A DNA stretch of 64,000 bases from a virus (Duplodnaviria > Caudoviricetes). Positions 1-64,000 of the stretch are shown here, one piece after another. Under the pieces are notes generated by a model, which was not told the DNA's origin, ran no database searches, and saw only the letters and a program-made list of their open reading frames with translations. A program made the position numbers and the translations under genes. Location: the IMG/VR virus record IMGVR_UViG_3300033067_000449, positions 3,361 to 67,360 of that record; one strand, written 5' to 3'. How positions within the stretch are numbered: the stretch's first letter is position 1; each line of letters begins with the position of its first letter.

Positions 1-151
1 TATGCTTTAATGCTTTATTAATAGTTTTCATCGTAATACTTTTCTGCTCTGATGTAATAATACTTGAATATTTCTTCCGTTACTGCTGTTGATGTCCATC
101 TAATTGTGTTCTCAACAAATGTGATTGTTATTAAAGACATTCACAAATATA

Positions 152-355
152 TTACATTTTTCTAATTCTTCTACCTTTTGGATTTTCTTTATTTGTTATT
201 TCTGTGATACCAAAATCAAACCCTTGTGTTGGGGTCTCAGATTCCCATCGTTCAAGCATAGTTAATACATGTGCATACTTATCATCAGAATACATCATAT
301 GGTGTATTAACAGTGAAATGAATTGCTTCCGTTGGTTTATGTCTAATCGTTTCAT
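152..355 (-). CDS. hypothetical protein (67 aa)
   Basis: ORF in a chain of overlapping minus-strand genes; overlaps the 352..861 stop. Confidence 0.6.
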   Translation of the reverse strand: MKRLDINQRKQFISLLIHHMMYSDDKYAHVLTMLERWESETPTQGFDFGITEITNKENPKGRRIRKM

Positions 356-861
356 ACTTTCAATATTCTAATTGTGTAATCGGTATACAAAAACTCTCTG
401 TTGTTGTACGCTTGTTCAAAGCCATTAAGGGTATATACTTTACCTGCGGCCTCAGCATGCAATACAAACTCATCATCAGTCATCTCATCATCATCTTCAT
501 CATCAACCATATATACACGAACCTCACCTGATCCGTATGACTTATAGTAATCAATGAACGAAGTCAATGTTTCATATGCCGTTGGATAACTGGTTTTGTA
601 TTCTAGCCAGGCTTGTACTTGACTGTGCATGTGATACATAGTAGTTCTGTCTTTTCCAAAAGATATGGCTACCAAATCAAGGTCTACATTCTCAATCGCT
701 ATTGCAACATAACAACCAATGTACCTGATGCGAACTAAGTTCTTTGCTCTTGTTTTTAGGTATTCATCCTTGGTCATACCGAAGTATATTTCAAGTTGCT
801 GATGAATGTGTTCTAGTTTCTCTGCCGACTTCTTGTCGATTATTCTTTCAACGTTTTCCAT
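352..861 (-). CDS. DnaA C-terminal-domain-like HTH protein with acidic C-terminal extension
   Basis: Segment 'KTRAKNLVRIRYIGCYV...LDLVAISFGKDRTTMYH' resembles DnaA domain IV (R..AMYL...IG..FG.RDHTTV.H); no AAA+ domain. Confidence 0.6.
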   Translation of the reverse strand: MENVERIIDKKSAEKLEHIHQQLEIYFGMTKDEYLKTRAKNLVRIRYIGCYVAIAIENVDLDLVAISFGKDRTTMYHMHSQVQAWLEYKTSYPTAYETLTSFIDYYKSYGSGEVRVYMVDDEDDDEMTDDEFVLHAEAAGKVYTLNGFEQAYNNREFLYTDYTIRILKV

Positions 862-1072
862 TATTTGCTCTGTTAAATATTTCTATTAGTGTTTTTACAT
901 CGGAGGCATTCTCAATATAACCTTTGATATCGTCAACGGTTACATACCATCCATCTTTTGATTTGTCTGCAATCAACCAATTACTATCGGTTAATTGTTT
1001 TTCGTAGAATACGAAATCATCACCCTTGCTGAGAATGAATCCCATTTCAATTAATTCTTTTCTTTGTATCAT
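848..1072 (-). CDS. hypothetical protein (74 aa)
   Basis: Overlaps both neighbours; 'ELIEMGF' start resembles small Bacteroidota phage proteins. Confidence 0.65.
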   Translation of the reverse strand: MIQRKELIEMGFILSKGDDFVFYEKQLTDSNWLIADKSKDGWYVTVDDIKGYIENASDVKTLIEIFNRANNGKR

Positions 1073-1275
1073 ATATAAAATACTATTTGTCTTCTTACCT
1101 CATCGTAATGAGCAATTTCTTTTTTGTTCTGCCACTCGTTCAATTTAAGGGCTTGAATGATCTTGTCAACTGCAACAATAGAACAAGCACGTGCAGTACT
1201 TTCGTCTATTGGCTCTTGTTCAAAAATCCACAACATATCGTGGTAGATTTGGTCTGCTTCTTCTTTTGGTGTCAT
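1069..1275 (-). CDS. hypothetical protein, Bacteroidota-phage 'MTPKE(K)A' family
   Basis: MTPKEEA...ARACSIVAVDKII...YDEVRRQI pattern; ATGA overlaps. Confidence 0.65.
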   Translation of the reverse strand: MTPKEEADQIYHDMLWIFEQEPIDESTARACSIVAVDKIIQALKLNEWQNKKEIAHYDEVRRQIVFYI

Positions 1276-1457
1276 GATATTTTGGTTTTGTTAAATTCGT
1301 TTAGTTGTTCTTCGGTTAGTTCTGATACCGAAATGAATTTCTCATTCCATTGTTTTTCAAGCAATTCATTATACTCTTCAATAACTGATGTAAATGAATA
1401 GGTGAACCCATCAAACTTTCCGTCTGAGTTCATGCGTACATAATCTAAATCTGTCAT
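1272..1457 (-). CDS. hypothetical protein (61 aa)
   Basis: ORF track; ATGA overlap with the downstream gene. Confidence 0.55.
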   Translation of the reverse strand: MTDLDYVRMNSDGKFDGFTYSFTSVIEEYNELLEKQWNEKFISVSELTEEQLNEFNKTKIS

Positions 1458-1484
1458 ACTGTTTGTCCTTGTGTGCCACTATCA

Positions 1485-1685
1485 TCATCCTAGTGATTTC
1501 CTCCAATTGATTAGCCACCAAACTAATTCTTGTTGTTGTTTGGTTTCATCGTCATTTGGTTTATTTACCAATAGATAGTTTAGTTGTGCGGTCTCACCAT
1601 AAAGGCGATTGGATAAAGAAACCTTCAAGTCTCTGCCACGAAGATGTCTTGTTTCTTTTACTATGTTGTTTGTCCTGTAATACAT
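1485..1685 (-). CDS. hypothetical protein (66 aa)
   Basis: ORF track; starts 3 nt after the upstream stop. Confidence 0.55.
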   Translation of the reverse strand: MYYRTNNIVKETRHLRGRDLKVSLSNRLYGETAQLNYLLVNKPNDDETKQQQELVWWLINWRKSLG

Positions 1686-1688
1686 AGA

Positions 1689-2126
1689 TTATTCTTTTTC
1701 TCTAAGTTCTAATTCTTTTTCAAAGTTATAGCCCCACAATGTTTGGGCGAAGTGTTCGTTTATTGTAGCGTAGTAGAAGTATACATCGTACAATGCATCC
1801 GTAGTCATCTCAGATAAAGTAACGAGGTCGGGAGTAGAGAAGTGAACACCCTCCTCATATATTCTTCTCCACAACATTGTATCTCTCCAATCCCTAAACC
1901 CAGCAGCACACAATAAAAACCTAACAGGTCTCTTTGCGATGGTGTCAATGTCAAGGTGTGGATTCTCTTTCCACTCATTTAGGATTGTGCCTAGTTTGTC
2001 ATCAATGATTCCGCTGATAAGTGCATCGTCATAAATACGTTGGTCAAACAACCATGTACCTAAATTGTCAGCAAACGGTGATTGTTTTGTGTTATTAGAT
2101 TGTTTGGTTTTCATGTCTTGGGGCAT
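1689..2126 (-). CDS. hypothetical protein (145 aa)
   Basis: ORF in a tight operon. Confidence 0.7.
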   Translation of the reverse strand: MPQDMKTKQSNNTKQSPFADNLGTWLFDQRIYDDALISGIIDDKLGTILNEWKENPHLDIDTIAKRPVRFLLCAAGFRDWRDTMLWRRIYEEGVHFSTPDLVTLSEMTTDALYDVYFYYATINEHFAQTLWGYNFEKELELREKE

Positions 2127-2376
2127 AAAGAGTTTTAAGTTTTTCGTTTAGTTCGTCTATTGTCAAACTCAATGGCTTAACGGGAAATAATAAGTGGTCT
2201 TTAATTCCAAGACATCCTCTCAGATATAGTGTTGTATCTGCAAATTCTGGTATGTTACAAGAAGTAATTTCAAAACCACCGAATTGCACTGAGCGTAAAC
2301 CTCGTTGGTATACAACGCGTGCTACCTGTCCTCTACCTGGAACATTGGTGATTAATATTCTAAACGGGTAATTCAT
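2095..2376 (-). CDS. hypothetical protein, tandem paralog 3 of 3
   Basis: MNYPFR..., RVVYQ and LYLRG motifs shared with both upstream neighbours. Confidence 0.75.
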   Translation of the reverse strand: MNYPFRILITNVPGRGQVARVVYQRGLRSVQFGGFEITSCNIPEFADTTLYLRGCLGIKDHLLFPVKPLSLTIDELNEKLKTLYAPRHENQTI

Positions 2377-2653
2377 AGTGTGATTTTATAAATGAGTTTA
2401 TTGTTTCTTGATGTATTGCAAATAGTTTTGATGCTGTATAGTTAACACTATTATCTTCCTGTGTCATGTAGCCTCGCAGAAATAAAATGCTACGGTCGCC
2501 ATCTTCGTGAAAGGCTGGACAAGCGACATATTCTATTTTAAGTTCTTTCATTGGATACATTTCAATTATGGTGTTGGGTTGTTGATATACAACTCTATAT
2601 GCGTACACACCATTGGGCATCTTAACCATAAGTAGTCTAAACGGGTAGTTCAT
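2360..2653 (-). CDS. hypothetical protein, tandem paralog 2 of 3
   Basis: MNYPFR..., RVVYQ and LFLRG motifs. Confidence 0.75.
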   Translation of the reverse strand: MNYPFRLLMVKMPNGVYAYRVVYQQPNTIIEMYPMKELKIEYVACPAFHEDGDRSILFLRGYMTQEDNSVNYTASKLFAIHQETINSFIKSHYELPV

Positions 2654-2924
2654 GATATATTTTATTAGCTTCTTTTACATTATTTAGAAATTCTTCGCAG
2701 TCAGACTCGGTTACAAAGTCATAAAATACTTCGTGCGGGTTGCCACAACCTCTGAGAAAAATTACATTGCTTTCAGCCCTCAGTTCTACACAATCTATGT
2801 TGCGTATTATAACTCGTCCATATTGTTCTGACATACGACAATCTTGTTCTTGATATACAACACGACACATCAACTTGTTAACTCCTTTGCGTACCATAAG
2901 TACTTTGAAATTTATTTTTTCCAT
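2637..2924 (-). CDS. hypothetical protein, tandem paralog 1 of 3
   Basis: INFKVLMV..., RVVYQ and IFLRG motifs. Confidence 0.75.
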   Translation of the reverse strand: MEKINFKVLMVRKGVNKLMCRVVYQEQDCRMSEQYGRVIIRNIDCVELRAESNVIFLRGCGNPHEVFYDFVTESDCEEFLNNVKEANKIYHELPV

Positions 2925-2935
2925 AGTTATATTTT

Positions 2936-2974
2936 AAAAATGGGGCATCAGAATTCCTCAATACCTAGCCCCAT
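2936..2974 (-). terminator. probable intrinsic terminator after the GATase gene
   Basis: Minus strand ATGGGGC-(21 nt)-GCCCCAT followed by TTTT; the loop is long. Confidence 0.5.
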
Positions 2975-3005
2975 TAAACCAAACTAATTAAAACAAAAGA
3001 TCTAT

Positions 3006-3803
3006 TTAGAAATCAAACAAAGTTTTAGAGTACTGCTTAACTGCCTTGTCGTGTTCCTTACACATACAACACTGACCTTTATCTAAGTCATCACCATAAC
3101 CCTTCATCAACTCTATACCACAGTCAATACAAGTACCATCAGTGACACCATACGATGCATTGTAATACTGCTCGTCTAACTTATCATAGTAGTCATTGAA
3201 ATCTTTGGATGCGTAGTTAGTGGTAGTTGTTTTGGTTGTTTGTAGTTGGTGTCCGTAGTAGCGTAGTGATGGATCGAGGTATGACTTGTTACTGAACCAA
3301 GACTCGCCATCCCAATAACCTGCTTTCTCATTGACAATAACAACCTCGTTGTCATTACCCATAAAGATAAGTTTGTTGTATGAACCGATGAAGTCAGAGA
3401 TAAGAGACATAACACTAGACGACTTGATGAATTGCTTGGGCATATCTTTGAGGAACTCATTGAAGTGCCACGTGTCAGAGAACTCTGATACACCATAGGA
3501 GAAATCGTCAATGATACCATTGTGTACAAAACCTACGGTCTCATCAACAATGAATGGGTGAATGTTACGCTCGTCAACTACACCATGAGTACGAATACGA
3601 AAGTGCAGTACTACTTTGTCGGTAACCTTGCGTATTTCTTGATACTGTTTGAAGAATGCTTTGAATGATTTGAGTTGCTTGTATACTTGTAATTGTCCGT
3701 CTTCTACCCACAACATACCTGCGCCATCGTCGTTAGAGTTCCAGCAGTTCTGTAATGTTTTCTTGGTGAGTAAATCTTTGTTGTTGTAAATTGCGATACA
3801 CAT
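3006..3803 (-). CDS. class II (Ntn) glutamine amidotransferase
   Basis: N-terminal MC nucleophile, 'NSNDDGAGM', 'HFRIRTHG...NIHPF', 'HNGII', 'SDTWHF'; C-terminal CxxC...CxxC. Confidence 0.88.
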   Translation of the reverse strand: MCIAIYNNKDLLTKKTLQNCWNSNDDGAGMLWVEDGQLQVYKQLKSFKAFFKQYQEIRKVTDKVVLHFRIRTHGVVDERNIHPFIVDETVGFVHNGIIDDFSYGVSEFSDTWHFNEFLKDMPKQFIKSSSVMSLISDFIGSYNKLIFMGNDNEVVIVNEKAGYWDGESWFSNKSYLDPSLRYYGHQLQTTKTTTTNYASKDFNDYYDKLDEQYYNASYGVTDGTCIDCGIELMKGYGDDLDKGQCCMCKEHDKAVKQYSKTLFDF

Positions 3804-3850
3804 AATTGTTTTTGTTTTTTAATTGGTTGATTGATTGATTGATTAATTGA

Positions 3851-5128
3851 TTAGTTAGTTTCGATTGGCAATGTAGTCATAGGACTGGTTGTGTTGTTCA
3901 TGAAATCATCTTGTTGTTCGGGTGTCAAGTCATCCCAATCAATTACGATAATTGGATTGTCCCACACTGTGTTGGTAATATCAACAGGTTTCTTATCCTT
4001 CTTGGGTAACTTGATAATCTTACGCTTGACAAGATAGTTGTGTGTGTCAATGACTTCGAATGAATACTGACGACAATAGGTGTAGAACATCTCACCTTTC
4101 TTAATGATTTGGTCTACGCTATACACTTGACGCAACAATGAATGTAACTTACTGCGACCATCAAGCATATTTTTTAAGACTTGGGCCTCACTTACATTAC
4201 GATTAGATACCATATACTTGATTAACTCAGTACGCCATAAGATATTAGTAACATTCTTAACAGCACTGAAGATACGAAACTCTAAGCGAGAGTCTTTGAT
4301 ATACACAGCACCATACTTATCATTGGCACTATTATGTTTAGAGATAGCAGGACAATAGGTATTCTTGACACGACCATTATACAAAGCATAAAGCATAGGC
4401 ATATAAGACTTGATAGAGTCATACACTTCGCGAGGTGTCATAGTAATGTGTGATATGTTGATGTGACCACCACAATCTTTACTGTAATCTGCATTGATAT
4501 AACCCTCAACATTACGGAATGTGTCGGCAGTTACATTGAACATGTCAAACACAGGAGAGATAAACTCAAAGCCAGTAGAATCACAAAGAGAACCATCGCG
4601 TTCTTTTGCCCACTTGGTACGATTGAAACAGTCATGCGCAGACTCACAACTACGGTAATGATCGTCTTCTTTCTCTACCTCATAAGCGATACGCCACTCT
4701 GCAACGGTAGCCTCAGAAGTAAAGTGACGATTGCCGCTATGATAATCAAACAAATCATCAGCATCAGGTTCTGGTTCTGTGTGATAATCACCATCGTCTT
4801 CCCAATAGTATAGGTTCAGTTCTTCTGCAACATCTGAGTTAATGACATAACTGTAATCCCAATCTCTAACATGAACAAAGTCAGAGTAACGATGGAAATA
4901 ACCTGTGTTACCACGTCTGTCAATAACACCATGCACTGCTTGAGATTCCCAAATTTCTTCTTGATAGTACTCACAAAATACAACACTACCGTCATCACGT
5001 AGTTCGTCAAGTTCAGTGTCGGTAAGCCAACAGTGGAGACGATCGTAGTAGGTGGCCTCAGATTGTGGTACTTCTACTTGAAAGTGAGTAGTTACCATTT
5101 CTACTTCTTGATTTCCTAAATGTTCCAT
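3851..5128 (-). CDS. putative amidoligase (COOH-NH2 ligase type 2 / Amidoligase_2-like)
   Basis: 'AYEVEKE', 'ERDGSL...GFEFISP', 'CGGHINIS', 'KYGAV...RLEFRIF' motifs; adjacent to the GATase, a known phage gene pair. Confidence 0.8.
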   Translation of the reverse strand: MEHLGNQEVEMVTTHFQVEVPQSEATYYDRLHCWLTDTELDELRDDGSVVFCEYYQEEIWESQAVHGVIDRRGNTGYFHRYSDFVHVRDWDYSYVINSDVAEELNLYYWEDDGDYHTEPEPDADDLFDYHSGNRHFTSEATVAEWRIAYEVEKEDDHYRSCESAHDCFNRTKWAKERDGSLCDSTGFEFISPVFDMFNVTADTFRNVEGYINADYSKDCGGHINISHITMTPREVYDSIKSYMPMLYALYNGRVKNTYCPAISKHNSANDKYGAVYIKDSRLEFRIFSAVKNVTNILWRTELIKYMVSNRNVSEAQVLKNMLDGRSKLHSLLRQVYSVDQIIKKGEMFYTYCRQYSFEVIDTHNYLVKRKIIKLPKKDKKPVDITNTVWDNPIIVIDWDDLTPEQQDDFMNNTTSPMTTLPIETN

Positions 5129-5151
5129 AATTTTAATTGTTTAGTTTTGTT

Positions 5152-5511
5152 CTATATGTATTTGTTTTCTAATTGTAATAAATAAGCATCCGCTAAGGTC
5201 CGCAATGTCCTTATCAAGCCCATCATTGCGTTGTCTTTGGTTGTGTAATAACATTCTTGCACACCATCAAACTCAGTTATCATATCACCATCATACACAA
5301 ACCACTTTCCGTCTTGATTGTATGGCAGTTCAATACCATGTCCGACAAGTGTGTATTCGATTGCCGTATCAATAGGTTGGTCTGGCTCGTCTTGATTAAC
5401 ATTAAAAACCCGCATCTCAGTGACACGGGTTTCAAATGGGTAAGTAAAGTTAGGATGCAAACACCATACAGTATCACCGATGGTTAGTTGTTGTTGTTCT
5501 TTTTGTGTCAT
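5152..5511 (-). CDS. hypothetical protein (119 aa), SH3/beta-barrel-like start
   Basis: 'LTIGDTVWCL' start; ATGA overlap upstream. Confidence 0.65.
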   Translation of the reverse strand: MTQKEQQQLTIGDTVWCLHPNFTYPFETRVTEMRVFNVNQDEPDQPIDTAIEYTLVGHGIELPYNQDGKWFVYDGDMITEFDGVQECYYTTKDNAMMGLIRTLRTLADAYLLQLENKYI

Positions 5512-5669
5512 GTATGTAAGGTTTTATTTGTTTCAAAGTATACGAATCCGATTAGGTAAATGACTGACAACACAAGGCAGAATATAGCCAAGTGTATTTG
5601 TGTTTCAAAGGTTGCGACCACAAAGCCAATGAAATGTAGAATAGTTAGGAATAACAATAGGTATCTCAT
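5508..5669 (-). CDS. small two-TM membrane protein (53 aa), not in the ORF track
   Basis: Manual translation MRYLLLFLTILHFIGFVVATFETQIHLAIFCLVLSVIYLIGFVYFETNKTLHT*; ATGA overlaps at both ends. Confidence 0.7.
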   Translation of the reverse strand: MRYLLLFLTILHFIGFVVATFETQIHLAIFCLVLSVIYLIGFVYFETNKTLHT

Positions 5670-5764
5670 TTTTTTAGTTTGTTAAGTTCAAGCATCCAAC
5701 AAATACCATACGCAATGAATGATACCAATGCGATTGCGATACACGATTCAGTTATTAGTTTCAT
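5666..5764 (-). CDS. small single-TM peptide (32 aa), not in the ORF track
   Basis: MKLITESCIAIALVSFIAYGICWMLELNKLKK*; ATGA overlaps at both ends. Confidence 0.65.
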   Translation of the reverse strand: MKLITESCIAIALVSFIAYGICWMLELNKLKK

Positions 5765-5925
5765 GCTCGATAGTAATTATTTTCTGATGTGATACCATAC
5801 TTAAACGCTTTGCGTTCTTTTGGTTGAATTGCAGACGTTCTTGTTTTACCGTTAACAACTTTCCGTTTGTAACGATTACGCAGTTCGTCAATCTCTGCGG
5901 TTGTGAGGAATTTAACTTGTACCAT
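5761..5925 (-). CDS. small basic protein (54 aa), not in the ORF track
   Basis: MVQVKFLTTAEIDELRNRYKRKVVNGKTRTSAIQPKERKAFKYGITSENNYYRA*; A-rich upstream; ATGA overlap downstream. Confidence 0.65.
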   Translation of the reverse strand: MVQVKFLTTAEIDELRNRYKRKVVNGKTRTSAIQPKERKAFKYGITSENNYYRA

Positions 5926-5989
5926 TTGTTTTTAATTAAAGGTTTGGTGGGTGCGTTCCATTGAAGAAAGACACAGATAAATTTGAAGT

Positions 5990-6595
5990 TTGAGGCCTCA
6001 GATCTAAATTGTCCGCACCCGATAGCAGATACATAGCGTGTGAGTATCCAACACACATTAAGCCATAGACAACAGGCACTAAGTATAAAATAGAAGACAC
6101 GACCGCATGAGCCGTGTTTGTTCGTTTGTGTTGGTTCGGTTACATAATTGCAACTATTGATTCATTCAGTACACTATTCAATCAGCTGTAAGTCGCTGAG
6201 TGTACCGCCACGTATTTACCATATATGTCCGTGAGTATCCCATTAAGGGAGGATGCCATACCTATCCGATGATAGGCTGAATCGGGCTAACAATTACATA
6301 TGATTAATGATTTCAGTATATCACCCTGATTCTGTGTAATCAGTGCCCATAGCGTTACCGCTACTTTTAACCGTTAGGATTCGGTGGGGGTACAGTAGTA
6401 CCGCAAGGTGAACTAGTCAGTAGGTTCCAACGCTACCGCTTATCTTTCGATAAGGCATCATAAAACTTCCGCAAGGTTACGCATATTGATTTTTGCTTTC
6501 AATAAATACTTGCATCGCTTCCGCTAGGTAATCACTTACACTAACGGAAAAATATGAGGAATTTTTGTCCCGTCCATTTTGCAGAACGAAACGCA
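5990..6595. other. non-coding, hairpin-dense region (candidate structured RNA or ssDNA element)
   Basis: No convincing ORF over about 530 nt (6060-6590). Stems include CCTATC-CGAT-GATAGG, TAGCG-TTAC-CGCTA, TAGT-ACC-GCAA-GGT-GA-ACTA, CTTATC-TTTC-GATAAG, TATTGA...TCAATA and TTTTGC...GCAAAA. Confidence 0.4.
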
Positions 6596-6624
6596 AAAAG
6601 GGGATAAATATCCCCGATTTTTTT
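6595..6624. terminator. bidirectional intrinsic terminator
   Basis: AAAAA-GGGGAT-AAAT-ATCCCC-GATTTTTTT; T-tracts on both strands. Confidence 0.75.
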
Positions 6625-7316
6625 GGTGTATTGGTGTATATTGTTTTTAATTTAAGGTGATTAATTCTTTTAGTTGGTTTAATTCTGAGTCACAAAGTTG
6701 GTAGACCTTTGCTTTATTTTCGGGGCTATTAATACTTGTTTCACTCATTACTACAACTTTTTTGTTTTCAAAGATTTCGCTTGCATTAATTCCTTTAGGT
6801 TTACTATCGGTTAAACTTACTAAGGAACTAAAAACAAATTGTGCGAATTTGTGAGGTGCATAATCGCCCGAGAATTTCAATTTAATGTGGTTTGTCGTTT
6901 TGATATTGTAACTTTCACCATTCGCAAAGTAAGTGATTTTTAAGTCAATCGGTTGGGATAGTTTGAATTGAACTTGTCCGAAATCCTTTTGTAATTGCAG
7001 TAACTTAAAAAAATTGTAAATTTCAACCCCTAAAAGTTTACCGATTGAAACCCCTTTTTTATATTCAATTTGCATTGCGTAAGGGCTTACGATATGGTTA
7101 AGTGTTTGGGTAACTTTTGTCCCGTCCTTTTCCGTTATTGTTTTTTTGTACTTACAATTTTGGGAAATTTCAAAACGCAAAAGGTAGTCGTTTGTGGGTG
7201 TTTCCGCAATGGAAACATTCCCGATTTTGTCTTTTTTCATATTTTAATAGGTTGGTTTGGTTTGTCCAATAAATTAGACGGTTTTTGTCTACTAAAATAT
7301 ACACCAATACGCCAAA
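6622..7316. repeat. 21-bp inverted repeat pair (20/21 match) at 6622-6642 and 7296-7316 bracketing gene 6647..7240
   Basis: TTTGGTGTATTGGTGTATATT versus AATATACACCAATACGCCAAA. Confidence 0.85.
6647..7240 (-). CDS. Lys-rich hypothetical protein (197 aa); first gene after the strongest-looking early promoter
   Basis: Isolated ORF with its own promoter (7389-7417) and terminator (6595-6624). Confidence 0.75.
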   Translation of the reverse strand: MKKDKIGNVSIAETPTNDYLLRFEISQNCKYKKTITEKDGTKVTQTLNHIVSPYAMQIEYKKGVSIGKLLGVEIYNFFKLLQLQKDFGQVQFKLSQPIDLKITYFANGESYNIKTTNHIKLKFSGDYAPHKFAQFVFSSLVSLTDSKPKGINASEIFENKKVVVMSETSINSPENKAKVYQLCDSELNQLKELITLN

Positions 7317-7388
7317 GAACGATATTCGCATACCTCGGACAATGGGGTTTTTCTTCCCTTTGAACTAACTTGATATAGAATTCAGACA

Positions 7389-7417
7389 CAAAGATAGGTA
7401 TAAATTCGATATATCAA
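7389..7417 (-). promoter_or_regulatory. Bacteroidota housekeeping-sigma promoter (TTG-N18-TATCTTTG)
   Basis: Matches the -33 TTG / -7 TAnnTTTG consensus; AT-rich upstream. Confidence 0.7.
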
Positions 7418-7925
7418 CCATATACCCACAAAAAAGTGATATATTTTTGAAAATAATTTCTAACTCATTGAATTTCAATTACTTACAAAAATAATTTAGA
7501 ATCATTCTAAACAACCCCCAAAATTTCCCTTTTATATAATAGGAAACGGGCGCGCGTGTAATGTAGGGGAAAGGTGTTTGATTTGCAAATATGCAATGTA
7601 ATTTTTTTGTCATAAAAAAATGAACGGGCTACAAAAAAAATATGACGAAAATATGACAAACGAAATTTGTTTTTGTCCCTTTTATTTCTTATGGAACATA
7701 TGTCCTTTTTATTATACAGTGATGCCCAAAAAAACATACATTTGTTTGTTACCCTTGTAGTATGCAGTAGACGGACAAAGTGACCAGTTTTGTGTACGCA
7801 TATTGTCCAAAAAAATGGAATCGACTGTCCAATTATAAGGAATTCGCGTGTTCATTTTAGTAGGCGGGGATGTTTTTTTGCGAAGCAAAGTTTTCGAAAA
7901 TGTAACGTTTACCTCTCTCACCCGC

Positions 7926-8040
7926 ACAAACTTTGTATTTGGGGGAAACTTTGTATTTGGAAAAACTTTATATTTTTAAGGTGGGGGGGGTATTTTATAC
8001 TTGGGGGTATTATACCAGGGGGTATAAACCAGGGGTATAT
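7926..8040 (+). repeat. short tandem repeats and G-tracts (AAACTTTGTATTTGG x2 plus a degenerate copy; GGGG(G)TAT x4)
   Basis: G8 at 7983, G5 at 8003, G5 at 8018 and G4 at 8032, each followed by TAT. Confidence 0.75.
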
Positions 8041-8041
8041 T

Positions 8042-8821
8042 TTAATCTATGTTACAGAAACAGTTCATACCCTCATCTCCCTTCCATAAATCCAGCTGCG
8101 AGATAGCCTTGTCTCTTATTTGCCTATATGTAATGTCCTTTCTGAACTGCTTCTCGTATTTGTCCTCCATCTCAATCCACCAATCTAGTAGTTCAGGCTT
8201 ATCCTTCGCAATCATTGCGAGTTTTCCCTTACCTTTTAGGAAGCATCCGTCACAGTTTCCATACAGAGGATCTATTTCAAGGTCGAATGGTTGTTGTTTC
8301 CACCAGTCTAGTACGTCAGCCTTAGTTATTTTCCACTTGTATAGGGGGAGTTCTAGTTCTTCCTTGACAAAGCGGTCACTTGCTTTTAGTTTGGCTACTC
8401 TATCGGGTTCGTCATATCTTATTCCGAGGTAGTTGGTGTAGTATTTTACGCCTATTGATTTGAGGTAGTATTTGAGAGTTTTGAGTTTGAGGAATTTGGT
8501 GCAGTATCTTTGAAAGTTGGAGGGGAGGTAGCCTTTGTTATATTGGATGGCTTTTTCAAATGGTTCTCCGTTTCGTGAGGCTGTTTCGTAAGTGACTTCT
8601 TTGAATGTTCCTTTTGTCTTCTCTCCCTCTTTTATGTCGTATTCTATCCATACTATGTTTAGGTTCCATTCTTTATCGCATTTGTGTATAAAGTCTAAGG
8701 TCTGAGGCCCCTCCTTTCCAGTATTTTGAAACACCACCACGTAGTTTGTAAGACCTTCGTCTATCAATCTCTTTGTCATATAGGCTGATGTTCTGCCGCC
8801 AGAAAAGTTTATTATATTCAC
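8042..8821 (-). CDS. PAPS-reductase family protein (PP-loop, Cys-rich; GTG start)
   Basis: 'FSGGRTSAYM' PP-loop, 'NTGKE', 'RYCTKFLK', 'GIRYDE', 'NCDGCFLK', C-terminal CFC. Confidence 0.85.
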   Translation of the reverse strand: MNIINFSGGRTSAYMTKRLIDEGLTNYVVVFQNTGKEGPQTLDFIHKCDKEWNLNIVWIEYDIKEGEKTKGTFKEVTYETASRNGEPFEKAIQYNKGYLPSNFQRYCTKFLKLKTLKYYLKSIGVKYYTNYLGIRYDEPDRVAKLKASDRFVKEELELPLYKWKITKADVLDWWKQQPFDLEIDPLYGNCDGCFLKGKGKLAMIAKDKPELLDWWIEMEDKYEKQFRKDITYRQIRDKAISQLDLWKGDEGMNCFCNID

Positions 8822-9036
8822 GCATGCAAAAATCGGAAAAATTCATGCACTTTACAAGTGCTAGTTGCAGTTTCCAAGACATGTGTTATCTTTGTCATAT
8901 GGGTATCGAGATATCATTATTATTCCCCTCCGCCTTTATCGTTGGTGTTGAGTATTTTTCTGCTAATCATGAGAATGAGTACCAGGAGTTAGATTTTAAC
9001 TTAGGGCTTATTAGGATTACGTTTATCTGGTAAACG

Positions 9037-9077
9037 AAAAAAGCCCCACGAGCAGATCTTACGGTATGCAGGTGGGG
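9037..9077 (-). terminator. probable intrinsic terminator
   Basis: Minus strand CCCCAC...GTGGGG followed by C-TTTTTT. Confidence 0.55.
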
Positions 9078-9098
9078 ACATTTATCAAAATAGAAATA

Positions 9099-9614
9099 TT
9101 AAATCTGGTCTTCGTCTATTAGTGTATAGGTGAATATCTCTGTGGCTTCCTTCTTAAACATTGAATAGGCAAGCGGAGATATTACTTGTGAGGCTTCTGA
9201 TTGTCCCGATAGAACACTCTTCGTGCTGAAGGGCCAAATGAAGTGAAGAGGGTGGAAGATTAACTGTACTCCACAAAGTTTGGCTTCATACTCGTCAAAG
9301 ACGTTTAGTTCGTTGATGGTGTCTCGTAGGATGACGTGTGAGCGTTGTTGTCCGTAGTGTACAAAGTGTTTTGCTTTTGTGTAGACGTATTGGCCTGTTT
9401 GGAGCATTAGGTGATTGGGGCGGGTATTCATTTTGAATTCGTATCCTGTCTCTCCTTCTATTACCATTATTAGTTTGTCTTCTAGTCCTTGTAGATGTGA
9501 GACCCCCGAATCAGTTCTTATGCCAACCAAATGGAACTCGTAATTCCAAAAGTATCCTTCCGAAAGCATGTACTCCCGAATCCTGTCTAATTTATAATCT
9601 GATATCTTTTTCAT
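9099..9614 (-). CDS. degenerate paralog of the endolysin 39636..40220; catalytic Cys replaced by Ser
   Basis: Colinear motifs LVGIRT/VIGIRN, NTRP/TTDP, GQY/GQY, LRD/YRD, GVQLIFH/GINIH, QSEASQV/WSHGCTV, FTYTLI/FTYTVI. Confidence 0.75.
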   Translation of the reverse strand: MKKISDYKLDRIREYMLSEGYFWNYEFHLVGIRTDSGVSHLQGLEDKLIMVIEGETGYEFKMNTRPNHLMLQTGQYVYTKAKHFVHYGQQRSHVILRDTINELNVFDEYEAKLCGVQLIFHPLHFIWPFSTKSVLSGQSEASQVISPLAYSMFKKEATEIFTYTLIDEDQI

Positions 9615-9841
9615 GACATTGCAAAATCAATCATTAACTTCATGGCTTTAGCACTCTCTTGAGAGAAACTGTCGAAGAAACTTTCTGCCTCACGTTGAGT
9701 GTTAAACTTATACTCCGTTTCAAAGTAGTCATTGTCGGTGAATGTTTCCAAACCTACGTTCCTGGACATAGTGGTGTACTTGAGTCTGAGTTTCTTACCC
9801 AGTACCTCGAACTCTTTTCTTTTTATTTCTAATTCGTTCAT
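9611..9841 (-). CDS. hypothetical protein (76 aa)
   Basis: ATGA overlaps on both sides. Confidence 0.65.
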   Translation of the reverse strand: MNELEIKRKEFEVLGKKLRLKYTTMSRNVGLETFTDNDYFETEYKFNTQREAESFFDSFSQESAKAMKLMIDFAMS

Positions 9842-10821
9842 TTCAATCCGTTTTTCATTGATCTAACACCACGAGAATCTGTCTTCCAAGTTATCTTACC
9901 TCTTTCTCCGAAGTCGAGAGTTTCGTGTTCTTTCATTTCGGCCTTAATAAATGCACTGGCTAATCTTACTTCTCCCTCTATGTCTTTTATCTGTTCGTTG
10001 AGTGCTTTCATTCTGAGGCCCAAGTTGTAAAGTTCTGTAGTACCCTTCAATGTCTTGGCTTCACTTTGCGCATACTTCTGACTCAAGAATTTAGAATATG
10101 CTTCTGTGCCATCAGGTTCTGGAGCATAAAGATCAGCATGTTCCATATCGTTGCGTGCAGCAGTTACCCTATCCCAAAATTCGGAAACAGCAGATGTGAT
10201 CTTTTCGACCATAAAGTCTAGTTTCTCAATTGGGAACACATTTATGTTACGCCCATCTTCCAAGAACACTAGTTCACCGTACTCTACTTCTAATCCAATT
10301 AGGTAAGTTGTTAACTGCGCAATATAAGATGGTGGTACTCCATTGTCCCATTGCTTAGATGAGAAGCCACTGATTGTTTTTACTTCAAGTACTCCCTTGA
10401 TATTTTCGTGGATTACAGTATTGTCTACAACAGCAGGCTTATCTGCTTCGATTATAATCCTATCGGGAGACAAAAAGATATGAGGGTATTTGTCATTTAC
10501 AATATAACCCGCTGATTCTTGGATGTATCTCTTTCGGTTTCCTTCGTTGAAGTTTTTGATGATTGACTCTTGGCTTCCTTCGTAGTATGTCCACATATCG
10601 GCTACGAATCCTTCCAATCTGTTTCCCATGAACATAGCCATGTTTTCATCTATCTTCTGAGGAATAAGACCTAACTTCTGATAGAATAGTTCTATTGACG
10701 ACTTCCAGGGGTTCAATCCCAAGATAGTTCCTACCTCTGAGGCACCAATGCCCGAACTACGGTAGTTTAACCAACCTTCGTAGTCTTGGTCTTTGTCGAT
10801 ATTGATTATCTTAAAACCCAT
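9838..10821 (-). CDS. YqaJ-like (lambda-exonuclease family) recombination exonuclease
   Basis: 'WLNYRSSGIGASEVGTILGLNPWKS', 'SPDRII', 'LEVKT', 'YIAQLTTY'. Confidence 0.9.
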   Translation of the reverse strand: MGFKIINIDKDQDYEGWLNYRSSGIGASEVGTILGLNPWKSSIELFYQKLGLIPQKIDENMAMFMGNRLEGFVADMWTYYEGSQESIIKNFNEGNRKRYIQESAGYIVNDKYPHIFLSPDRIIIEADKPAVVDNTVIHENIKGVLEVKTISGFSSKQWDNGVPPSYIAQLTTYLIGLEVEYGELVFLEDGRNINVFPIEKLDFMVEKITSAVSEFWDRVTAARNDMEHADLYAPEPDGTEAYSKFLSQKYAQSEAKTLKGTTELYNLGLRMKALNEQIKDIEGEVRLASAFIKAEMKEHETLDFGERGKITWKTDSRGVRSMKNGLK

Positions 10822-11015
10822 TTTTCGAATTCTTCTGCGATTTTGATAACATCACTTGCTGAAGCGGTGCCTGCACATTGTGCTGCTGCCTTCAAACAAG
10901 ATTGACGAATGATTTGTGTATCCTTACTATATGCGTGTTCCATATGAGGATATGTTGGCGTGCTAAATGCTACAGCCATTTTTTCTGCTAGACTTGTGTT
11001 TTTAATTTTGCTCAT
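10806..11015 (-). CDS. hypothetical protein (69 aa), 'IIRQSCLKAA' family
   Basis: Lies between the SSB and the exonuclease; motif recurrent in Bacteroidota phages. Confidence 0.6.
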   Translation of the reverse strand: MSKIKNTSLAEKMAVAFSTPTYPHMEHAYSKDTQIIRQSCLKAAAQCAGTASASDVIKIAEEFEKWVLR

Positions 11016-11022
11016 AGTTTTG

Positions 11023-11050
11023 AAAAATAAGGGGAATCATAAGACTCCCC
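11023..11050 (-). terminator. hairpin/terminator after the SSB gene
   Basis: Minus strand GGGGAGTC-TTAT-GATTCCCC followed by TTATTTTT. Confidence 0.6.
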
Positions 11051-11076
11051 ATAAGTGATTGATTTACAGTTAGTTA

Positions 11077-11730
11077 TTAGAATGGCAAATCATCATCCTC
11101 CTCTTCCTCAAAAGAAATAACAGGCTTTTCTGTTTTGGTAGAGGTAACTTGTGAAACTTCAGGTAACATTGATGGATTTAACAACTGAGCGTTTAACTTT
11201 TGTAACAAATCAAAGTAAAACTTGTTACGAGCCTCACGATCGTAATCCACGATTTCGCCTTTCTTGTTGTACGTTACGTCAACATCGGGTCGTCCTTGAG
11301 GATTGTCGTTTGTGTAATACCACTTCAATACTTGGCTGTCTTGAATCAACAACAAACCAGACTTCATCTTTCCTTCTACTTCCCTTTGTGTAGGAACCAT
11401 ACGAAGAGGACGAGACAAGTTGGCGTTGGGGATAATTGAGCAGAAATTTTCAAAGTACTTAGAATCTACGTCCATGTTGATGTAGTAGGTTTCTGTTCCG
11501 TCTACGAACTGAATACTCAAGAACAATTTGTCAACCCCCATCAAGTTTTCAGTGCGGGTAGACATTTTAGTAATGTAGCCTTCAATGTAGTCGTAGATGT
11601 AGTAGTACTTCTCTTCGCCTTTTTTGTTCAAGATAGTTGTAGTACCTTCTTCTTTTGTTTTCGAGTAGCGGTAAAGTTTACCATTTCTCACGTTCAAATA
11701 CGTTGCGTTAGTTTTAATTCCTAGTGCCAT
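11077..11730 (-). CDS. single-stranded DNA-binding protein (putative)
   Basis: Acidic C-terminus 'EEEEDDDLPF', beta-rich core, next to YqaJ, own promoter. Confidence 0.7.
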   Translation of the reverse strand: MALGIKTNATYLNVRNGKLYRYSKTKEEGTTTILNKKGEEKYYYIYDYIEGYITKMSTRTENLMGVDKLFLSIQFVDGTETYYINMDVDSKYFENFCSIIPNANLSRPLRMVPTQREVEGKMKSGLLLIQDSQVLKWYYTNDNPQGRPDVDVTYNKKGEIVDYDREARNKFYFDLLQKLNAQLLNPSMLPEVSQVTSTKTEKPVISFEEEEDDDLPF

Positions 11731-11747
11731 GTTTTTAATTGTGTATG

Positions 11748-11777
11748 CAAATATAATGTATAATTGTTACTTTCCAA
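11748..11777 (-). promoter_or_regulatory. Bacteroidota-type promoter (TTG-N19-TATATTTG) for the SSB/YqaJ operon
   Basis: Consensus match 17 nt upstream of the ATG. Confidence 0.7.
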
Positions 11778-12078
11778 ATCTTTTTCTTAAAATATTTTCG
11801 AGGGCCATTCTATCGGTTTGTGATGCTTCACATGTTACCAGTTCTGTCTCGACTTTATCCTCTGTTGTGTAATGTTGTTCAAGTCTATCTTGTTCAATAT
11901 GCTTTGGATAGTTTGGCATGATGCCTGTTTTAACACATTCAGCAAGTTCTGTTTCATCCAATGAGTTTGCATAAAAGCAAGTTCTAATGAAGCGATACAT
12001 TTGTTTCTTTGTTTCTTCATTTTGCTTGTATAAAAACTTTTCGTTATACCTTTTTAATTCTCTTCTTGATTTTGACAT
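11767..12078 (-). CDS. hypothetical protein (103 aa)
   Basis: ORF track. Confidence 0.6.
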   Translation of the reverse strand: MSKSRRELKRYNEKFLYKQNEETKKQMYRFIRTCFYANSLDETELAECVKTGIMPNYPKHIEQDRLEQHYTTEDKVETELVTCEASQTDRMALENILRKRFGK

Positions 12079-12326
12079 ATTGCGTAGGTTAAATTGATTT
12101 TTTTGCTTTTCTCATCTGTGAGACGTGTTGAGATTGGATCTTTCTTGTTTTCTTCTACCAACTTGGTGGCAAACGCCATTGCTTTTTCTTTATACCCGCA
12201 TGCAAGTATAAACAAGACCATATCGCAAGCAATGAACGCATTCCTTTGTTTTGGAAATTCAGAAATGAGTTTTCTCGCATAGGAGTTAACCATTTCTTTC
12301 ATTTGCAGTTCTGTTTTGTAAATCAT
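12054..12326 (-). CDS. hypothetical protein (90 aa)
   Basis: First gene of the leftward arm; TACATTTG at 12335-12342. Confidence 0.65.
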   Translation of the reverse strand: MIYKTELQMKEMVNSYARKLISEFPKQRNAFIACDMVLFILACGYKEKAMAFATKLVEENKKDPISTRLTDEKSKKINLTYAICQNQEEN

Positions 12327-12334
12327 AATGCTTA

Positions 12335-12405
12335 CAAATGTAATATCAATTATTCATCAATTATTAACAAATTATAAAATATCACAATTATTTGTATATT
12401 TGTGA
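12335..12405. promoter_or_regulatory. divergent promoter/operator region
   Basis: TACATTTG (-, 12335-12342) and TATATTTG (+, 12395-12402); CAATTATT at 12347, 12358 and 12385; TCACAA-N12-TTGTGA inverted repeat at 12382-12405. Confidence 0.65.
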
Positions 12406-12407
12406 CA

Positions 12408-12656
12408 ATGAAAAGTACATATGTCTATATCAGAAGAGATTGTGATTATGCTACTAGAAAGCAGATGGAATTGATTCAGCATTTGGATCTGAGCCTCAAG
12501 TTTAAAGATTACGACTTTCTATCAGAAAGACTTGGCTTAACTGAGACAACAATACGCAACATATTCAAAACACATACTGTAAACAATCCAAAATACATAC
12601 CATTGCTCAAAAAAGCAGTTAAAGAACAATTATTGAGAGATGTCTGTATCGTTTAA
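12408..12656 (+). CDS. HTH transcriptional regulator (Cro/XRE-like, putative); start moved to ATG 12408
   Basis: 'YDFLSERLGLTETTIRNIFK' helix-turn-helix pattern. Confidence 0.6.
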   Translation: MKSTYVYIRRDCDYATRKQMELIQHLDLSLKFKDYDFLSERLGLTETTIRNIFKTHTVNNPKYIPLLKKAVKEQLLRDVCIV

Positions 12657-13071
12657 CGACCAAAAGGAAAAATTAGAGAAAAGATTGCGGGAAATATACA
12701 AAATGGGTATGCCCAGAGCAATTGAGGCTCAAAAAGTTGTTGAGGCACGAAAAAATTTCTTCTTTGAGAGTTCTGATGCCTACATGAGGAACAAGATTGA
12801 GATATTCGTTAAAAATGTTGAATACCTGAAAATCAAACATCAAATGTCCGATTACAAGATGGGGGATTTCATTTTTATGCAAACTGGAATCGGAGTATAC
12901 AGAACAAACGCAATTGGATTCTTGATTAACGCCAAGAGAATATCAATAGAAAAACTACTATTTCACGCAAAGACAGTCGGTCTTTCTTTTGATGTTGACC
13001 CACTAGAATTGATATCTACAGACATAGAATTCGCAGATTCTAGAAATTCTGTAAAAAAGTTTTGGAAATAA
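12640..13071 (+). CDS. hypothetical protein (143 aa)
   Basis: Overlaps the HTH gene stop. Confidence 0.7.
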   Translation: MSVSFNDQKEKLEKRLREIYKMGMPRAIEAQKVVEARKNFFFESSDAYMRNKIEIFVKNVEYLKIKHQMSDYKMGDFIFMQTGIGVYRTNAIGFLINAKRISIEKLLFHAKTVGLSFDVDPLELISTDIEFADSRNSVKKFWK

Positions 13072-13090
13072 GAAAATTGTATTATATTTG
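13062..13090 (+). promoter_or_regulatory. promoter (TTG-N18-TATATTTG) firing into a 400-nt non-coding region
   Basis: Consensus match; no plus-strand ORF over 60 aa follows until the portal. Confidence 0.6.
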
Positions 13091-13448
13091 CCGCTACTTG
13101 TGGTCGGAGGTACAGATGTACGTGACAGCAGCGCAAGTAATTTACGCTTCTACTGTGGGAACCTATTAAAGAAGCAGCACCGGCACAAAGGACTGAGGTG
13201 TATAATAGGCGGGGGGTACAGCCCTTGAAAGTTGAGTCCAAGCGTTAACCACCTGTATGTTGGCACGTTCTCATGATAGACGAACAAGTATATCATTTTT
13301 GAGATGTGAGAACTAAGACAAATTAACTTTTGTTTTAGGAACTCACTCACGTCTCAATCAACCAAACAAATCATGTATCACAAACTATAGAATACGCTTA
13401 CTAGGATAAGGTAAGATAATGAGTATCTATGGTAAAAAAATCAAAAAC

Positions 13449-13479
13449 TTGTTTTCTTCCAACTTTAGGCTTATATTTG
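13449..13479 (+). promoter_or_regulatory. portal operon promoter (TTG-N20-TATATTTG)
   Basis: Consensus match 13 nt upstream of the ATG. Confidence 0.7.
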
Positions 13480-13492
13480 TAAAGTAGGCGAT

Positions 13493-15694
13493 ATGATATA
13501 TTCATTAAGAGAGCAACCCAACCAGTTTATTCCTGAAAACAAAAAAGACGCAAAGTGGTATGCTGACTGTGTCAGATACGTGGCGTCTAAGTACAATACT
13601 CAAATGAATAACTTGGGGTATCGTAACGAAACAACCTACGACAAGCCTGTTGACGAAATGCTGAGAATGTTCTCTTATTACTTAGGCAAGCAGGAAAACA
13701 GGGATTATTACTACACCACACAAGATCAAAGTAACTGTGATTTACCTACAGTGTGGATAAACGGTCAGAAGCTTACCTCTATGATTGACTTCATGTTAGG
13801 TAACGCAATTAAGATGATCGAAAACATTGAACCATCTGTTCGTGCAACCGCAAAAGCAGTAGTTAACAGAAAAACACGCAAACTTGAACTTGCTCTTTTG
13901 AAGTTGGAGTTGAGTGGTATATTTAGTGAATTGGAAAAGAGTGGCATCTTCTTTACTCCTACTGGCTCAAAAGAATTTGAGACCCCAGAAGAAGCAAAAA
14001 AGTATATGCAGTTCGACTACAAAGAAAGAGGTGAAGAGATTGCTTACCGTTTGGCTAGTGACATTCTTCATCGTAATAGATTCATTGACAAATACAAACA
14101 GGCTTTCTTCTACACTTTGTTGGGAGGTGTTGTTGGTATTGAAAATAAAGTAATCAATAAAAAACAAGTTAAAGACATCATCCTTCCCTACAACTTGATT
14201 TGGGATAATTCATTTGATGATGATCTTAATACTAAGGCTCGTTTTTCTGGTAAAGTAGATTGGTTGACTCCAGGTGAGATTCTTTCTAATCCCTATATGG
14301 TTCAACAACTTTCACAGGCTGAAATTGATGAAATCAAAACAATCAATACTCAAAATATTGATAAGTTGTTAGGAGAAGATAATATCACAACCAACAAGTT
14401 GAAATGGTATTATAATACAAACGGAGTACCTTCATTGGCGGCCGTAACTACTTACTGGATAGGCTATAAGGAACTTCGCTACGAGAAGACCAAAGATAAG
14501 TTTGGAAATACCCACTACGCAAAAATGCGTGGTAAACAGCCATCAACCTATTGGACTAAAACAGTTTACAAAGGCACATTGATCGCAAACAAATACCTAG
14601 TTGAGTACGGTGAACAACCAAACATCGTTAGAAAATCTGACGACATGAATGAGGTTGATTTGCCTATTACAATCTTTATTCCGAATATGGTTATGGGTGA
14701 GTCTCGCTCAATTGCTTCTCGCTTGCACAAACACCAAGACAGGATTGACTTCTTGACTAACGAGATTACCAAGATGATTACTCGCTCTAAGGGTAAAGTA
14801 TTTGTTTTGAACAAGCACAAGTTGGGAACAGCAACTGCACAAGAAGTATTGAATGACTTTGAAAGAATGGGCATTCACATTACTGACGGTAACGCAACAG
14901 GTGAAGATTACAACAGTGCAGACAACAACAGAATTGTTGAAGTTGTTGATATGACTCTTGATCCAAACATCAATCAGCTTCTTAACCTGAAGAACGAAGA
15001 GGAAAGGATTATGGAAGAGATTGTTAACGTTCCTAAAGTTGCAATGGGTCAGCAAGCAGGTTACTTGGGAGCAAAAACTCAAGCGGGTACTATTGCTCAA
15101 TCTAACTTGGGTACTGCTTACTTATATCAAGGCTTTATTCACTTTATCGAGAGAGATTTGCAATACGCTCTTAACCAATATAAGATTTCTCTTTTGGCTA
15201 ATAAAGACGAGGATATTCCAGTTATCGGAGACCGAGGTCTTGAGTATTTGAAATTGACAGAAGACTTCAAGTTTGAAGATTTTGCTATTTATATTAAAGT
15301 TCGTGACTTCATTGATGAGGCTGCAAAAGAAAGGTTGATGATGATTGCACAGGCTGCAATGCAGAACCAACTGATTGATATGATGGACTTCTTGAAAATT
15401 GAAACTGCAAAAACTTATAGCGAATTGATGAACCAAATCGAGTACGCTATGAACAAAAAGCAGAGAAAAGTAGAAGAACAACAGCAGATGCAGATGATGC
15501 AACAACAAGCAATGATGGAACAACAGATGGCTATGCAACAACAACAACTGCAGATGAAGGAAGAAGGACAGAACTATAGAACAGGAGTTAAGGCTGCTGT
15601 AGATATGGAGAAGACAGGAGCATCTGCTCAACCTACTGAAGCGGCTGCAGCGGGAGAACAAGTTGCTGCTGAAGCACCTGCACCCGAACAATAA
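13493..15694 (+). CDS. portal protein (crAss-like/podovirus type)
   Basis: 733 aa, helical, Gln/Met-rich barrel-type C-terminus, sits before scaffold and MCP. Confidence 0.8.
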   Translation: MIYSLREQPNQFIPENKKDAKWYADCVRYVASKYNTQMNNLGYRNETTYDKPVDEMLRMFSYYLGKQENRDYYYTTQDQSNCDLPTVWINGQKLTSMIDFMLGNAIKMIENIEPSVRATAKAVVNRKTRKLELALLKLELSGIFSELEKSGIFFTPTGSKEFETPEEAKKYMQFDYKERGEEIAYRLASDILHRNRFIDKYKQAFFYTLLGGVVGIENKVINKKQVKDIILPYNLIWDNSFDDDLNTKARFSGKVDWLTPGEILSNPYMVQQLSQAEIDEIKTINTQNIDKLLGEDNITTNKLKWYYNTNGVPSLAAVTTYWIGYKELRYEKTKDKFGNTHYAKMRGKQPSTYWTKTVYKGTLIANKYLVEYGEQPNIVRKSDDMNEVDLPITIFIPNMVMGESRSIASRLHKHQDRIDFLTNEITKMITRSKGKVFVLNKHKLGTATAQEVLNDFERMGIHITDGNATGEDYNSADNNRIVEVVDMTLDPNINQLLNLKNEEERIMEEIVNVPKVAMGQQAGYLGAKTQAGTIAQSNLGTAYLYQGFIHFIERDLQYALNQYKISLLANKDEDIPVIGDRGLEYLKLTEDFKFEDFAIYIKVRDFIDEAAKERLMMIAQAAMQNQLIDMMDFLKIETAKTYSELMNQIEYAMNKKQRKVEEQQQMQMMQQQAMMEQQMAMQQQQLQMKEEGQNYRTGVKAAVDMEKTGASAQPTEAAAAGEQVAAEAPAPEQ

Positions 15695-15734
15695 CTTGGT
15701 AATTTAAAAATAAACAACTAATTTCGAACACTAT

Positions 15735-16679
15735 ATGTACGATCAAATTGTAAAAGAAATTGAAGCGAACGAAAAGAAGGTCGCTTTAGAGAATCCAACA
15801 CCAGCAGAACCTACTCCAGCTCCAGCGGAGCCGACTCCTGCTGAACCAACTCCAGCTGCAGAACCTACTCCTGCCGCCTCAGAACCTAACAACCAAAACG
15901 AACCTGCTCCTAAAGCATGGTACGAAGATGAGCCTATTGATCCAGCACCTGCTGATCAAAATCAAAACGATCCTCCAAGTCCTCAAACTATAGTAGAAGA
16001 TGAAGACGAGGATATCGCATTGATTAAAGAATTTAAAAAGCAAGGCAAGACATTAAAAGAGTTTGTAGAACAATACAAAGTAGAGGATGTTAGTAAATAC
16101 ACTGACACCCAAATTATCGAAAAAGCCCTAAAAGAATTAGAAGGCTTTGAAGGTGATGAGTTTGACCAAGCGATGAGCGAAGTTGAAACCATGCCTTTGT
16201 TCCAGAAGAAAAAATTGATTCAGGAATACAGAGCGAAGTACAATGAAATGAACCAAGAGAAGTTGAAACAACTTTCTTCGAGTTCAAACAAAGCATCGGA
16301 AAAGCAAGTAGAACTAATGAATCGTTTTCAGACAGAATTAGGTCAATCGACCGAATCATTGAAAGGACAAGAGAAGTACGGGTTGAAAATTACAGACGAA
16401 ATGTCAAGTAGAATCAACAAGTTTATTTCAGACGAAATTTCATTGACTCGCAAGGATGGCTCTATGGATGTCGACTTTTTAGTTGATGTTGCTATGTGGA
16501 GGCTTTACGGCAAGGATGTCGTTAGGGCCAATGTCACAAAAGCAAAAAATGAGGGAAGGGAAGAAATGTTGCGTGCAACAACTAATCCTTCTACTGGAAT
16601 GCCGAATTCTAACAACAGTCCTTCTTTTAGTGGGAATGAAGTGGAAGACGCATTCAACGCTTACTTAAACAAAAAATAA
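15735..16679 (+). CDS. capsid scaffolding protein (putative)
   Basis: Acidic and helical, N-terminal (E)PTPA repeats, between portal and MCP. Confidence 0.7.
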   Translation: MYDQIVKEIEANEKKVALENPTPAEPTPAPAEPTPAEPTPAAEPTPAASEPNNQNEPAPKAWYEDEPIDPAPADQNQNDPPSPQTIVEDEDEDIALIKEFKKQGKTLKEFVEQYKVEDVSKYTDTQIIEKALKELEGFEGDEFDQAMSEVETMPLFQKKKLIQEYRAKYNEMNQEKLKQLSSSSNKASEKQVELMNRFQTELGQSTESLKGQEKYGLKITDEMSSRINKFISDEISLTRKDGSMDVDFLVDVAMWRLYGKDVVRANVTKAKNEGREEMLRATTNPSTGMPNSNNSPSFSGNEVEDAFNAYLNKK

Positions 16680-16691
16680 AAAAACTAAACA

Positions 16692-18038
16692 ATGGCAAGT
16701 CCAACTACTACCCTTGATATTTCAAAGAGTTTGTTACTCAAGGGACTTTCATTGCCTAACAAAATGGCAATGGTGTATGCTCAAGATTATGGGTATAACG
16801 TTTTGACTCAGTTGACCTCTAAATTAGGTCCTTCTATTTCTACCAACCAACCAAAAGTAGAAATCAGTGCACTGGGTAATCTTTCTGTATTCTCTCCTGT
16901 TACCGCAGTTGCTGCTGGTACTGGTACTGGTGAAATTTTGGTAACTCTTGGTAGTGCTGAAAACTTCCGTCCTGGTGACATCATCGCTGATGCTAACTTG
17001 GCTCAAGGTATCGTAATCGAGAAAACCACATCCCCTAACCAATTGCGTGTTAAGAGTGTAACTACTACTTTGAGTTCTTCTTTGCACTTCCAAGTTGGTC
17101 ACGTTGCTAAGGTATTCTTCGATGCTTCAGCTAACCGCTTGAGCTACGGTAAACCCACTTTGAACGCTGTTCCTAGCACTGACTTCACTTACACTTCTGT
17201 AAGTCGTGAAAGTTCTACACAGGCTCGTCGTGACCGTACTGCTTCTTTCGTTAAGTGGCAGGGAGATTTCTGGTATCGTTCTTATGACGATATTACTTTG
17301 CGTCGTTTCGCAAAAACTTTGGAGTACAAGTATGCTTTCTCTGAGCGTGGTATTTTCTACGGTCCTCAAGGTGAAACTTACGGTACTGCTGGTTTGCGTT
17401 GGTCTATCATCAACAACGGAGGTACTTACTTGCCTTTGACTACTGAATTGACTCAGTCTGTGTTCAATGATTTCTTGGAAACTTTGGTACGCAAAACTGC
17501 TGACAACGGTCGTAAAATGGTAGCTATGATGGGTACTGCAGCTATGGCTCGTTTGCAAACTATCTTGGGTGACTACATCAAGTATGCTGGTAATACCAAC
17601 ACTTTCGGTGGAGTATCTGTAGACGGTTTGAACATCATGACCTACGCTTACGCTGGTATCTCTATTGATTTCGTTCGTTGGGCATTGCTTGATGACGAGA
17701 TGTTCCGTGCTGACTTGAGTTCTGTAACTGGTAAGCCTAAGCAATCACACTCTATCTACTTCATTGATATGACTCCATTGCCTGCAGCTGACGGTAGCGG
17801 TTCTTTGAGCCCATTGCAGAAGTACCACTTCAACAACGACGAAATGATTGCTAACTACGTTCCTGGTATGATCGGTTTGGAGGATTCTACTCCTTCTTCT
17901 ATCAAGGCTACTGTAGCTGGTTCTCAGATCGTTTCTTTGGGTACTAACGACGTGGATGGAGTTGATTTCCACGTGTTGTCTGATTGTGGTTTGTACTGCG
18001 CTGCTGACCGCATGGGATTGATTGAATTGACCCTCTAA
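16692..18038 (+). CDS. major capsid protein (HK97 fold, putative)
   Basis: 448 aa; strongly biased high-expression codons (GGT/GCT/ACT/TTG); 'TAGLRWSI', 'FNDFLETL', 'MVAMMG' pattern; position after the scaffold. Confidence 0.85.
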   Translation: MASPTTTLDISKSLLLKGLSLPNKMAMVYAQDYGYNVLTQLTSKLGPSISTNQPKVEISALGNLSVFSPVTAVAAGTGTGEILVTLGSAENFRPGDIIADANLAQGIVIEKTTSPNQLRVKSVTTTLSSSLHFQVGHVAKVFFDASANRLSYGKPTLNAVPSTDFTYTSVSRESSTQARRDRTASFVKWQGDFWYRSYDDITLRRFAKTLEYKYAFSERGIFYGPQGETYGTAGLRWSIINNGGTYLPLTTELTQSVFNDFLETLVRKTADNGRKMVAMMGTAAMARLQTILGDYIKYAGNTNTFGGVSVDGLNIMTYAYAGISIDFVRWALLDDEMFRADLSSVTGKPKQSHSIYFIDMTPLPAADGSGSLSPLQKYHFNNDEMIANYVPGMIGLEDSTPSSIKATVAGSQIVSLGTNDVDGVDFHVLSDCGLYCAADRMGLIELTL

Positions 18039-18058
18039 CTTTTAAGGAGAAATAAAAA

Positions 18059-18802
18059 ATGGAAAATATCGCATTATTCGCTGGAAGCAGCACCGCAACT
18101 GTTGACGGAGGTAAATTGTACTTGAGTGATAGCTTCAACAATAGCTACACTCCTTTGGAAATCACTTTCTTGAGTGGCTTCACAAAGCAAGTAGGTACTT
18201 TGGGTACTTCTCGTCAAATCACTGTAACTCCAGTTGCAGCAAACACTACCGACTATAAGTTGCAGTTGACTGCAATCAAAAACGAAATCACTAGCCCCTT
18301 TGGTGCAGGTGTTGTAAACTCTTTGTTTGTTTACACTTCTGACGCTACTGGTACTGTGTCTGAAATCGTTGACGGTTTGTGTGCTGCAATCGTACCTGGT
18401 TTGCCTGCTGCTACTAACAGTGGTTCAGCAAACGGTTACACTGTAACTAAAACTGGTGCTGCTGGTTCTCGTACTGCTTTTGTTATCACTACTGTTAACA
18501 CTGCAGAATTTGATTTCAGTGGTCAGTCTTTGAGCGGTAGCTTGCTTGGTATCGTTAACACCACTGCTGTTTACGCAGCTCCTGTAGGTGTTGGTGCAAG
18601 TTTGGCTGCTATCGGTGTTCCTGGTGCAACTGCTGGTGTTCTTTACACTGTTTACAAGTCACAATTGTCTAAGCCTAAGGTAACTAGCCCTGGTATTGAC
18701 AGCGTGCCTGTAACTTTGTACTTTGCTGCTGGTTCTACTGGTATCACTGCTATGGATGCATTTATCGCTGCTCCATTCACTACACCTGCTTACAACTTGT
18801 AA
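18059..18802 (+). CDS. auxiliary capsid/decoration protein (putative)
   Basis: Thr/Gly/Ala-rich beta protein with MCP-like codon bias, directly after the MCP and before a terminator. Confidence 0.6.
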   Translation: MENIALFAGSSTATVDGGKLYLSDSFNNSYTPLEITFLSGFTKQVGTLGTSRQITVTPVAANTTDYKLQLTAIKNEITSPFGAGVVNSLFVYTSDATGTVSEIVDGLCAAIVPGLPAATNSGSANGYTVTKTGAAGSRTAFVITTVNTAEFDFSGQSLSGSLLGIVNTTAVYAAPVGVGASLAAIGVPGATAGVLYTVYKSQLSKPKVTSPGIDSVPVTLYFAAGSTGITAMDAFIAAPFTTPAYNL

Positions 18803-18819
18803 GTCAACCAATAAGATAT

Positions 18820-18852
18820 GGGGGAGGAGTTATTTCTTCCCCCTTTCTTTTT
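18820..18852 (+). terminator. intrinsic terminator
   Basis: GGGGGAGGAG-TTAT-TTCTTCCCCC followed by TTTCTTTTT. Confidence 0.8.
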
Positions 18853-18866
18853 AAAAATAAATAAAC

Positions 18867-18874
18867 TATATTCG
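18867..18874 (+). promoter_or_regulatory. promoter -7 element variant TATATTCG, 4 nt before the ATG
   Basis: Same spacing as the other promoter-ATG pairs. Confidence 0.5.
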
Positions 18875-18878
18875 CAAT

Positions 18879-19769
18879 ATGATTCGTAAACTATTGATTC
18901 AAGCGTCTGTTCCTAAGGGCAACGCTACACTTGTCGGAAACTACTACGACAAAAAAACTAGAAAGAATTTGTATCTCGTAGACGGTGGTAAAAGAGTTTG
19001 CACCGACAATGACTACGAAGACGAAAAAATCCATAATGTGCTTATTTCTGATGGTCAGGTACATACTCACGAGTATGACGATGCAATTAAATCAGAATTG
19101 GCTGTTGTTGATTTCTACAAAAACCATCCTCTGTGCAGAACAGTTGGATCTACTAATCCCAACATGGTAAACGCATTGTTTACTGTTATTATTCATCACG
19201 AAGTTGTTGAAAAGGATATCTTTGAACTTGACAGAAATCTGGACATTGCAATCGAAACTTTGAAACTTTCTTTTGAAGAGAAGTACGAGTTGGCGTTTGC
19301 TCTTGGATTAGATCCTAGAGGAATGACACACAAAGACTTGGTTATTGCATTGGTTGGTCCTAACTTGTTGGGTAAGGCAGTTACTGAACACGAATCATTT
19401 GATATGTACATCAGAGGTGTTGAAAGCGATCGTAAGGCAAAAGTATACGCAAGCAAGGCAATCTTGTCTGGTATCGTTCCTTTCGATGGTGGTTACTATC
19501 GTGTAGCAGGACGTACTCTTGGAACAACTCAGAAAGATGTTATTGACTTGTGTTTGACAGATAAAGACTTCTTCTATTCTTACATCGTACCTGAAGTAGA
19601 TAAGTTGAACGCTGCACCTTCTCCAAAGCAAGACGACTACAAGCCAAGTAAAGATTTTAATAAACTTGAAGCAATCCCCAAAACAATTGACGAAACCTAC
19701 AAGGAGATTAAAAAACAAGGACGAGGAAAGAAAGATGCACTGATTTCCGAAATGATTGAATCTGAATAA
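18879..19769 (+). CDS. hypothetical protein of the head module (296 aa)
   Basis: Position after the capsid genes; no motif recognised. Confidence 0.7.
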   Translation: MIRKLLIQASVPKGNATLVGNYYDKKTRKNLYLVDGGKRVCTDNDYEDEKIHNVLISDGQVHTHEYDDAIKSELAVVDFYKNHPLCRTVGSTNPNMVNALFTVIIHHEVVEKDIFELDRNLDIAIETLKLSFEEKYELAFALGLDPRGMTHKDLVIALVGPNLLGKAVTEHESFDMYIRGVESDRKAKVYASKAILSGIVPFDGGYYRVAGRTLGTTQKDVIDLCLTDKDFFYSYIVPEVDKLNAAPSPKQDDYKPSKDFNKLEAIPKTIDETYKEIKKQGRGKKDALISEMIESE

Positions 19770-19782
19770 ATTAAACAAAGAG

Positions 19783-19803
19783 AGACCCCGAAAGGGGTCT
19801 TTT
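19783..19803 (+). terminator. intrinsic terminator
   Basis: AGACCCC-GAAA-GGGGTCT-TTT. Confidence 0.8.
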
Positions 19804-19807
19804 ACTT

Positions 19808-20407
19808 ATGATAAGAAGAAGCGAAAAAAAGATTCCTGTTAAAGGAGCCCCAGAACCAAAGCCTTTGAAACAGCAGTGTTTGGGGTGTGGTAAAACTAAA
19901 GCCATCTCAAACAAAACTAGAAAGTTATGTGCTAGTTGCGTGGCCTCAGAACGAAAAGAAAAGCAAAAGCTACGCAAGGAAAAGGAGAAGAAAAAGAAAG
20001 CTGAATCAATATCAACACTAACTAAAAAACTAGATAGAGTATTCTCTGTTTACGTTCGCTTACTCAACTCAGATAGTCACGGAAACGTAAAGTGTTTTAC
20101 CTGCGATAAGACTGAATACTGGCGTAAGATTCAGAACGGACACTTCCAATCAAGAAGATACTACTCAACTAGATTCGAACCACACAACTGTCAACCACAA
20201 TGCTATGGCTGTAACATAGGACTAAGTGGAGCACAATACTTATTTGGAATCAATCTAAATAAAAAATATGGAGAAGGTACGGCAGAGCGCATGGTTACTA
20301 TGTCAAGAGAGGTAAAAAAGTTCACAGCATATGAAATGATGGACTTGATTGATCAGTATGAAAAGCTGGTTATGAAACTCCGCAAGGACAAGGACCTTTG
20401 GGATTGA
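19808..20407 (+). CDS. ninG: NinG/Rap-like HNH-fold endonuclease with N-terminal Zn finger
   Basis: 'KKLDRVFSVYVRL', 'CFTC', 'QNGHFQSRR...TRFEPHNCQPQCYGCN'. Confidence 0.85.
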   Translation: MIRRSEKKIPVKGAPEPKPLKQQCLGCGKTKAISNKTRKLCASCVASERKEKQKLRKEKEKKKKAESISTLTKKLDRVFSVYVRLLNSDSHGNVKCFTCDKTEYWRKIQNGHFQSRRYYSTRFEPHNCQPQCYGCNIGLSGAQYLFGINLNKKYGEGTAERMVTMSREVKKFTAYEMMDLIDQYEKLVMKLRKDKDLWD

Positions 20408-20428
20408 TAACAAAATTCGTTATATTTG
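20397..20428 (+). promoter_or_regulatory. promoter (TTTG-N20-TATATTTG), 5 nt before the ATG
   Basis: Consensus match. Confidence 0.65.
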
Positions 20429-20433
20429 TATAG

Positions 20434-21192
20434 ATGACAGGTGCAGAATTCTATACGATATTACAACAAAAGATAGATAAAGCCTACTCTGCGTACATTG
20501 ATACAACAAAGGCTGATCGACTCATACGTGAAACGATATATCGTTTAGTTGAAAAGCTATACAACGGTTTAATCACACAGAAAGAAACAGACGAACTTTG
20601 GAGTATGATTGCCAAAGATCAACCTGTCGTTACTGCTGGTGCGTTGGCTATTTCTAGTTTGACTGGTTATTCTCACTTGTTTTCAATGAAGTTTGTCTAC
20701 AAAGACGAAATTACAGGATTTACATACGCTAATGGCAAGTTTACAAAAACAGGGCACACTATTAGAAAAGGCGATATCATTGAGTACGCATCTATACAAT
20801 ATGTTGTTACAAGGGTTACATCTACTACTTTTACTGTGGCTGTCCCTTACACTACTGGTAGCATATATCTTTATAGGATTTTCGATGCTTCTCCGAGGTT
20901 TAGCGATAGGAAGAAAGATATTTTTCACACGCCCACGAAAGAGTCACCGAGATATGAATTAACAGGAACACCAGCTAGACAGTTCAATCTGAGCCCTCAG
21001 CCAGCAAGTGTTATTGTTGATTACATGAAAACACCAACAGACATTTCATCTACTTCTGCTACCACTATCACTGTGTACACAGATAAGTTTTTGTATCGTT
21101 TGTTAGACGAGTGTGTTATGAACTACGCAGAACAAGTCAGAGACTTTGAACTGAAACAAAATGTGGCACAAACAATCGCTATTAATCCGTGA
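20434..21192 (+). CDS. head-tail connector / ring protein (putative)
   Basis: Helix-beta-helix layout with a conserved-type 'DYMKTP' end; position before the tail genes. Confidence 0.55.
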   Translation: MTGAEFYTILQQKIDKAYSAYIDTTKADRLIRETIYRLVEKLYNGLITQKETDELWSMIAKDQPVVTAGALAISSLTGYSHLFSMKFVYKDEITGFTYANGKFTKTGHTIRKGDIIEYASIQYVVTRVTSTTFTVAVPYTTGSIYLYRIFDASPRFSDRKKDIFHTPTKESPRYELTGTPARQFNLSPQPASVIVDYMKTPTDISSTSATTITVYTDKFLYRLLDECVMNYAEQVRDFELKQNVAQTIAINP

Positions 21193-21836
21193 GCACTTTA
21201 AAGGAAATAGTAGATAAAATCAAAAGTAACTTAGAGTCAGGGTTTACAACTGACGAATCTAGGTTGGATGATCTTTTTATCGAAAGTAAAATACACAGCG
21301 CAAGGGCGATGATTCTTTCTAATCTGGTTCGTTCTGGTATGAGAGATAGAATCAACGAGTCTTTTGTACAGGCTATCAATCCTGATTTGTTGGAGTACGA
21401 CGAAGAGTGTGAGATGGTTACATTTGAATGTCCTTCAGTTATTCACTTGGATGACAGACACGATGGCTTTGCTTATGTTGGACACGTTAGTGGAATGAAG
21501 CCATTTATGAGAGTTCGTTCTAATTACACTGCGTTGTCAATGCACTCTCTGTATCAAAAAGAAAAACAAATCGTTTGGGACTTTGTGGTAAATGTCACTG
21601 GTTCATACGATATCAACATTTATAAAAATCACAGATTGAGAAAGCTTTTAATTAAAGCAATTTTCAACAACCCAACAGCAGTACCAAACTATCGTAAGGA
21701 TGTAGATAATTATCCTTTGGATGCCGTTACTGAGAATGAAGTTGTTGAGATGGTATCTGTAGATTTGCTTCGTAAGATTACATCTGTAGCCCCTGACTAT
21801 ATTTCTGATTCACAAAACACAATACCTAGACGATGA
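21189..21836 (+). CDS. tail ring / adaptor protein (putative; GTG start)
   Basis: 'IKAIFNNP...DNYPLD' C-terminus resembles crAss-like ring proteins; position. Confidence 0.55.
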   Translation: MSTLKEIVDKIKSNLESGFTTDESRLDDLFIESKIHSARAMILSNLVRSGMRDRINESFVQAINPDLLEYDEECEMVTFECPSVIHLDDRHDGFAYVGHVSGMKPFMRVRSNYTALSMHSLYQKEKQIVWDFVVNVTGSYDINIYKNHRLRKLLIKAIFNNPTAVPNYRKDVDNYPLDAVTENEVVEMVSVDLLRKITSVAPDYISDSQNTIPRR

Positions 21837-22327
21837 AAATTGAAGATATTATAGCTGCGGCCTCAGAAGAACTACAAGTTTCCTACGGAGAAAATGCTCT
21901 GTGGTTTAAGGTATTAATTCACCAGGCTGTAAGAACATTCAAGAGTGCAAATGCATTAATGATGTTCAGTGAGAAAGTAGAAACAAGTGATTCGAGAATA
22001 AAGTTACCAGAGAACTTTGTGAAGATGAGTTGCTTGACAGATCTAAACGGAATAGTTTGGTGTGAAGATATTGATTACTGTATTCAAGACAATTACATTC
22101 TTTTTGATTCTTCCTACAAAGTAGAAGACGGAATAGAATTTACATTAACATACAAGGGGCTTCCTGTAGATTCAGAAGGAGATATCGCTCTGAGAAACGA
22201 ATGGGAACGAATGCTAGTAGCTTATGTTTGTTGGAAATATACTCGTAGACATTTCGACAGATATCCTGCATACATAGTTAATGACTTCAAAAAAGAATTC
22301 CAATTACAAAAACAAGCCTTTACATGA
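21833..22327 (+). CDS. tail ring / adaptor protein (putative)
   Basis: Position directly before the large tail protein. Confidence 0.5.
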   Translation: MKIEDIIAAASEELQVSYGENALWFKVLIHQAVRTFKSANALMMFSEKVETSDSRIKLPENFVKMSCLTDLNGIVWCEDIDYCIQDNYILFDSSYKVEDGIEFTLTYKGLPVDSEGDIALRNEWERMLVAYVCWKYTRRHFDRYPAYIVNDFKKEFQLQKQAFT

Positions 22328-25300
22328 GTCAATTAGTAAGACTGAACACCACAGGAGTAATGGACAAGGATACCGATTCTCAATACTTGAGAGAAGGTAA
22401 CTATGAAGATGCTAATGACATAAGACATCGGAGTTTAACAGGAAGCGAAAATCAGGCGATTGTTCCTGTTGTTGGAAATACTCTCGCGGTTACTATTCCA
22501 AGCACAACGGTTACGGGTCGTGTTTATCGTGTGTTTCTTGACATCAGTGCAGGTTCTGCGTCTGGAACACTTTATTACAAGGACTCAGCGACTAATACAA
22601 TATATCCAGCGGCATTAAGTATATCTTACACAACTCTGGCTAACTACTATACAGCACTGACAAACAATACAACCGGTTTGTTCAATAGTATTGTGGTGAG
22701 TCCAGCCAATCCTTTTGCGTTTAGTCCACTTACAACATTGACCTCAACAACAGGTTATTTCGATGTTGCTTTAGATCAACTGACCGACTTAGAATATTTG
22801 TTGTGGCAAGTAGGTGATTTGTTTGATATTCAACTACTTACAGAATACATTAACAGCGTAAAGGCATTTAAAGTAATTGGAAGCGAAGAGTTGAATGGTG
22901 ATGTATTTATTTGGAGTGTTACCGATAGAATCTTTGATACAGCCAGCAGAACTGTTTCAGAAATAGGAGTTATTAAATTTAACGAAGGCTCTAATACATA
23001 CGCATATACAAGGTTACTCAGAAGTAAGTTATTGGACTTCGATCCAAACTACAGAGTTCAAGCGCAAGTAGAAAAAACAAACGTAGATCAAGTAAATCTT
23101 TATTGGACAGACGCATACAATAAACCAAGAACACTGAAGATAAAAGGAGCATACACTACTGATATGGCTCTTCGTGCATATGGTGGAGATTATGATTTAG
23201 ATTACATTCAGAATCAAAGTTCTTTTGTTCTTCCGAATACATCAGCAATACTTAGTGTAGTTTCAGTAAACGAAGGTGGCGGTTCAGTTACAGCAGGAAA
23301 CAAAAGATATCTTGGAAGATTTCTAACAGATGATTTAGTACCAAGTGATTTTCTTTTTGCTACAAATCCTGTAAATATTTATAGCGCTTCTCCAGCAATC
23401 CCTTCTGAAATTACAGGAGATACTGCTGGAAATCAAACAAATAAATCAGTTACTTGTCAGCTTACAAATATTCCATCAGGAGTTTACAAGTATTTTGAGT
23501 TTGTGGCTATTGAATACGCAGGTGGTACTTTTTCTGCAAATATTTTGGAAAGAACACCAATTGCACAAAGTGAAACTAGTCTTACTTTAGAACATACAAA
23601 TAGAGGACAACTGAATCAAACCTTGTCTAATGCAGAACTTCTAGCTATTACAACAAAGTTTGAACGTGTTCAGACAATGAAAATCTTTACAAACAGAATG
23701 ACATTGTCGAATGTAAAAGAACAGGTTGATTACAATTTAGATTCTTGGGCCTCAGCTATAACTCACTCTCTTGAATACAAAAGTATAGATTCAGTAGGAA
23801 AAACAATAGGAAGCGGTTCTACGTTGATTGGTGCTTATGCAAATGTAAATTTTGCAGAAAACCTAGATCCTTTAAATACCTATAACTACACTGGATACAT
23901 GATGAACGACACATATCGTTTTGGTGTTCAGGTACAATGGAAAGACACAGGAAAGTGGAGTCAAGCATATTGGGTAGATGACATTCGTTTCGATACTCTC
24001 GCAAACAATGTTATAGGTCCATCAATTACAATAGGAGGCATAACATACCCAACTAGAAGAACGGCAAACAACATTACAACAAACTTAACAAACTCAGATA
24101 ATACACAGACCTACGTTTATTATCCTAAGTTTGGTAATATCAATCTTAACTATGTAGTTCCAGGTACAGGAAAACTTTTATTCGAGTTAATTTCTGCATT
24201 TAGATTTACAAGAGCAGAGCGTATTCCTGAAGTATTGGCTACTGGATTAATTCTTCCGGGAACTAGATGGAGTACAGTTGTAAATGTAGTAATGCCATAT
24301 ACTAGATCCTTTGTCAATTCTAGTTCTGTGTTTGCAACCTATCCGTTTAGTTTTGCTGTGGAGTCAGGATCTGGAACAATTGCAATTGGAAACTTCGACG
24401 AGTCTAATTTTGCTTATTTTTATTCTCCAGATCACATGTATAATGTATCTACATATGATTTTAGAATTTCAGATAAACTATTAGTGCTGAACAAACTAAA
24501 TTCAAATTTGACAATTCAAGGAAGAACAAATGGAGACTATTTATCAACCTACGAAGATACAAATGGATATTTTACAGCTGCAAATCAGGCATATGTTGAT
24601 TTTGGAATAGACGAAGGAAGAAGATTTGAATATGGTCAAGAAGTAGATTCGTATGGATCTAGACAAGTATTTAACAATGCAAAAATAACTGTTGCTCCTC
24701 CTCTCATAGAAAGAACAGGAAATCACGTTCCCTGTTATGTATTTCGATTAGATGCCAAGTTAACCGCCGCAGGTAAAATTCCAGCCGGTGTTTCAACGAA
24801 TTCAAGCGGATACTATGGTCAAATATTTAGAGATCAGGGAGCCAACTTAAAATATCCTAAAAACAAATACGAAACATTATATCAGTCAACTGGACATATT
24901 AGAAATCTTGTAGATGGAGAAAATGGAATTTTAGTTGAATCTGTTTTTGGAGGAGATGTATTCAATCAAAAGACACACCTACAATTAAGAAGAACTTCAT
25001 TGGATGACCCAAGAGCAGGTTTTGGTTATTTGACATCAATCTATTCTCAAAATGTTGGAAATATTCAAATGTTTGATAGACTTGATTATGACGAGTCTCC
25101 ATCAGGATCAGGTTGGGTGTTTCCTCAATATGAAGACAAAAATGCATATGACGCTACAGTATTTGTTCCGAATGCTCCTGCGGTAGCCGCAACACAACTT
25201 GTGATTAGTAAAGGAACATGTGCAGCAGGACTATTCAATACCATTGAGCAATGGCCAGAAATTGATGGTCAGAGAAACTATGATTTGGGTTACAACATAA

Positions 25301-26631
25301 AAGATAATACAATTACTGATACTGGCTTTGATGCAAACTCTGATTATACTGGCGAAAGACCATCTACGATTTTTTGGTCTCAGAAAAAACAAATAGACTC
25401 AACTCAAGATAACTATCGTATTTTCAAACCAATTGACTTTGCTGACTTAGATCAAACACATGGCTCTATATCTACACACGAAATTGTAAATGGTAACTTA
25501 TATACTTTTCAAAATAAATCAGTTCAGCGTCAGTATTTCAATGATGCCACAACAATTAATTCTGCAAATGGCTCAGACATTGTTATTGGTGCGGGTTCTA
25601 TTCTGGGGGCCCCTGGGATAGAATTAACATCTATTGGATGTGACAAAAAGTGGTCTGTAATCAAAGGGCGTACAACAAGCGGAAAAGATAATATCTATTG
25701 GTTCAACGACCAATTGAGAAAGATTGTTCGCTTGGGAGGAGATGGGGTCTCAGTTATATCTGATAGAGGCTTTGCATCATACCTACAACAAAAAGCAAAC
25801 TTCCTAAGAGACAAATATCAACAGATAGGGGGGGAGGGTGTACATGGAGTTTGGAATGACAAATACAACGAACTAATCATTACATTCAAGGCAGTAACAA
25901 CAAAAGCTATTGAATACCCCGGAGGAGGAACATATACAACCGGAGATATGGTTAAAAATACATCTCCTGGTGCACCTCGTCAATCTTCTGGACTTTCTTA
26001 TGTCTACATAGCCAAAACAGAATTCGTTGTTTCTAGTGATGACTACGAACCTGGAGTTGGTGCAAGTTGGACAACCTATTGGAATCAAGTTAGTATTTCA
26101 ACTAATCCAGAGTTGTTTACTTTGTTCACTGTTGTTTATGACGAAATCAAAAATGGATTCATTTCTTTCCATTCATACTACCCGAATATCTATATGCCTT
26201 TCTTGAATACATTCTATTCAACTAAGCCAACAGATGAAAAGTTAGTATATGTTCACGACAGAGGTGATGAGATGAATTACTACGGAACTGCCAACAACGG
26301 AAACATAACAAGCGTGATGAACTACGATTTGAATCTCAGTAAGAACTTTGAAGCAATTCAGGTTGTATCTGGAACAAATCCATATCGTGTTGATTTCACA
26401 ACTCGCGACCATGTTTCTTTCTTGACACAGGCTGAGTTTGAAGAACTTGAAGATTATTTCTATGCTCCTGTGAAAAATGACAGCACGGGAACAGGAGTAA
26501 ATAGTGCAGACAGCGGCCGTTTGTGGGGAAGATTCTTAAAGATTAAGTTTACTTTCTTAGGTGGGGCGGCTCAGAAATTACTTAACTATGTGGTCAAATA
26601 TAGACCAAATCACAGATTATATAGAAAATAA
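22324..26631 (+). CDS. tail muzzle / stabilisation (nozzle)-like protein, 1435 aa
   Basis: 'GVMDKDTDSQYLREGNYEDANDIR' N-terminus, 'NLYWTDAYNKPR', beta-propeller-like C-terminal third; same slot as in crAss-like phages. Confidence 0.65.
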   Translation: MSQLVRLNTTGVMDKDTDSQYLREGNYEDANDIRHRSLTGSENQAIVPVVGNTLAVTIPSTTVTGRVYRVFLDISAGSASGTLYYKDSATNTIYPAALSISYTTLANYYTALTNNTTGLFNSIVVSPANPFAFSPLTTLTSTTGYFDVALDQLTDLEYLLWQVGDLFDIQLLTEYINSVKAFKVIGSEELNGDVFIWSVTDRIFDTASRTVSEIGVIKFNEGSNTYAYTRLLRSKLLDFDPNYRVQAQVEKTNVDQVNLYWTDAYNKPRTLKIKGAYTTDMALRAYGGDYDLDYIQNQSSFVLPNTSAILSVVSVNEGGGSVTAGNKRYLGRFLTDDLVPSDFLFATNPVNIYSASPAIPSEITGDTAGNQTNKSVTCQLTNIPSGVYKYFEFVAIEYAGGTFSANILERTPIAQSETSLTLEHTNRGQLNQTLSNAELLAITTKFERVQTMKIFTNRMTLSNVKEQVDYNLDSWASAITHSLEYKSIDSVGKTIGSGSTLIGAYANVNFAENLDPLNTYNYTGYMMNDTYRFGVQVQWKDTGKWSQAYWVDDIRFDTLANNVIGPSITIGGITYPTRRTANNITTNLTNSDNTQTYVYYPKFGNINLNYVVPGTGKLLFELISAFRFTRAERIPEVLATGLILPGTRWSTVVNVVMPYTRSFVNSSSVFATYPFSFAVESGSGTIAIGNFDESNFAYFYSPDHMYNVSTYDFRISDKLLVLNKLNSNLTIQGRTNGDYLSTYEDTNGYFTAANQAYVDFGIDEGRRFEYGQEVDSYGSRQVFNNAKITVAPPLIERTGNHVPCYVFRLDAKLTAAGKIPAGVSTNSSGYYGQIFRDQGANLKYPKNKYETLYQSTGHIRNLVDGENGILVESVFGGDVFNQKTHLQLRRTSLDDPRAGFGYLTSIYSQNVGNIQMFDRLDYDESPSGSGWVFPQYEDKNAYDATVFVPNAPAVAATQLVISKGTCAAGLFNTIEQWPEIDGQRNYDLGYNIKDNTITDTGFDANSDYTGERPSTIFWSQKKQIDSTQDNYRIFKPIDFADLDQTHGSISTHEIVNGNLYTFQNKSVQRQYFNDATTINSANGSDIVIGAGSILGAPGIELTSIGCDKKWSVIKGRTTSGKDNIYWFNDQLRKIVRLGGDGVSVISDRGFASYLQQKANFLRDKYQQIGGEGVHGVWNDKYNELIITFKAVTTKAIEYPGGGTYTTGDMVKNTSPGAPRQSSGLSYVYIAKTEFVVSSDDYEPGVGASWTTYWNQVSISTNPELFTLFTVVYDEIKNGFISFHSYYPNIYMPFLNTFYSTKPTDEKLVYVHDRGDEMNYYGTANNGNITSVMNYDLNLSKNFEAIQVVSGTNPYRVDFTTRDHVSFLTQAEFEELEDYFYAPVKNDSTGTGVNSADSGRLWGRFLKIKFTFLGGAAQKLLNYVVKYRPNHRLYRK

Positions 26632-26642
26632 CAAAAAATCAT

Positions 26643-26650
26643 TAACTTTG
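26643..26650 (+). promoter_or_regulatory. promoter -7 element TAACTTTG, 4 nt before the ATG
   Basis: Consensus match. Confidence 0.55.
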
Positions 26651-26654
26651 TAAT

Positions 26655-27383
26655 ATGGCAATAGATCCAGTTACCGCAAGATTACTTATGTCTGCAATGG
26701 GTGGAGGACAATCTGACGATGGTAATTCGTTGTCAGGGATGAATCCTTTGGGTGAAGCTGGTACTGCTGTTTTAGGTGGTGTTCAACTTATTGGGGGAAT
26801 CAGAAACCTAAATAAAGCTAAGAAGATGGAAGACCCATCTTTTGAGAGCGGAGCAGGAGAAATTAAAAAACAACAAGCACGCTACGGTCAATTGTACGAT
26901 ACTGGTATCAGTACTGGACAAGAAAACACAATGCGTGAAAAGTTTCGTTCTAATATCTCAGGACTTCAACAAAAGTTCAGAGAAACATCACGTCAAGGAA
27001 GTACTGTGTTTTCTAGATTGGCAGGTCTTAATGTAAACGAAGGAGAAAGAGCAATTCAAGAGGCTGATTATCAAGCACAGATGATGGGACTTCGTGGGTT
27101 AGGTTCTACTGCCGAAAGCATTACAGATATCAGAATGCGAGACATCGGAACAGCAAAACAAGATAGAAGAGACGCAATTAGAGCAGCTGGTCAAGCGATC
27201 AGTTCTGGTCTTACTAACCTTGCTAGTGCAGCTAACTTCATGGGTATGACAAGAGGAAATCGTTCTAAGAACGGAGGGTCTCAGACTCAATTAGCCCCAG
27301 GAACAGTAAAAGCAGTAGGAAGAGCACCACAAAACGATTTTTACGACTATAAGACAGGTCAATCATTTGAAAAAGAAGCATAA
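26655..27383 (+). CDS. putative ejected internal virion protein 1
   Basis: Gly/Ala/Gln-rich, helical, glycine-zipper-like hydrophobic segment; follows the nozzle gene. Confidence 0.55.
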   Translation: MAIDPVTARLLMSAMGGGQSDDGNSLSGMNPLGEAGTAVLGGVQLIGGIRNLNKAKKMEDPSFESGAGEIKKQQARYGQLYDTGISTGQENTMREKFRSNISGLQQKFRETSRQGSTVFSRLAGLNVNEGERAIQEADYQAQMMGLRGLGSTAESITDIRMRDIGTAKQDRRDAIRAAGQAISSGLTNLASAANFMGMTRGNRSKNGGSQTQLAPGTVKAVGRAPQNDFYDYKTGQSFEKEA

Positions 27384-28816
27384 TGGCTAATACCACAATA
27401 GGATCATCAATAGGTTTAACTGGCACTCCAAGAGAGTATACTCAGTTATATAAATACAATCAACAGCTTCAAGCAGCAAAACAAAAAGCACAACAGGATA
27501 AACTTGATGATATCATTAGGGATGTTACAGTCAAGTCTGGACAAGACTTACATCGTCTGGAAGTAGAACCAATGAGAATAAGAACTGCTCAGTTTATTGA
27601 TAAAGCTAGACAGTCAATTGGTCAAGATGATATGAGTTCTTTTTATGAAGAATTGACAAACTATCAAGCCGATTTAAATCTAGCCAAAAGTAGAAGTGCG
27701 GGATATAACGGTTTAGAAAAAACAGTAAGAGAAGCTGCTTCTGGAAATAAGTATATTCCAAAGAATACAAGACAAGCAGCTGGTTTGATGCTTAATTCAG
27801 CAACAAGTGCTGATTTTATTCAAGCTATGGACGATGCTGGTGTTACACGTAATGCATTTTTTGATTATGATGAACAGGGCAATGTAATGACTCAATCGTT
27901 TGATGCCTACGACATTAACAAAGCAGCAAAGGATTTGATTAACGGAAACTCGGTTATTATCGAATTAGGAAAACCAACTAGAGATGAATTTACAGGAAAT
28001 GTATTTATACCTAGAGTTATGGGTCTTCCTATGGACGAAGCTGCTGCAAATGAGGTAAGAAAGATAATAAATCCAGACACAAAGTCAATGGTTCAACCAA
28101 GTCTTACTGCAAAAGAAATTCCATCAATATTATTGAAAAATGCAACATTGGCTGCTCAATATATTGACCAATACGATTTAGAAGAAGCAACTCCAGAAGA
28201 AATCGAACAACACTTTTTTGAAACAGTAGTTAAGCCTAACGTTAAGCTTAAAGAAACTATGCAGGTTCTAAAAAAACCAGGAGATATAAATATCACAAAT
28301 CTACAAGGAAGTGCTGCCGAATATGCGTTCGAGGGTTCTCCCTTACCAGAATTGTCGTTTGGTATTGATGGAAAACAATTTACGGTAGACGCTGCGTACT
28401 CTGTTCCTTTGGCAATAGGAGATTTAAATTTTAGATTTACTCCAACTACTACACTGATTAATAAAAGTACAGGTCGCCCATACACCTCTTCAGTTACGAC
28501 CACAATAGATGCAAATGTCGTTAACGTTTTACCTTATGAAATGATGGGAAAATCTAAAATTGTAATTAGCAACGCTAGAGTAAAACAATTAAAAGCAAAA
28601 GGTAAAAAGGTAAAATATGCAGCGTTCGTTGAGGGCAAAACTGGATTTATTGGAGCAGAAGGAGAAATGACAAATCCAGATTTCTATACCGAGTTTACTC
28701 CTGCGGTTAAATCTAACTTTGCGGCTCAGGCAGCAACAAAAGGAAAACAAGCAGCAGCCGCTTGGGCTAGAGGTGCTCAAAGACTAGATAAGGAAGTAGC
28801 TAGGGCAAACAAGTAA
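27383..28816 (+). CDS. putative ejected internal virion protein 2 (477 aa)
   Basis: Helical Gln/Ala-rich N-terminus; position. Confidence 0.55.
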   Translation: MANTTIGSSIGLTGTPREYTQLYKYNQQLQAAKQKAQQDKLDDIIRDVTVKSGQDLHRLEVEPMRIRTAQFIDKARQSIGQDDMSSFYEELTNYQADLNLAKSRSAGYNGLEKTVREAASGNKYIPKNTRQAAGLMLNSATSADFIQAMDDAGVTRNAFFDYDEQGNVMTQSFDAYDINKAAKDLINGNSVIIELGKPTRDEFTGNVFIPRVMGLPMDEAAANEVRKIINPDTKSMVQPSLTAKEIPSILLKNATLAAQYIDQYDLEEATPEEIEQHFFETVVKPNVKLKETMQVLKKPGDINITNLQGSAAEYAFEGSPLPELSFGIDGKQFTVDAAYSVPLAIGDLNFRFTPTTTLINKSTGRPYTSSVTTTIDANVVNVLPYEMMGKSKIVISNARVKQLKAKGKKVKYAAFVEGKTGFIGAEGEMTNPDFYTEFTPAVKSNFAAQAATKGKQAAAAWARGAQRLDKEVARANK

Positions 28817-28843
28817 TCCTGCCGACTTTTAGCAATTTTTCGC

Positions 28844-28851
28844 TATATTTG
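28844..28851 (+). promoter_or_regulatory. promoter -7 element TATATTTG, 4 nt before the ATG
   Basis: Consensus match. Confidence 0.65.
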
Positions 28852-28855
28852 TATT

Positions 28856-31800
28856 ATGGCAGAACAATTGCTCACAGGTCAACCTACTCCTCCAACTGGA
28901 CCACTTCCACTTACTTATCAGAATCTTTTCAATGAATCAACTAAGGTTTCTCAACGTAAGGACGTTCCATTGCCTAATGGTAAATACGCAGCAAATGCAA
29001 AAGAGTTAGAAACTTATCTTCAAACTCCTGAAAACCAAGAAGCATACTACAAAATGTATAGTGCTCCTGCTATGGCATTTGGGGCTAGTAATTTGGATCA
29101 GTTTAAAGTAAAGATATCTGGGGGTCTCACTTCAGGAGAGATTGCAATAGCAAAAGCTAAACCATCTCTTCCTACAATAAAGCCAGTAACTCAAGTTCAA
29201 CAAATGGAGTATCAGGATTTGAATCAACCTGCCATTGAACAATTTGAATCACTAAAGGCAAACAAGATAAATAAAACCGCTGCTGGTAAAGAACTCAAGA
29301 CTTACCAAGAGATGCAAGATTACTTCTCAAGTCCTGAGAATGTAAGCGACTGGGGAAAAGCATATAACTACACAATCAAAACAAAAGGACTTGATTTAAA
29401 CACAGTAGCCAATAATGCAAAACCAAAGCAATCACTCAAGACCATAACAGAAATACAAACTGATGCTGCTGAACAAGTTCAGAAGAGTGATTTAGATCAA
29501 GTAGATCCAGACAAACTTTCTGAATTAGTATACAATGCAGAAGAACTAGGTATCGTTGGTGAGGCCATTGACTTAGAAACACCAATCGAACTTACCGAAT
29601 ATGTAGATGGTCAATTTGTAACTCGCCAAATCAACAAATTAACTTACGAAGACTACAATCAGTTACTAAAATATAAGTATGGCAAATCAGATATAGATAA
29701 TAGTCTGATTCAACCCAGTGTAGAAGGACAACCTACTGTATATTCTATTAATGAGTTTGAAGAAGCCAAAGGTAAAGTAAAAGAAAACTACCTAGATAAC
29801 TTGGCAATCAAAAACGCAGACGAAAAGAGAACCAAAAATAAAAACTACGATGCTGATATTGAGACAAAGAATAGACAACTTTTGTCACCAGATGAGCAGA
29901 AGTTAGCACAGATTACAGATCAGATTGACCAGTTGGTTGATCAAATGTTAATTGATAAATACTCAGAAAAAGGAGTATCTCCAGATTTTCAAGTTAAACT
30001 GAGAGGATTGGAACAACAGGCTGCACAACTCAGAAAATCTTCGGGTTTGGCCTCAGATCAAATGTTTGATTCTGTAACTGGTCAGATGGTAGATACAACA
30101 CCAGAAGAAAAGCAAGCAATTCAAATAGGTGCACAAAAAGCACAAGAGAAATATTCAACACTGAGTTCACGAGACCAACTCAAAGCAGAACGAAATCTTC
30201 TTTGGGAAAAGGTACAATTGTTAGATGAGCAAATCAACTCAGTAAAGAACGAATGGGATAACACACAAGTACCTGGTTCTACTACAATCGGACTTGCACA
30301 ACAAGCATTGGGGATCGAAGGAGGTGTAACAGGAAAGAGTGCACAACTCTTCAACTCTGTATTGAATCTACAAAACAAAAAGGCTGAGTTGTATGGTCAA
30401 CTTCTTACTTTGAATAAACTCGTTTATACAAATGAAGATGTATTTAAGAGAGATACAGAATATGGAGTTAAGACTGCTGCTGAGTCAGTTGCAGAACAAA
30501 CATACGGATTCAGTTTGTTTACCGACAAAAATACAGTAAGAACTCGTGTTCAAGAAGTAGAAGAAGCAAAACGATTCTTCGATAGCAAAGGCATCAAGTT
30601 GTCAAACAAACAATTGCTCGGAACAGAAGCAGGAATACTCGAATCTGTTGGTTCATCTGTTGGAAATACCGTTAATGTAATGGTTGACATCGGACTCAGT
30701 TCTTATGGTATTGGTCTTTTATCTAAGGGATTGACAGGTTCTAAATACTGGCAAGTAGCTAAAGAGTTCATGTCAAACAAGTATGGAGCAGCAGGACGCT
30801 TTGCTGCGAGCATGACCGAAGGAGCACTTCCTTATTTGGTTCAGGGAACATCGTATGCTGTATCTGGTCAAAGTTTCGGAACAGGTGTAGCAGAAACATT
30901 GGCAGAAAAAGGATTTGATAAATATGCAGCACAGGGTATTGAGAAGTTTGGTGGCAAATACGGAAAGGTAACATTTATTCTCGGTCGTTGGCTAAGCGGT
31001 GCAACGGGTGAAACTGTAGCAGAAGTTGCTGGTAATATCATTCCTCTTCTTGCCGAAAATGGTTTTGACGTAAACAAAGCATACAAGGATGCTTTCGGTG
31101 AAACAGGAGATGAACAAACTAAAAACTTGGCAATCTTAGGTTTGAGTTGTGTATTGTTTGCTGCACCCGCAAACTTACCATATGTATTCAAGACCAAGCA
31201 AAAAATTCAACAGTATATTGCCGAGAATGGTTCTAATCCTATATTGGAAGAAACAATGCGTGTTATTGACGACACCATTCAAAATACACCAACAGGTCAA
31301 GCAGCCACAAATTTAGATGAAAGAATCTATGGTGAAAACCCAGTTATACCTTTGGTATTTACTGAGGCACCCGAAGTGATAGTGAACGAAGATTTGGTTG
31401 AACCTCCAGTGCAAGGTCCAGCAGAAAGACCACAAGAAACAGTAGGTATAGAAAAGCGTTCAGCAAATAACGGAGAAGAGTTCTTCGTAGTTGAGAATGA
31501 CGGTAAGGTAAACAAGAATGTAATTTATCGTGTAAATGCAAACAACGGTCAACTTGAAGTAAAAGGTTATGATGCAATGCAAGAAGGTTTCGTACCTGCC
31601 TCAGAAACGATTGTACAGGCCGTAGACCGCAAATCAAAAGAAAACGGTATCATATCATCAGATAAGGCTACTCGTGTCGCTAAACAGCGTTTAAACATCG
31701 ACCCAGATGCAGAAAGAGTAATTACACCTGAAGGAAAAGTATTGTACCAAACTCCAGGACAGACTGCACAACAGTTTGGAAGAACTCGTGAAAAGAACGT

Positions 31801-34800
31801 AAACACAGTTAGAGGAACAGCCGATTCTACTTTTGACTTCTTAAATGAATTGAAATCAAAGATTGTTTCAGGCATCTTCCCAAATATAGAAACAAAGGTA
31901 GACGGAGAACAATCAGCAAGTTACAACAGATACCGTGATGCATTGCGCACAAAGATGAAGTTGAACTCAGGTTCTTTCTTCTCAAAAGGAAAGGCCGTAT
32001 TGGTTGAAAGCGGAATGAACAAAATCCCAAAGGTTGCTGATTTCCTAGCTGGTTTGATAGAAGACTTTTCTAAAACAGGAAAAGCAATCGAAACTACAGT
32101 GACAGATGTTATGGGAACAACAACCAAAGCAGCAATTAGAATTGAGCAGGTTGTAGATAACATTATATCGACTGATTTCTTTCAGGATAAATTTGGTTCA
32201 GCAGCTGAGGCCTCAGACTTTGCCAAAACAATGTTAACTGATCTATTAATCAACGATAAGTCAGTAGCAAAAGAAATCTTTGGAACAAACAAACAAGCCT
32301 ACGACGAATTCATTAAGTTCAGAGAAGGGTTCAATAAATTCGTAGCAAAGAACTATACAGGCGCAGCAAGTTATTCAACAGACCACAAGTTCTATAATAA
32401 TCAAATGCCAGATGTAACAATCAAAGGCAGAGAAGAAGAATTTGCAATGGATGAAAAGCAAAGGGTACAAGAGCAAACAAGACGCGAAGATGTAGCAAAT
32501 GTATTGAACTTGGCAGGTATTGACACATCAACAGAGAATATTGAAGGTATCAGATACAAACAGGGAGAAATCTCAGCATCTCAATACTTGGATACTCTGG
32601 GTGAAGATACCAATGGATTGACAGAAGAAGAAATTACAGCAAAGGCTGATGTAGCATCTGAAGGAGTTAGTCCAGAAACATTTGCCGAAGCGGTAAAGAA
32701 CAGAGAAATAAACGAAAATACACGTAATAAAAGATTAACTCGTCTTCGCAAAGAACTCAGAACAAAGTTTGGATTCAATAATCCCTTGGCTAAACTTATC
32801 GCTAAAGGAGCACTTCCTGATTTGTCAGTGGGAAGTAAGAGAAAAGTCACTGCAATAATGATGAACAAAGTCATCGAAACTGCTGCTACTCGTGCGGGTG
32901 TTACTGCTGATGAATTTTTGGACAACTACTTGAAGTTCGAAAAAGCAACTGAGCAAGAGTTTATGGACTTCGTTAAAAACCAACCCGGAGGAAAAGAATT
33001 GTTCCAGCGAATTGGAGAGAAAGGAGCTCAGTACAGACAAGAAGTAGCTCAATTCCTTGACGATGCAAAGAGATTAGAGAAAGAAGGAAAAACACCACAA
33101 CAAATTCTAGATGCAACAGGCTGGATTAGAGGATTTACTGGAGATTGGAAATATTCAATTGTTGCTCCATCGTCAACGCTGAACATTAATCAATCGTTTG
33201 ACATAGCAAACAAAGATTTCAAAACATATCCTCTAGGAGCAATTTTAAAATATCCTGAAATATATAAGGCATACCCACAACTAAAAACAACAGAACTTAT
33301 AATCATAAACGATTCTAGTCAGAAATATTTAGGTAGTTATGGTAATGATTCTATTACAATCAATATGGCTCATATTTCTGATTCTGTTGGCTTTGAAATG
33401 ACTTTACAGCACGAATTACAACACGCAATTCAGCATATTGAAGGGTGGCAATCGGGAGGAAATTTAAATAATGTAGTGTTATCAAACACAATGGATACAA
33501 TTGAATCTGTTGCACAAACACTAGTTGAAAACGGAGTTCCTCCTATTAGCGATCTTGCAATAAAAGAAACAAATAGATTAATTCAAGAATTTGGCTACCA
33601 GTTAAAATATGCTAACGAACAAGATTTTACTAATTTACTTCAAATAATACAGAATAACTTGTGGAATGCTGTACATCCTACTTTTGATGAAACATTAATG
33701 CAAGAATTTACTCAAAAGTTTCCAGTAAATATATCAAACGAAGTGATATTATTGCTTGGAAATATGACAAATTATAAACTGTATAAGAATATTTATGGAG
33801 AAATAGAAGCACGCAATGCAGAAGAAAGAGAGTTTTTATTAACAAACAAAATACTCAATAAGCCAGAACTATATGCTCAATATGTAAAACCAGAAGAACT
33901 AGAGACTGTTAATTATTGCGCAGGTAAATTAAAAGAACTAGAATCTGAATATGCAGATTTTATAGCTACAGCAGCAAAAGCACTTGATGAGATATCAAAA
34001 AATTCATTTTTCACCGAGCTACAAAGAGACACGTTAAGAAAATCATTGGGTAAAGTTGAGGTAGACAAAGGCATGATTACAATAGACTATCCTCTTGATA
34101 TGTCAGTTCCTTTTGATCTCATAAAATTATACTCAGAAATCACTGATCAGACAGATTGGCTAAAATATACAATAACTAAGAAGTTTATTTCAGAAGAACA
34201 AGCAGATACAATTTATAATATCATTCGTACAAAGATTGATTTCGGTAATAAAAGTACAGCATATAAAAATGTAATTTTACAAAGTTTAGATATTCCCATC
34301 GGAGCGTTAGATGAGGATTTAACATTAGCCAACTATCCTTTATTTTGGAAATCAAATGACTTTGATAGACCTGTATTAACGACCAAGAAAAACTTCAAAC
34401 CAAGTAACCTCACCTCAGATAAGAATCAAGCGATAGAAGCAAGTGAGGCAATTCAAAACTTTGAACCAAAGACTTTGTTTCAAGCTGATACAAGAGCAAA
34501 CGAAGCTAGAGGTGCGGCATTCATCACACAAGACGCTGCTGATATCATATTCGCACTGACAGATCCAAACTTGTCAACTCCTCTTCACGAGATTGCACAC
34601 ATCTACGAGAAGTACATGACTGACGCAGAAAGAAAAACTGTATTGGCTATGACAGGAGAAAGTTCGTGGTCAACAGATACTTCTGAATACTTTGCTCGCG
34701 GCTTTGAAAGATACTTATATAGCGGTAATGCACCAGATGCCAAATTATTGCCGTTGTTTGACAAACTTCGCACTTGGTTGAAAGACATTTATGCACAACT

Positions 34801-37800
34801 TTCAGGTAGTGAGATTGATGTTCCTTTGAACCAACCCATGCGTGATTTGTATTCAGCTATGTTGGGAGAAGCAAAGGTTCCCGAAGTTCAAGTGGCAGAA
34901 ACACAGGCTCCAAGAACAGCCGACACTCAACTTGCTGATTTCATTTCTGGTAAAAGAAATCAAGGTATTTCTGACGATCAGATTTATGTAGGTCTTTTGC
35001 AATCTGGATTTAAGGCTGCTGATCTAGAAGACTTCTTTAACTTACAAACTAGACAGACTGTATCTAGTCAAATTGAAGAAAACGGTCCTGTTAAAGAAGA
35101 GGCTAGAATTGCAGAAAACGAAGCTGCGGGCATGTATGTGAGAAGATCGGCTGAACAATTAGAAATAGAAATGGATGGATTGACAATCGAGGAATCACAA
35201 GCGATGATTGAAAACTTTGCCAATTCATCAAATCTAGATGCTGCTATCGCAAATCAAATTCAAGACATTCTAGAAAAGAAAGCAAGAGGAGAAAATGTTC
35301 AAGATGAATTTGAAAAACTCATAGCAACAGGAACAAACTTAGGTCGTGCATTGCAAGCGTTTACAAGATTGAAAAATCAGTCTGGGGCTCTCAGAGCAAG
35401 AAATCTAGTAAACAAATTGAAGAAAGAGGGTAAACAACTTCCAGAACCAGTCAAGAAAAAACTATTGGAGTTAGGAGATGCTTACGATGAAGCTAAGATA
35501 AAATTCAAAAATGCAAAAGTAGCAGCACAGAATAACCCAGGTGGACAAAGCCCAGTAGCAGGAAAGACAAACATGCAGTACTTCCAACAGCAGTTGCAAA
35601 ACGTTCAGAATATCGGACAACAGTTTGCCGCAGTTGCAAGACCATATGTATCTGATGCTAGTTACAGTAGCACTTGGGAAACACTTATTCGAGGTAACTT
35701 GTTGACTCCTACTTCCACTATTATAAACATTACGTCAAACGCAACAAAAGCTATCTTTAACATACCAATCAATCTTATTGCATCTGGTGTATCAGCAGTT
35801 GCACCAACTAAAGGAACAATGAGAGGATGGGATTATTATAGCGCAGGATGGAAATATGGATTTACCACTGGAATCAAAAAGGGAATTGATATTCTAAAGA
35901 AAGGAAACTTGCCAGAAAGTTCACAGGGACTTCAAATTGAATCTGGATTTAACGGATTTAAATCTATGACTGAGGCATTGGGTTCTGTAATTGCTAAAAT
36001 TCAAGGTGAATCTGATGCTGATATCGCAGCGGAGTATGGCTATAACCTAAACGCAAAAGGAAAGATACCAAACAAAGAAAAAGCAATCAAAGCAATCGAA
36101 GGTACATTTGGTTTACCAGCAGAGGCATTCTTTAGATTATTGGGTTCTGTCGATGCGGTATTTAGGAATATGGCTTACTATTCTGCTTTGTCAGAGCAAG
36201 CCAAACTATCTGGTTTGAAAAATCCAACAGACATAGAAAACTTCATCAAGTTAAATTCTGACTATTCAAATACAAAAGCTGATAACGAGGCTTTGAGATA
36301 CGTATACTCTAATAACTCAAAGGCGTATAAGTTTATTTCAAAACTTTATGGTTCAGGAAAAGGAATAGAAGGAAAAATTTGGAAGTTGGGAGCAACTGGA
36401 GTTATTCCGTTTGCTAAGATTCCAACTAACTTGGCAATTGAATTTGCTGAAATTATGATTCCAGAATGGTCTTTTGCTAAGGCTGCGTACAACTTCCTTC
36501 AGATGAACAAACTAAACAAACAGATTAAAAATACCAAAAACCCACAAACAAAATTAAAACTGGAGTCTCAGAGACAAGACCTAGCACGCAAAAGAGATGA
36601 ATTAATAGGAAGAGGACTCGTAGGTACCGCATTGAACTACGCAGGAACATGGATTGCACAGAGTGGAGCATTGAGCGCAGGTGCACAAGGAGAAGACAAA
36701 AAACGCAAGGATTACATCTACAGATTTGAAAGACCATATAGCATGAACCTTTCTCTATTAGAAAGATATGCAAATGGCGAAAAAGATGATATGTGGAGAG
36801 AAGGAGATGCAATCATTGACTACAGATTCTTGGGTGTATTTGGTGGTATTTTGTTTGCTTCTCAGAGCGACAAGAGAGAAACAGAAAAAGAAAAGAGTAA
36901 AGAAATCACAAACCAAACTGTGTTTAGCACAATATCTGATTTTGCTTGGAACAGTAGTGTATCAGAAACTCTTCAGTATTTGGTTGACCAGTCTTTTGTA
37001 AAAGGATTAAATCAGGCATTGGGTGCACTCGATCCGCGTCAAGAAGGAGCAAGTGAAAGATTTGTAAGTGGTCTTTTGACTACTTTGAGTACAGCAGCTC
37101 TTCCTAACTCATTGGCTATCTTCGATAAGGCAAACAGAAACTACATTCCTGAGTACGATAGTCCATACGAAGGAGCCGATAAGATAGTTTATGACTTCAT
37201 GACTAAGGTTAAAGAACGCTGGCCTTTTGATGACCCAAATAACATCATGGCTAAAGTAGATGCTTTTGGTCGTCCTATTCCACAAACTCCCGTTGGAAGA
37301 AATTCTTGGTTCTACAACGCATTCGATGTTACTAAATTCTCGAAAGGATTGTACGACGAAAAGGATTTGAGCTGGGAAAGATTAGTTTATACTGCGGTTA
37401 AAAAAGGCGATGTAATGACAGCGTTCCCACAGAGTCCTTCTCCTATAATAAAAACCAGAGTTGGAAATGAGAGTTACAGATTGTCTCCTGAAGAGTACGA
37501 AAAGTATGCAATAGCGGTAGGTGAAGCAAGAAGAACTATTGTCAATCAGTTTATTCAAAATGCTGAAATTCGAGAACTAATAGATCCGAATTCAATATTA
37601 AATCAGATGACAGATGGTAAAAACCAATATGGTTTTGTTATTCTTGGTAAAATCTTGAGTAGTTTGTATGCTGCTGCTGATGCAACAATGATTAATACAC
37701 AACGAGGAGTTATTTTCGAAGCAAGAAAGAAAATGGCAATCGACAGACCCGAAGAATTCAAAGCCCTACTTGAAGCAGAAAAGAGTAACATCTACAGTAA

Positions 37801-38002
37801 TGCTTTGGATTTGTTGTATGAAAACCCAGAGATGACTCAGTATCTTCCCAAAAAGACAGCACAGGACATTTTCTTTGCGAAGAAAGGAAAGTACACAGAA
37901 GACAGAAATTACTCAGCTCCAGCAGAACAGACCAAAACTGAAAACGCAGGCAAATCTGGAGAAGAGGAGATAGACTGGGATGAATTCTTTAAACAGAAAT
38001 AA
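28856..38002 (+). CDS. giant polyvalent / ejected virion protein (3048 aa) with an LPD23-like domain and two zincin (HExxH) motifs
   Basis: 'IGEKGA...AKRLEKEGKTPQQILDATGWIRG..GDWKYSI' (LPD23-like), 'HELQHAIQHIEGWQSGGN...GEIEARNAEER', 'STPLHEIAHIY'; helical C-terminus. Confidence 0.75.
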   Translation: MAEQLLTGQPTPPTGPLPLTYQNLFNESTKVSQRKDVPLPNGKYAANAKELETYLQTPENQEAYYKMYSAPAMAFGASNLDQFKVKISGGLTSGEIAIAKAKPSLPTIKPVTQVQQMEYQDLNQPAIEQFESLKANKINKTAAGKELKTYQEMQDYFSSPENVSDWGKAYNYTIKTKGLDLNTVANNAKPKQSLKTITEIQTDAAEQVQKSDLDQVDPDKLSELVYNAEELGIVGEAIDLETPIELTEYVDGQFVTRQINKLTYEDYNQLLKYKYGKSDIDNSLIQPSVEGQPTVYSINEFEEAKGKVKENYLDNLAIKNADEKRTKNKNYDADIETKNRQLLSPDEQKLAQITDQIDQLVDQMLIDKYSEKGVSPDFQVKLRGLEQQAAQLRKSSGLASDQMFDSVTGQMVDTTPEEKQAIQIGAQKAQEKYSTLSSRDQLKAERNLLWEKVQLLDEQINSVKNEWDNTQVPGSTTIGLAQQALGIEGGVTGKSAQLFNSVLNLQNKKAELYGQLLTLNKLVYTNEDVFKRDTEYGVKTAAESVAEQTYGFSLFTDKNTVRTRVQEVEEAKRFFDSKGIKLSNKQLLGTEAGILESVGSSVGNTVNVMVDIGLSSYGIGLLSKGLTGSKYWQVAKEFMSNKYGAAGRFAASMTEGALPYLVQGTSYAVSGQSFGTGVAETLAEKGFDKYAAQGIEKFGGKYGKVTFILGRWLSGATGETVAEVAGNIIPLLAENGFDVNKAYKDAFGETGDEQTKNLAILGLSCVLFAAPANLPYVFKTKQKIQQYIAENGSNPILEETMRVIDDTIQNTPTGQAATNLDERIYGENPVIPLVFTEAPEVIVNEDLVEPPVQGPAERPQETVGIEKRSANNGEEFFVVENDGKVNKNVIYRVNANNGQLEVKGYDAMQEGFVPASETIVQAVDRKSKENGIISSDKATRVAKQRLNIDPDAERVITPEGKVLYQTPGQTAQQFGRTREKNVNTVRGTADSTFDFLNELKSKIVSGIFPNIETKVDGEQSASYNRYRDALRTKMKLNSGSFFSKGKAVLVESGMNKIPKVADFLAGLIEDFSKTGKAIETTVTDVMGTTTKAAIRIEQVVDNIISTDFFQDKFGSAAEASDFAKTMLTDLLINDKSVAKEIFGTNKQAYDEFIKFREGFNKFVAKNYTGAASYSTDHKFYNNQMPDVTIKGREEEFAMDEKQRVQEQTRREDVANVLNLAGIDTSTENIEGIRYKQGEISASQYLDTLGEDTNGLTEEEITAKADVASEGVSPETFAEAVKNREINENTRNKRLTRLRKELRTKFGFNNPLAKLIAKGALPDLSVGSKRKVTAIMMNKVIETAATRAGVTADEFLDNYLKFEKATEQEFMDFVKNQPGGKELFQRIGEKGAQYRQEVAQFLDDAKRLEKEGKTPQQILDATGWIRGFTGDWKYSIVAPSSTLNINQSFDIANKDFKTYPLGAILKYPEIYKAYPQLKTTELIIINDSSQKYLGSYGNDSITINMAHISDSVGFEMTLQHELQHAIQHIEGWQSGGNLNNVVLSNTMDTIESVAQTLVENGVPPISDLAIKETNRLIQEFGYQLKYANEQDFTNLLQIIQNNLWNAVHPTFDETLMQEFTQKFPVNISNEVILLLGNMTNYKLYKNIYGEIEARNAEEREFLLTNKILNKPELYAQYVKPEELETVNYCAGKLKELESEYADFIATAAKALDEISKNSFFTELQRDTLRKSLGKVEVDKGMITIDYPLDMSVPFDLIKLYSEITDQTDWLKYTITKKFISEEQADTIYNIIRTKIDFGNKSTAYKNVILQSLDIPIGALDEDLTLANYPLFWKSNDFDRPVLTTKKNFKPSNLTSDKNQAIEASEAIQNFEPKTLFQADTRANEARGAAFITQDAADIIFALTDPNLSTPLHEIAHIYEKYMTDAERKTVLAMTGESSWSTDTSEYFARGFERYLYSGNAPDAKLLPLFDKLRTWLKDIYAQLSGSEIDVPLNQPMRDLYSAMLGEAKVPEVQVAETQAPRTADTQLADFISGKRNQGISDDQIYVGLLQSGFKAADLEDFFNLQTRQTVSSQIEENGPVKEEARIAENEAAGMYVRRSAEQLEIEMDGLTIEESQAMIENFANSSNLDAAIANQIQDILEKKARGENVQDEFEKLIATGTNLGRALQAFTRLKNQSGALRARNLVNKLKKEGKQLPEPVKKKLLELGDAYDEAKIKFKNAKVAAQNNPGGQSPVAGKTNMQYFQQQLQNVQNIGQQFAAVARPYVSDASYSSTWETLIRGNLLTPTSTIINITSNATKAIFNIPINLIASGVSAVAPTKGTMRGWDYYSAGWKYGFTTGIKKGIDILKKGNLPESSQGLQIESGFNGFKSMTEALGSVIAKIQGESDADIAAEYGYNLNAKGKIPNKEKAIKAIEGTFGLPAEAFFRLLGSVDAVFRNMAYYSALSEQAKLSGLKNPTDIENFIKLNSDYSNTKADNEALRYVYSNNSKAYKFISKLYGSGKGIEGKIWKLGATGVIPFAKIPTNLAIEFAEIMIPEWSFAKAAYNFLQMNKLNKQIKNTKNPQTKLKLESQRQDLARKRDELIGRGLVGTALNYAGTWIAQSGALSAGAQGEDKKRKDYIYRFERPYSMNLSLLERYANGEKDDMWREGDAIIDYRFLGVFGGILFASQSDKRETEKEKSKEITNQTVFSTISDFAWNSSVSETLQYLVDQSFVKGLNQALGALDPRQEGASERFVSGLLTTLSTAALPNSLAIFDKANRNYIPEYDSPYEGADKIVYDFMTKVKERWPFDDPNNIMAKVDAFGRPIPQTPVGRNSWFYNAFDVTKFSKGLYDEKDLSWERLVYTAVKKGDVMTAFPQSPSPIIKTRVGNESYRLSPEEYEKYAIAVGEARRTIVNQFIQNAEIRELIDPNSILNQMTDGKNQYGFVILGKILSSLYAAADATMINTQRGVIFEARKKMAIDRPEEFKALLEAEKSNIYSNALDLLYENPEMTQYLPKKTAQDIFFAKKGKYTEDRNYSAPAEQTKTENAGKSGEEEIDWDEFFKQK

Positions 38003-38007
38003 TTTCG

Positions 38008-38015
38008 TATATTTG
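38008..38015 (+). promoter_or_regulatory. promoter -7 element TATATTTG, 4 nt before the ATG
   Basis: Consensus match. Confidence 0.65.
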
Positions 38016-38019
38016 TATT

Positions 38020-38559
38020 ATGGCACTTTTAGTAGACCCAATAGTAACTTTCAAACATACTAGCACCGAGTTTATCATTATTGATTCAACCGGTGACTAT
38101 AATGCGGTGACTAACCCAAAAGGTTGGGGGTCTCCGAATGAAGCACGTTCTGCTTTAACTGCCATTAGTACAATAGCAACAAGTCCAGCAGGAACTACCG
38201 TCACAATCGTAATGACAGGCGGTAACTTTGATAACGATACATACCGTGCTCAAGACCTCGCCCCAAGTTTGTCAATGACTGATGGTATCTGGAAATTTGA
38301 CACAACCTTCGCAGTTGGTGCAAACTCAGAAACAATTAGTACTTACACACTGAGAGACGCAGTATTGAAATGCACACTTGGTAAACTAGCGTTGAGCAAT
38401 TTCGCTTGTGATGATTATTTTGAAATCAAATTGATGTACGATAAAATGATTCAAGCTATGGAGTGCGGAGAGTATGTATTAGCTGAAGAACTGTATGCCG
38501 ACATTGAAAAGGCCATAGATAATTGTCCAAACGAAATCAAGAAAAGCTGTGGCTGTTAA
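38020..38559 (+). CDS. putative structural protein (179 aa)
   Basis: 'DSTGDYNAVTNPKGWGSPN' beta-rich N-terminus, Cys-containing C-terminus. Confidence 0.6.
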   Translation: MALLVDPIVTFKHTSTEFIIIDSTGDYNAVTNPKGWGSPNEARSALTAISTIATSPAGTTVTIVMTGGNFDNDTYRAQDLAPSLSMTDGIWKFDTTFAVGANSETISTYTLRDAVLKCTLGKLALSNFACDDYFEIKLMYDKMIQAMECGEYVLAEELYADIEKAIDNCPNEIKKSCGC

Positions 38560-39634
38560 GTACGACTTAGATGCATATTTGAAATCTTACATTGCTGCCA
38601 CAAGAAAGGCGGTATGTGAGTATTCACAGAAACAGATTGACGATGCTGTTTATGATGTTCCATGTCATTCTTACGAAGAACATATCAAAAAATGTTTGTT
38701 CCTAAAGTTTTGTCTTGAGAACATCGAATGTTACTCTGATGAAGAACAGGACACTATCATCTCTTTGTCAAATCAATACGCAAAAAACTGTGGCAATTGT
38801 ACTGTAAGTGCAGCTGAATTAGCCGCGTTCAAAGAGACAGACTTAGGAAAAGAGTTGTCTGAAACCTTCTTAGATCCTGATGTTAAGAAATATAAAAACA
38901 AGAGTGGGGTCTCAGATGGCGTAATTATCCCATTTGTAAACACTTATGTAACAGAACTGAAAGCCGCAGGAATATGGAACAAGTTCTACGCAATATATCC
39001 TTTCTTGGGAGGTACATCATCAACTACATCATTCAACCTAAAAGATGCAGACTACTACCAAATCAGCTGGGCAGGTGGGATGACTTACGGTGTACAAGGT
39101 GTAGACTTCGATGGAACAACAGGATTCGGAGATACCAATTTTGATTTCAGTGCACTTGCCTCAACAATTGAGGACATTCACTTCTCATTCTATACTCCCG
39201 ATGCAAACGGTGGTCTTGCTAACGTACCTATGGGTGTAGGTAGCACCGCTGCCGATGATAGGATTCGTATGGCATTTGATGCTGGTACTGATAACTACTA
39301 TGCAGATATGTGGAGTAATGGAGCAATTGCAGGTCGTGTTTTGGTTTCGGGTTTGGGTGCACCAGCAGGTCACTACTTAGCAACTCGTTATAGTGCATCG
39401 GCAGCCTTTGTTTATTTGGATGGTGTTCAGAAAGCACTCAGTTCTACAACTGTAGATGTTAGTGATGTGCCTACTGATACATTCTACATTGGTGCTACTA
39501 ACTTAGCAGGAAGTGCATCTGGATTTACAAGCAAGACATTTGGTTTGGCTACGATAGGAAAACATCTGACGGCCTCAGATATCACTTCTTTCCAAACAAT
39601 TACAGATAAATTTTTAACCTCATTAGGACGATAA
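38549..39634 (+). CDS. putative structural protein with a Cys-rich N-terminus and a lectin/LamG-like beta C-terminal domain
   Basis: 'WNKFYAIYPFLGG...SFNLKD...GVDFDGTTGFGDT' pattern; GTG start overlapping the upstream stop. Confidence 0.55.
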   Translation: MAVKYDLDAYLKSYIAATRKAVCEYSQKQIDDAVYDVPCHSYEEHIKKCLFLKFCLENIECYSDEEQDTIISLSNQYAKNCGNCTVSAAELAAFKETDLGKELSETFLDPDVKKYKNKSGVSDGVIIPFVNTYVTELKAAGIWNKFYAIYPFLGGTSSTTSFNLKDADYYQISWAGGMTYGVQGVDFDGTTGFGDTNFDFSALASTIEDIHFSFYTPDANGGLANVPMGVGSTAADDRIRMAFDAGTDNYYADMWSNGAIAGRVLVSGLGAPAGHYLATRYSASAAFVYLDGVQKALSSTTVDVSDVPTDTFYIGATNLAGSASGFTSKTFGLATIGKHLTASDITSFQTITDKFLTSLGR

Positions 39635-39635
39635 T

Positions 39636-40220
39636 ATGTTTACCAGAGAACAAATTGAAGCGGCTGTAAAAGCCAAAGGGTACAAGTACTTTGAAAATGG
39701 CGATTACAATATGAACGTAATCGGAATCCGTAATAGCGCTCCAGGCAAGAAAGTAACCAACGTATTTGACGATTGGATTTCTATTTCATTCAAGGAGAAC
39801 GGAGAGTGGAAATTCTTTATTTGGAGTGCAACAACCGATCCTGGAAAAGCACCAATGGCTGAGGGAAACAATGGTACGGGTACTGCTCGCATCGTTCCTG
39901 GTCAATACCCTGGTTCTCACTGCGTTGGATTGCATCAAGGTAAGTATGAAGCATTGAAGCAGAAAGCCAATGTGAAGGTTTATCGTGATGCCAACAAAGA
40001 TATGGCTTATGATGAGAGTAAAATCACCGAGGGTGTTTACGGAATCAATATTCATAAGGCAGGTCAAGATTCAACATGGATTGACCACTGGTCACATGGA
40101 TGTACTGTGTTCAAGCGAGTGAAGGATTTTGATGTGTTTATGCAGCATTGCAAGAAAGCCGCCAAATTGCAAGGTAACTCTTTTACATATACCGTTATCG
40201 AAAGTAAGGATATCGCTTAA
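39636..40220 (+). CDS. putative endolysin, L,D-transpeptidase (YkuD)-like His/Cys enzyme
   Basis: 'GINIHKAG...WSHGCTVF' HxxG...SxGC catalytic motif. Confidence 0.7.
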   Translation: MFTREQIEAAVKAKGYKYFENGDYNMNVIGIRNSAPGKKVTNVFDDWISISFKENGEWKFFIWSATTDPGKAPMAEGNNGTGTARIVPGQYPGSHCVGLHQGKYEALKQKANVKVYRDANKDMAYDESKITEGVYGINIHKAGQDSTWIDHWSHGCTVFKRVKDFDVFMQHCKKAAKLQGNSFTYTVIESKDIA

Positions 40221-40234
40221 TATTTGGGTCTCAG

Positions 40235-43200
40235 ATGGCAGCACTAGACGTTATAGCATCCGAACTATTAAAGTCTGCTAGAGAGGCCGACTTAAAGTAT
40301 AAAAAGACTCGTGATCAAGCGGAGAGGGATAAGGCTATTCGTCTGCGTAAGATCGTTGAGAATCTCAAATTAATTATAGCCGATGGCCTCACTCCTACTT
40401 TGGATGAGGTACTAGCAGTAGGAAATACCTCCACCAATACATTGAATGTAGGAGGCATAACAACTGATTACGTTCAATTAGATACCGCAGCAACACCTAC
40501 CCTACAACCGGGTATGTTTGCGTGGAACGACCAAGAAGGTACTGCCGATTTAAGATTAAAGGGCGGTAACGTTACACTTCAAGTAGGTCAAGAAACATTG
40601 GCACGTGTTGTAAACAAGACGGGTGCTGATTTGCTTGAGTCCCAATACAAAGTAGTTAGGGTTCGTATTGCCTCAGAGGGGGGGTCTCAGGGCCAAAGAT
40701 TAGCAGTAGTTTTAGCACAAGGTAATAACGATCCTGATTCGGTAACTACACTAGGATTAGTAACAGAGAATATTGCGAATAACCAAGAGGGATTCATCAC
40801 CATCTTTGGTAACGTAAATGGAATCAATACAACAGGCTCTTTACAAGGAGAAACTTGGGTAGATGGAGATGTTCTCTTTCTGAGCCCCACAACTCCAGGT
40901 GCTCTAACCAAAGTAAAACCCGTTGCTCCCAATCACACCGTAGTGGTTGGTTACGTGCTTTATGCTCACGGGGTAAACGGTAAGATATTCGTCAAGGTTG
41001 ACAATGGTTATGAGTTAGACGAATTACACAACGTCAAGATAACTAGCGTTGCAAATAACGATTTAATTCAGTACGATTCCACCCAGCAGGTTTGGAAGAA
41101 CGTACCTGTAGCCACTGCTGTACCTACTCCTACCCTAGCGGCTGTAACCACAGCAGGCAATACAACTACAAATGCTATTACTGTTGGTGGGCTTACGGTT
41201 GCTACTAACTTGATCTACACAGATACGGTTAATAGTAGGGTTGGTATTGGTACCAATTCGCCTGCAGTAACACTACATGTTCAAAACGGAGGTTCTACTC
41301 CAAAAGCATTATTTCAGCACGGAACTCTTGCCCATCTGGGTGTAATAATTGGATCTACGGGTGGTGGTTTTACAGTAGAAGATAATAACTTTTTTGCAAT
41401 CTGGCATCAAGATTATGCTAATAGATCTAACGAAACAGGATTAACAGAAAGAATGCGTATTACCACGGGAGGTAATATTCTCATTGGCACAACAACTGAC
41501 GCAGGTTACAAACTAGATGTCAATGGTACATTTAAAACAACTTCTTTTTGGACTACTAGTTCAGGCAGAGCACAATGGGGTAACTCTCTAACTGCTTATG
41601 GTACACTTACTTGGGACACAGGCTACGCAAGAATACACGCAACTTCTGGAAATAGACTTGATTTAGGGGCTTCTGAGGGATTACACATGACCATTAGTAC
41701 TGCAGGTAATATAGGTATTGGTACCACATCTCCTAACTATAAAGTAGACGTACAAGGAACAACCCTTGCTACAAGTACTATATCTGCACAAGGAGCTTTT
41801 AACATTGCACGAGTTGCTGCTCCTACGGGAACTTTAACTTTAACTCCAAGTACTGGTGGAAGTATTGATGTTGGACAACATTACTACTTTGTTAGTTTTG
41901 TTACTGCATTGGGAGAAACAACTGTAGCACTTGTTACAGGAATTATTATAGTTTCTGGGACTCAAACAGTTACAATTACAGGAATTCCCACATCTACAGA
42001 TGCTCGTGTAACAGGAAGAAGAATTTACAGGACAAGGGCAGGACAAACCTCAGATAGAGGTGCGTTACTTACCACAATAAATGATAATACGACAACTTCT
42101 TATGTAGATACAGTCGCTGACAGTACCCTAGCAAATACAGGAGACTGGGCTGCTTACAGGGAGAATACAACATCCAGACAGATTACCATTGATGGGACAA
42201 GAGCAATGCTTTTGGGAACAGGTCTTACATCAATAGGTTTTGGAGCAGGAGCAAGCGTAACTACCGCAGGACTAACAACTTTAGTGGGTTACAACGCAGG
42301 TAATGCAATTACTTACGGGTTTCAAAATACTTTAGTTGGTACTCAAGCAGGTAGATTTGTTACTACTGGCGATGGTAATACTGTCTTGGGTGCCTACTCT
42401 TTAATGTGGACAAGTACAGGTGCCGATAATATTGCAATTGGGCGAGGTGCAATATTTTACAATGTTACAGGTTCTTACAACATTGCTGTTGGCGGTGGAG
42501 CATTAAGCGGACAATCTGGGGCTTCCCATAGTAGTAATATTGCGATAGGAAATGCTGCACTTGCTAGTTTAGGTGCAGCAAATAATAACGTTGCTTTAGG
42601 ATATTACGCAGGCCGTTATATATCCAGTGGGTCAGTAAATACATTAAGTTCTAATTCAATATTTATCGGCTATGATGCAAGACCCAATGCGGATAGTGAA
42701 GCTAACCAAATTGTTATTGGCTACAATGCAAGAGGACTTGGCTCAAACACCACAGTAATCGGAAACTCTTCCACAACCTTCACATCTATACCTGCTGGTA
42801 ACTTAGCAGTAGGTACAACTACAAACTCAGGATATAAATTAGAGGTCAACGGTGGACCAATCAACATAGTTAGTGGCTATTCTGAGCCTACCGCAGAAGC
42901 TGGATATAGATTAAAATTTGCAGATAACGGAGGAATAAATAATGATTCTGGTATAGGACTTAGTGGGGCTCTTGGAAATGAAAGTTTGTGGATTAACAAA
43001 GGTTCAGCCAATGGTAGTATAAGATTTATGTTCGGAACCCTAGGAGAAAAAGTTACTTTTACTTCCGCAGGGAATGTCGGTATAGGTACAACTAGTCCTC
43101 TATATCCACTAGATGTTAATGGAATTACAAAACTACGGACTGCTACTTACTTTGGACAAATCAGCCAACCATCGGCCCCTACACTTGGTACAAACTCAAC

Positions 43201-45169
43201 CACAGGAGGTACACTACCAGCAAATACTTATACATATAGAATTACTGCTTTAGATTTTTGGAACGTTGAGACTACTCCATCAAACACTCTTGTTGTAACT
43301 ACTACGGGTTCGACTAGTAGCGTAAGTATGTCTTGGCCTTTGGTACAAGGTGCTTACAGTTATCGTATTTATAGGACTAACTCTGGGGGAACTACTGTTT
43401 ACTATGTTACCTTTGGGACTAATAGTACTTCATTTACAGATACAGGTGCTGCAACTAATGCAGGAACTTTGCCTTCTGTAAATAATACGGCCTACGGACT
43501 GCTTAATACTAATGGGCAACTTCGTACAGGTAATATTACAGTTGCTAACAACGGTGTAGGAAATTACTCTTCAATTATTTTTGATAAGAGTACTGATAGT
43601 CCTCAAATTAACGTAGTAGAGTATGCAAACGACTCTACGATGTTTGAGTTTGCCCTTGCAGACAACCCAGATGGTCCCGATGTATTCCACTTTGTAATGC
43701 CTGACTGGCAAAATCCTTCTTCAGGATGGAAGCCATTTAAGTTTGCTGCATTTACTACTCAAATTGTAGGACAAAATACAAACTTCTGGAGTTCATTCTC
43801 ACTTCCTTCTAGTACTCCTTACTACACAACAAATCCTGAATCCCTAGCAAACTCACAAATTAAGTGGGACCCTTACACAAGTACTTCATACAACTTAATA
43901 AAAGACAACGGTACAGGTACTGGAGTATTTAACGTAGACGTTACAGGATTTACAGGGGCTAACAATACTATCTATTGGGTTACTATTCAAGCAGGTGCTA
44001 CTACCTTTAACTGGGGTAATGGAGCATCTGGTAGTACACCTGTGGGAACAGGTGTTGCTATTACGGGTGGATGGCAAACTTTAAGTAATGGAGTTCAAGT
44101 CAAAATTACAGGTGCAGTCTTAGCAAATGACCGTTGGGCATTCAGAGCATTCCCTGTACCTAGAATGGGTATTGGTACGACTACTCCTATTGCTCCTTTG
44201 CAAGTAAGTACAACTGTTAGACCCACCTCTGCTGTTGCTAGAGGAGTTTACTTTAATCCTACGTTAGTCGCTACTGCAAATAATGACGTATTAGTTGGTT
44301 TGGATGTCGCCCCAACTTTTACTGCTGGTGCATTTACAGGGGTTTTAAATCTTGCAGCACGGTTCTCAGGAAGAGTACATTTGTCATATAGTTCACTAAC
44401 CTTTTCAGGTTCAGCAGGTAATAGTGCTGATTTACAACTAACTACAAATGGATTTGTAGCATGGAATCAAAATTTTAACATTTCTGGTTCAAGTGCTACT
44501 AATTATCTTACATTATTTAATACTACTGGAAATCTACTTCTTCAAAACGGAGGAACTTTCACCGATGCAGGGTACCGCTTAGACGTAAACGGAACAGCAA
44601 GAGTTCAAAGTAATTTTACAGTAGACACAGACACCTTGTATGTAGATGCGTCCAACAACAGAGTAGGTATCGGCACTACTTCACCTACTGATAAGTTGCA
44701 CATCATTGACTCAAACAACGCCAATATCTTCGGAAGAATTACTGCCACTGGTACAAATGCTTCTGCTGCTTGGGTTGCTATGAACAACCAAAATGACAAC
44801 GTGGTTTATCGTGTATTTGGAGATGGAGTTTCGGGGTCTCAGATGGGAATCTCCCTTGTAAGAAGTGCATCTTTGATGGCTAACTTAGGGGGAAGCGGTA
44901 AGTTCTTAGTGGGTACTTTCTCATCTACTGATTTTGTACTAGGTACAGGAAACACAGAGAGAGCCAGATTCGTAGACTCAACAGGTAACTTCTTGATTGG
45001 CACAACTTCAGACAACGGCAACAGATTACAAGTAAGCGGAACTATTGATGGTCAAGCATTCGCTGTAAATGGTGTTAACGGATGGACAGGTACTATTGTG
45101 ATTATGACTAATCCTCCAGGTCAGCAGAACATTCAAGTGGATAGTGGTATTATCACAAATGTTTTTTAA
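40235..45169 (+). CDS. long tail fibre protein (1644 aa), mosaic
   Basis: Repeated 'xxGIGTTxP' fibre units, two FN3-like inserts ('YYFVSFVTALGET...RIYRT'; 'YRITALDFWNVET...RIYRT'), YadA-like 'NxAIGxxA' repeats. Confidence 0.85.
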   Translation: MAALDVIASELLKSAREADLKYKKTRDQAERDKAIRLRKIVENLKLIIADGLTPTLDEVLAVGNTSTNTLNVGGITTDYVQLDTAATPTLQPGMFAWNDQEGTADLRLKGGNVTLQVGQETLARVVNKTGADLLESQYKVVRVRIASEGGSQGQRLAVVLAQGNNDPDSVTTLGLVTENIANNQEGFITIFGNVNGINTTGSLQGETWVDGDVLFLSPTTPGALTKVKPVAPNHTVVVGYVLYAHGVNGKIFVKVDNGYELDELHNVKITSVANNDLIQYDSTQQVWKNVPVATAVPTPTLAAVTTAGNTTTNAITVGGLTVATNLIYTDTVNSRVGIGTNSPAVTLHVQNGGSTPKALFQHGTLAHLGVIIGSTGGGFTVEDNNFFAIWHQDYANRSNETGLTERMRITTGGNILIGTTTDAGYKLDVNGTFKTTSFWTTSSGRAQWGNSLTAYGTLTWDTGYARIHATSGNRLDLGASEGLHMTISTAGNIGIGTTSPNYKVDVQGTTLATSTISAQGAFNIARVAAPTGTLTLTPSTGGSIDVGQHYYFVSFVTALGETTVALVTGIIIVSGTQTVTITGIPTSTDARVTGRRIYRTRAGQTSDRGALLTTINDNTTTSYVDTVADSTLANTGDWAAYRENTTSRQITIDGTRAMLLGTGLTSIGFGAGASVTTAGLTTLVGYNAGNAITYGFQNTLVGTQAGRFVTTGDGNTVLGAYSLMWTSTGADNIAIGRGAIFYNVTGSYNIAVGGGALSGQSGASHSSNIAIGNAALASLGAANNNVALGYYAGRYISSGSVNTLSSNSIFIGYDARPNADSEANQIVIGYNARGLGSNTTVIGNSSTTFTSIPAGNLAVGTTTNSGYKLEVNGGPINIVSGYSEPTAEAGYRLKFADNGGINNDSGIGLSGALGNESLWINKGSANGSIRFMFGTLGEKVTFTSAGNVGIGTTSPLYPLDVNGITKLRTATYFGQISQPSAPTLGTNSTTGGTLPANTYTYRITALDFWNVETTPSNTLVVTTTGSTSSVSMSWPLVQGAYSYRIYRTNSGGTTVYYVTFGTNSTSFTDTGAATNAGTLPSVNNTAYGLLNTNGQLRTGNITVANNGVGNYSSIIFDKSTDSPQINVVEYANDSTMFEFALADNPDGPDVFHFVMPDWQNPSSGWKPFKFAAFTTQIVGQNTNFWSSFSLPSSTPYYTTNPESLANSQIKWDPYTSTSYNLIKDNGTGTGVFNVDVTGFTGANNTIYWVTIQAGATTFNWGNGASGSTPVGTGVAITGGWQTLSNGVQVKITGAVLANDRWAFRAFPVPRMGIGTTTPIAPLQVSTTVRPTSAVARGVYFNPTLVATANNDVLVGLDVAPTFTAGAFTGVLNLAARFSGRVHLSYSSLTFSGSAGNSADLQLTTNGFVAWNQNFNISGSSATNYLTLFNTTGNLLLQNGGTFTDAGYRLDVNGTARVQSNFTVDTDTLYVDASNNRVGIGTTSPTDKLHIIDSNNANIFGRITATGTNASAAWVAMNNQNDNVVYRVFGDGVSGSQMGISLVRSASLMANLGGSGKFLVGTFSSTDFVLGTGNTERARFVDSTGNFLIGTTSDNGNRLQVSGTIDGQAFAVNGVNGWTGTIVIMTNPPGQQNIQVDSGIITNVF

Positions 45170-45174
45170 CTTTG
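45167..45174 (+). promoter_or_regulatory. promoter -7 element TAACTTTG, 4 nt before the ATG
   Basis: Consensus match; overlaps the tail fibre stop codon. Confidence 0.55.
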
Positions 45175-45178
45175 TAAT

Positions 45179-45451
45179 ATGATCAAAATAGAAGATGTAA
45201 TAGTACCGACTAAGGGAACAGCAAAATATTTCAACATCATTGCGTTGAACTTCCCGATGAATCCAACCTCAGTTAGTTTTTACTGGCAGATTTTGTCAGA
45301 GGTAGAAAACGAAGAGGGAGCTAAAACCCCAGGTGCCGCACTTATGGATGGCAACTTAACTATGGACCAAGCCACCTACGATAATTGGGGCTCAGACGAT
45401 TCATATGTTACTACTTGGGCCTGCAACGAATTGAACTTTACAATTATATGA
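45179..45451 (+). CDS. tail-fibre-associated small protein (chaperone-like)
   Basis: Directly after the fibre gene; acidic, 'GNLTM..ATY..W..DD.YV' pattern. Confidence 0.55.
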   Translation: MIKIEDVIVPTKGTAKYFNIIALNFPMNPTSVSFYWQILSEVENEEGAKTPGAALMDGNLTMDQATYDNWGSDDSYVTTWACNELNFTII

Positions 45452-45705
45452 TAAACTTTAACAAAAATTTACTCGGTCTGGATGGAACGGAAATCGCAGA
45501 CACAAACATCGGCAAGATTGTCGGTCAAACACTAGTTCAATCAGGAAAGGGAGATGCTCTCAAGTTCTGGCATTGGGCAAGTAAAATGTACAACGGAGAA
45601 GAGTTGGACTTAGATCCTACTGATACTGAAGTACTTAAAAACTTCATTAAGGAGAACGAGACCATGACCATTTTGGTTAAGGCTCAGGCTCTTGAATGTT
45701 TCTAA
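45448..45705 (+). CDS. tail-fibre-associated small protein (85 aa; start moved to ATG 45448)
   Basis: MINFNKNLLGLDG...; ATGA overlap with the upstream stop. Confidence 0.6.
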   Translation: MINFNKNLLGLDGTEIADTNIGKIVGQTLVQSGKGDALKFWHWASKMYNGEELDLDPTDTEVLKNFIKENETMTILVKAQALECF

Positions 45706-45724
45706 ACACGACCCCCGTATCCAA

Positions 45725-45773
45725 GAGAGGCAGCCCAAAAGGTTGCCTTTTTTGTTTTTATTCGCTATCTTTG
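45725..45773 (+). terminator. terminator-promoter cassette, copy 1
   Basis: AGGCAGCC-CAAAA-GGTTGCCT then a T-tract; TTG in the stem arm lies 20 nt before TATCTTTG. Confidence 0.8.
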
Positions 45774-45777
45774 ATGT

Positions 45778-48654
45778 ATGGCTAATTTAGATACCAGAGA
45801 AAACGCCCCCCTTTTAGAGAGTAATCCCCTACCTACGGGAGGAAAACGATTGAGGGTTGGCATAGAAGGACAGAGTGTTGCGGTAAGTGCAGCGACTTTG
45901 TCCACAGCAACCATGCGCCAGACCCTCGGTGGCGATTTACAATTTGGTCTTCCGATTCGGGCCTCAGAAAACCTTACCGATCCAGTAGATCGTTTCCGTG
46001 TTTCTCAACCCCAGTCAATGATTGATACCGACTTTGAATATGGCACTCAGCCTACAAAGTGGGAAACCATCAATATGACTAACCGCAGACCATATGCAAC
46101 CTACAACGTACAAACTCCTTTGATTGTTACGGCAATCTCTAGTACGGCCAACTCACGTGTCGTAAGTGTAACAACCGCAGTATCGGTTGCCGCTGGTACT
46201 CCTGTGTTTGTACAAGACGCAACTTGGGAAGGTGCTAATGGTTTGTTCACCGCAAACAGCACAGGTACTACCTTTACCTACACCGCACAATACGCTGCTC
46301 CAACCACAGGTTCTATCTTGAACGCAAACGTAACAACCGTTTATCAAGGTCAAATCTTTACCGGTGCTGCTATCGGAGGTGCTCCTACTTTTGCTTGGAC
46401 TGCTGGTTTGGCTGTTCCTGTAACCACAACAGTTCCTCACGGATTGTCAATCGGTAACGAAATCGTAGTAAGCGGTTCTTCTCAAGCAAACGCAAATGGC
46501 GCTTGGACTGTTGCTCGAATTGTTTCTGATACCCAATTCATATACTACACAACAACCGCAGTTGCTGCTAACCCTACGGGTGGTTTGATTTACAATCGTC
46601 CTCAAGGTGCTGCATTGCACAGAGCATTTGACGGTGGTGTTAAATTCTCATCTAACGCACAATCTGCCAACGAGCAGTTGATTCGTCAAACTCGTAAATA
46701 CTTCCGTTACCAGTCTGGTAAAGGTATTCAGATGTCTACAGGTTCTATCTTGAAGCCATCTTTCAACCCCGACTTGATTACTTCTGTTGGAACCACCGTA
46801 ACCGTAAATACTAAAGAGGCACACAACCTTCAGTATGGGGCTCAGATTGTAGTATCTGGTTGTAACGAAACTGCATACAATGGTACATTTAACGTAACCG
46901 CTGTAATCAACCCAACTCAATTCCAATACGTTGCTCTTTCTACACCATCTGCTGCCTCGGCCTCAGGTCAATATCAAGTTTATGTAAATGCTTGGGTAGG
47001 CTCACACGTTCGTTTGGGTATGTTTGACGATCAGAACGGATTGTTCTTTGAATTTGACGGAACTAACTTGTACGCTGTTCGCAGAGCATCTACTTATCAA
47101 ATCTCTGGCTCTATTACCGTTGCAAACAACACTAACGTAGTAACAGGTACGGGTTCAGAATTCTCAACTCAGTTGCTACCTGGAGACATGGTTGTAATCA
47201 AAGGGCAATCTTACAAGGTAGAGCGAATTATCAGCGATACTCAATTTGTAATTAACCCTTCTTACAGAGGTCCATCTATTACTGCTCCTTCTTTTGCTTT
47301 TGTAACCAAAACTGTAGATACTAAAATTCCTCAGTCTGCTTGGAACATTGATAGAATGAATGGTGCTGGTGGTGCAACTAACCCATCTGGTTTTAACTTG
47401 GATTTGTCTAAGATGCAAATGTTCTACATCGACTATTCTTGGTATGGTGCAGGTGCAATTCGTTGGGGATTCCGTGGTACCAACGGCCAAGTGACTTACT
47501 GCCACAAATTAGCCAACAACAACGTAAACCTTGAGGCATACATGAGAACAGGTAACTTACCTACTCGTTATGAAACAAGTACTATTCCTGCATCAACTCG
47601 TATTACTTCTACAATCAATCCTGGAGATATTACAATTAACGTTTTAGATGCTACATATTTCCCAACCTCAGGTATTGCCAGAATCAGCAACGGTGCAACA
47701 ATTGAATATGTTAACTACACAGGAAAAACTGGAACAACTTTGACTGGTTTGACTCGTGCTAGAGGTGGTGAAACTGCTGGTATTGCCGTTACTATTGCCG
47801 CTGGTTCTGTTTCGGGTACAGTTATATCTTCTACCAACTTGCAAGTAGGTATGCGTGTAATTTCTACCGCTTTCCCCGATGGAACATATCTTGCATTTGT
47901 ATCAGGTACTTCGGTTATCTTTAGTAACGCTGCAATCACAGCCAACCCAACTGGTGTTATTTTCTCACCAATGGGAGCAACCACAGCGCAGACATTTACT
48001 TTCAACGCCAACGCCCCTATCTCGGTTGAGTTTGGTGGTCCTACTGCTGCTCCAATCATTTCACACTGGGGTTCTTCAGTAATTATGGATGGTCGTTTCG
48101 ATGAAGATAAGCAGTTCTTGTTTACTACAGGTTCTACTACTGCGTTGTCAGTTCCTACTGCTGGTAACAGGTTTGCTTTGATGTCAATTCGTCTTGCTCC
48201 TTCAGTAAGTTCTGGTTTGACTGGTGCCTTCGGTGTTCGTGAGATTATCAACCGAATGCAGTTGTCATTGCAATCAATTGGTATCTACGCTCAAGGTAAC
48301 TATCTTGTAACGTTGGTTCTTAACGGTCAGATTAGTGCTGCCGATACTTGGACAAACGTGGGAGGTTCTTCTCTTGCTCAAGTATGTTTTCACGGTGCAG
48401 GTCGTACTGTAGCAGGTGGTGAAACTGTCGGTGGTTTCTATGTAAACTCTGGCGGTACTACCTTCGGTACATCTACTTACGATTTGAGTAAAACTCGTGA
48501 CTTGGGTAACTCAATCTTGGGTGGAGGAACAACCACTGTGAATACTCAGTTCTACCCCGATGGTCCAGATATTCTTACCATTGTGGTACAGGCTTTGACC
48601 ACTGGTACTTCTAACGTATTTGGTCGTTTGTCTTGGACTGAAGCACAAGCATAA
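45778..48654 (+). CDS. large beta-rich structural / tail appendage protein (958 aa)
   Basis: 'DTDFEYGTQPTKWE' motif, repeated 'TTxxHGLxxG..I.VSG...NG.W/F.V' (FCCH-like) modules, Thr/Gly-rich. Confidence 0.7.
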   Translation: MANLDTRENAPLLESNPLPTGGKRLRVGIEGQSVAVSAATLSTATMRQTLGGDLQFGLPIRASENLTDPVDRFRVSQPQSMIDTDFEYGTQPTKWETINMTNRRPYATYNVQTPLIVTAISSTANSRVVSVTTAVSVAAGTPVFVQDATWEGANGLFTANSTGTTFTYTAQYAAPTTGSILNANVTTVYQGQIFTGAAIGGAPTFAWTAGLAVPVTTTVPHGLSIGNEIVVSGSSQANANGAWTVARIVSDTQFIYYTTTAVAANPTGGLIYNRPQGAALHRAFDGGVKFSSNAQSANEQLIRQTRKYFRYQSGKGIQMSTGSILKPSFNPDLITSVGTTVTVNTKEAHNLQYGAQIVVSGCNETAYNGTFNVTAVINPTQFQYVALSTPSAASASGQYQVYVNAWVGSHVRLGMFDDQNGLFFEFDGTNLYAVRRASTYQISGSITVANNTNVVTGTGSEFSTQLLPGDMVVIKGQSYKVERIISDTQFVINPSYRGPSITAPSFAFVTKTVDTKIPQSAWNIDRMNGAGGATNPSGFNLDLSKMQMFYIDYSWYGAGAIRWGFRGTNGQVTYCHKLANNNVNLEAYMRTGNLPTRYETSTIPASTRITSTINPGDITINVLDATYFPTSGIARISNGATIEYVNYTGKTGTTLTGLTRARGGETAGIAVTIAAGSVSGTVISSTNLQVGMRVISTAFPDGTYLAFVSGTSVIFSNAAITANPTGVIFSPMGATTAQTFTFNANAPISVEFGGPTAAPIISHWGSSVIMDGRFDEDKQFLFTTGSTTALSVPTAGNRFALMSIRLAPSVSSGLTGAFGVREIINRMQLSLQSIGIYAQGNYLVTLVLNGQISAADTWTNVGGSSLAQVCFHGAGRTVAGGETVGGFYVNSGGTTFGTSTYDLSKTRDLGNSILGGGTTTVNTQFYPDGPDILTIVVQALTTGTSNVFGRLSWTEAQA

Positions 48655-48675
48655 CAATAACAAATCATTACACAG

Positions 48676-48724
48676 GAGAGGCAGCCCAAAAGGTTGCCTT
48701 TTTTGTTTTTATTTATTATCTTTG
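48676..48724 (+). terminator. terminator-promoter cassette, copy 2 (38 bp identical to copy 1)
   Basis: GAGAGGCAGCCCAAAAGGTTGCCTTTTTTGTTTTTATT is identical at 45725-45762 and 48676-48713. Confidence 0.8.
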
Positions 48725-48731
48725 ATATAAT

Positions 48732-48968
48732 ATGAAATTCTTCGAGATATTCAAAGACGAGCATGGTAAATTTTCATCCAACCGCTTCGTAGGTATTTTG
48801 TGTGCCATTGCTTTGTGTGTTACTATGTATCACAACTCTTTTTCTGAAGAACACGTTGCACCTGCTTCTATTTTGGTAGAGTGTGTAACTGCTCTTGCAT
48901 TTGGTGCATTGGGTCTCGGAGCAGCCAATAAGATTTTCAAGAAAACCGATGCCTCTCAAGAAGGATAA
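48732..48968 (+). CDS. holin (putative, 2 TM)
   Basis: 'GKFSSNRFVGILCAIALCV' and a second TM 'ILVECVTALAFGALGLGAA'; charged C-terminus. Confidence 0.65.
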   Translation: MKFFEIFKDEHGKFSSNRFVGILCAIALCVTMYHNSFSEEHVAPASILVECVTALAFGALGLGAANKIFKKTDASQEG

Positions 48969-49260
48969 TAGATTAGTCAAAGCTGGGGTCTCAGGTTACA
49001 ACAAACCTAAGGCTACTCCTTCTCATCCCAAGAAGAGTCACATTGTTGTTGCCAAAGAAGGTGACAAAATTAAAACAATTCGATTCGGACAACAAGGGGT
49101 AAAGACTAATCAAACAGTAGGTCAAAGAAAAGCATTTGAATCTCGCCACGCTAAGAATATTTCAAAGGGTAAGATGTCTGCCGCCTATTGGTCCGATAAA
49201 GTAAAGTGGAGTCCAAGCAAAACTGCTTCTCCAAGTAAGAAATGGAAAAAAGGAAGTTAA
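48949..49260 (+). CDS. conserved basic phage protein ('IRFGQQG...RHA...SAAYWS.KVKW' family); start moved to ATG 48949
   Basis: Motif widespread in aquatic phages; overlaps the holin end. Confidence 0.7.
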   Translation: MPLKKDNRLVKAGVSGYNKPKATPSHPKKSHIVVAKEGDKIKTIRFGQQGVKTNQTVGQRKAFESRHAKNISKGKMSAAYWSDKVKWSPSKTASPSKKWKKGS

Positions 49261-49261
49261 T

Positions 49262-49366
49262 ATGTATAACTGTAACTTTGTAGCTAAAAAGCTAGAACAC
49301 AACAACTCAAAACCTACCAAAACAAGCGGTAAGGTTAAAGTATCAAAGAACAAACCAAAGAAATGA
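49262..49366 (+). CDS. small Lys-rich protein (34 aa), not in the ORF track
   Basis: MYNCNFVAKKLEHNNSKPTKTSGKVKVSKNKPKK*; ATGA overlap downstream. Confidence 0.55.
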   Translation: MYNCNFVAKKLEHNNSKPTKTSGKVKVSKNKPKK

Positions 49367-49584
49367 AAAAGAATAATAAACTAGACTACACTGGTATGCA
49401 AAAGAGAATTGCAGAAACCACAGGAACTCCCCCAGCAGGAACACCTGTTTATAGTCGTCCTGCCCCCACAAGATCTTATCAAGACAGTATGGTTGCCTAT
49501 AATAAAATTAAAGGTAAGGCTGCTGGTGCTGAAAATCTTAAACCTAAAGGTGCTCCCAAGACCTTTGTAAAAATGAAAAAATGA
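49363..49584 (+). CDS. small basic protein (73 aa)
   Basis: Lys/Pro-rich; overlap chain. Confidence 0.65.
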   Translation: MKKNNKLDYTGMQKRIAETTGTPPAGTPVYSRPAPTRSYQDSMVAYNKIKGKAAGAENLKPKGAPKTFVKMKK

Positions 49585-49820
49585 TGAAACCAAAAAAACC
49601 TACAATTGGACCAGTTACCAAAAAAGTAGCCAAGAAGGCTGCTCCAAAAGTTCCGATGACAGCATCTGGCACCGAAGTCGCCAAGAAGCAGAAACGAAAG
49701 TCCACAATGACAAAAGTTGCTGGTATGGGAGCTGCCGCTATTGGTGCAGCTGCTGACATGATCAACACCAAGCGTCGTTTGACTGGTAAGTCTTACATCC
49801 CAACAAAAAGAAAACCATAA
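49581..49820 (+). CDS. small very basic protein (79 aa)
   Basis: Lys/Ala-rich, histone-H1-like composition. Confidence 0.65.
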   Translation: MMKPKKPTIGPVTKKVAKKAAPKVPMTASGTEVAKKQKRKSTMTKVAGMGAAAIGAAADMINTKRRLTGKSYIPTKRKP

Positions 49821-49821
49821 G

Positions 49822-50466
49822 ATGCCAAACATTAAAGAAAAGATAAGAGCCGTCAAGACAAGAGCCAAGGCAATCGGTGGTGCCAAGCTGAAAAAGGCAG
49901 GTACTCTTGCTAAGCAGGAGGCCAGAGTTATCACTCGTGACTTTACAACTCGCTATGAGGATAGAAACGTAAACGCTAGCAACGCAGAGAACCGTCAGGC
50001 ACGTGTGAGTGCACGACGTGCAGAGCGCACAAAGCGTATTGCTGACCGCAATAGTACTGGACGTGTTATCAACGAGACTGGAGAGATGCTCGACAGACGC
50101 AAGCGTGTTGCTCGTGAGCAAATCCGTGAGACCTTGTCTCCAAATACGTTCAAGAACAAAACCAAGCGTGAGGTGAACAAGATCATCGACAGTCACCGCA
50201 AGGACATTGCTTCTCGTCCAGTAAATGATGCACAGATGCGTAAGCGTAACGCTAAGTTACAGCAGAATGCGGTAATTGGGCCTTCTGGTCCTGGTGCAGG
50301 CACAGGCAAAGGCGTGTCAGCAGCTGCAATGCAGAACGTATGCCCAGTAACTGCTATGAACGGTGGTAACAAGGGTACTTGCAAACCAAGAGCCTCTAAG
50401 GGATCTGCCACATCATCAAAGGGTATGGTGAAAAAGAAACCAATGATGAAATCAACTAAGAAATGA
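49822..50466 (+). CDS. Arg/Lys-rich protein (214 aa)
   Basis: Very high R+K content; CGT-rich high-expression codons. Confidence 0.7.
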   Translation: MPNIKEKIRAVKTRAKAIGGAKLKKAGTLAKQEARVITRDFTTRYEDRNVNASNAENRQARVSARRAERTKRIADRNSTGRVINETGEMLDRRKRVAREQIRETLSPNTFKNKTKREVNKIIDSHRKDIASRPVNDAQMRKRNAKLQQNAVIGPSGPGAGTGKGVSAAAMQNVCPVTAMNGGNKGTCKPRASKGSATSSKGMVKKKPMMKSTKK

Positions 50467-50663
50467 AAAAACCAATAAAAAAAGCCGTAGGTAAGAAGAT
50501 TTCTGAGTACGGAGGTATGGAGAAGTATACTTCTAAAAAGGCCGAGATGAAGCACGAGAAGAAAGAGGGTAAGAAAGTTGAAGCCAAAGAGAAGATGCTT
50601 TCCAAGTTTGCGTCTGCTGGAGCTAAAGCAGGAATGAAGTCAGCAATGAAAAAGAAAAAATAA
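50463..50663 (+). CDS. small basic protein (66 aa), 'EYGGMEKY.SK..EMKHEK.E' family
   Basis: Lys-rich; overlap chain. Confidence 0.65.
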   Translation: MKKPIKKAVGKKISEYGGMEKYTSKKAEMKHEKKEGKKVEAKEKMLSKFASAGAKAGMKSAMKKKK

Positions 50664-50932
50664 TGGCAACTCCTAAAACCCTTCCTGTCAATTTTGAACA
50701 ATTTCAAAAGAACCCTGTTGCTGCCGTGGCTTTTTGTATGCTTCTGGCTGTTAGCTATTTGTATTTTGACCTGCGTGCGAACAATCAAGAGCAAATTGAT
50801 GAGTGTAGAAAAGAAATGGCGGTGCTTCGTGCAGAACAAAAGCAAGCGTATCGTGCATTGAAAACCGCAGACTCTGCCTTATCCGCAGCGATAACGGAAC
50901 TACGTATCATCAATTCAATGAAGAAGTTATGA
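50663..50932 (+). CDS. single-TM coiled-coil membrane protein (holin- or spanin-like, uncertain)
   Basis: TM 'AAVAFCMLLAVSYLYF' followed by a coiled coil. Confidence 0.55.
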   Translation: MATPKTLPVNFEQFQKNPVAAVAFCMLLAVSYLYFDLRANNQEQIDECRKEMAVLRAEQKQAYRALKTADSALSAAITELRIINSMKKL

Positions 50933-51375
50933 AAAAACTCCTTTGGATTTTTGTAATCTTGTTTATGGGTGGTTACATCTTCACTGCGAGTTGGGCAGTA
51001 GAGCCAGCACCAATCAATGAGATGGATGCTTTGCTGAAGAAGATTCAACAGAACACCAAAGCAGTAGGTCAAGCAACCAAGGCTGCTCACGAGGTAAGCG
51101 AGAAGATGGTTGAGGCAAAGGTTGAAGAGAAAGAAGAACTGAAAGAAGCTGTTGTTGTTGCAGAAGCAAAGGTTGAAAAAGTACAGGAGGTGATGCAGAA
51201 GATGGAGGAGAAGGTTGAGTTTTATGCCGTTAAGATGATTGGTAGCGGAGTAGACACTTCGTTCCAAGAAGTATCTTTCGGAGGTCCTATCTACGAAGCG
51301 TATCTGAATTACGTAGAAGAAGGCGGTAAAGAAGATTTTGAATGGTTTAGATTATACTTATGGCAACCAAAGTAA
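50929..51375 (+). CDS. signal-anchored coiled-coil protein
   Basis: 'MKKLLWIFVILFMGGYIFTASWA' then an E/K/A-rich coiled coil. Confidence 0.6.
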   Translation: MKKLLWIFVILFMGGYIFTASWAVEPAPINEMDALLKKIQQNTKAVGQATKAAHEVSEKMVEAKVEEKEELKEAVVVAEAKVEKVQEVMQKMEEKVEFYAVKMIGSGVDTSFQEVSFGGPIYEAYLNYVEEGGKEDFEWFRLYLWQPK

Positions 51376-51482
51376 AAAGTAACGCATCTACGTTTAGAGC
51401 AAAACCACGAGTTAAACTTCGTAGGCACACTAAACACAAGAATAAGCACAAGAGTACAAAACCCTATAACCGTCAAGGATAA
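51360..51482 (+). CDS. small very basic peptide (40 aa), not in the ORF track
   Basis: MATKVKSNASTFRAKPRVKLRRHTKHKNKHKSTKPYNRQG*; TAATG overlap with the next gene. Confidence 0.65.
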   Translation: MATKVKSNASTFRAKPRVKLRRHTKHKNKHKSTKPYNRQG

Positions 51483-51826
51483 TGAAAGACGCTTGTTACT
51501 CAAAAGTCAAAGCACAATACGATGTGTTCCCTTCAGCTAGGGCATCTCAAGCAATTGCAAAGTGTAGAAAGTCAAAGGGTCAAGTAAAAAAGACAAAGGC
51601 GGGCTCAGATCTAAAGAGATGGGGTGCAGAGAAGTGGGTAGACACCAAGAGCGGTAAAGCATGTGGTGCAGGAGGAAAGAATGAATATTGTCGTCCTTCG
51701 AAAAGAGTAAGTTCTAAAACTCCAGTAACTAAATCAGAACTGAGCCCATCGAAACTCGCAGCAAAGAAAGCTGAGAAGTCAAGGGTTGGAATGGGTAAAC
51801 GAGTTACTAACGTAAAGAAAAAATGA
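51482..51826 (+). CDS. conserved basic phage protein (DUF5872-like)
   Basis: 'DACYSKVKAQYDVFPSARASQAIAKCRK', 'LKRWGAEKWVD', 'YCRPSKRVSSKTP'. Confidence 0.7.
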   Translation: MKDACYSKVKAQYDVFPSARASQAIAKCRKSKGQVKKTKAGSDLKRWGAEKWVDTKSGKACGAGGKNEYCRPSKRVSSKTPVTKSELSPSKLAAKKAEKSRVGMGKRVTNVKKK

Positions 51827-51939
51827 CGGAAGGTTTCCTATTTGGTGTTTTATTCGTTACCTTTACAGTAGGAATATCATATATTTTAGGGGAAATAATA
51901 GAAAAGAGAGATGAAAAACAAAATCGTAGGGAAGAATAA
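51823..51939 (+). CDS. small single-TM peptide (38 aa), not in the ORF track
   Basis: MTEGFLFGVLFVTFTVGISYILGEIIEKRDEKQNRREE*; ATGA overlap. Confidence 0.5.
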   Translation: MTEGFLFGVLFVTFTVGISYILGEIIEKRDEKQNRREE

Positions 51940-52177
51940 AAGACCATCTTCAAATAAAGCCACAGGACGCGATTACAGCTACGATAAGGAATATCAGAAG
52001 GGCAAGGTAGCATATCGTCAAGAACTTAACGCAGAGGCCCGCAAAAGGGGTATTTATGGTAAGAGAGCAACTAAGGGTGTAGACCTCTCTCACAAGAAGG
52101 ATGGAAAGATGGTATTAGAAAAGAAAAGTACCAACCGTGCCCGTCAGGGATCTAACGGTAAGTCTACTAAAAAGTAA
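51911..52177 (+). CDS. basic protein, possibly a degenerate HNH-like family ('RDYSYDKEYQ...G.D.SH..DG.M....NRAR')
   Basis: Motif pattern; last plus-strand gene, convergent with the terminase. Confidence 0.6.
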   Translation: MKNKIVGKNKRPSSNKATGRDYSYDKEYQKGKVAYRQELNAEARKRGIYGKRATKGVDLSHKKDGKMVLEKKSTNRARQGSNGKSTKK

Positions 52178-53981
52178 CCTCTCTCCAGACTTTCATTGCC
52201 TTTCCATTCTGATATACAATCATTGGAATGGTTTTCTTCTGAGGTGCAGCATCAACTTTCTTCTTGAGTTTCTCCATCAGATCTTTGTGATAGATTTCAC
52301 AACCAACCACAGCATCCAACAAATCCGTATTCTCAGTAATGTAGACCTTTGCTTCTTCAATCATCTGAATCAAATAAACTGACTCAAAATTCTTACGAAG
52401 ATAATCAATCAAATAAGCGTTGGCTCTTTCTGCAGTGTGGTCATTCTTATACCAACCATAAGGTCTGTCTTTACTCAAGAATGTTTTTCCTAAGTTTCTT
52501 GGTGACGGAGCCAACAAATCTTGACGATTGTTTGTTCTGTATGTATCCAAGATAACACCACCTCGGTTAATCTCAATCATAACCTTTGCTCCACCGAAGT
52601 AATCTTGTAGGTTGATGTTGTTGGTCATAATCAAATCTGGATCGGCTGCTCTTTCTTTGTAGAATCCAACGTATGTATTTGTGTCTAAGTTCTTGATTGC
52701 TATGCAGTTATCAGAACCATCTCCTAGTTTAGACGAAATAAATGGAATCGGGTCCATCCCCGCAATATACTTGTGGTTGGGATTGTATCTTTCTAGAAGA
52801 GTAAACTTTCCTTCTTTGTCTGGCTTTACTTGTAATTCACCGTTGATGTCCTTGTAAATCATACACTTTTCAATCGGTGGGGGCTCAGACAAAATAATCC
52901 TTTCCTGCTGATTCAACTTATGAATAACATCAACAGGCAATGCACCATGAGACGTAGAAGAGAACACCTCATTGATATCCAACGGATACTGCTTAATGAA
53001 TGAGTTCAAGAATGACTTATCCTCAATTTTATCTAACTTCTCACGAGTCTTATTAATCCACTCTGTTGCTCCCTCAATATCAGAATAGCCATTAGGACAG
53101 AAGTTAAGAATCTTTCCTGTCTCTCTACCGTCTCCGTCAATCTCTGGTGCTTCCATAATTCCCATGTTTCCAGGAAGAAATACAGTAAGCAAGTTAAGAT
53201 TCTCAGCGTTCTTCCAAAGATTGTTTGCAAGTTTCTGTCCGATAGATGTAGATTCACCCGCACTACCACCAATTACAATGGGCGCAACCTTAACGAAACC
53301 AGATTTAACGCTCGCCTGTGCTGACTTGTATACTTGGTCTGCTTTAGGATGAAGAAACGCCTCGTCAAGAAAACAATGCATCGCACGATACGCCTCAAGT
53401 GCAGTTGGAGTGTCAACTGTTTCACGAGTTACAATCTGTGAATCCAATCCACTAATCTCACCTGTCTTTTGGTCTTTTACTCCCATGTGAAGATAACCAA
53501 CCTGACGAGTTGAGATAACGCTTGGTTTTACATAAGGGTCAAGGTTATCGTAAATTACACGTGTCTTTTCCTTGTATAAGTTCTCAAGACGAGTTTTATC
53601 TGCGCTGGTAATCAGTGAAGTTGAACCTGGGTTTGTCAATGCAATCCACATTGGTGCAACTCCACCGAATATCAACGAAAGACCAATCTCACGACGTTTA
53701 CTTACAAACAAATCGTGATTCGTTCTACGTGCTTCTTCATATGCCTCATAGATCAGTTCATCTACATCTCTCCAAATAGGACGCTTTCTGAATCCACGAG
53801 CATCCTTGATAAAGCACTGGGTAAGAGCAAAATAATGAATACCAGTCAGACCATCTCTACCATCAATCCAATACTCTCTTTCATTTCCCCACCAAATATC
53901 TTTCTCTTTCTTAGTGGCATGTGGATTAAGAGCGTTCTTTGCTGCCCATAAATCGTATTCAAATCTTGCTGCTTTTGTCAT
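52167..53981 (-). CDS. terL: terminase large subunit
   Basis: Walker A-like 'SKRREIGLS', Walker B 'CFLDEAF', coupling 'IGGSAG', nuclease 'AGMDPI...SDN', 'EINRG', 'DLLDAV'. Confidence 0.88.
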   Translation of the reverse strand: MTKAARFEYDLWAAKNALNPHATKKEKDIWWGNEREYWIDGRDGLTGIHYFALTQCFIKDARGFRKRPIWRDVDELIYEAYEEARRTNHDLFVSKRREIGLSLIFGGVAPMWIALTNPGSTSLITSADKTRLENLYKEKTRVIYDNLDPYVKPSVISTRQVGYLHMGVKDQKTGEISGLDSQIVTRETVDTPTALEAYRAMHCFLDEAFLHPKADQVYKSAQASVKSGFVKVAPIVIGGSAGESTSIGQKLANNLWKNAENLNLLTVFLPGNMGIMEAPEIDGDGRETGKILNFCPNGYSDIEGATEWINKTREKLDKIEDKSFLNSFIKQYPLDINEVFSSTSHGALPVDVIHKLNQQERIILSEPPPIEKCMIYKDINGELQVKPDKEGKFTLLERYNPNHKYIAGMDPIPFISSKLGDGSDNCIAIKNLDTNTYVGFYKERAADPDLIMTNNINLQDYFGGAKVMIEINRGGVILDTYRTNNRQDLLAPSPRNLGKTFLSKDRPYGWYKNDHTAERANAYLIDYLRKNFESVYLIQMIEEAKVYITENTDLLDAVVGCEIYHKDLMEKLKKKVDAAPQKKTIPMIVYQNGKAMKVWREVTF

Positions 53982-54298
53982 CTTTTCTTTCCAATCGTTC
54001 TGTCTAAGAATGAAACCGTATCGTCAATGATATCTTCTTCAGGATAGGCTTCTAACTTAGCTAATTTCAATGACTTATTGATTTTGTCTCCTGCTTGTAA
54101 CAACTGAAACAATCCCTTTTGGTAGTCATCATCCAAGTTTAATGTCTTGTTCTTTACGGCATCCATTAACTGTTTTGAAGCCGATACCAGTGTAGAATAG
54201 AAATCTTTAGCAGGATCTGTGTCCTGTAAACTAATCCTCTCAATGGCATCAGCTTCAGATATTTTATTTTCCTTTAGGAACTTTTGAAGTTTTTCCAT
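53978..54298 (-). CDS. putative terminase small subunit
   Basis: Helical 106-aa protein overlapping the terL start (ATGA). Confidence 0.45.
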   Translation of the reverse strand: MEKLQKFLKENKISEADAIERISLQDTDPAKDFYSTLVSASKQLMDAVKNKTLNLDDDYQKGLFQLLQAGDKINKSLKLAKLEAYPEEDIIDDTVSFLDRTIGKKR

Positions 54299-54464
54299 CT
54301 TTGATAGCTTTTATCTTTTTCTTTTGGGCTTCTATCTGCTTCTGAGCCTTGTTCTTAGACTCTTCGTTTTGAGTCTGTTCATAGAATTCCCACCATCCGA
54401 AAAGCTTTTCGAGTTCTTTTACTTCTTTATTTATATTCGCCATAAGTTTATTGCTGTTTTCCAA
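54264..54464 (-). CDS. hypothetical coiled-coil protein (66 aa)
   Basis: ORF track; overlap chain. Confidence 0.55.
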   Translation of the reverse strand: MENSNKLMANINKEVKELEKLFGWWEFYEQTQNEESKNKAQKQIEAQKKKIKAIKDGKTSKVPKGK

Positions 54465-54820
54465 AATTCTAAATCAAATTCTAACATATCTCCTTCGATG
54501 ATTTCCCACTTCAGGGATTTCATAATCTTAAATAAGTTAGCAAGTGCGTGTAATTGTGCTACTGAGGGATTACTTACATATTTGTAATCTCCATTTACTC
54601 CTCCGTGTATTGCTAGGTGAATTTCAGTCTGGGGTTTCAGAGCATGAATCTTTCCTTCTCTATCTAGGAAGTGAGTAAACAAATCTTCCTTGTGTCCTAA
54701 TCCCCCTACATGATAAGTAGGAGTATCAAGTTTTGGTTTCTTACGAGCATACTCCAACACCTCAGAAGCAACTAGTCTGTCTTCGGGTCTTGTGTATGTC
54801 CAATAGACGTAGAGTTTCAT
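54431..54820 (-). CDS. degenerate T7-lysozyme-type amidase (Amidase_2 fold) lacking the Zn ligands
   Basis: Aligns by eye to T7 gp3.5: LYVYWTYTRP/IFVHCSATKP, HFLDREGKIH/HFIIKRDGTVE, LAIHGG...NPSVAQLHAL/VCLVGG...NFTPAQMQSL, EFDLEFW/SFDLKRW. Confidence 0.7.
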   Translation of the reverse strand: MKLYVYWTYTRPEDRLVASEVLEYARKKPKLDTPTYHVGGLGHKEDLFTHFLDREGKIHALKPQTEIHLAIHGGVNGDYKYVSNPSVAQLHALANLFKIMKSLKWEIIEGDMLEFDLEFWKTAINLWRI

Positions 54821-54823
54821 AAC

Positions 54824-55108
54824 TTAAAGTTTAGACCAAAGGTTTTTGGTTTCACCAGCATACACAGCGTTCGGATGAACGAATTCTTCCTTTTCTGTAT
54901 TGTGGTCAATCATCTTTTGTAGATACCACATTGCTTTCTTCATATCCTCAACTCCACCCTTTTCCTCGCAACGCCAAATGTATTTAATGATGTTTGCAGT
55001 ACAAATCGCATCCAATCCTTTCTTGTTGATTGTTGCTGATTCAAGCGCATCAATGCACTCGATTTTTCCCTGCTTATAGTGTGATGGGTTAATGTTATCT
55101 TTCGTCAT
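54824..55108 (-). CDS. DUF3310 (T7 gp1.7-like nucleotide kinase family) protein
   Basis: 'DNINPSHYKQGKIECIDA...NIIKYIWR...KGGVEDMKKAMWYL'. Confidence 0.85.
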   Translation of the reverse strand: MTKDNINPSHYKQGKIECIDALESATINKKGLDAICTANIIKYIWRCEEKGGVEDMKKAMWYLQKMIDHNTEKEEFVHPNAVYAGETKNLWSKL

Positions 55109-56112
55109 AAAATTTGTCCGTTAATGATTTTGAAGTTCTCAACGTGGAAGGTAAGGTCTTCGTGAACTGTAACGTAAGCAAATCCATTGGCCCATTTTGT
55201 GAATGCGTATGGACGATAGTCAGGACTTAAGTTACACAAGCAACCCATTGACCAAACACCAACTTGTTCTCCACGCAAATTACTTTCAGAGTGATGAGAA
55301 ACTTGATGATAGTGACCTACGATAGTAGAAGCCTTAGCTTTCAAGAACATACCGCGAGCAGGGTTTACGGGTGAGAATACCGATTCTCCCAATTCGTGAC
55401 CGTGTAATACTGTCAGTTTACCCAAGTTAATCATTTCTCTGTTGACAGGAATAATTCTGTATTCGTCTAACCGCAACAATGATTCCAAACTGATGTCGTT
55501 CAAGTCTGCCAATTCACGAGCATTTCTCAAAACATAGGCTCGCATTCTTTCTTCGTGGTTTCCGATCTTGTAGAAGATGGCTTGTGTTGGGAACAACTCT
55601 CTCAAGTACTTGAAGAAGTTTCTACCCATTTCCAATTCTTCTGAAATCTTGGGCCTCCGAATCTCCTTAGAGAAACGAGATACATCATAACAATCCAAGA
55701 TATCGCCATTAAGAATAATCGTATCTACTTCGTGAGATACTCCGTACTCTAATGCAGCAGCAAGTGCATCTTCGTCATGAAAGGGTAAATGGATGTCAGA
55801 TAGGATAAGATACTTACCTTTTCCCAAATTAACAGGCTCCATGTTTTCAGCCTTTGAAACAATATTCAATTTGGCTAATCCTTCTTTTACTGACGAGTGG
55901 TTGGTTAACGTTTTATGTCCAGAAGATTCAGCAGATTTTCTATGTGTTTCTCCCATTGCTCCTTTGTAGTATCTAACCATTCCTCTTGCGCTTTCTACGT
56001 CAACGAATAGACCTTCTTCTTTTGTAAAAATTAAACTAGCCAACGTCTTGTTTGGCAAATCAGGGAATTGAGCGATATAGCTTAGTACTATATCTTGCTT
56101 TGTTGATTTCAT
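55105..56112 (-). CDS. calcineurin-like metallophosphoesterase (start moved to ATG 56112)
   Basis: 'SDIH', 'NGDILD', 'GNHE', 'HGH', 'GHYH' motifs. Confidence 0.88.
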   Translation of the reverse strand: MKSTKQDIVLSYIAQFPDLPNKTLASLIFTKEEGLFVDVESARGMVRYYKGAMGETHRKSAESSGHKTLTNHSSVKEGLAKLNIVSKAENMEPVNLGKGKYLILSDIHLPFHDEDALAAALEYGVSHEVDTIILNGDILDCYDVSRFSKEIRRPKISEELEMGRNFFKYLRELFPTQAIFYKIGNHEERMRAYVLRNARELADLNDISLESLLRLDEYRIIPVNREMINLGKLTVLHGHELGESVFSPVNPARGMFLKAKASTIVGHYHQVSHHSESNLRGEQVGVWSMGCLCNLSPDYRPYAFTKWANGFAYVTVHEDLTFHVENFKIINGQIL

Positions 56113-56516
56113 TTCTTTAAGAATATGGTTGCAATAATACCAATTAAAAACGAAATAACCAAATACCACCAGTTGATTTTGTCGATGTAGGCAACTCTTC
56201 CTGGTACTTTTACTTCGTAAGGTATTGTGTCTCTGAAAGTTATAGTGTCGGGCTTAACTGTAACACCAAAGAAGTTGCCCTTCCTTTCGATAATTAACTT
56301 CTTGGTTTCAATGATTGTGTCGTGTTCGATGATAAAAGAATCTCTGTATTCTGGTACAGGAACTTTAGTTTCTTTAATGATTGTGTCTTTTACGATTACC
56401 GTATCAGTCTCGACTAAATGCGGATATTTGCGTATCAGTTTGTCATACCTCTGCTTTGGAGTTCCACACGAAATTAACGTAATCATAATTACGATAAATA
56501 ATATTGCTTTTTTCAT
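56109..56516 (-). CDS. unimolecular spanin (putative)
   Basis: N-terminal lipoprotein signal with lipobox 'LISC', beta-rich middle, C-terminal TM 'WWYLVISFLIGIIATIF' plus KK. Confidence 0.7.
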   Translation of the reverse strand: MKKAILFIVIMITLISCGTPKQRYDKLIRKYPHLVETDTVIVKDTIIKETKVPVPEYRDSFIIEHDTIIETKKLIIERKGNFFGVTVKPDTITFRDTIPYEVKVPGRVAYIDKINWWYLVISFLIGIIATIFLKK

Positions 56517-56520
56517 AGTG

Positions 56521-56528
56521 CAAATATA
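56521..56528 (-). promoter_or_regulatory. promoter -7 element TATATTTG, 4 nt before the u-spanin ATG
   Basis: Consensus match; heads the spanin-to-terminase operon. Confidence 0.6.
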
Positions 56529-56579
56529 AGATTTAAACCTATAGGTTTATTATAGTCAATCTGTTTTGAACTTAAAAGT

Positions 56580-56603
56580 AAAAGGGGCAGCCGTAGCCAC
56601 CCC
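56580..56603 (-). terminator. intrinsic terminator after the RNR gene
   Basis: Minus strand GGGGTGGC-TACG-GCTGCCCC-TTTT. Confidence 0.7.
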
Positions 56604-56651
56604 CTAAACCCCTAATTAATAAAATATGAAACAGTACAAATATAATAACAA

Positions 56652-58505
56652 TTATACAATTTCGCAAGCACCACCTGCACAAGCAGCTTCGCCCATCAAA
56701 TTTGTATTGTCGTTAATTTCTACAATATTTGCGACATTGATTTTACTCAAACCCTTTGACATTTCTAGGTAGGTAGCCTCGTCAGTATCCTCGAATGGAG
56801 TCTGTTTGTATGAGCCCAAATCTTCAGGCACGAATGACAGACCGTTGTAGTGATTCTGATTCTCCCACAACCATTCTCCAACGATTCCCCACTCGCTTGG
56901 TTTCATAGTCACACTAGCCGAAACGTTGTGTGTATTCTCACCATAGACGTGCCCAGGTTTAATCCATTTCTCGTGGAGCAACTTCACCCTTTCCAAGAAC
57001 TGAATTGCGCTCTCAGAGTGACGAGTAATCGAACCTTTAGGAGCAGCGATTGGAACACATACATATGCCTCAGCAGAAGTGTAAATACTATCCTCTAGCA
57101 ACTCAGGGTGGTTGATTGACAAGTAGGTGTAAAGGGCCTCACTCTTACCTACTTTCATTCTGCGGATGTAGTAATCTGAGTGCCAAGTGTGAACACCAGA
57201 CGAGCATCCCAAAACGATTGATGATGTTCCTGACGGCTTGATTGTGGTGATACGAGCAGAAGGATTGATTCCAATCTCATCGGCAGTAACTCTATTGACT
57301 CTGTAAGCAACTTCAGCAGCCTCAGGCATATCCAAATTAAGAACTGCGCCCGATGCAACACCAGTCATACCGATTCCCAATAAAGCCTCTCTTTCAGTTA
57401 CTTCTTTCCATTCGGGTCTCAGATAATGAAAATCAGTGTAAGATGCTTGCAATGTTCCAATAAAGGCAGCAGCCGCTGTTCTCTGTTCGAAATCATACTG
57501 ATCTTTCAAGTCAGAAGCATTAATCTCCACCAAATTACAGAATTGGAATGAGTTCAAGCTAATCTCAGCGCAAGGATTCGTTCCGAGTTCCAAATCATTC
57601 GTAAAGAAGAAGCCAGGTTCGCCTGAATTACTTGCTTCAACTTTCTTCCACAAGTCCAAGAATTGACTCTTGTTGATTGTACCACGAAGTAACTTTGCAC
57701 TGTTGTTGGCACGACCACGCTGAGGATTTGTTTCATACCACTTACCGAATTTGCAAGTAAGCATATCTTCATCATCGTAATCGAATAAAGCAATCATTGC
57801 GGATCTACGGATACCACCAGCCAATACTGCATTTGCAATATGACATAGGATATCGTGGCACTCTAATGATGTCAACTTTTCTCCGTCTTGTTTACGCTCA
57901 AGAATAGATTCAATTTGCAATAAACAAATTCTCAAAGGCTCTGGTCCTGGAGCAACCCCACCGCTTGTAATCAATCTCTCTCCCTTTGCACGGATAGCAC
58001 GGAAGTCAAAGTTTGGTTTCCAAGTGCTGAGACCGAAATACGACTTCATCAATACCTTTACGGCATCGGCCCATCCTTCGATGTTATCGGGGATTAAGAA
58101 CCTTCTCTGTTTCTTCGGCTTGGCAATGGCAGGTAATTTACTAATGTGATTACGGCTGATGCTATAACCGACTCCAGTACCCGAAAGCAATAAGAACATA
58201 GTCTCATTAAATGCCCGATAGTCGTCAATGTGAAGATAAGAGCAGTTAAAAAGACGAGCGTTATTAACTTCAATAGGTTTACCAGCAAATTGAAGAGAAC
58301 GCATTGACGGAAGAATTTCTCTATTTCGTACAAATTTGTAAGCATTTTTAATTTCTTGTTCTAGTTGGGGAAACTTACGAATGTGCATGTCGATGTTGCG
58401 GTCGATAATCTCATTCCAAGTTTCTCTTCTTTGTTGAGTTTGGTTGTATTTAGCATACTTGCTCCATACAACGATGTCCGATAGTATTTCGTGATTTAGT
58501 TCCAT
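56652..58505 (-). CDS. nrdJ: class II (adenosylcobalamin-dependent) ribonucleotide reductase, monomeric RTPR type
   Basis: 'LPSMRSL', 'FNCS', 'LLLSGTGVG', 'GGIRRSA', 'GTNPCAEI', 'TTIKPSGT', C-terminal 'ACAGGACEI'; no small subunit gene. Confidence 0.92.
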   Translation of the reverse strand: MELNHEILSDIVVWSKYAKYNQTQQRRETWNEIIDRNIDMHIRKFPQLEQEIKNAYKFVRNREILPSMRSLQFAGKPIEVNNARLFNCSYLHIDDYRAFNETMFLLLSGTGVGYSISRNHISKLPAIAKPKKQRRFLIPDNIEGWADAVKVLMKSYFGLSTWKPNFDFRAIRAKGERLITSGGVAPGPEPLRICLLQIESILERKQDGEKLTSLECHDILCHIANAVLAGGIRRSAMIALFDYDDEDMLTCKFGKWYETNPQRGRANNSAKLLRGTINKSQFLDLWKKVEASNSGEPGFFFTNDLELGTNPCAEISLNSFQFCNLVEINASDLKDQYDFEQRTAAAAFIGTLQASYTDFHYLRPEWKEVTEREALLGIGMTGVASGAVLNLDMPEAAEVAYRVNRVTADEIGINPSARITTIKPSGTSSIVLGCSSGVHTWHSDYYIRRMKVGKSEALYTYLSINHPELLEDSIYTSAEAYVCVPIAAPKGSITRHSESAIQFLERVKLLHEKWIKPGHVYGENTHNVSASVTMKPSEWGIVGEWLWENQNHYNGLSFVPEDLGSYKQTPFEDTDEATYLEMSKGLSKINVANIVEINDNTNLMGEAACAGGACEIV

Positions 58506-58506
58506 G

Positions 58507-58899
58507 TTAGAATGTTTTGCCGTGTTTGTATCCTCTCAATTTATTATAATTGATCTTGAGGAGAATGTGTGTTTCCAAATCTATGCCAAGTCCACCACAT
58601 AGGTCAAAAAGTCTGATTACTGTGTCGGCAATCTCATCTTCGAATGTGTTCTTGACATTGACCTCAAACTCGTGCTTGAAGGTTTCGGCATCCATTGGAT
58701 ATGGATCTTCTAGGTAAGCATCGTGGAGTATTCCTGCGATGTTAGGAGATACCTTGTGTTCTTTGCGTAATGCCTCTAGTCCTTCAGATAGTTCTGAGAC
58801 CACCAACATTAAAAGTTCAGGTACGTTGCGTTCTGAATCCCAGAAGCCTTTTTCTTTTGCAGTTGCGTGTGACAACTCGATTAATTTATCAATATTCAT
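58507..58899 (-). CDS. MazG-like nucleotide pyrophosphohydrolase
   Basis: 'LMLVVSELSEGLEALRK', 'EDEIADTVIRLFDL', 'KINYN..R.YKHGK'. Confidence 0.85.
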   Translation of the reverse strand: MNIDKLIELSHATAKEKGFWDSERNVPELLMLVVSELSEGLEALRKEHKVSPNIAGILHDAYLEDPYPMDAETFKHEFEVNVKNTFEDEIADTVIRLFDLCGGLGIDLETHILLKINYNKLRGYKHGKTF

Positions 58900-58903
58900 G
58901 TGT

Positions 58904-60757
58904 TTAAAATAAGGTTAGTTGTTGTGGTTCAATCTCGTCGATAATCTTTTTACACTCGATACCGAAGAAGTTGTAATCTATTTGGTAATCTTCCCAGTTT
59001 TCTTTTTCTTGGAAGTAGTTGCATTCTTGTGCAAATCCTCCTGCCAAAAGGCTATTGAGTCGTCCGTCAACATTTTGTTTGAAAACCGAGTCGCCCGTTG
59101 TTGTTGGAAGAAAGCGCATAACCTTCCCAAGATTTTTGATAACCTTGTTGCCTTCTTGCACCGTGTGCACTTCTGCGTGCCAACCCCTAGTCGCTTTATA
59201 TCTTCCGAAAAAATCATAAATGTTACGTGATTCAAAGATAGTACTTTTTATTGGTTTTTTGTTCACGAAATACTTCTCCAATGCCTTTGCTACAATCAGA
59301 TAGGAGTTGTCTTTATGCCAGTCTTTTTCTGTCTCAAATATCCCTTTCTTCTTTACCTTTCCGCTTGTTGATTCTGCAAGATAATTATTAACATCTCTGA
59401 TGACCATAAGTTTGTATTTACTATCTTCAAGTATCAATCCCGTCAACGCCATAAATCTTCTGTTGATTTCGTTGATTCTTTCGATGCTTTTCTTATGTAC
59501 TCTCACTGTCAAACCGTCCGTGTTGATTTGTAACAGTTGCACGTTTTTGACATTTGTCATGTATGCTTCTGCTAGCATTGTCAATAGAAGTTGCCCGTTA
59601 ACTGTGATTCTATAAAAGTAATACCTATCAAAGAAGGCACTCGTTGATTCTCCAGTCTTACCGAAGATTCCGTTCAGTGCGAGTTTAAGACCTGCCTGTA
59701 CTACATCGTCTCCCGCTTCTTGTGCTTCTACCCTATCGTCAAATATCTTCTTGTAGGTATCAATAAATACTTCTTGTGGAATGTGCTTAGGGTGAAAGTT
59801 GTTTGTGATTGCGATGTTCGGGTAGTAGGATTTTACGTCAAAGTCAATAATCTCATACTCATCATCTGATTCATATTTTCCAGCAGGTATGCATCCATGT
59901 ATTCCTCCTACTCCGTAGTGAAAATGAAAGCCTTTGAATACAACCGTATGCTTGAATTTAGTATCCTCTGTAATTACAGTTCTTTTGATTGAGGCCAGCA
60001 AATCCTGAAATTCTCTGTTCTGAAACTTGATGTATGGAATAACACAATCCTCCAAGTAAACAGCAGGATCAAACTTAACTCTTTCTTTCAAGGCTTTCTT
60101 ATCGAGTCCGCTTGCTGCTTTGATGTATCGCACAAATATTTCCTCTCCGATAGCAACATCGGGTTTGTTTAGAAAGTTTGATTTGTACATCTTTGAGAAG
60201 GCTTTTCTAAATTCAATTTTGTCTGCACATAGAAAGTAGAATTTTCGCGTAGATAAAACGTCATTCAGGTTATAGGAAAGTACAGATTCAACTTGGTCTT
60301 CTGTGATTTCTTCTTCGTGACTTATGGGCATTTCTTGTACATTGTACCATCCCATAGAAACTTGTAACGCTTTCAGTGATGTTCTTCTAGCCTTGTTATT
60401 GTAGTGGTTGATCAGATACAGGTCAAGCTGATTCTTCAATTTAGTTCTTGGCTTTTCGTTATCTTCCTTTGTGATGAACTGCTGAACAAATATGTAGATT
60501 GAATACGCTACGTTATGACCAGGCATTTCGCTATACCTCTGTCGGTTATCAATGATGTGGTCTAAAACAACAGCATCAAATCCTATGTTGTTGAATCCAA
60601 CCATTGTCATAGGTTGTTCTAAGTACTCAACCAACTTGTCAGTATCGTTGTTCCACGGAGAGATTGTGAATACGGTTGGGGTCTCAGAATCCTCTTCTAT
60701 ATCCGTATAGGAGAAGAAGTTTCTCATTGTTTCAATATCATATATTACCGTTTTCAT
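58904..60757 (-). CDS. family B DNA polymerase with a 3'-5' exonuclease domain
   Basis: 'YDIET', 'GFNNIGFD', 'YNLND' exonuclease motifs; 'DFDVKSYYPN', 'KLALNGIFGK', 'NTDG' polymerase motifs. Confidence 0.9.
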   Translation of the reverse strand: MKTVIYDIETMRNFFSYTDIEEDSETPTVFTISPWNNDTDKLVEYLEQPMTMVGFNNIGFDAVVLDHIIDNRQRYSEMPGHNVAYSIYIFVQQFITKEDNEKPRTKLKNQLDLYLINHYNNKARRTSLKALQVSMGWYNVQEMPISHEEEITEDQVESVLSYNLNDVLSTRKFYFLCADKIEFRKAFSKMYKSNFLNKPDVAIGEEIFVRYIKAASGLDKKALKERVKFDPAVYLEDCVIPYIKFQNREFQDLLASIKRTVITEDTKFKHTVVFKGFHFHYGVGGIHGCIPAGKYESDDEYEIIDFDVKSYYPNIAITNNFHPKHIPQEVFIDTYKKIFDDRVEAQEAGDDVVQAGLKLALNGIFGKTGESTSAFFDRYYFYRITVNGQLLLTMLAEAYMTNVKNVQLLQINTDGLTVRVHKKSIERINEINRRFMALTGLILEDSKYKLMVIRDVNNYLAESTSGKVKKKGIFETEKDWHKDNSYLIVAKALEKYFVNKKPIKSTIFESRNIYDFFGRYKATRGWHAEVHTVQEGNKVIKNLGKVMRFLPTTTGDSVFKQNVDGRLNSLLAGGFAQECNYFQEKENWEDYQIDYNFFGIECKKIIDEIEPQQLTLF

Positions 60758-62447
60758 CGAATGTTAAATAGCTTTGTGAGTAAAGGATATCAAGTAGTCT
60801 TTCAAATCTACCATCTTCCGAGTATCGTCCTGTTAATTTATCAAAATTATAATCTACTGAACCAAGCTGGCCTCTGAAGTGATACTTCATCTTCTGAACG
60901 TGAAGTGATACAGTATGGTCTTGTGCTTGATCTGTGTAATCCCTGTGAATAGCAATACCTACGTCAGGAGCATTGAAGAAATGAGAACTCTGTGCGATGT
61001 CATACAATCTAGGTACAGCATACTGACCATTGCTCTTCTCCATCTTTCTAGGGTGAGCAGCCAATGTGATATTGATGTTGTATTTCAAGGCTGTCTTTTT
61101 GAGTTTCCTCAACATCTCTCCAATTCTTTCGTGTGCGCTTTCTTCCTTGCTCTGTGTGTCAATGTAGTTGAACGGATCAATACAAAGACAATCAATACCA
61201 TAACGCTTAATCATAGTAATTGTCAAGTCAAGAATGTGATTGAGGGTAAACTCTTCCATCTCCTCAACATTAAAGAAGAAGAAATGCTTGTCCAACTTAT
61301 TCATTATGACCTTGATTTCATCGGGTTGCATTGTTGACAAGGCTTTTCCTGCAATCTGTTCAGCCATACGAGATAGTTTAAGTGGTGCTACGTTCTCAGG
61401 AGAGAAGATTGCAAACTTCCAATCAGATATGATTGCCAATCTTGCGTACATATAGTCCAACCATGTGCTCTTCCCTGAACCTGGCACACCCGTAAGAACA
61501 ACAAGTTCTCCCTTGTTCCAAGTTAAGTGCTTGTCTGTCTGCGTCATAGCAACAGTTTCACCTCTTGGGTAGCCAGATTTTGAGAAGTCAACTACCTGTT
61601 GGATGTACTCTGATGTACGAGCAATCTCCTTGATTGGAATGGGTTGAGCCTCAGAATATAATTTCTTTATGGCTTCAACTCCATATGCTTTCAGTACATC
61701 GTTAGCATCCTTAGCATCTTCAGGAAACTGAATTATAAAAACATTTGATTGATCAAATCGTCTCGCAAGGTCCTCCTTGAGTTTTTGTCCAGGACTGTCA
61801 TTGTCAGTCGCAAGAATAATCTTTTTGTTTTCAAAATGAGTGTATGTATCATCTAACCATTGTAAATTGTTAACTCCTTTGCTTGCTCCGTTAGGACAAG
61901 ATACAGCAAATGGATATCCTGCTTGATACCAAACCATTGCTTCTTCTTCACCCTCGCAGATAATAATCTCAGCACTATCTTTGATTCTGTTTAAGTTATA
62001 TGGAATCTTTTTCGCTCCACTAACCATCTTGAACTTCTTATCTGAAGTTTTGAATTTTATATTTACTAATTCGTCTCCGTCATAGTAATTAAAGCAAATG
62101 ACCTTGTGTTTCTGCTCATCTTGTGGCATCCACTCAATAGACATCGAGACACCAAAGGCATCCACAGTTTCCTGCGAGATACCTCTGGACTCGAAGTATT
62201 TAGTCACTCTGCTATCGGGTGCTTCGGTTTTGGGTTCGGGCTTTGTGTATTGTTTTACACTAGCTACTGAACCTTTCTTTTGACAGTGGTGGCACTTGAA
62301 TAGACCTTCGTCTATGTTTACGGAAAGCGATGGGTCGGAGGATTTCTTTCTCGTATGTGCACACCACGGACACTGTGTTTTTATCATCCCACTAAAATGT
62401 CCTTTAGTGTCGATGCCTGCTTTAGTTAGTTCGGATTGATATCCCAT
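60738..62447 (-). CDS. primase-helicase (Zn ribbon + TOPRIM + SF4 helicase)
   Basis: 'CPWC...CHHC', 'CEGEEEA', 'ATDND', 'KDANDVL', Walker A 'GVPGSGKST', 'IDPFN', 'AHPRK'. Confidence 0.92.
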   Translation of the reverse strand: MGYQSELTKAGIDTKGHFSGMIKTQCPWCAHTRKKSSDPSLSVNIDEGLFKCHHCQKKGSVASVKQYTKPEPKTEAPDSRVTKYFESRGISQETVDAFGVSMSIEWMPQDEQKHKVICFNYYDGDELVNIKFKTSDKKFKMVSGAKKIPYNLNRIKDSAEIIICEGEEEAMVWYQAGYPFAVSCPNGASKGVNNLQWLDDTYTHFENKKIILATDNDSPGQKLKEDLARRFDQSNVFIIQFPEDAKDANDVLKAYGVEAIKKLYSEAQPIPIKEIARTSEYIQQVVDFSKSGYPRGETVAMTQTDKHLTWNKGELVVLTGVPGSGKSTWLDYMYARLAIISDWKFAIFSPENVAPLKLSRMAEQIAGKALSTMQPDEIKVIMNKLDKHFFFFNVEEMEEFTLNHILDLTITMIKRYGIDCLCIDPFNYIDTQSKEESAHERIGEMLRKLKKTALKYNINITLAAHPRKMEKSNGQYAVPRLYDIAQSSHFFNAPDVGIAIHRDYTDQAQDHTVSLHVQKMKYHFRGQLGSVDYNFDKLTGRYSEDGRFERLLDILYSQSYLTFDENGNI

Positions 62448-62449
62448 AT

Positions 62450-62791
62450 TTATATAATAAAGTCTCTTTTACCTCTGGTTGCAAACTTCCAAGTTTTGAT
62501 TGCGTGCTGCCAACTTTTCATTTTGTTCTTGCCAATCATCCATCCTTTTGCTTCATAGAAGTTCCAAAACTTTTCTGCTTCTTGTTCAGGGTTGATTACA
62601 TTCATTGCGTTCAGGTGGGCAGATATTTCTGCTAGTGTTGGTGGTTGAAATCTTTTGGGTGAGGCCTCACTTTCGATCTTCTCAGGCAGAGAATAAAACA
62701 ACTCATCTAGGTATGACCACTCCCCTTTGGTTTGTCCTTCAATCAATCCCTTCAGAATCAATTTGATGGTTTGGTATTCTTCGTTTTTCAT
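62450..62791 (-). CDS. replication-organiser C-terminal-like protein
   Basis: 'FQPPTLAEI...AEKFWNFYEAKGWMIGKNKMKSWQHAIKTW' motif typical of Bacteroidota (pro)phage replication proteins. Confidence 0.65.
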   Translation of the reverse strand: MKNEEYQTIKLILKGLIEGQTKGEWSYLDELFYSLPEKIESEASPKRFQPPTLAEISAHLNAMNVINPEQEAEKFWNFYEAKGWMIGKNKMKSWQHAIKTWKFATRGKRDFII

Positions 62792-63075
62792 TTGTTAAAA
62801 TCTGAGTATTTAAGTCCCCACTGTAAGTTAACCATAGCCATTTCTCTTTCTGCTAGTTCTTTGCTTACTCTAAATGTTTTGCGCAAGTAGGCTGATCCCC
62901 ACTCTCTCCACTCTTCTGATTGAGCAATAGTCATGGTCCACTCGGCCCACCATTGATCCTTGCGGTCTTTGATATCATCGAATGTAACATCGTGACCTGC
63001 AATAATAAACATCTGATTAATCAAATCTACTACTGCCTTTTCTCGTTTTTGTTCTCTAGTTAATCGTTTTGCCAT
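62788..63075 (-). CDS. hypothetical protein (95 aa; start moved to ATG 63075)
   Basis: MAKRLTREQKREKAVVDLINQMF...; the longer ORF-track start overlaps the HNH gene. Confidence 0.65.
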   Translation of the reverse strand: MAKRLTREQKREKAVVDLINQMFIIAGHDVTFDDIKDRKDQWWAEWTMTIAQSEEWREWGSAYLRKTFRVSKELAEREMAMVNLQWGLKYSDFNK

Positions 63076-63079
63076 AATA

Positions 63080-63592
63080 TTATAAATAGTTAAATCTAAG
63101 ATTTCTGCCAGTTGACATTCTATACACCACATTTTTGTACACACAGTTGGTTGTCTTGCATGCTTCAATCAAGGAAGTATAAAAGATTCCAGTTTGTAAG
63201 TCTATTACTGGTTTAGATTTATGTTTTTTAGCAGTTAGTCTCATAGCTTCTTTTTGTTTTTCTGTACTTCTATTTAAACCCATATCCCAGCAGTGTTTAT
63301 TGTTTTCTGAACGTGTACACCACTCAAGATTGCTTATATTGTTATCTTGTTTAACTCCGTTTATGTGGTTTACTTCTTTCTTACCCAGTGGGTTTGGTAT
63401 AAATGCTAGTGCAACTAATCTGTGGACAAAATAATGTTTAAAAGTCCCTTCCTTAGATAGACCAACCACAGTATAACCGTATACATTGGAATAACATTTT
63501 AAGAGTTTATTTTTTTTCACATTTTGAACTTCTCCGTCCTCAGAGATCTTGTAAATGCCTTCATAACCGACTATATCTTTCCAGATTTTCAT
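63080..63592 (-). mobile_element. free-standing NUMOD4-HNH homing endonuclease gene
   Basis: 'WKDIVGYEGIYKISEDGEV' (NUMOD4), 'VHRLVALAF...VNHINGVKQDNNISNLEW' (HNH_3), C-terminal NUMOD1-like segment. Confidence 0.88.
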
Positions 63593-63936
63593 TTTGTGTC
63601 TTGATTTTTATACAATTCGTAAATGCTGTTTGTTGTTGCAAACTTAATATAGTTTTCTTTCTGTTCCAAAATCTCTGTAACAGTAGTAGTCAGCCAGGTA
63701 TAAGACATTCTTTGAGGATCTAGAATAAGCGACCTACCTACTGCAGGTTCATCATGTAGTTCTTTAAAGGTACCATCTTCAGCCCATTCAATCCATCCAA
63801 CTTTATCACCAAAATTAAGTAGATTATCTCTTTCTCTAACCAGTTTATACTTGTAGCCGAGAACCTCTAAAACATTATCTTCTGTTAATGTCAATGGTAT
63901 TTTGTCTTGTTTAATCTTGCTCATTGTTACCTCCAA
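63589..63936 (-). CDS. hypothetical protein (115 aa)
   Basis: ORF track; 'YKLVRERD...G...GWIEW.EDG.FK' pattern. Confidence 0.65.
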   Translation of the reverse strand: MEVTMSKIKQDKIPLTLTEDNVLEVLGYKYKLVRERDNLLNFGDKVGWIEWAEDGTFKELHDEPAVGRSLILDPQRMSYTWLTTTVTEILEQKENYIKFATTNSIYELYKNQDTK

Positions 63937-64000
63937 ATGTTTCGTTGTACATTTTTTCTGCGATTTGAATCAATGATTCTCTAATATGTTGACCCATATC

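Follow-up and report, generated by a model that had tools for sequence, protein, structure and literature searches.

GGYCTCAG, a dense polar word in the DNA of a freshwater Bacteroidota phage and its relatives

Chi sequences, such as GCTGGTGG of E. coli, are enriched in phages without RecBCD inhibitors, the lambdoid phages being an example. We know of no Chi defined for Bacteroidota. Programmed nicks occur in the Pseudomonas phages tf and Rembedalsseter, and also in T5. The nick word TACTRTGMC / WACTRTGAC has one degenerate position and is present in 13-14 copies per 45 kb, where 0.7 would be expected. Its copies occupy a single strand irrespective of how the genes are oriented, both within genes and outside them, and the word is conserved in a clade whose members show little similarity at the DNA level (PMC3517423, PMC11780129). 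Stoperators, of which a genome has 20-30, are sites of 13-14 bp without dyad symmetry that follow the direction of transcription (PMC6550527).

The word GGYCTCAG described here resembles each of these in part. Like Chi it is a sharp, asymmetric 8-bp word whose function would depend on orientation. It comes in many weakly selected copies that change position while density and polarity are kept, and its bias is polar but not absolute, with about three quarters of the copies on the preferred strand (97 '+' to 30 '-' pooled, n=127). Unlike Chi, it shows no enrichment in approximately 700 sampled genomes of the host phylum, and both its density (1 per 2.4 kb) and its fold enrichment are high. It shares with the sci nick motifs (tf, LUZ24-like, Rembedalsseter; 9-bp TACTRTGMC) the single degenerate position, a 10- to 20-fold enrichment, a predominance on one strand regardless of gene direction and its occurrence throughout a clade. 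As with the stoperators of Cluster A mycobacteriophages (L5, Bxb1), many asymmetric sites are dispersed over the genome and follow an orientation rule that flips between arms. KOPS and other architecture words read by FtsK are likewise polar 8-mers that switch orientation at two points of the replicon; these are words of host chromosomes, whereas the arms of the phage word measure 5 kb and 62 kb. We saw no FtsK-like gene in the phage, and the sampled hosts, unlike the case of KOPS, are not enriched in the word. A literal search of the literature for the motif gave no match.

Abundance and specificity of the word

We analysed a window of 64,000 nt and the whole 67,360-bp genome of the phage to which it belongs. 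GGYCTCAG occurs 22 times on the plus strand and 5 times on the minus strand of the window, exactly at the positions listed in the original prediction (Table 1), and 23 and 5 times in the whole genome. GC content was predicted by eye at about 38% and is 38.8%; a zero-order model expects 0.82 copies per strand, in line with the predicted value of less than one. A codon-aware null model of 1000 within-gene shuffles of synonymous codons, preserving proteins and codon usage, gave expectations of 2.14 (plus) and 0.47 (minus), with 7 as the largest shuffled total; the 28 observed copies against 2.61 expected correspond to a Poisson P = 1e-19. The top-ranked 8-, 9- and 10-mers of the genome are this word and its overlapping neighbours.

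The predicted strand bias is correct as regards the plus preference, but the five minus copies are themselves in approximately 10-fold excess (P=1e-4). Both orientations are therefore under selection, and plus is preferred. Within the phage genome, plus copies number 15 in plus-strand genes (0.70 expected) and 7 in minus-strand genes (0.47 expected), and 4 minus copies lie in minus-strand genes (0.39 expected).

The core is GGNCTCAG, with the preference T>C>G>A at the variable base, and the extended form is ctGG-GGYCTCAG-A, the flanks being taken from a logo of all 127 pooled sites. As predicted, 10 of the 11 plus-strand GGTCTCAG copies have an additional 5' G. The specificity is sharp: single-mismatch variants are found at about the expected number except at position 3, where G is seen 19 times (2.3 expected) and A 12 times (4.0 expected). 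The list of near variants in the original prediction needs two corrections, as a GGYCTCAC copy given at 4174 is located at 4184, and three further minus-strand copies of GGGCTCAG (20989, 40880, 51740) had been missed.

Placement and polarity of the copies

The word is found in all reading frames, sense and antisense, and anywhere along genes. Among the pooled copies, 115 of 127 are inside ORFs and their placement within genes is uniform (KS p=0.16), which argues against operators or promoters. Nor does this distribution fit promoters or terminators, which would sit at gene borders and be oriented with the genes; the actual promoters are TAnnTTTG boxes directly upstream of start codons. Six plus-strand copies of the window lie within the minus-strand gene arms, and the word makes use of codons that the genome avoids (GGG 6%, GTC 8% and GCC 13% of their own families), both as predicted. 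The spacing of 1.5-2.8 kb that had been pointed out is not special; gaps fit random scatter (CV 0.83-1.10) and even spacing is rejected.

Table 1. Copies of GGYCTCAG and associated features, in window coordinates
Feature	Position	Strand	Remark
GGTCTCAG copy	233..240	+	antisense in minus-strand gene
GGCCTCAG copy	448..455	+	antisense in gene 352-861
GGCCTCAG copy	5054..5061	+	antisense in gene 3851-5128
GGCCTCAG copy	5994..6001	+	final '+' copy ahead of reversed segment
Reversed-polarity segment S1	8042..13492	-	leftward recombination operon and leader upstream of portal gene
GGCCTCAG copy	8702..8709	-	within S1, PAPS-reductase gene
GGCCTCAG copy	10013..10020	-	within S1, YqaJ exonuclease gene
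GGCCTCAG copy	19942..19949	+	sense; missing from orthologous place in relatives
GGCCTCAG copy	21859..21866	+	AAASEE here, AAACEE in relatives
GGCCTCAG copy	23748..23755	+	1435-aa gene
GGTCTCAG copy	25376..25383	+	1435-aa gene
GGTCTCAG copy	25746..25753	+	1435-aa gene
GGTCTCAG copy	27277..27284	+	
GGCCTCAG copy	30049..30056	+	3048-aa gene
12-bp palindrome CTGAGGCCTCAG	32205..32216	.	two head-to-head copies: minus 32205-32212, plus 32209-32216
GGTCTCAG copy	38908..38915	+	tail-fibre-like gene 38549-39634
GGCCTCAG copy	39571..39578	+	tail-fibre-like gene 38549-39634
GGTCTCAG copy	40227..40234	+	sole intergenic copy, abuts ATG at 40235
GGTCTCAG copy	40683..40690	+	A at 40690 in contigs from three other runs
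GGTCTCAG copy	44835..44842	+	1644-aa gene
GGCCTCAG copy	45960..45967	+	958-aa gene, resembles cyanophage genes
GGCCTCAG copy	46959..46966	+	958-aa gene
GGTCTCAG copy	48987..48994	+	among few retained at orthologous place in relatives
GGTCTCAG copy	57415..57422	+	antisense in ribonucleotide reductase gene; retained in G002
GGTCTCAG copy	58027..58034	-	sense in ribonucleotide reductase gene
GGTCTCAG copy	58794..58801	-	
GGTCTCAG copy	60680..60687	+	antisense in DNA polymerase gene

The predicted 12-bp palindrome is present, and palindromic double sites are over-represented (3 against 0.19 expected). One of them recurs at the same locus in 19 of 21 related fragments that we examined. Scanning IMG/VR for the 14-bp double site gave 72 matches, about 27 of them relatives of the phage, and the scan pointed to no unrelated family of phages that is rich in the word.

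The orientation of the word is bipolar, with a short reversed segment, S1, upstream of the portal gene. S1 takes up the ~5.3 kb that precede the portal gene. Of the copies pooled from this genome and its relatives, 11 of 13 are minus within S1 and 95 of 114 are plus outside it (Fisher p=1.4e-6); the plus preference holds even at antisense sites. Every rich genome shows the flip, as do five additional fragments. At four-fold sites the base skew is not reversed within S1, and a replication fork as the cause of the switch is thus unsupported. The left switch point, ~5.3 kb upstream of the portal gene, may be a genome end, or the right one, near the start of the portal gene, a start of replication. 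Contig ends cluster near the switch point, which is suggestive and may also stem from repeats. We did not find the flanking inverted repeat expected of an invertible segment, and the 420-bp leader that precedes the portal gene matched no Rfam family (fold z-score +0.7).

Relatives and host chromosomes

The word is also enriched in independent contigs from other metagenomes. Six relatives from these, the word-rich ones, carry 2.6-4.2 copies per 10 kb, and the phage and most relatives have 18-28 copies, about 10 times what coding needs allow. Word-poor genomes have 0.5-1.7 copies per 10 kb and are grouped by core-protein identities as a single derived subclade. The same core is found in three deep clades and the decay in one subclade; the phylogenetic pattern is clear, with an ancestral word that was lost once. 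Neither this loss nor the bipolar orientation was part of the original prediction.

The positions of the copies turn over at an approximately neutral rate, and the copy count is maintained. Only 2 of 16 alignable sites are common to the phage and its relative G002, and site retention follows DNA identity (8/8 at 94-97%, 3/5 at 88%, 1/12 at 72%). Selection therefore acts on density, that is, on the number of copies and not on their position. Together with the codon-aware null, the use of all frames and both senses, and amino-acid changes that create the word, this turnover bears out the predicted selection at the DNA level.

No replacement word was found in the poor subclade, which argues against a host switch to another Chi. 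The candidate GGCGGTG is found in structural genes alone, and the rich genome G414 has it as well. No gene tracks the rich/poor distribution except a tail-fibre-like protein limited to rich genomes, and the small ORFs restricted to the poor subclade had no PHROG match.

A host Chi or KOPS, as proposed in the original prediction, implies enrichment in host chromosomes. We sampled 401 Bacteroidota genomes spread evenly over the phylum, 301 Flavobacteriales genomes picked likewise and 5 further genomes, and found no such enrichment in them, which counts against the reading as a host Chi. The 10-mer is at control level in the 401 Bacteroidota genomes; one outlier, G148, owes its excess to a repeat at the ends of contigs. 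In 10 genomes checked with the 8-mer, including the five next-highest after this outlier, the count equals the control. The 11-mer is present 0-2 times per genome in the 301 Flavobacteriales, compared with up to 11 times per 70-kb phage genome. A DNA uptake sequence (DUS/USS) is not supported, as the hyper-abundance in host genomes is absent from the Bacteroidota and Flavobacteriales sampled. Aligning the portal protein against 185,579 species genomes gave no prophage or host contig, and megablast against cultured phages gave no match. The best portal match is the crAss-like cr50_1, at 21% identity.

Candidate readers and alternative explanations

Some direction-sensitive DNA enzyme probably reads GGYCTCAG, and our favoured, though tentative, reading is that the word acts on a DNA-tracking enzyme as a polar signal in the manner of Chi. 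In brief, GGNCTCAG would be a recognition word maintained at high density on phage DNA by selection, and an enzyme tracking in a given direction would read it on DNA that is double-stranded or unwound. A helicase-nuclease or similar translocase would enter at a DNA end or broken fork and, at a correctly oriented word, switch from degradation to recombination, with the outcome that phage DNA is spared and recombined. The candidate reader may be an AddAB-type enzyme of a host outside the sample, or an enzyme encoded or directed by the phage. The phage encodes its own exonuclease and a recombination module, and none of the proteins scanned was recognised as a known nuclease inhibitor.

The sampled chromosomes of the host phylum almost lack the word, which may thus be a private tag of phage DNA. 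It is conceivable, if somewhat doubtful, that it is a polar self-tag, and that its reader is an enzyme that tracks along DNA (nuclease, packaging or replication machinery) and is either encoded or redirected by the phage. Such an enzyme would distinguish phage from host DNA and sense direction; the word would then belong to the virus, as its own equivalent of Chi or KOPS, and would not mimic a host signal.

Several phage genes were considered as readers or candidate enzymes. No relative shares the PAPS reductase (8042-8821) or the amidotransferase/ligase pair with this genome, which leaves the original suggestion of a DNA-modification target without support. The motif-rich G414 lacks the metallophosphoesterase, ribonucleotide reductase and MazG-like genes. 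No tRNA genes were found.

We consider it unlikely that the copies are programmed single-strand nick sites, another of the original suggestions, at each of which a sequence-specific nickase would cut one strand. The tf-type word offers the closest published statistics (PMC3517423, PMC11780129), and 28 copies against 2.6 expected with 76-82% on one strand would suit such a role. However, all copies of the sci nick motifs are on one strand and at similar positions between relatives, whereas 24% of the GGYCTCAG copies are on the other strand, this minority being itself about 10-fold enriched, and positions are not conserved. Over-represented CTGAGGCCTCAG double sites, tolerated head to head, argue against obligatory nicking, since nicking both copies would give a double-strand break. 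There is no common nickase gene; the only HNH endonuclease of the phage, HNH_3+NUMOD4 (63080-63592), is private to this genome.

There is a still smaller chance that the word marks dispersed sites of a phage DNA-binding regulator, where a monomeric, stoperator-like repressor would block elongating RNA polymerase. An asymmetric word of 12-13 bp in about 28 copies, pointing with transcription on either side of a divergent promoter region, fits this idea, as do the serine recombinase of all relatives and the small genes at the divergent junction. Stoperators, however, follow transcription in all arms, are mostly intergenic and co-vary with a known repressor, and GGYCTCAG does none of these: in the second minus-strand block of this genome, the replication genes, 7 copies are plus, against transcription, and 2 are minus, and the copies are spread uniformly inside genes, turn over freely and are followed by no regulator gene in their rich/poor pattern. 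Stoperator motifs drift along with their repressors, whereas this word has the same core even between clades that share no more than 50-70% identity in their core proteins.

Equally improbable are preferred start signals of the phage T7-type primase-helicase on the lagging-strand template. The phage does encode a primase-helicase with a Cys4 zinc finger (60738-62447), and the word is strand-polar with a switch as expected at a replication origin. Its spacing is random and not even, though, the four-fold-site skew does not switch in S1, and a zinc-finger primase very much like it persists in the poor subclade, which has lost the word. Since characterised primases recognise 3-5 nt, no enrichment would be needed.

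We give practically no weight to the word being a by-product of coding, codon bias, mutation bias or assembly: although a Markov model fully accounts for other top words, e.g. CTGCTGGT (13 seen, 13.6 expected), this reading is refuted by the 28 copies against 2.6 under the codon-aware null, by the use of rare codons in all frames, sense and antisense, and by the recurrence of the same word in independent assemblies of relatives from other metagenomes.

Dense polar words belong to the small set of features that show how DNA is handled mechanically, in end processing, recombination, packaging and replication direction, and almost nothing is known of this for phages of Bacteroidota or distant crAss-like phages. 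GGYCTCAG is a well-controlled case, with a clear phylogenetic pattern and a defined polarity switch that predicts a genome end or origin, and the negative test in host chromosomes points away from simple Chi mimicry. Identification of its reader would make the word either the first signal of the Chi type for a host among the Bacteroidota or a self-tag owned by the phage.

Abundance and anatomy of the word

All coordinates that the original prediction gave for the octamer GGYCTCAG, hereafter the word, are correct: the window holds 22 plus-strand and 5 minus-strand copies, and the whole genome 23 and 5. The top 8-, 9- and 10-mers of the genome are the word and its overlapping neighbours. The predicted excess stood up to a codon-aware null model of 1000 trials, in which synonymous codons were shuffled within each gene, preserving proteins and codon usage. 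The expected numbers were 2.14 plus and 0.47 minus copies, the total never exceeded 7, and the Poisson P for the word count is 1e-19. Shuffling of whole codons had the same outcome. As had been predicted, copies are read in different frames (all three sense and two antisense) and force the use of otherwise avoided codons (GGG 6%, GTC 8%, GCC 13%). Both orientations are enriched on both gene strands. In plus-strand genes we found 15 plus copies (0.70 expected) and 1 minus copy (0.17 expected), and in minus-strand genes 7 plus copies (0.47 expected) and 4 minus copies (0.39 expected). An artefact of coding or assembly is excluded. Over the whole window, CTGCTGGT (13 versus 3) and ACTGCTGGT (7 versus 0) are also strand-biased and have a Chi-like look. 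These two are fully accounted for by a Markov model (13.6 expected) and are thus products of codon repeats.

The word is specific at all core positions but the third. When four complete genomes are taken together, variants differing by one letter occur at about the expected number, with the exception of position 3, where G (19 versus 2.3 expected) and A (12 versus 4.0 expected) are in excess, and of a weak excess of GGYCTCCG and GGYCTCAC. In a logo of 127 pooled sites, the word is preceded by c, t, G, G and followed by A; extended in this way, it is quasi-palindromic over 12-13 bp. Two head-to-head copies form a 12-base palindrome three times, versus 0.19 expected. Of 21 related fragments examined, 19 carry a perfect 14-bp double site, TCTGAGGCCTCAGA, at the same locus, where this genome has the decayed version TCTGGGGTTTCAGA.

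Orientation and history in related phages

Relatives are contigs from other metagenomes, found by portal searches of IMG/VR. The portal-coding strand is always the majority strand for the word. Six word-rich genomes together carry 97 plus and 30 minus copies, and the preference for plus extends to the large minus-strand block, in which plus copies are antisense. The polarity is reversed in a 5.3 kb segment immediately upstream of the portal gene, which contains a leftward recombination operon: 11 of 13 copies are minus there, compared with 19 of 114 outside it (Fisher p=1.4e-6), and the reversal is also present in five further fragments. With respect to the portal start, the polarity switches approximately 5.2-5.8 kb upstream and again somewhere from 0.1 kb upstream to 2.5 kb downstream. 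Four-fold sites have a plus-strand G excess genome-wide, with no skew reversal seen in the reversed segment, and we did not find an inverted repeat flanking this segment.

Five of approximately 16 related contigs, independent of one another, end some 4-6 kb before the portal start, coinciding with the polarity switch. One related contig reads across another's end-to-start join and a repeat unit is found at that place; this interval could therefore be a physical genome end or a break caused by the repeat.

Identities of six core proteins give three clades. Clade A consists of this genome (4.2 copies per 10 kb) and G001 (3.5), and clade B of G411 (4.2), G002 (3.35) and G412 (2.6). In clade C, G414 (3.4) is basal to G004 (1.7), G003 (1.05), G005 (0.74) and G413 (0.46). 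On this phylogeny, the simplest history would be that the word is an ancestral trait that was lost once. We looked for a replacement word in the poor subclade and saw none. The word-lacking relatives G003 and G005 (sequence L008) have 10-13 copies, on one strand, of a hairpin, CAACCTTTGGTTG (also CAACCTTCGGTTG), which is also present at a contig end (the start of sequence L149) and probably represents a terminator-promoter unit.

Few copies are found at orthologous places in relatives: G002 shares only 2 of 16 alignable sites and G001 3 of 9. In pairwise alignments retention tracks overall DNA identity (8 of 8 sites at 94-97%, 3 of 5 at 88% and 1 of 12 at 72%). Several copies are owed to a protein difference from the orthologues, e.g. 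AAASEE here versus AAACEE. Copies are uniformly distributed along genes with barely any intergenic enrichment, and their spacing is random. These comparisons show that selection acts on the number of copies, not on their place. One copy is polymorphic in nature, as contigs of three other public runs have an A, not a G, that destroys it.

Gene content and the search for a reader

The window covers bases 3361-67360 of the phage genome, one contig of 67,360 bp. It encodes the portal, major head protein, three large virion proteins (1435, 3048 and 1644 aa) and the large terminase; a family-B DNA polymerase, T7-type primase-helicase and ribonucleotide reductase; and a YqaJ exonuclease and a PAPS-reductase-like protein. 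The sole match of the portal is to a crAss-like phage, at 21% identity. No Shine-Dalgarno sequence was found at the genes of this genome. Many genes have a TAnnTTTG box a few bases 5' of the ATG, which is the established Bacteroidota promoter type, and from these boxes we infer a Bacteroidota host.

The serine recombinase, a possible integrase, invertase or multimer resolvase, is kept at 62-68% in every relative that covers its region, and an adjoining 116-aa ORF may be its continuation. The 958-aa virion gene is missing from all relatives and looks like a horizontally gained cassette; two copies of the word are already inside it.

Features of the genome (window coordinates unless stated)
Feature	Position	Strand	Remark
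Serine recombinase	L146 (full genome): 769-1464		Left of window; Resolvase and Recombinase domains; 231 aa as called
Amidotransferase-like gene and neighbouring 425-aa gene	3006-5128	-	Private to this genome
Polarity switches	between 5994 and 8702; between 10013 and 19942
Contig ends of relatives	~7.7-9.3 kb
PAPS-reductase-like gene	8042-8821	-	Private to this genome
Small protein	12402-12656	+	Divergent promoter region; helix-turn-helix-like stretch LSERLGLTETTIRNIF (by eye); no homologue detected among relatives
Plus-strand gene block	12.4-50.7 kb	+	Minus-strand blocks on both sides
Polymorphic copy	40683		Variable base at 40690
958-aa virion gene	45778-48654	+	44-47% identity to Synechococcus myovirus structural proteins
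Decayed double site	54628-54641
Homing-type endonuclease	63080-63592	-	HNH_3 and NUMOD4; this genome only among ten compared

In the genomes compared, the only gene to track the rich and poor pattern encodes a tail-fibre-like protein that contains a lectin-type domain. The modification-type genes (amidotransferase-like, 425-aa and PAPS-reductase-like) are private to this genome and thus show no link to the word.

The suggestion of a word shared with Bacteroidota chromosomes did not hold for the genomes sampled. The 10-mer is at control level in 401 genomes drawn evenly across the phylum; one outlier owes its excess to a repeat at the ends of contigs. In ten genomes the 8-mer count equals the control, and 301 Flavobacteriales have 0-2 copies of the 11-mer each, versus 5 for this phage and as many as 11 for its relatives. 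Thus none of the searched genomes was found to use it as a chromosomal word.

Mechanisms

Among published systems, phage nick sites resemble the word most closely in their statistics (PMC3517423, PMC11780129), but the minority strand is enriched too, head-to-head double sites are preserved and the positions of copies are not conserved. Stoperators match it in number, size and asymmetry (PMC6550527), but would be expected along transcription everywhere, together with a repressor. Primase signals agree in polarity but are not supported, as the spacing is random and the primase, including its zinc finger, does not differ between rich genomes and the word-lacking subclade. Promoters, terminators or operators do not fit copies distributed uniformly inside genes.

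What is left is a polar word selected for its density, and our best reading, offered tentatively, is that it would be read by a direction-sensitive DNA-tracking enzyme, following the logic of Chi or KOPS-type words. The reader could be phage-directed, or it could be an enzyme with which an unsampled host processes DNA ends. A variant of this reading, which we consider rather doubtful, is that the word would serve as the private tag of the phage.

Follow-up and report, generated by a model that had tools for sequence, protein, structure and literature searches.

What becomes of a phage lysozyme that no longer has the residues with which lysozymes cut? The question is raised here by X129, the name we use for a 129-aa protein with a T7-lysozyme fold encoded by the open reading frame (ORF) at 54431..54820 on the minus strand of our window (the whole stretch of 64,000 nucleotides analysed, to which all positions refer). 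The window comes from an IMG/VR virus record of 67,360 bp that is rated 99% complete. A first-pass annotation, made by eye, had described X129 as one of two dead lysins that this phage keeps as sensors, decoys or regulators, and had placed it just upstream of the terminase genes. That location is borne out, with a 66-aa ORF intervening between X129 and the putative small terminase gene. The features of the locus are as follows.

54431..54820, minus strand: X129 coding sequence; 129 aa, 15.1 kDa, pI 7.1, hydrophobic segment absent.
54824..55108, minus strand: DUF3310 protein (PF11753, E = 1.8e-17), the upstream neighbour of X129.
54264..54464, minus strand: 66-aa ORF (p66), which overlaps the 3′ end of X129 by 34 nt and is conserved within the clade of the window.
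53978..54298, minus strand: 106-aa ORF (p106), which immediately precedes TerL, in what is probably the small-terminase position.
52167..53981, minus strand: TerL, the large terminase subunit (phrog_6681, E = 2.9e-17).
56109..56516, minus strand: 135-aa protein, first gene of the likely unit, which has a lipobox at its N terminus and a transmembrane helix at its C terminus, an arrangement like that of unimolecular spanins.
56521..56605, minus strand: strong terminator-like hairpin (56605-56582) and then a TATATTTG box (56528-56521), just upstream of the 135-aa gene.

The stop codon of the DUF3310 gene is followed after 3 nt by the start of X129, and the spanin-like gene, a metallophosphoesterase gene, DUF3310, X129, p66, p106 and TerL are likely to form one transcription unit in this order. 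We infer the start of the unit and the timing of its expression, because the signals present are the terminator-like hairpin and a single promoter-like box. We fetched 64 viral loci that encode relatives of X129, and the order DUF3310-X129-(p66)-p106-TerL holds, as far as the contigs reach, in all 64; p106 is conserved in every related locus with sequence that extends to it. The highest hydropathy of X129 over 19 residues is 0.72 and its N terminus, MKLYVYWTYTRPEDR, is not signal-like. As it has no hydrophobic segment, X129 is predicted to be soluble and to lack an export signal.

Used alone, the X129 sequence matched nothing in Pfam, PHROGs or the PDB sequences, and tblastn against 50,697 phage records gave chance matches only. 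A word-indexed search returned the first relatives, six close proteins with 79–93% identity. With a profile of these close relatives, a HMMER scan of 1.84 billion cluster representatives recovered 16 clusters at E ≤ 1e-3, which extend to about 20–40% identity, and a second indexed search with the HMMER-derived alignment added around 50 more proteins of 123–124 aa. The family alignment (A3) contains 66 sequences; seven of its columns are invariant (G39, G40, L41, G56, G73, G74 and Q89), and in another ten a single residue occurs in 90% of members or more (W7, T8, T49, E66, H68, A70, L93, N95, F115 and W120). Longer or fused forms of X129 were looked for and none was found, which is weak evidence. 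One 233-aa record (P0016), on a 1.3-kb contig, joins an X129 domain to a portal fragment, and this fusion is likely to be an assembly or gene-calling artefact. A family of the X129 type is not described in Pfam, in PHROGs or in the searchable literature on phage pseudo-amidases. In a tblastn search of the phage collection for the nearest cultured phage, TerL found no match at E 1e-5; DNA similarity to cultured phages is confined to the ribonucleotide reductase and DUF3310 genes, and this phage has no tRNA genes.

The family profile, compared with all PDB sequences, matched only T7 lysozyme (1lba, E = 4.8e-5; 1aro_L, E = 5.5e-5); a profile from the larger alignment matched T7 lysozyme with an E-value of 1.2e-3. 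Alignment of A3 with T7 gp3.5 (from NC_001604) in hhalign gave a probability of 94.6% (E = 6.6e-8) over 107 columns, covering residues 4–122. Ten of the 66 family members individually matched phrog_822 (best E = 1.1e-7), the family to which T7 lysozyme itself belongs (E = 5.6e-80), and 26 of 30 matches in an ESM Atlas look-up led to viral Amidase_2 clusters; by contrast, the Amidase_2 model of Pfam (PF01510) matched none of the 66 members, even at E ≤ 10. The T7-lysozyme signal needs the distant family members: an alignment of 7 sequences gave an unusable model (pLDDT 38.6), whereas the AlphaFold2 model of X129 from 66 sequences has a pLDDT of 95.2 and a pTM of 0.88. In a Foldseek search of the PDB with this model, the top match was 1lba (E = 5.4e-5, TM 0.67) and the second 1aro_L, followed by amidase_2 endolysins and peptidoglycan recognition proteins (PGRPs). 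VIA-align superposed the model on 1lba with Z 12.6 and an r.m.s.d. of 2.6 Å over 112 residues, pairing model residues 1..125 with residues 12..143 of the T7 chain; entries 1–47 of its list are all amidase_2/PGRP structures, and a search of a viral structure library with the model gave the same amidase_2/PGRP picture. As a specificity control, the true Amidase_2 endolysin of one relative (G003) was aligned with the family and scored 2.7% in hhalign. In the absence of profile similarity to that protein, we rejected descent of X129 from the amidase endolysin of its own lineage. At the level of the predicted structure, the T7-lysozyme (amidase_2/PGRP) fold of X129 is thus confirmed, and the by-eye alignment to T7 gp3.5 from which the first-pass annotation had proposed it is upheld by the PDB profile search, hhalign, AlphaFold2, Foldseek and VIA-align. 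The fold is common to T7 lysozyme (gp3.5; 1LBA, 1ARO chain L; PF01510) and X129 over almost the entire protein. Both also carry the motifs V-G-G, P/T-x-A-Q and F-D-L-x-x-W, and each is a small phage protein of one domain that stays in the cytoplasm and has no export signal.

The two proteins differ in the active site. The catalytic core generally recognized in T7-type amidases consists of His17, Tyr46, His122, Lys128 and Cys130 (PMC6361986), and X129 has none of these residues. The two stretches that carry the first and third zinc ligands in T7 lysozyme read as follows.

54797..54805, minus strand: Y6-W7-T8, the counterpart of T7 H17-C18-S19 (the ‘HHT’ motif of amidase_2 proteins and PGRPs).
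54485..54496, minus strand: E109-G110-D111-M112, which replaces T7 P-K128-A-C130; the six residues bearing His122 are deleted just before it.

At Y6, the position of the first zinc ligand His17, 58 of 66 members have Tyr, 4 distant members have His and the remaining 4 have another residue or a gap; T8, the Thr of the HHT motif, is kept in 61. The catalytic Tyr46 aligns with F48 (hhalign) or with T49 (the register of the first-pass annotation), and neither column contains a Tyr. His122, the second zinc ligand, falls inside the 6-residue deletion in both the hmmsearch and the hhalign alignments. Lys128 is replaced by G110 (Gly in 59 of 66) and Cys130, the third zinc ligand, by M112 (Leu 43, Phe 11 and Met 8 of 66); D111 (58 of 66) is adjacent to this last position, which is occupied by Asp in AmpD, and would need a one-residue shift to align with it. 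The loss of the zinc and catalytic residues, read at first from a single sequence, is therefore real and family-wide according to the hhalign alignment and the column counts. Other parts of the enzyme have gone as well. The N-terminal arm (T7 residues 1–11) is absent, the loop of T7 residues 59–72 is 11 residues shorter and the loop equivalent to T7 residues 122–127 is shortened. Five positions contact peptidoglycan in this fold, namely the HHT Thr, a Tyr, an Asn and two residues of the β5–α3 loop (PMC6361986). X129 keeps one of the five, the Thr (T8): the Tyr is lost, the Asn lies inside the deleted loop and a shorter, different stretch takes the place of the β5–α3 loop.

The family has also gained conserved residues of its own, most of them in three stretches.

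54680..54715, minus strand: 12-residue insertion relative to T7 lysozyme, YHVGGLGHKEDL (Y-H-V-G-G-L-G-H-K-E-D-L).
54671..54676, minus strand: T49-H50, on the strand that carries Tyr46 in T7; T49 in 65 of 66 members, H50 in 56, with Arg in 9.
54611..54625, minus strand: E66-I-H68-L-A70, on the central strand, equivalent to T7 S-I-G-V-C; E66 in 60 of 66, H68 in 62, A70 in 62.

Within the insertion, G39-G40-L41 does not vary, 58 of 66 members have H37 and 57 have a basic residue at position 43. E109 (54 of 66), D111 and N95 (65 of 66) are conserved elsewhere in the protein, and H24 is conserved in 59 members but is Tyr in the clade of this phage. In seven columns of the alignment, 85% or more of the members have His, Cys, Asp or Glu. 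N95 apart, the gained residues are predicted to fall on, or in the case of the insertion beside, the parts of the fold from which the active amidases build their catalytic cleft: strand 1 at its end, the strand of Tyr46, the central strand (S-I-G in T7) and the loop that leads into the last helix. From the alignment with T7 lysozyme and the periodicity of the strands, we infer that they cluster in the cleft. Given family-specific conserved residues on these elements, the cleft may still be a working site with a different chemistry.

Whether such a protein is maintained can be read from its substitution pattern. The X129 ORF is intact in 63 of the 64 loci, and Nei–Gojobori estimates of dN/dS compare as follows with those of neighbouring and other genes.

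X129: 0.09 in the clade of the window (114 pairs), 0.16 in the second clade (131 pairs).
TerL: 0.05 in the clade of the window, 0.05 in the second clade.
Ribonucleotide reductase: 0.08 in the clade of the window, 0.08 in the second clade.
DUF3310: 0.13 in the clade of the window, 0.12 in the second clade.

With values similar to those of the other three genes, X129 is under purifying selection and is not decaying, which disposes of the neutral decay that the first-pass annotation had named as a possible refutation of its proposal. The gene is not universal: among 114 TerL-anchored loci with enough upstream sequence, X129 is present in 87 and absent in 27, and in nearly all of the X129-less loci DUF3310 lies about 140 nt from p106, a gap too small for X129. 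Five near-complete relatives (95–100% complete) contain no X129 anywhere; as a positive control, the same search was run on 5 carrier genomes and recovered the gene from all 5. A TerL tree built from 62 distinct sequences places the X129-less loci in one clade (14 rows, 99% support) that is the sister of the clade of the window, and a single event therefore explains the pattern. Under midpoint rooting, with the root itself not established, this event was a loss. Because one whole sister clade does without it, X129 seems to be useful rather than indispensable. Identity within the X129 family follows the TerL clades, consistent with vertical descent. Across 11 genomes, X129 is the only gene that is present in all carriers and missing from all five X129-less relatives, and no partner gene co-varies with it.

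Lysis itself probably falls to another gene.

39636..40220, plus strand: probable real endolysin (phrog_33083 ‘endolysin’, E = 4.2e-11), unrelated to X129.

With the catalytic core lost and another probable endolysin present, an endolysin role for X129 is excluded. One relative lacks the 39636..40220 gene and has a true Amidase_2 among its tail-fibre genes instead. The claim of two independent dead lysins was not confirmed. Its other member, the ORF at 9099..9614, has no match in Pfam or PHROGs, and it shows no significant similarity to the probable endolysin of which it might have been a dead copy (BLASTP E = 0.06; hhalign probability 0.2%, from shallow alignments).

Several explanations of X129 have to be weighed against these observations. 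It is extremely improbable that X129 was once an endolysin and is now decaying, or that a canonical endolysin has been misread. The loss of every catalytic residue and the clade without the gene would suit a remnant, but the selection analysis refutes this reading: an ORF that is intact in 63 loci spanning 34–100% identity, at a dN/dS of 0.09–0.16 and with seven invariant and ten nearly invariant columns, is not what decay leaves behind. A misread endolysin is countered by the Pfam Amidase_2 model (PF01510), which matches nowhere in this genome (6 of 14 control genomes did give a match). More can be said for a protein-binding regulator that times late events in the manner of T7 lysozyme, possibly by docking to the host RNA polymerase, the family-A-like DNA polymerase of the phage, the terminase or the real endolysin, although we consider it unlikely. 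T7 lysozyme, the closest structure, inhibits T7 RNA polymerase and does not need zinc to do so (PMC5445346), and X129 shares a unit with the terminase genes. However, the region of T7 lysozyme that interacts with the polymerase comprises residues 2–52 (PMC5445346), and in the structural alignment X129 has helix 1 of this region and lacks its N-terminal arm. Unlike T7, the phage also appears to have no T7-type polymerase for X129 to act on: a search of the 67,360-bp record for PF00940, run without a working positive control, gave no candidate, T7 gp1 found nothing below E 1 by tblastn and phmmer, and the 3.36 kb of the record outside the window contains no ORF longer than 231 aa. In a genome that is 99% complete, the missing single-subunit polymerase and the missing arm together make a T7-style inhibitor unlikely, and the option of an RNA polymerase regulator raised by the first-pass annotation loses ground accordingly. 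Other observations count against a regulator of any kind. Protein interfaces are not usually made of conserved polar residues on cleft elements, as seen here; X129 has no co-varying phage gene, and all candidate phage partners persist in the X129-less clade.

The same polar residues are the main argument for an enzyme. A metal or acid–base site, rebuilt from candidates such as H37, E66, H68, E109, D111 and Y6, might allow X129 to hydrolyse muramyl-peptide bonds or some related substrate in the cytoplasm, a reading that we regard as distinctly unlikely. It would account for the seven columns of His, Cys, Asp or Glu and for the position of D111, one residue from that of Cys130, where AmpD-type amidases have Asp (PMC6361986). 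Strong purifying selection on the candidate residues and the His found at the His17 position in four distant members point the same way. Yet 58 of 66 members have Tyr in place of the first zinc ligand, the deletion has removed the second, and nothing equivalent to Tyr46 or Lys128 is left; H24 is not kept in the clade of this phage, and the conserved Cys residues of the second clade are missing here. To our knowledge, there is no zinc-free amidase_2 enzyme. If X129 does not cut, it might bind peptidoglycan as the non-catalytic PGRPs of animals do and serve as a sensor or decoy for the sacculus or for muropeptides; by analogy with those proteins this is conceivable, and we judge it very unlikely. 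The fold is common to both (Z 7–8), X129 still has the Thr of the HHT motif, and in the endolysin Ts2631 the binding of peptidoglycan does not need the active-site residues (PMC6361986). A protein with neither signal peptide nor transmembrane segment could, however, not reach murein before lysis, and X129 has lost four of the five ligand-contact positions and shortened the cleft-wall loops equivalent to T7 residues 59–72 and 122–127, all of which weakens the PGRP-like sensor put forward by the first-pass annotation.

The reading that we prefer, and to which we would give an even chance, is that X129 is a repurposed pseudo-amidase that binds a putative small ligand in a rebuilt cleft. X129 would be a vertically inherited offshoot of the T7-lysozyme-type N-acetylmuramoyl-L-alanine amidases (phrog_822) that lost, on the way, the zinc centre (His-His-Cys), the Tyr and Lys of catalysis and two loops that form walls of the substrate groove, and that would have gained a glycine-rich H-x-G-G-L-x-[R/K/H] loop together with the polar residues T49, H50, E66, H68, E109 and D111. 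Probably made from the transcription unit of the terminase genes, it would remain in the cytoplasm and bind a small polar ligand there, most plausibly one like a cell-wall precursor or a phosphorylated compound; it would not be the endolysin of the phage, and it would not inhibit a phage RNA polymerase as T7 lysozyme does. The retention of one in five peptidoglycan-contact positions argues against an ordinary muropeptide as the ligand. The conserved His, Glu and Asp residues would be just as compatible with a catalytic or metal site that has been rebuilt. A more specific version of the preferred reading is a long shot: the rebuilt cleft and the H-x-GGL-x-[R/K] loop may form either a new metal centre or a pocket for a phosphorylated or nucleotide-linked wall precursor, with UDP-MurNAc-peptide and lipid-linked intermediates as examples. 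If this were true, a former lysozyme would sequester, sense or process wall precursors in the cytoplasm late in infection, and the state of wall synthesis would be coupled to packaging and lysis. We know of no phage protein that acts on wall precursors in that way.

Comparison with known systems places X129 apart from each of its structural relatives. Animal immune systems offer familiar examples of amidase_2-fold pseudoenzymes, and T7 lysozyme is the classic lysin that has taken on a second job. Non-catalytic animal PGRPs (PGRP-SA, PGRP-LCa and PGLYRP1/3) have the amidase_2 fold, have lost zinc ligands and bind without cutting, and are the general precedent for a pseudo-amidase. They usually lose the Cys ligand only, keep the groove and its contact residues, and are secreted or membrane-bound, whereas X129 is phage-encoded and cytoplasmic, has lost all of the ligands and most of the contacts, and has shorter groove loops. 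AmpD-type anhydro-MurNAc-L-Ala amidases resemble X129 in being cytoplasmic proteins with an amidase_2 fold, and they act on soluble muropeptides; their third zinc ligand is an Asp, and the conserved D111 of X129 is one residue away from that position. In contrast to X129, AmpD is catalytically active and has both His ligands, and its structural similarity to X129 is lower (Z 7.7–7.8). The endolysins Ts2631, Ph2119 and LysC are the next-best structural matches to X129 (Z 8.5–10.2), yet they keep the His/His/Cys triad and the Tyr, are proven to be lytic and often have a cationic N-terminal extension that X129 lacks. Compared with T7 lysozyme, X129 is without the His17/His122/Cys130 triad, Tyr46, Lys128 and the N-terminal arm, and has a 12-residue insertion with an invariant GGL and an 11-residue deletion in the 59–72 loop.

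What appears to be new, judged from sequence and alignment, is a phage-borne and fully zinc-less derivative of a T7-type lysozyme with a remade cleft. Because the family has no Pfam or PHROG entry of its own, automatic annotation misses X129 or would miscall it as an amidase or endolysin, and ‘amidase-like’ matches should not be counted as lytic enzymes when endolysins are mined from sequence data. As a compact and well-modelled protein of 15 kDa, X129 is a target for finding out what former lysin clefts can become. The family represents a third outcome, beside the lysin with a second job and the pseudoenzymes of animal immunity: a homologue of T7 lysozyme kept under strong selection after the loss of both its zinc centre and its RNA polymerase context, in which the former lysin cleft seems to have been remade with new conserved residues.

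The unit that holds X129 (the 129-aa T7-lysozyme-fold protein) and the terminase genes opens with a gene for a 135-aa protein, which most relatives keep. The N-terminus of this protein carries a lipoprotein signal (MKKAILFIVIMITLIS-C) and residues 114–132 form a C-terminal transmembrane helix, an architecture shared with unimolecular spanins, T1 gp11 being one example.

Features at the start of the X129 unit and in the replication/nucleotide-metabolism module (window coordinates).
56652..58899 (-), ribonucleotide reductase and MazG-like genes
56582..56605 (-), terminator-like hairpin (10-bp, GC-rich, with a T-run)
56521..56528 (-), TATATTTG box, past the hairpin and 4 nt upstream of the next ATG
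56109..56516 (-), gene for the 135-aa protein with lipoprotein signal and transmembrane helix
55105..56169 (-), metallophosphoesterase gene

The hairpin lies 3' of the ribonucleotide reductase gene. The window contains 106 copies of the motif TAnnTTTG compared with an expected 74 ± 8, an excess consistent with Bacteroidota-type promoters.

An endolysin candidate is encoded among the tail genes, and its counterpart is absent from the related phage genome G003, which has a true Amidase_2.

Endolysin-related genes.
39636..40220 (+), 194-aa ORF among tail genes, matching phrog_33083 'endolysin'
L139:1387-2037 (-), 216-aa true Amidase_2 of G003, adjoining tail-fibre-like genes

The phrog_33083 match has an E value of 4e-11, and the ORF was found in 8 of the 11 compared genomes, the window's own included; the Amidase_2 in its place in G003 looks like an endolysin swap. 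The first-pass annotation had taken ORF 9099..9614 (-) for a dead endolysin copy, a claim not borne out by comparison with the 194-aa ORF, as the two share no significant similarity (BLASTP E 0.06; hhalign probability 0.2% from shallow alignments). Only 2 of the 10 related genomes have homologues of ORF 9099..9614.

Within the X129 family, the branch of 123–124-aa proteins (clade B) conserves two cysteines, in F-T-H-C-I and N-Y-C-P-G, where the window's clade has Phe and Lys; the pair may form a disulfide or metal site specific to the clade-B branch.

Clade-B examples in relatives.
L024:2129-2488, X129 homologue
L028:8001-8366, X129 homologue

In P0016 (233 aa; NCBI), encoded on a 1.3-kb contig, the first ~100 residues of the X129-family protein are joined to a phage portal fragment (PF04860); rather than a genuine fusion, this joint probably reflects an error of assembly or gene calling.

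The metallophosphoesterase gene is restricted to the window's clade and two of the five genomes that lack X129, and three of those five have neither the ribonucleotide reductase gene nor the MazG-like gene. This patchy distribution therefore indicates that the replication/nucleotide-metabolism module is mosaic among close relatives.
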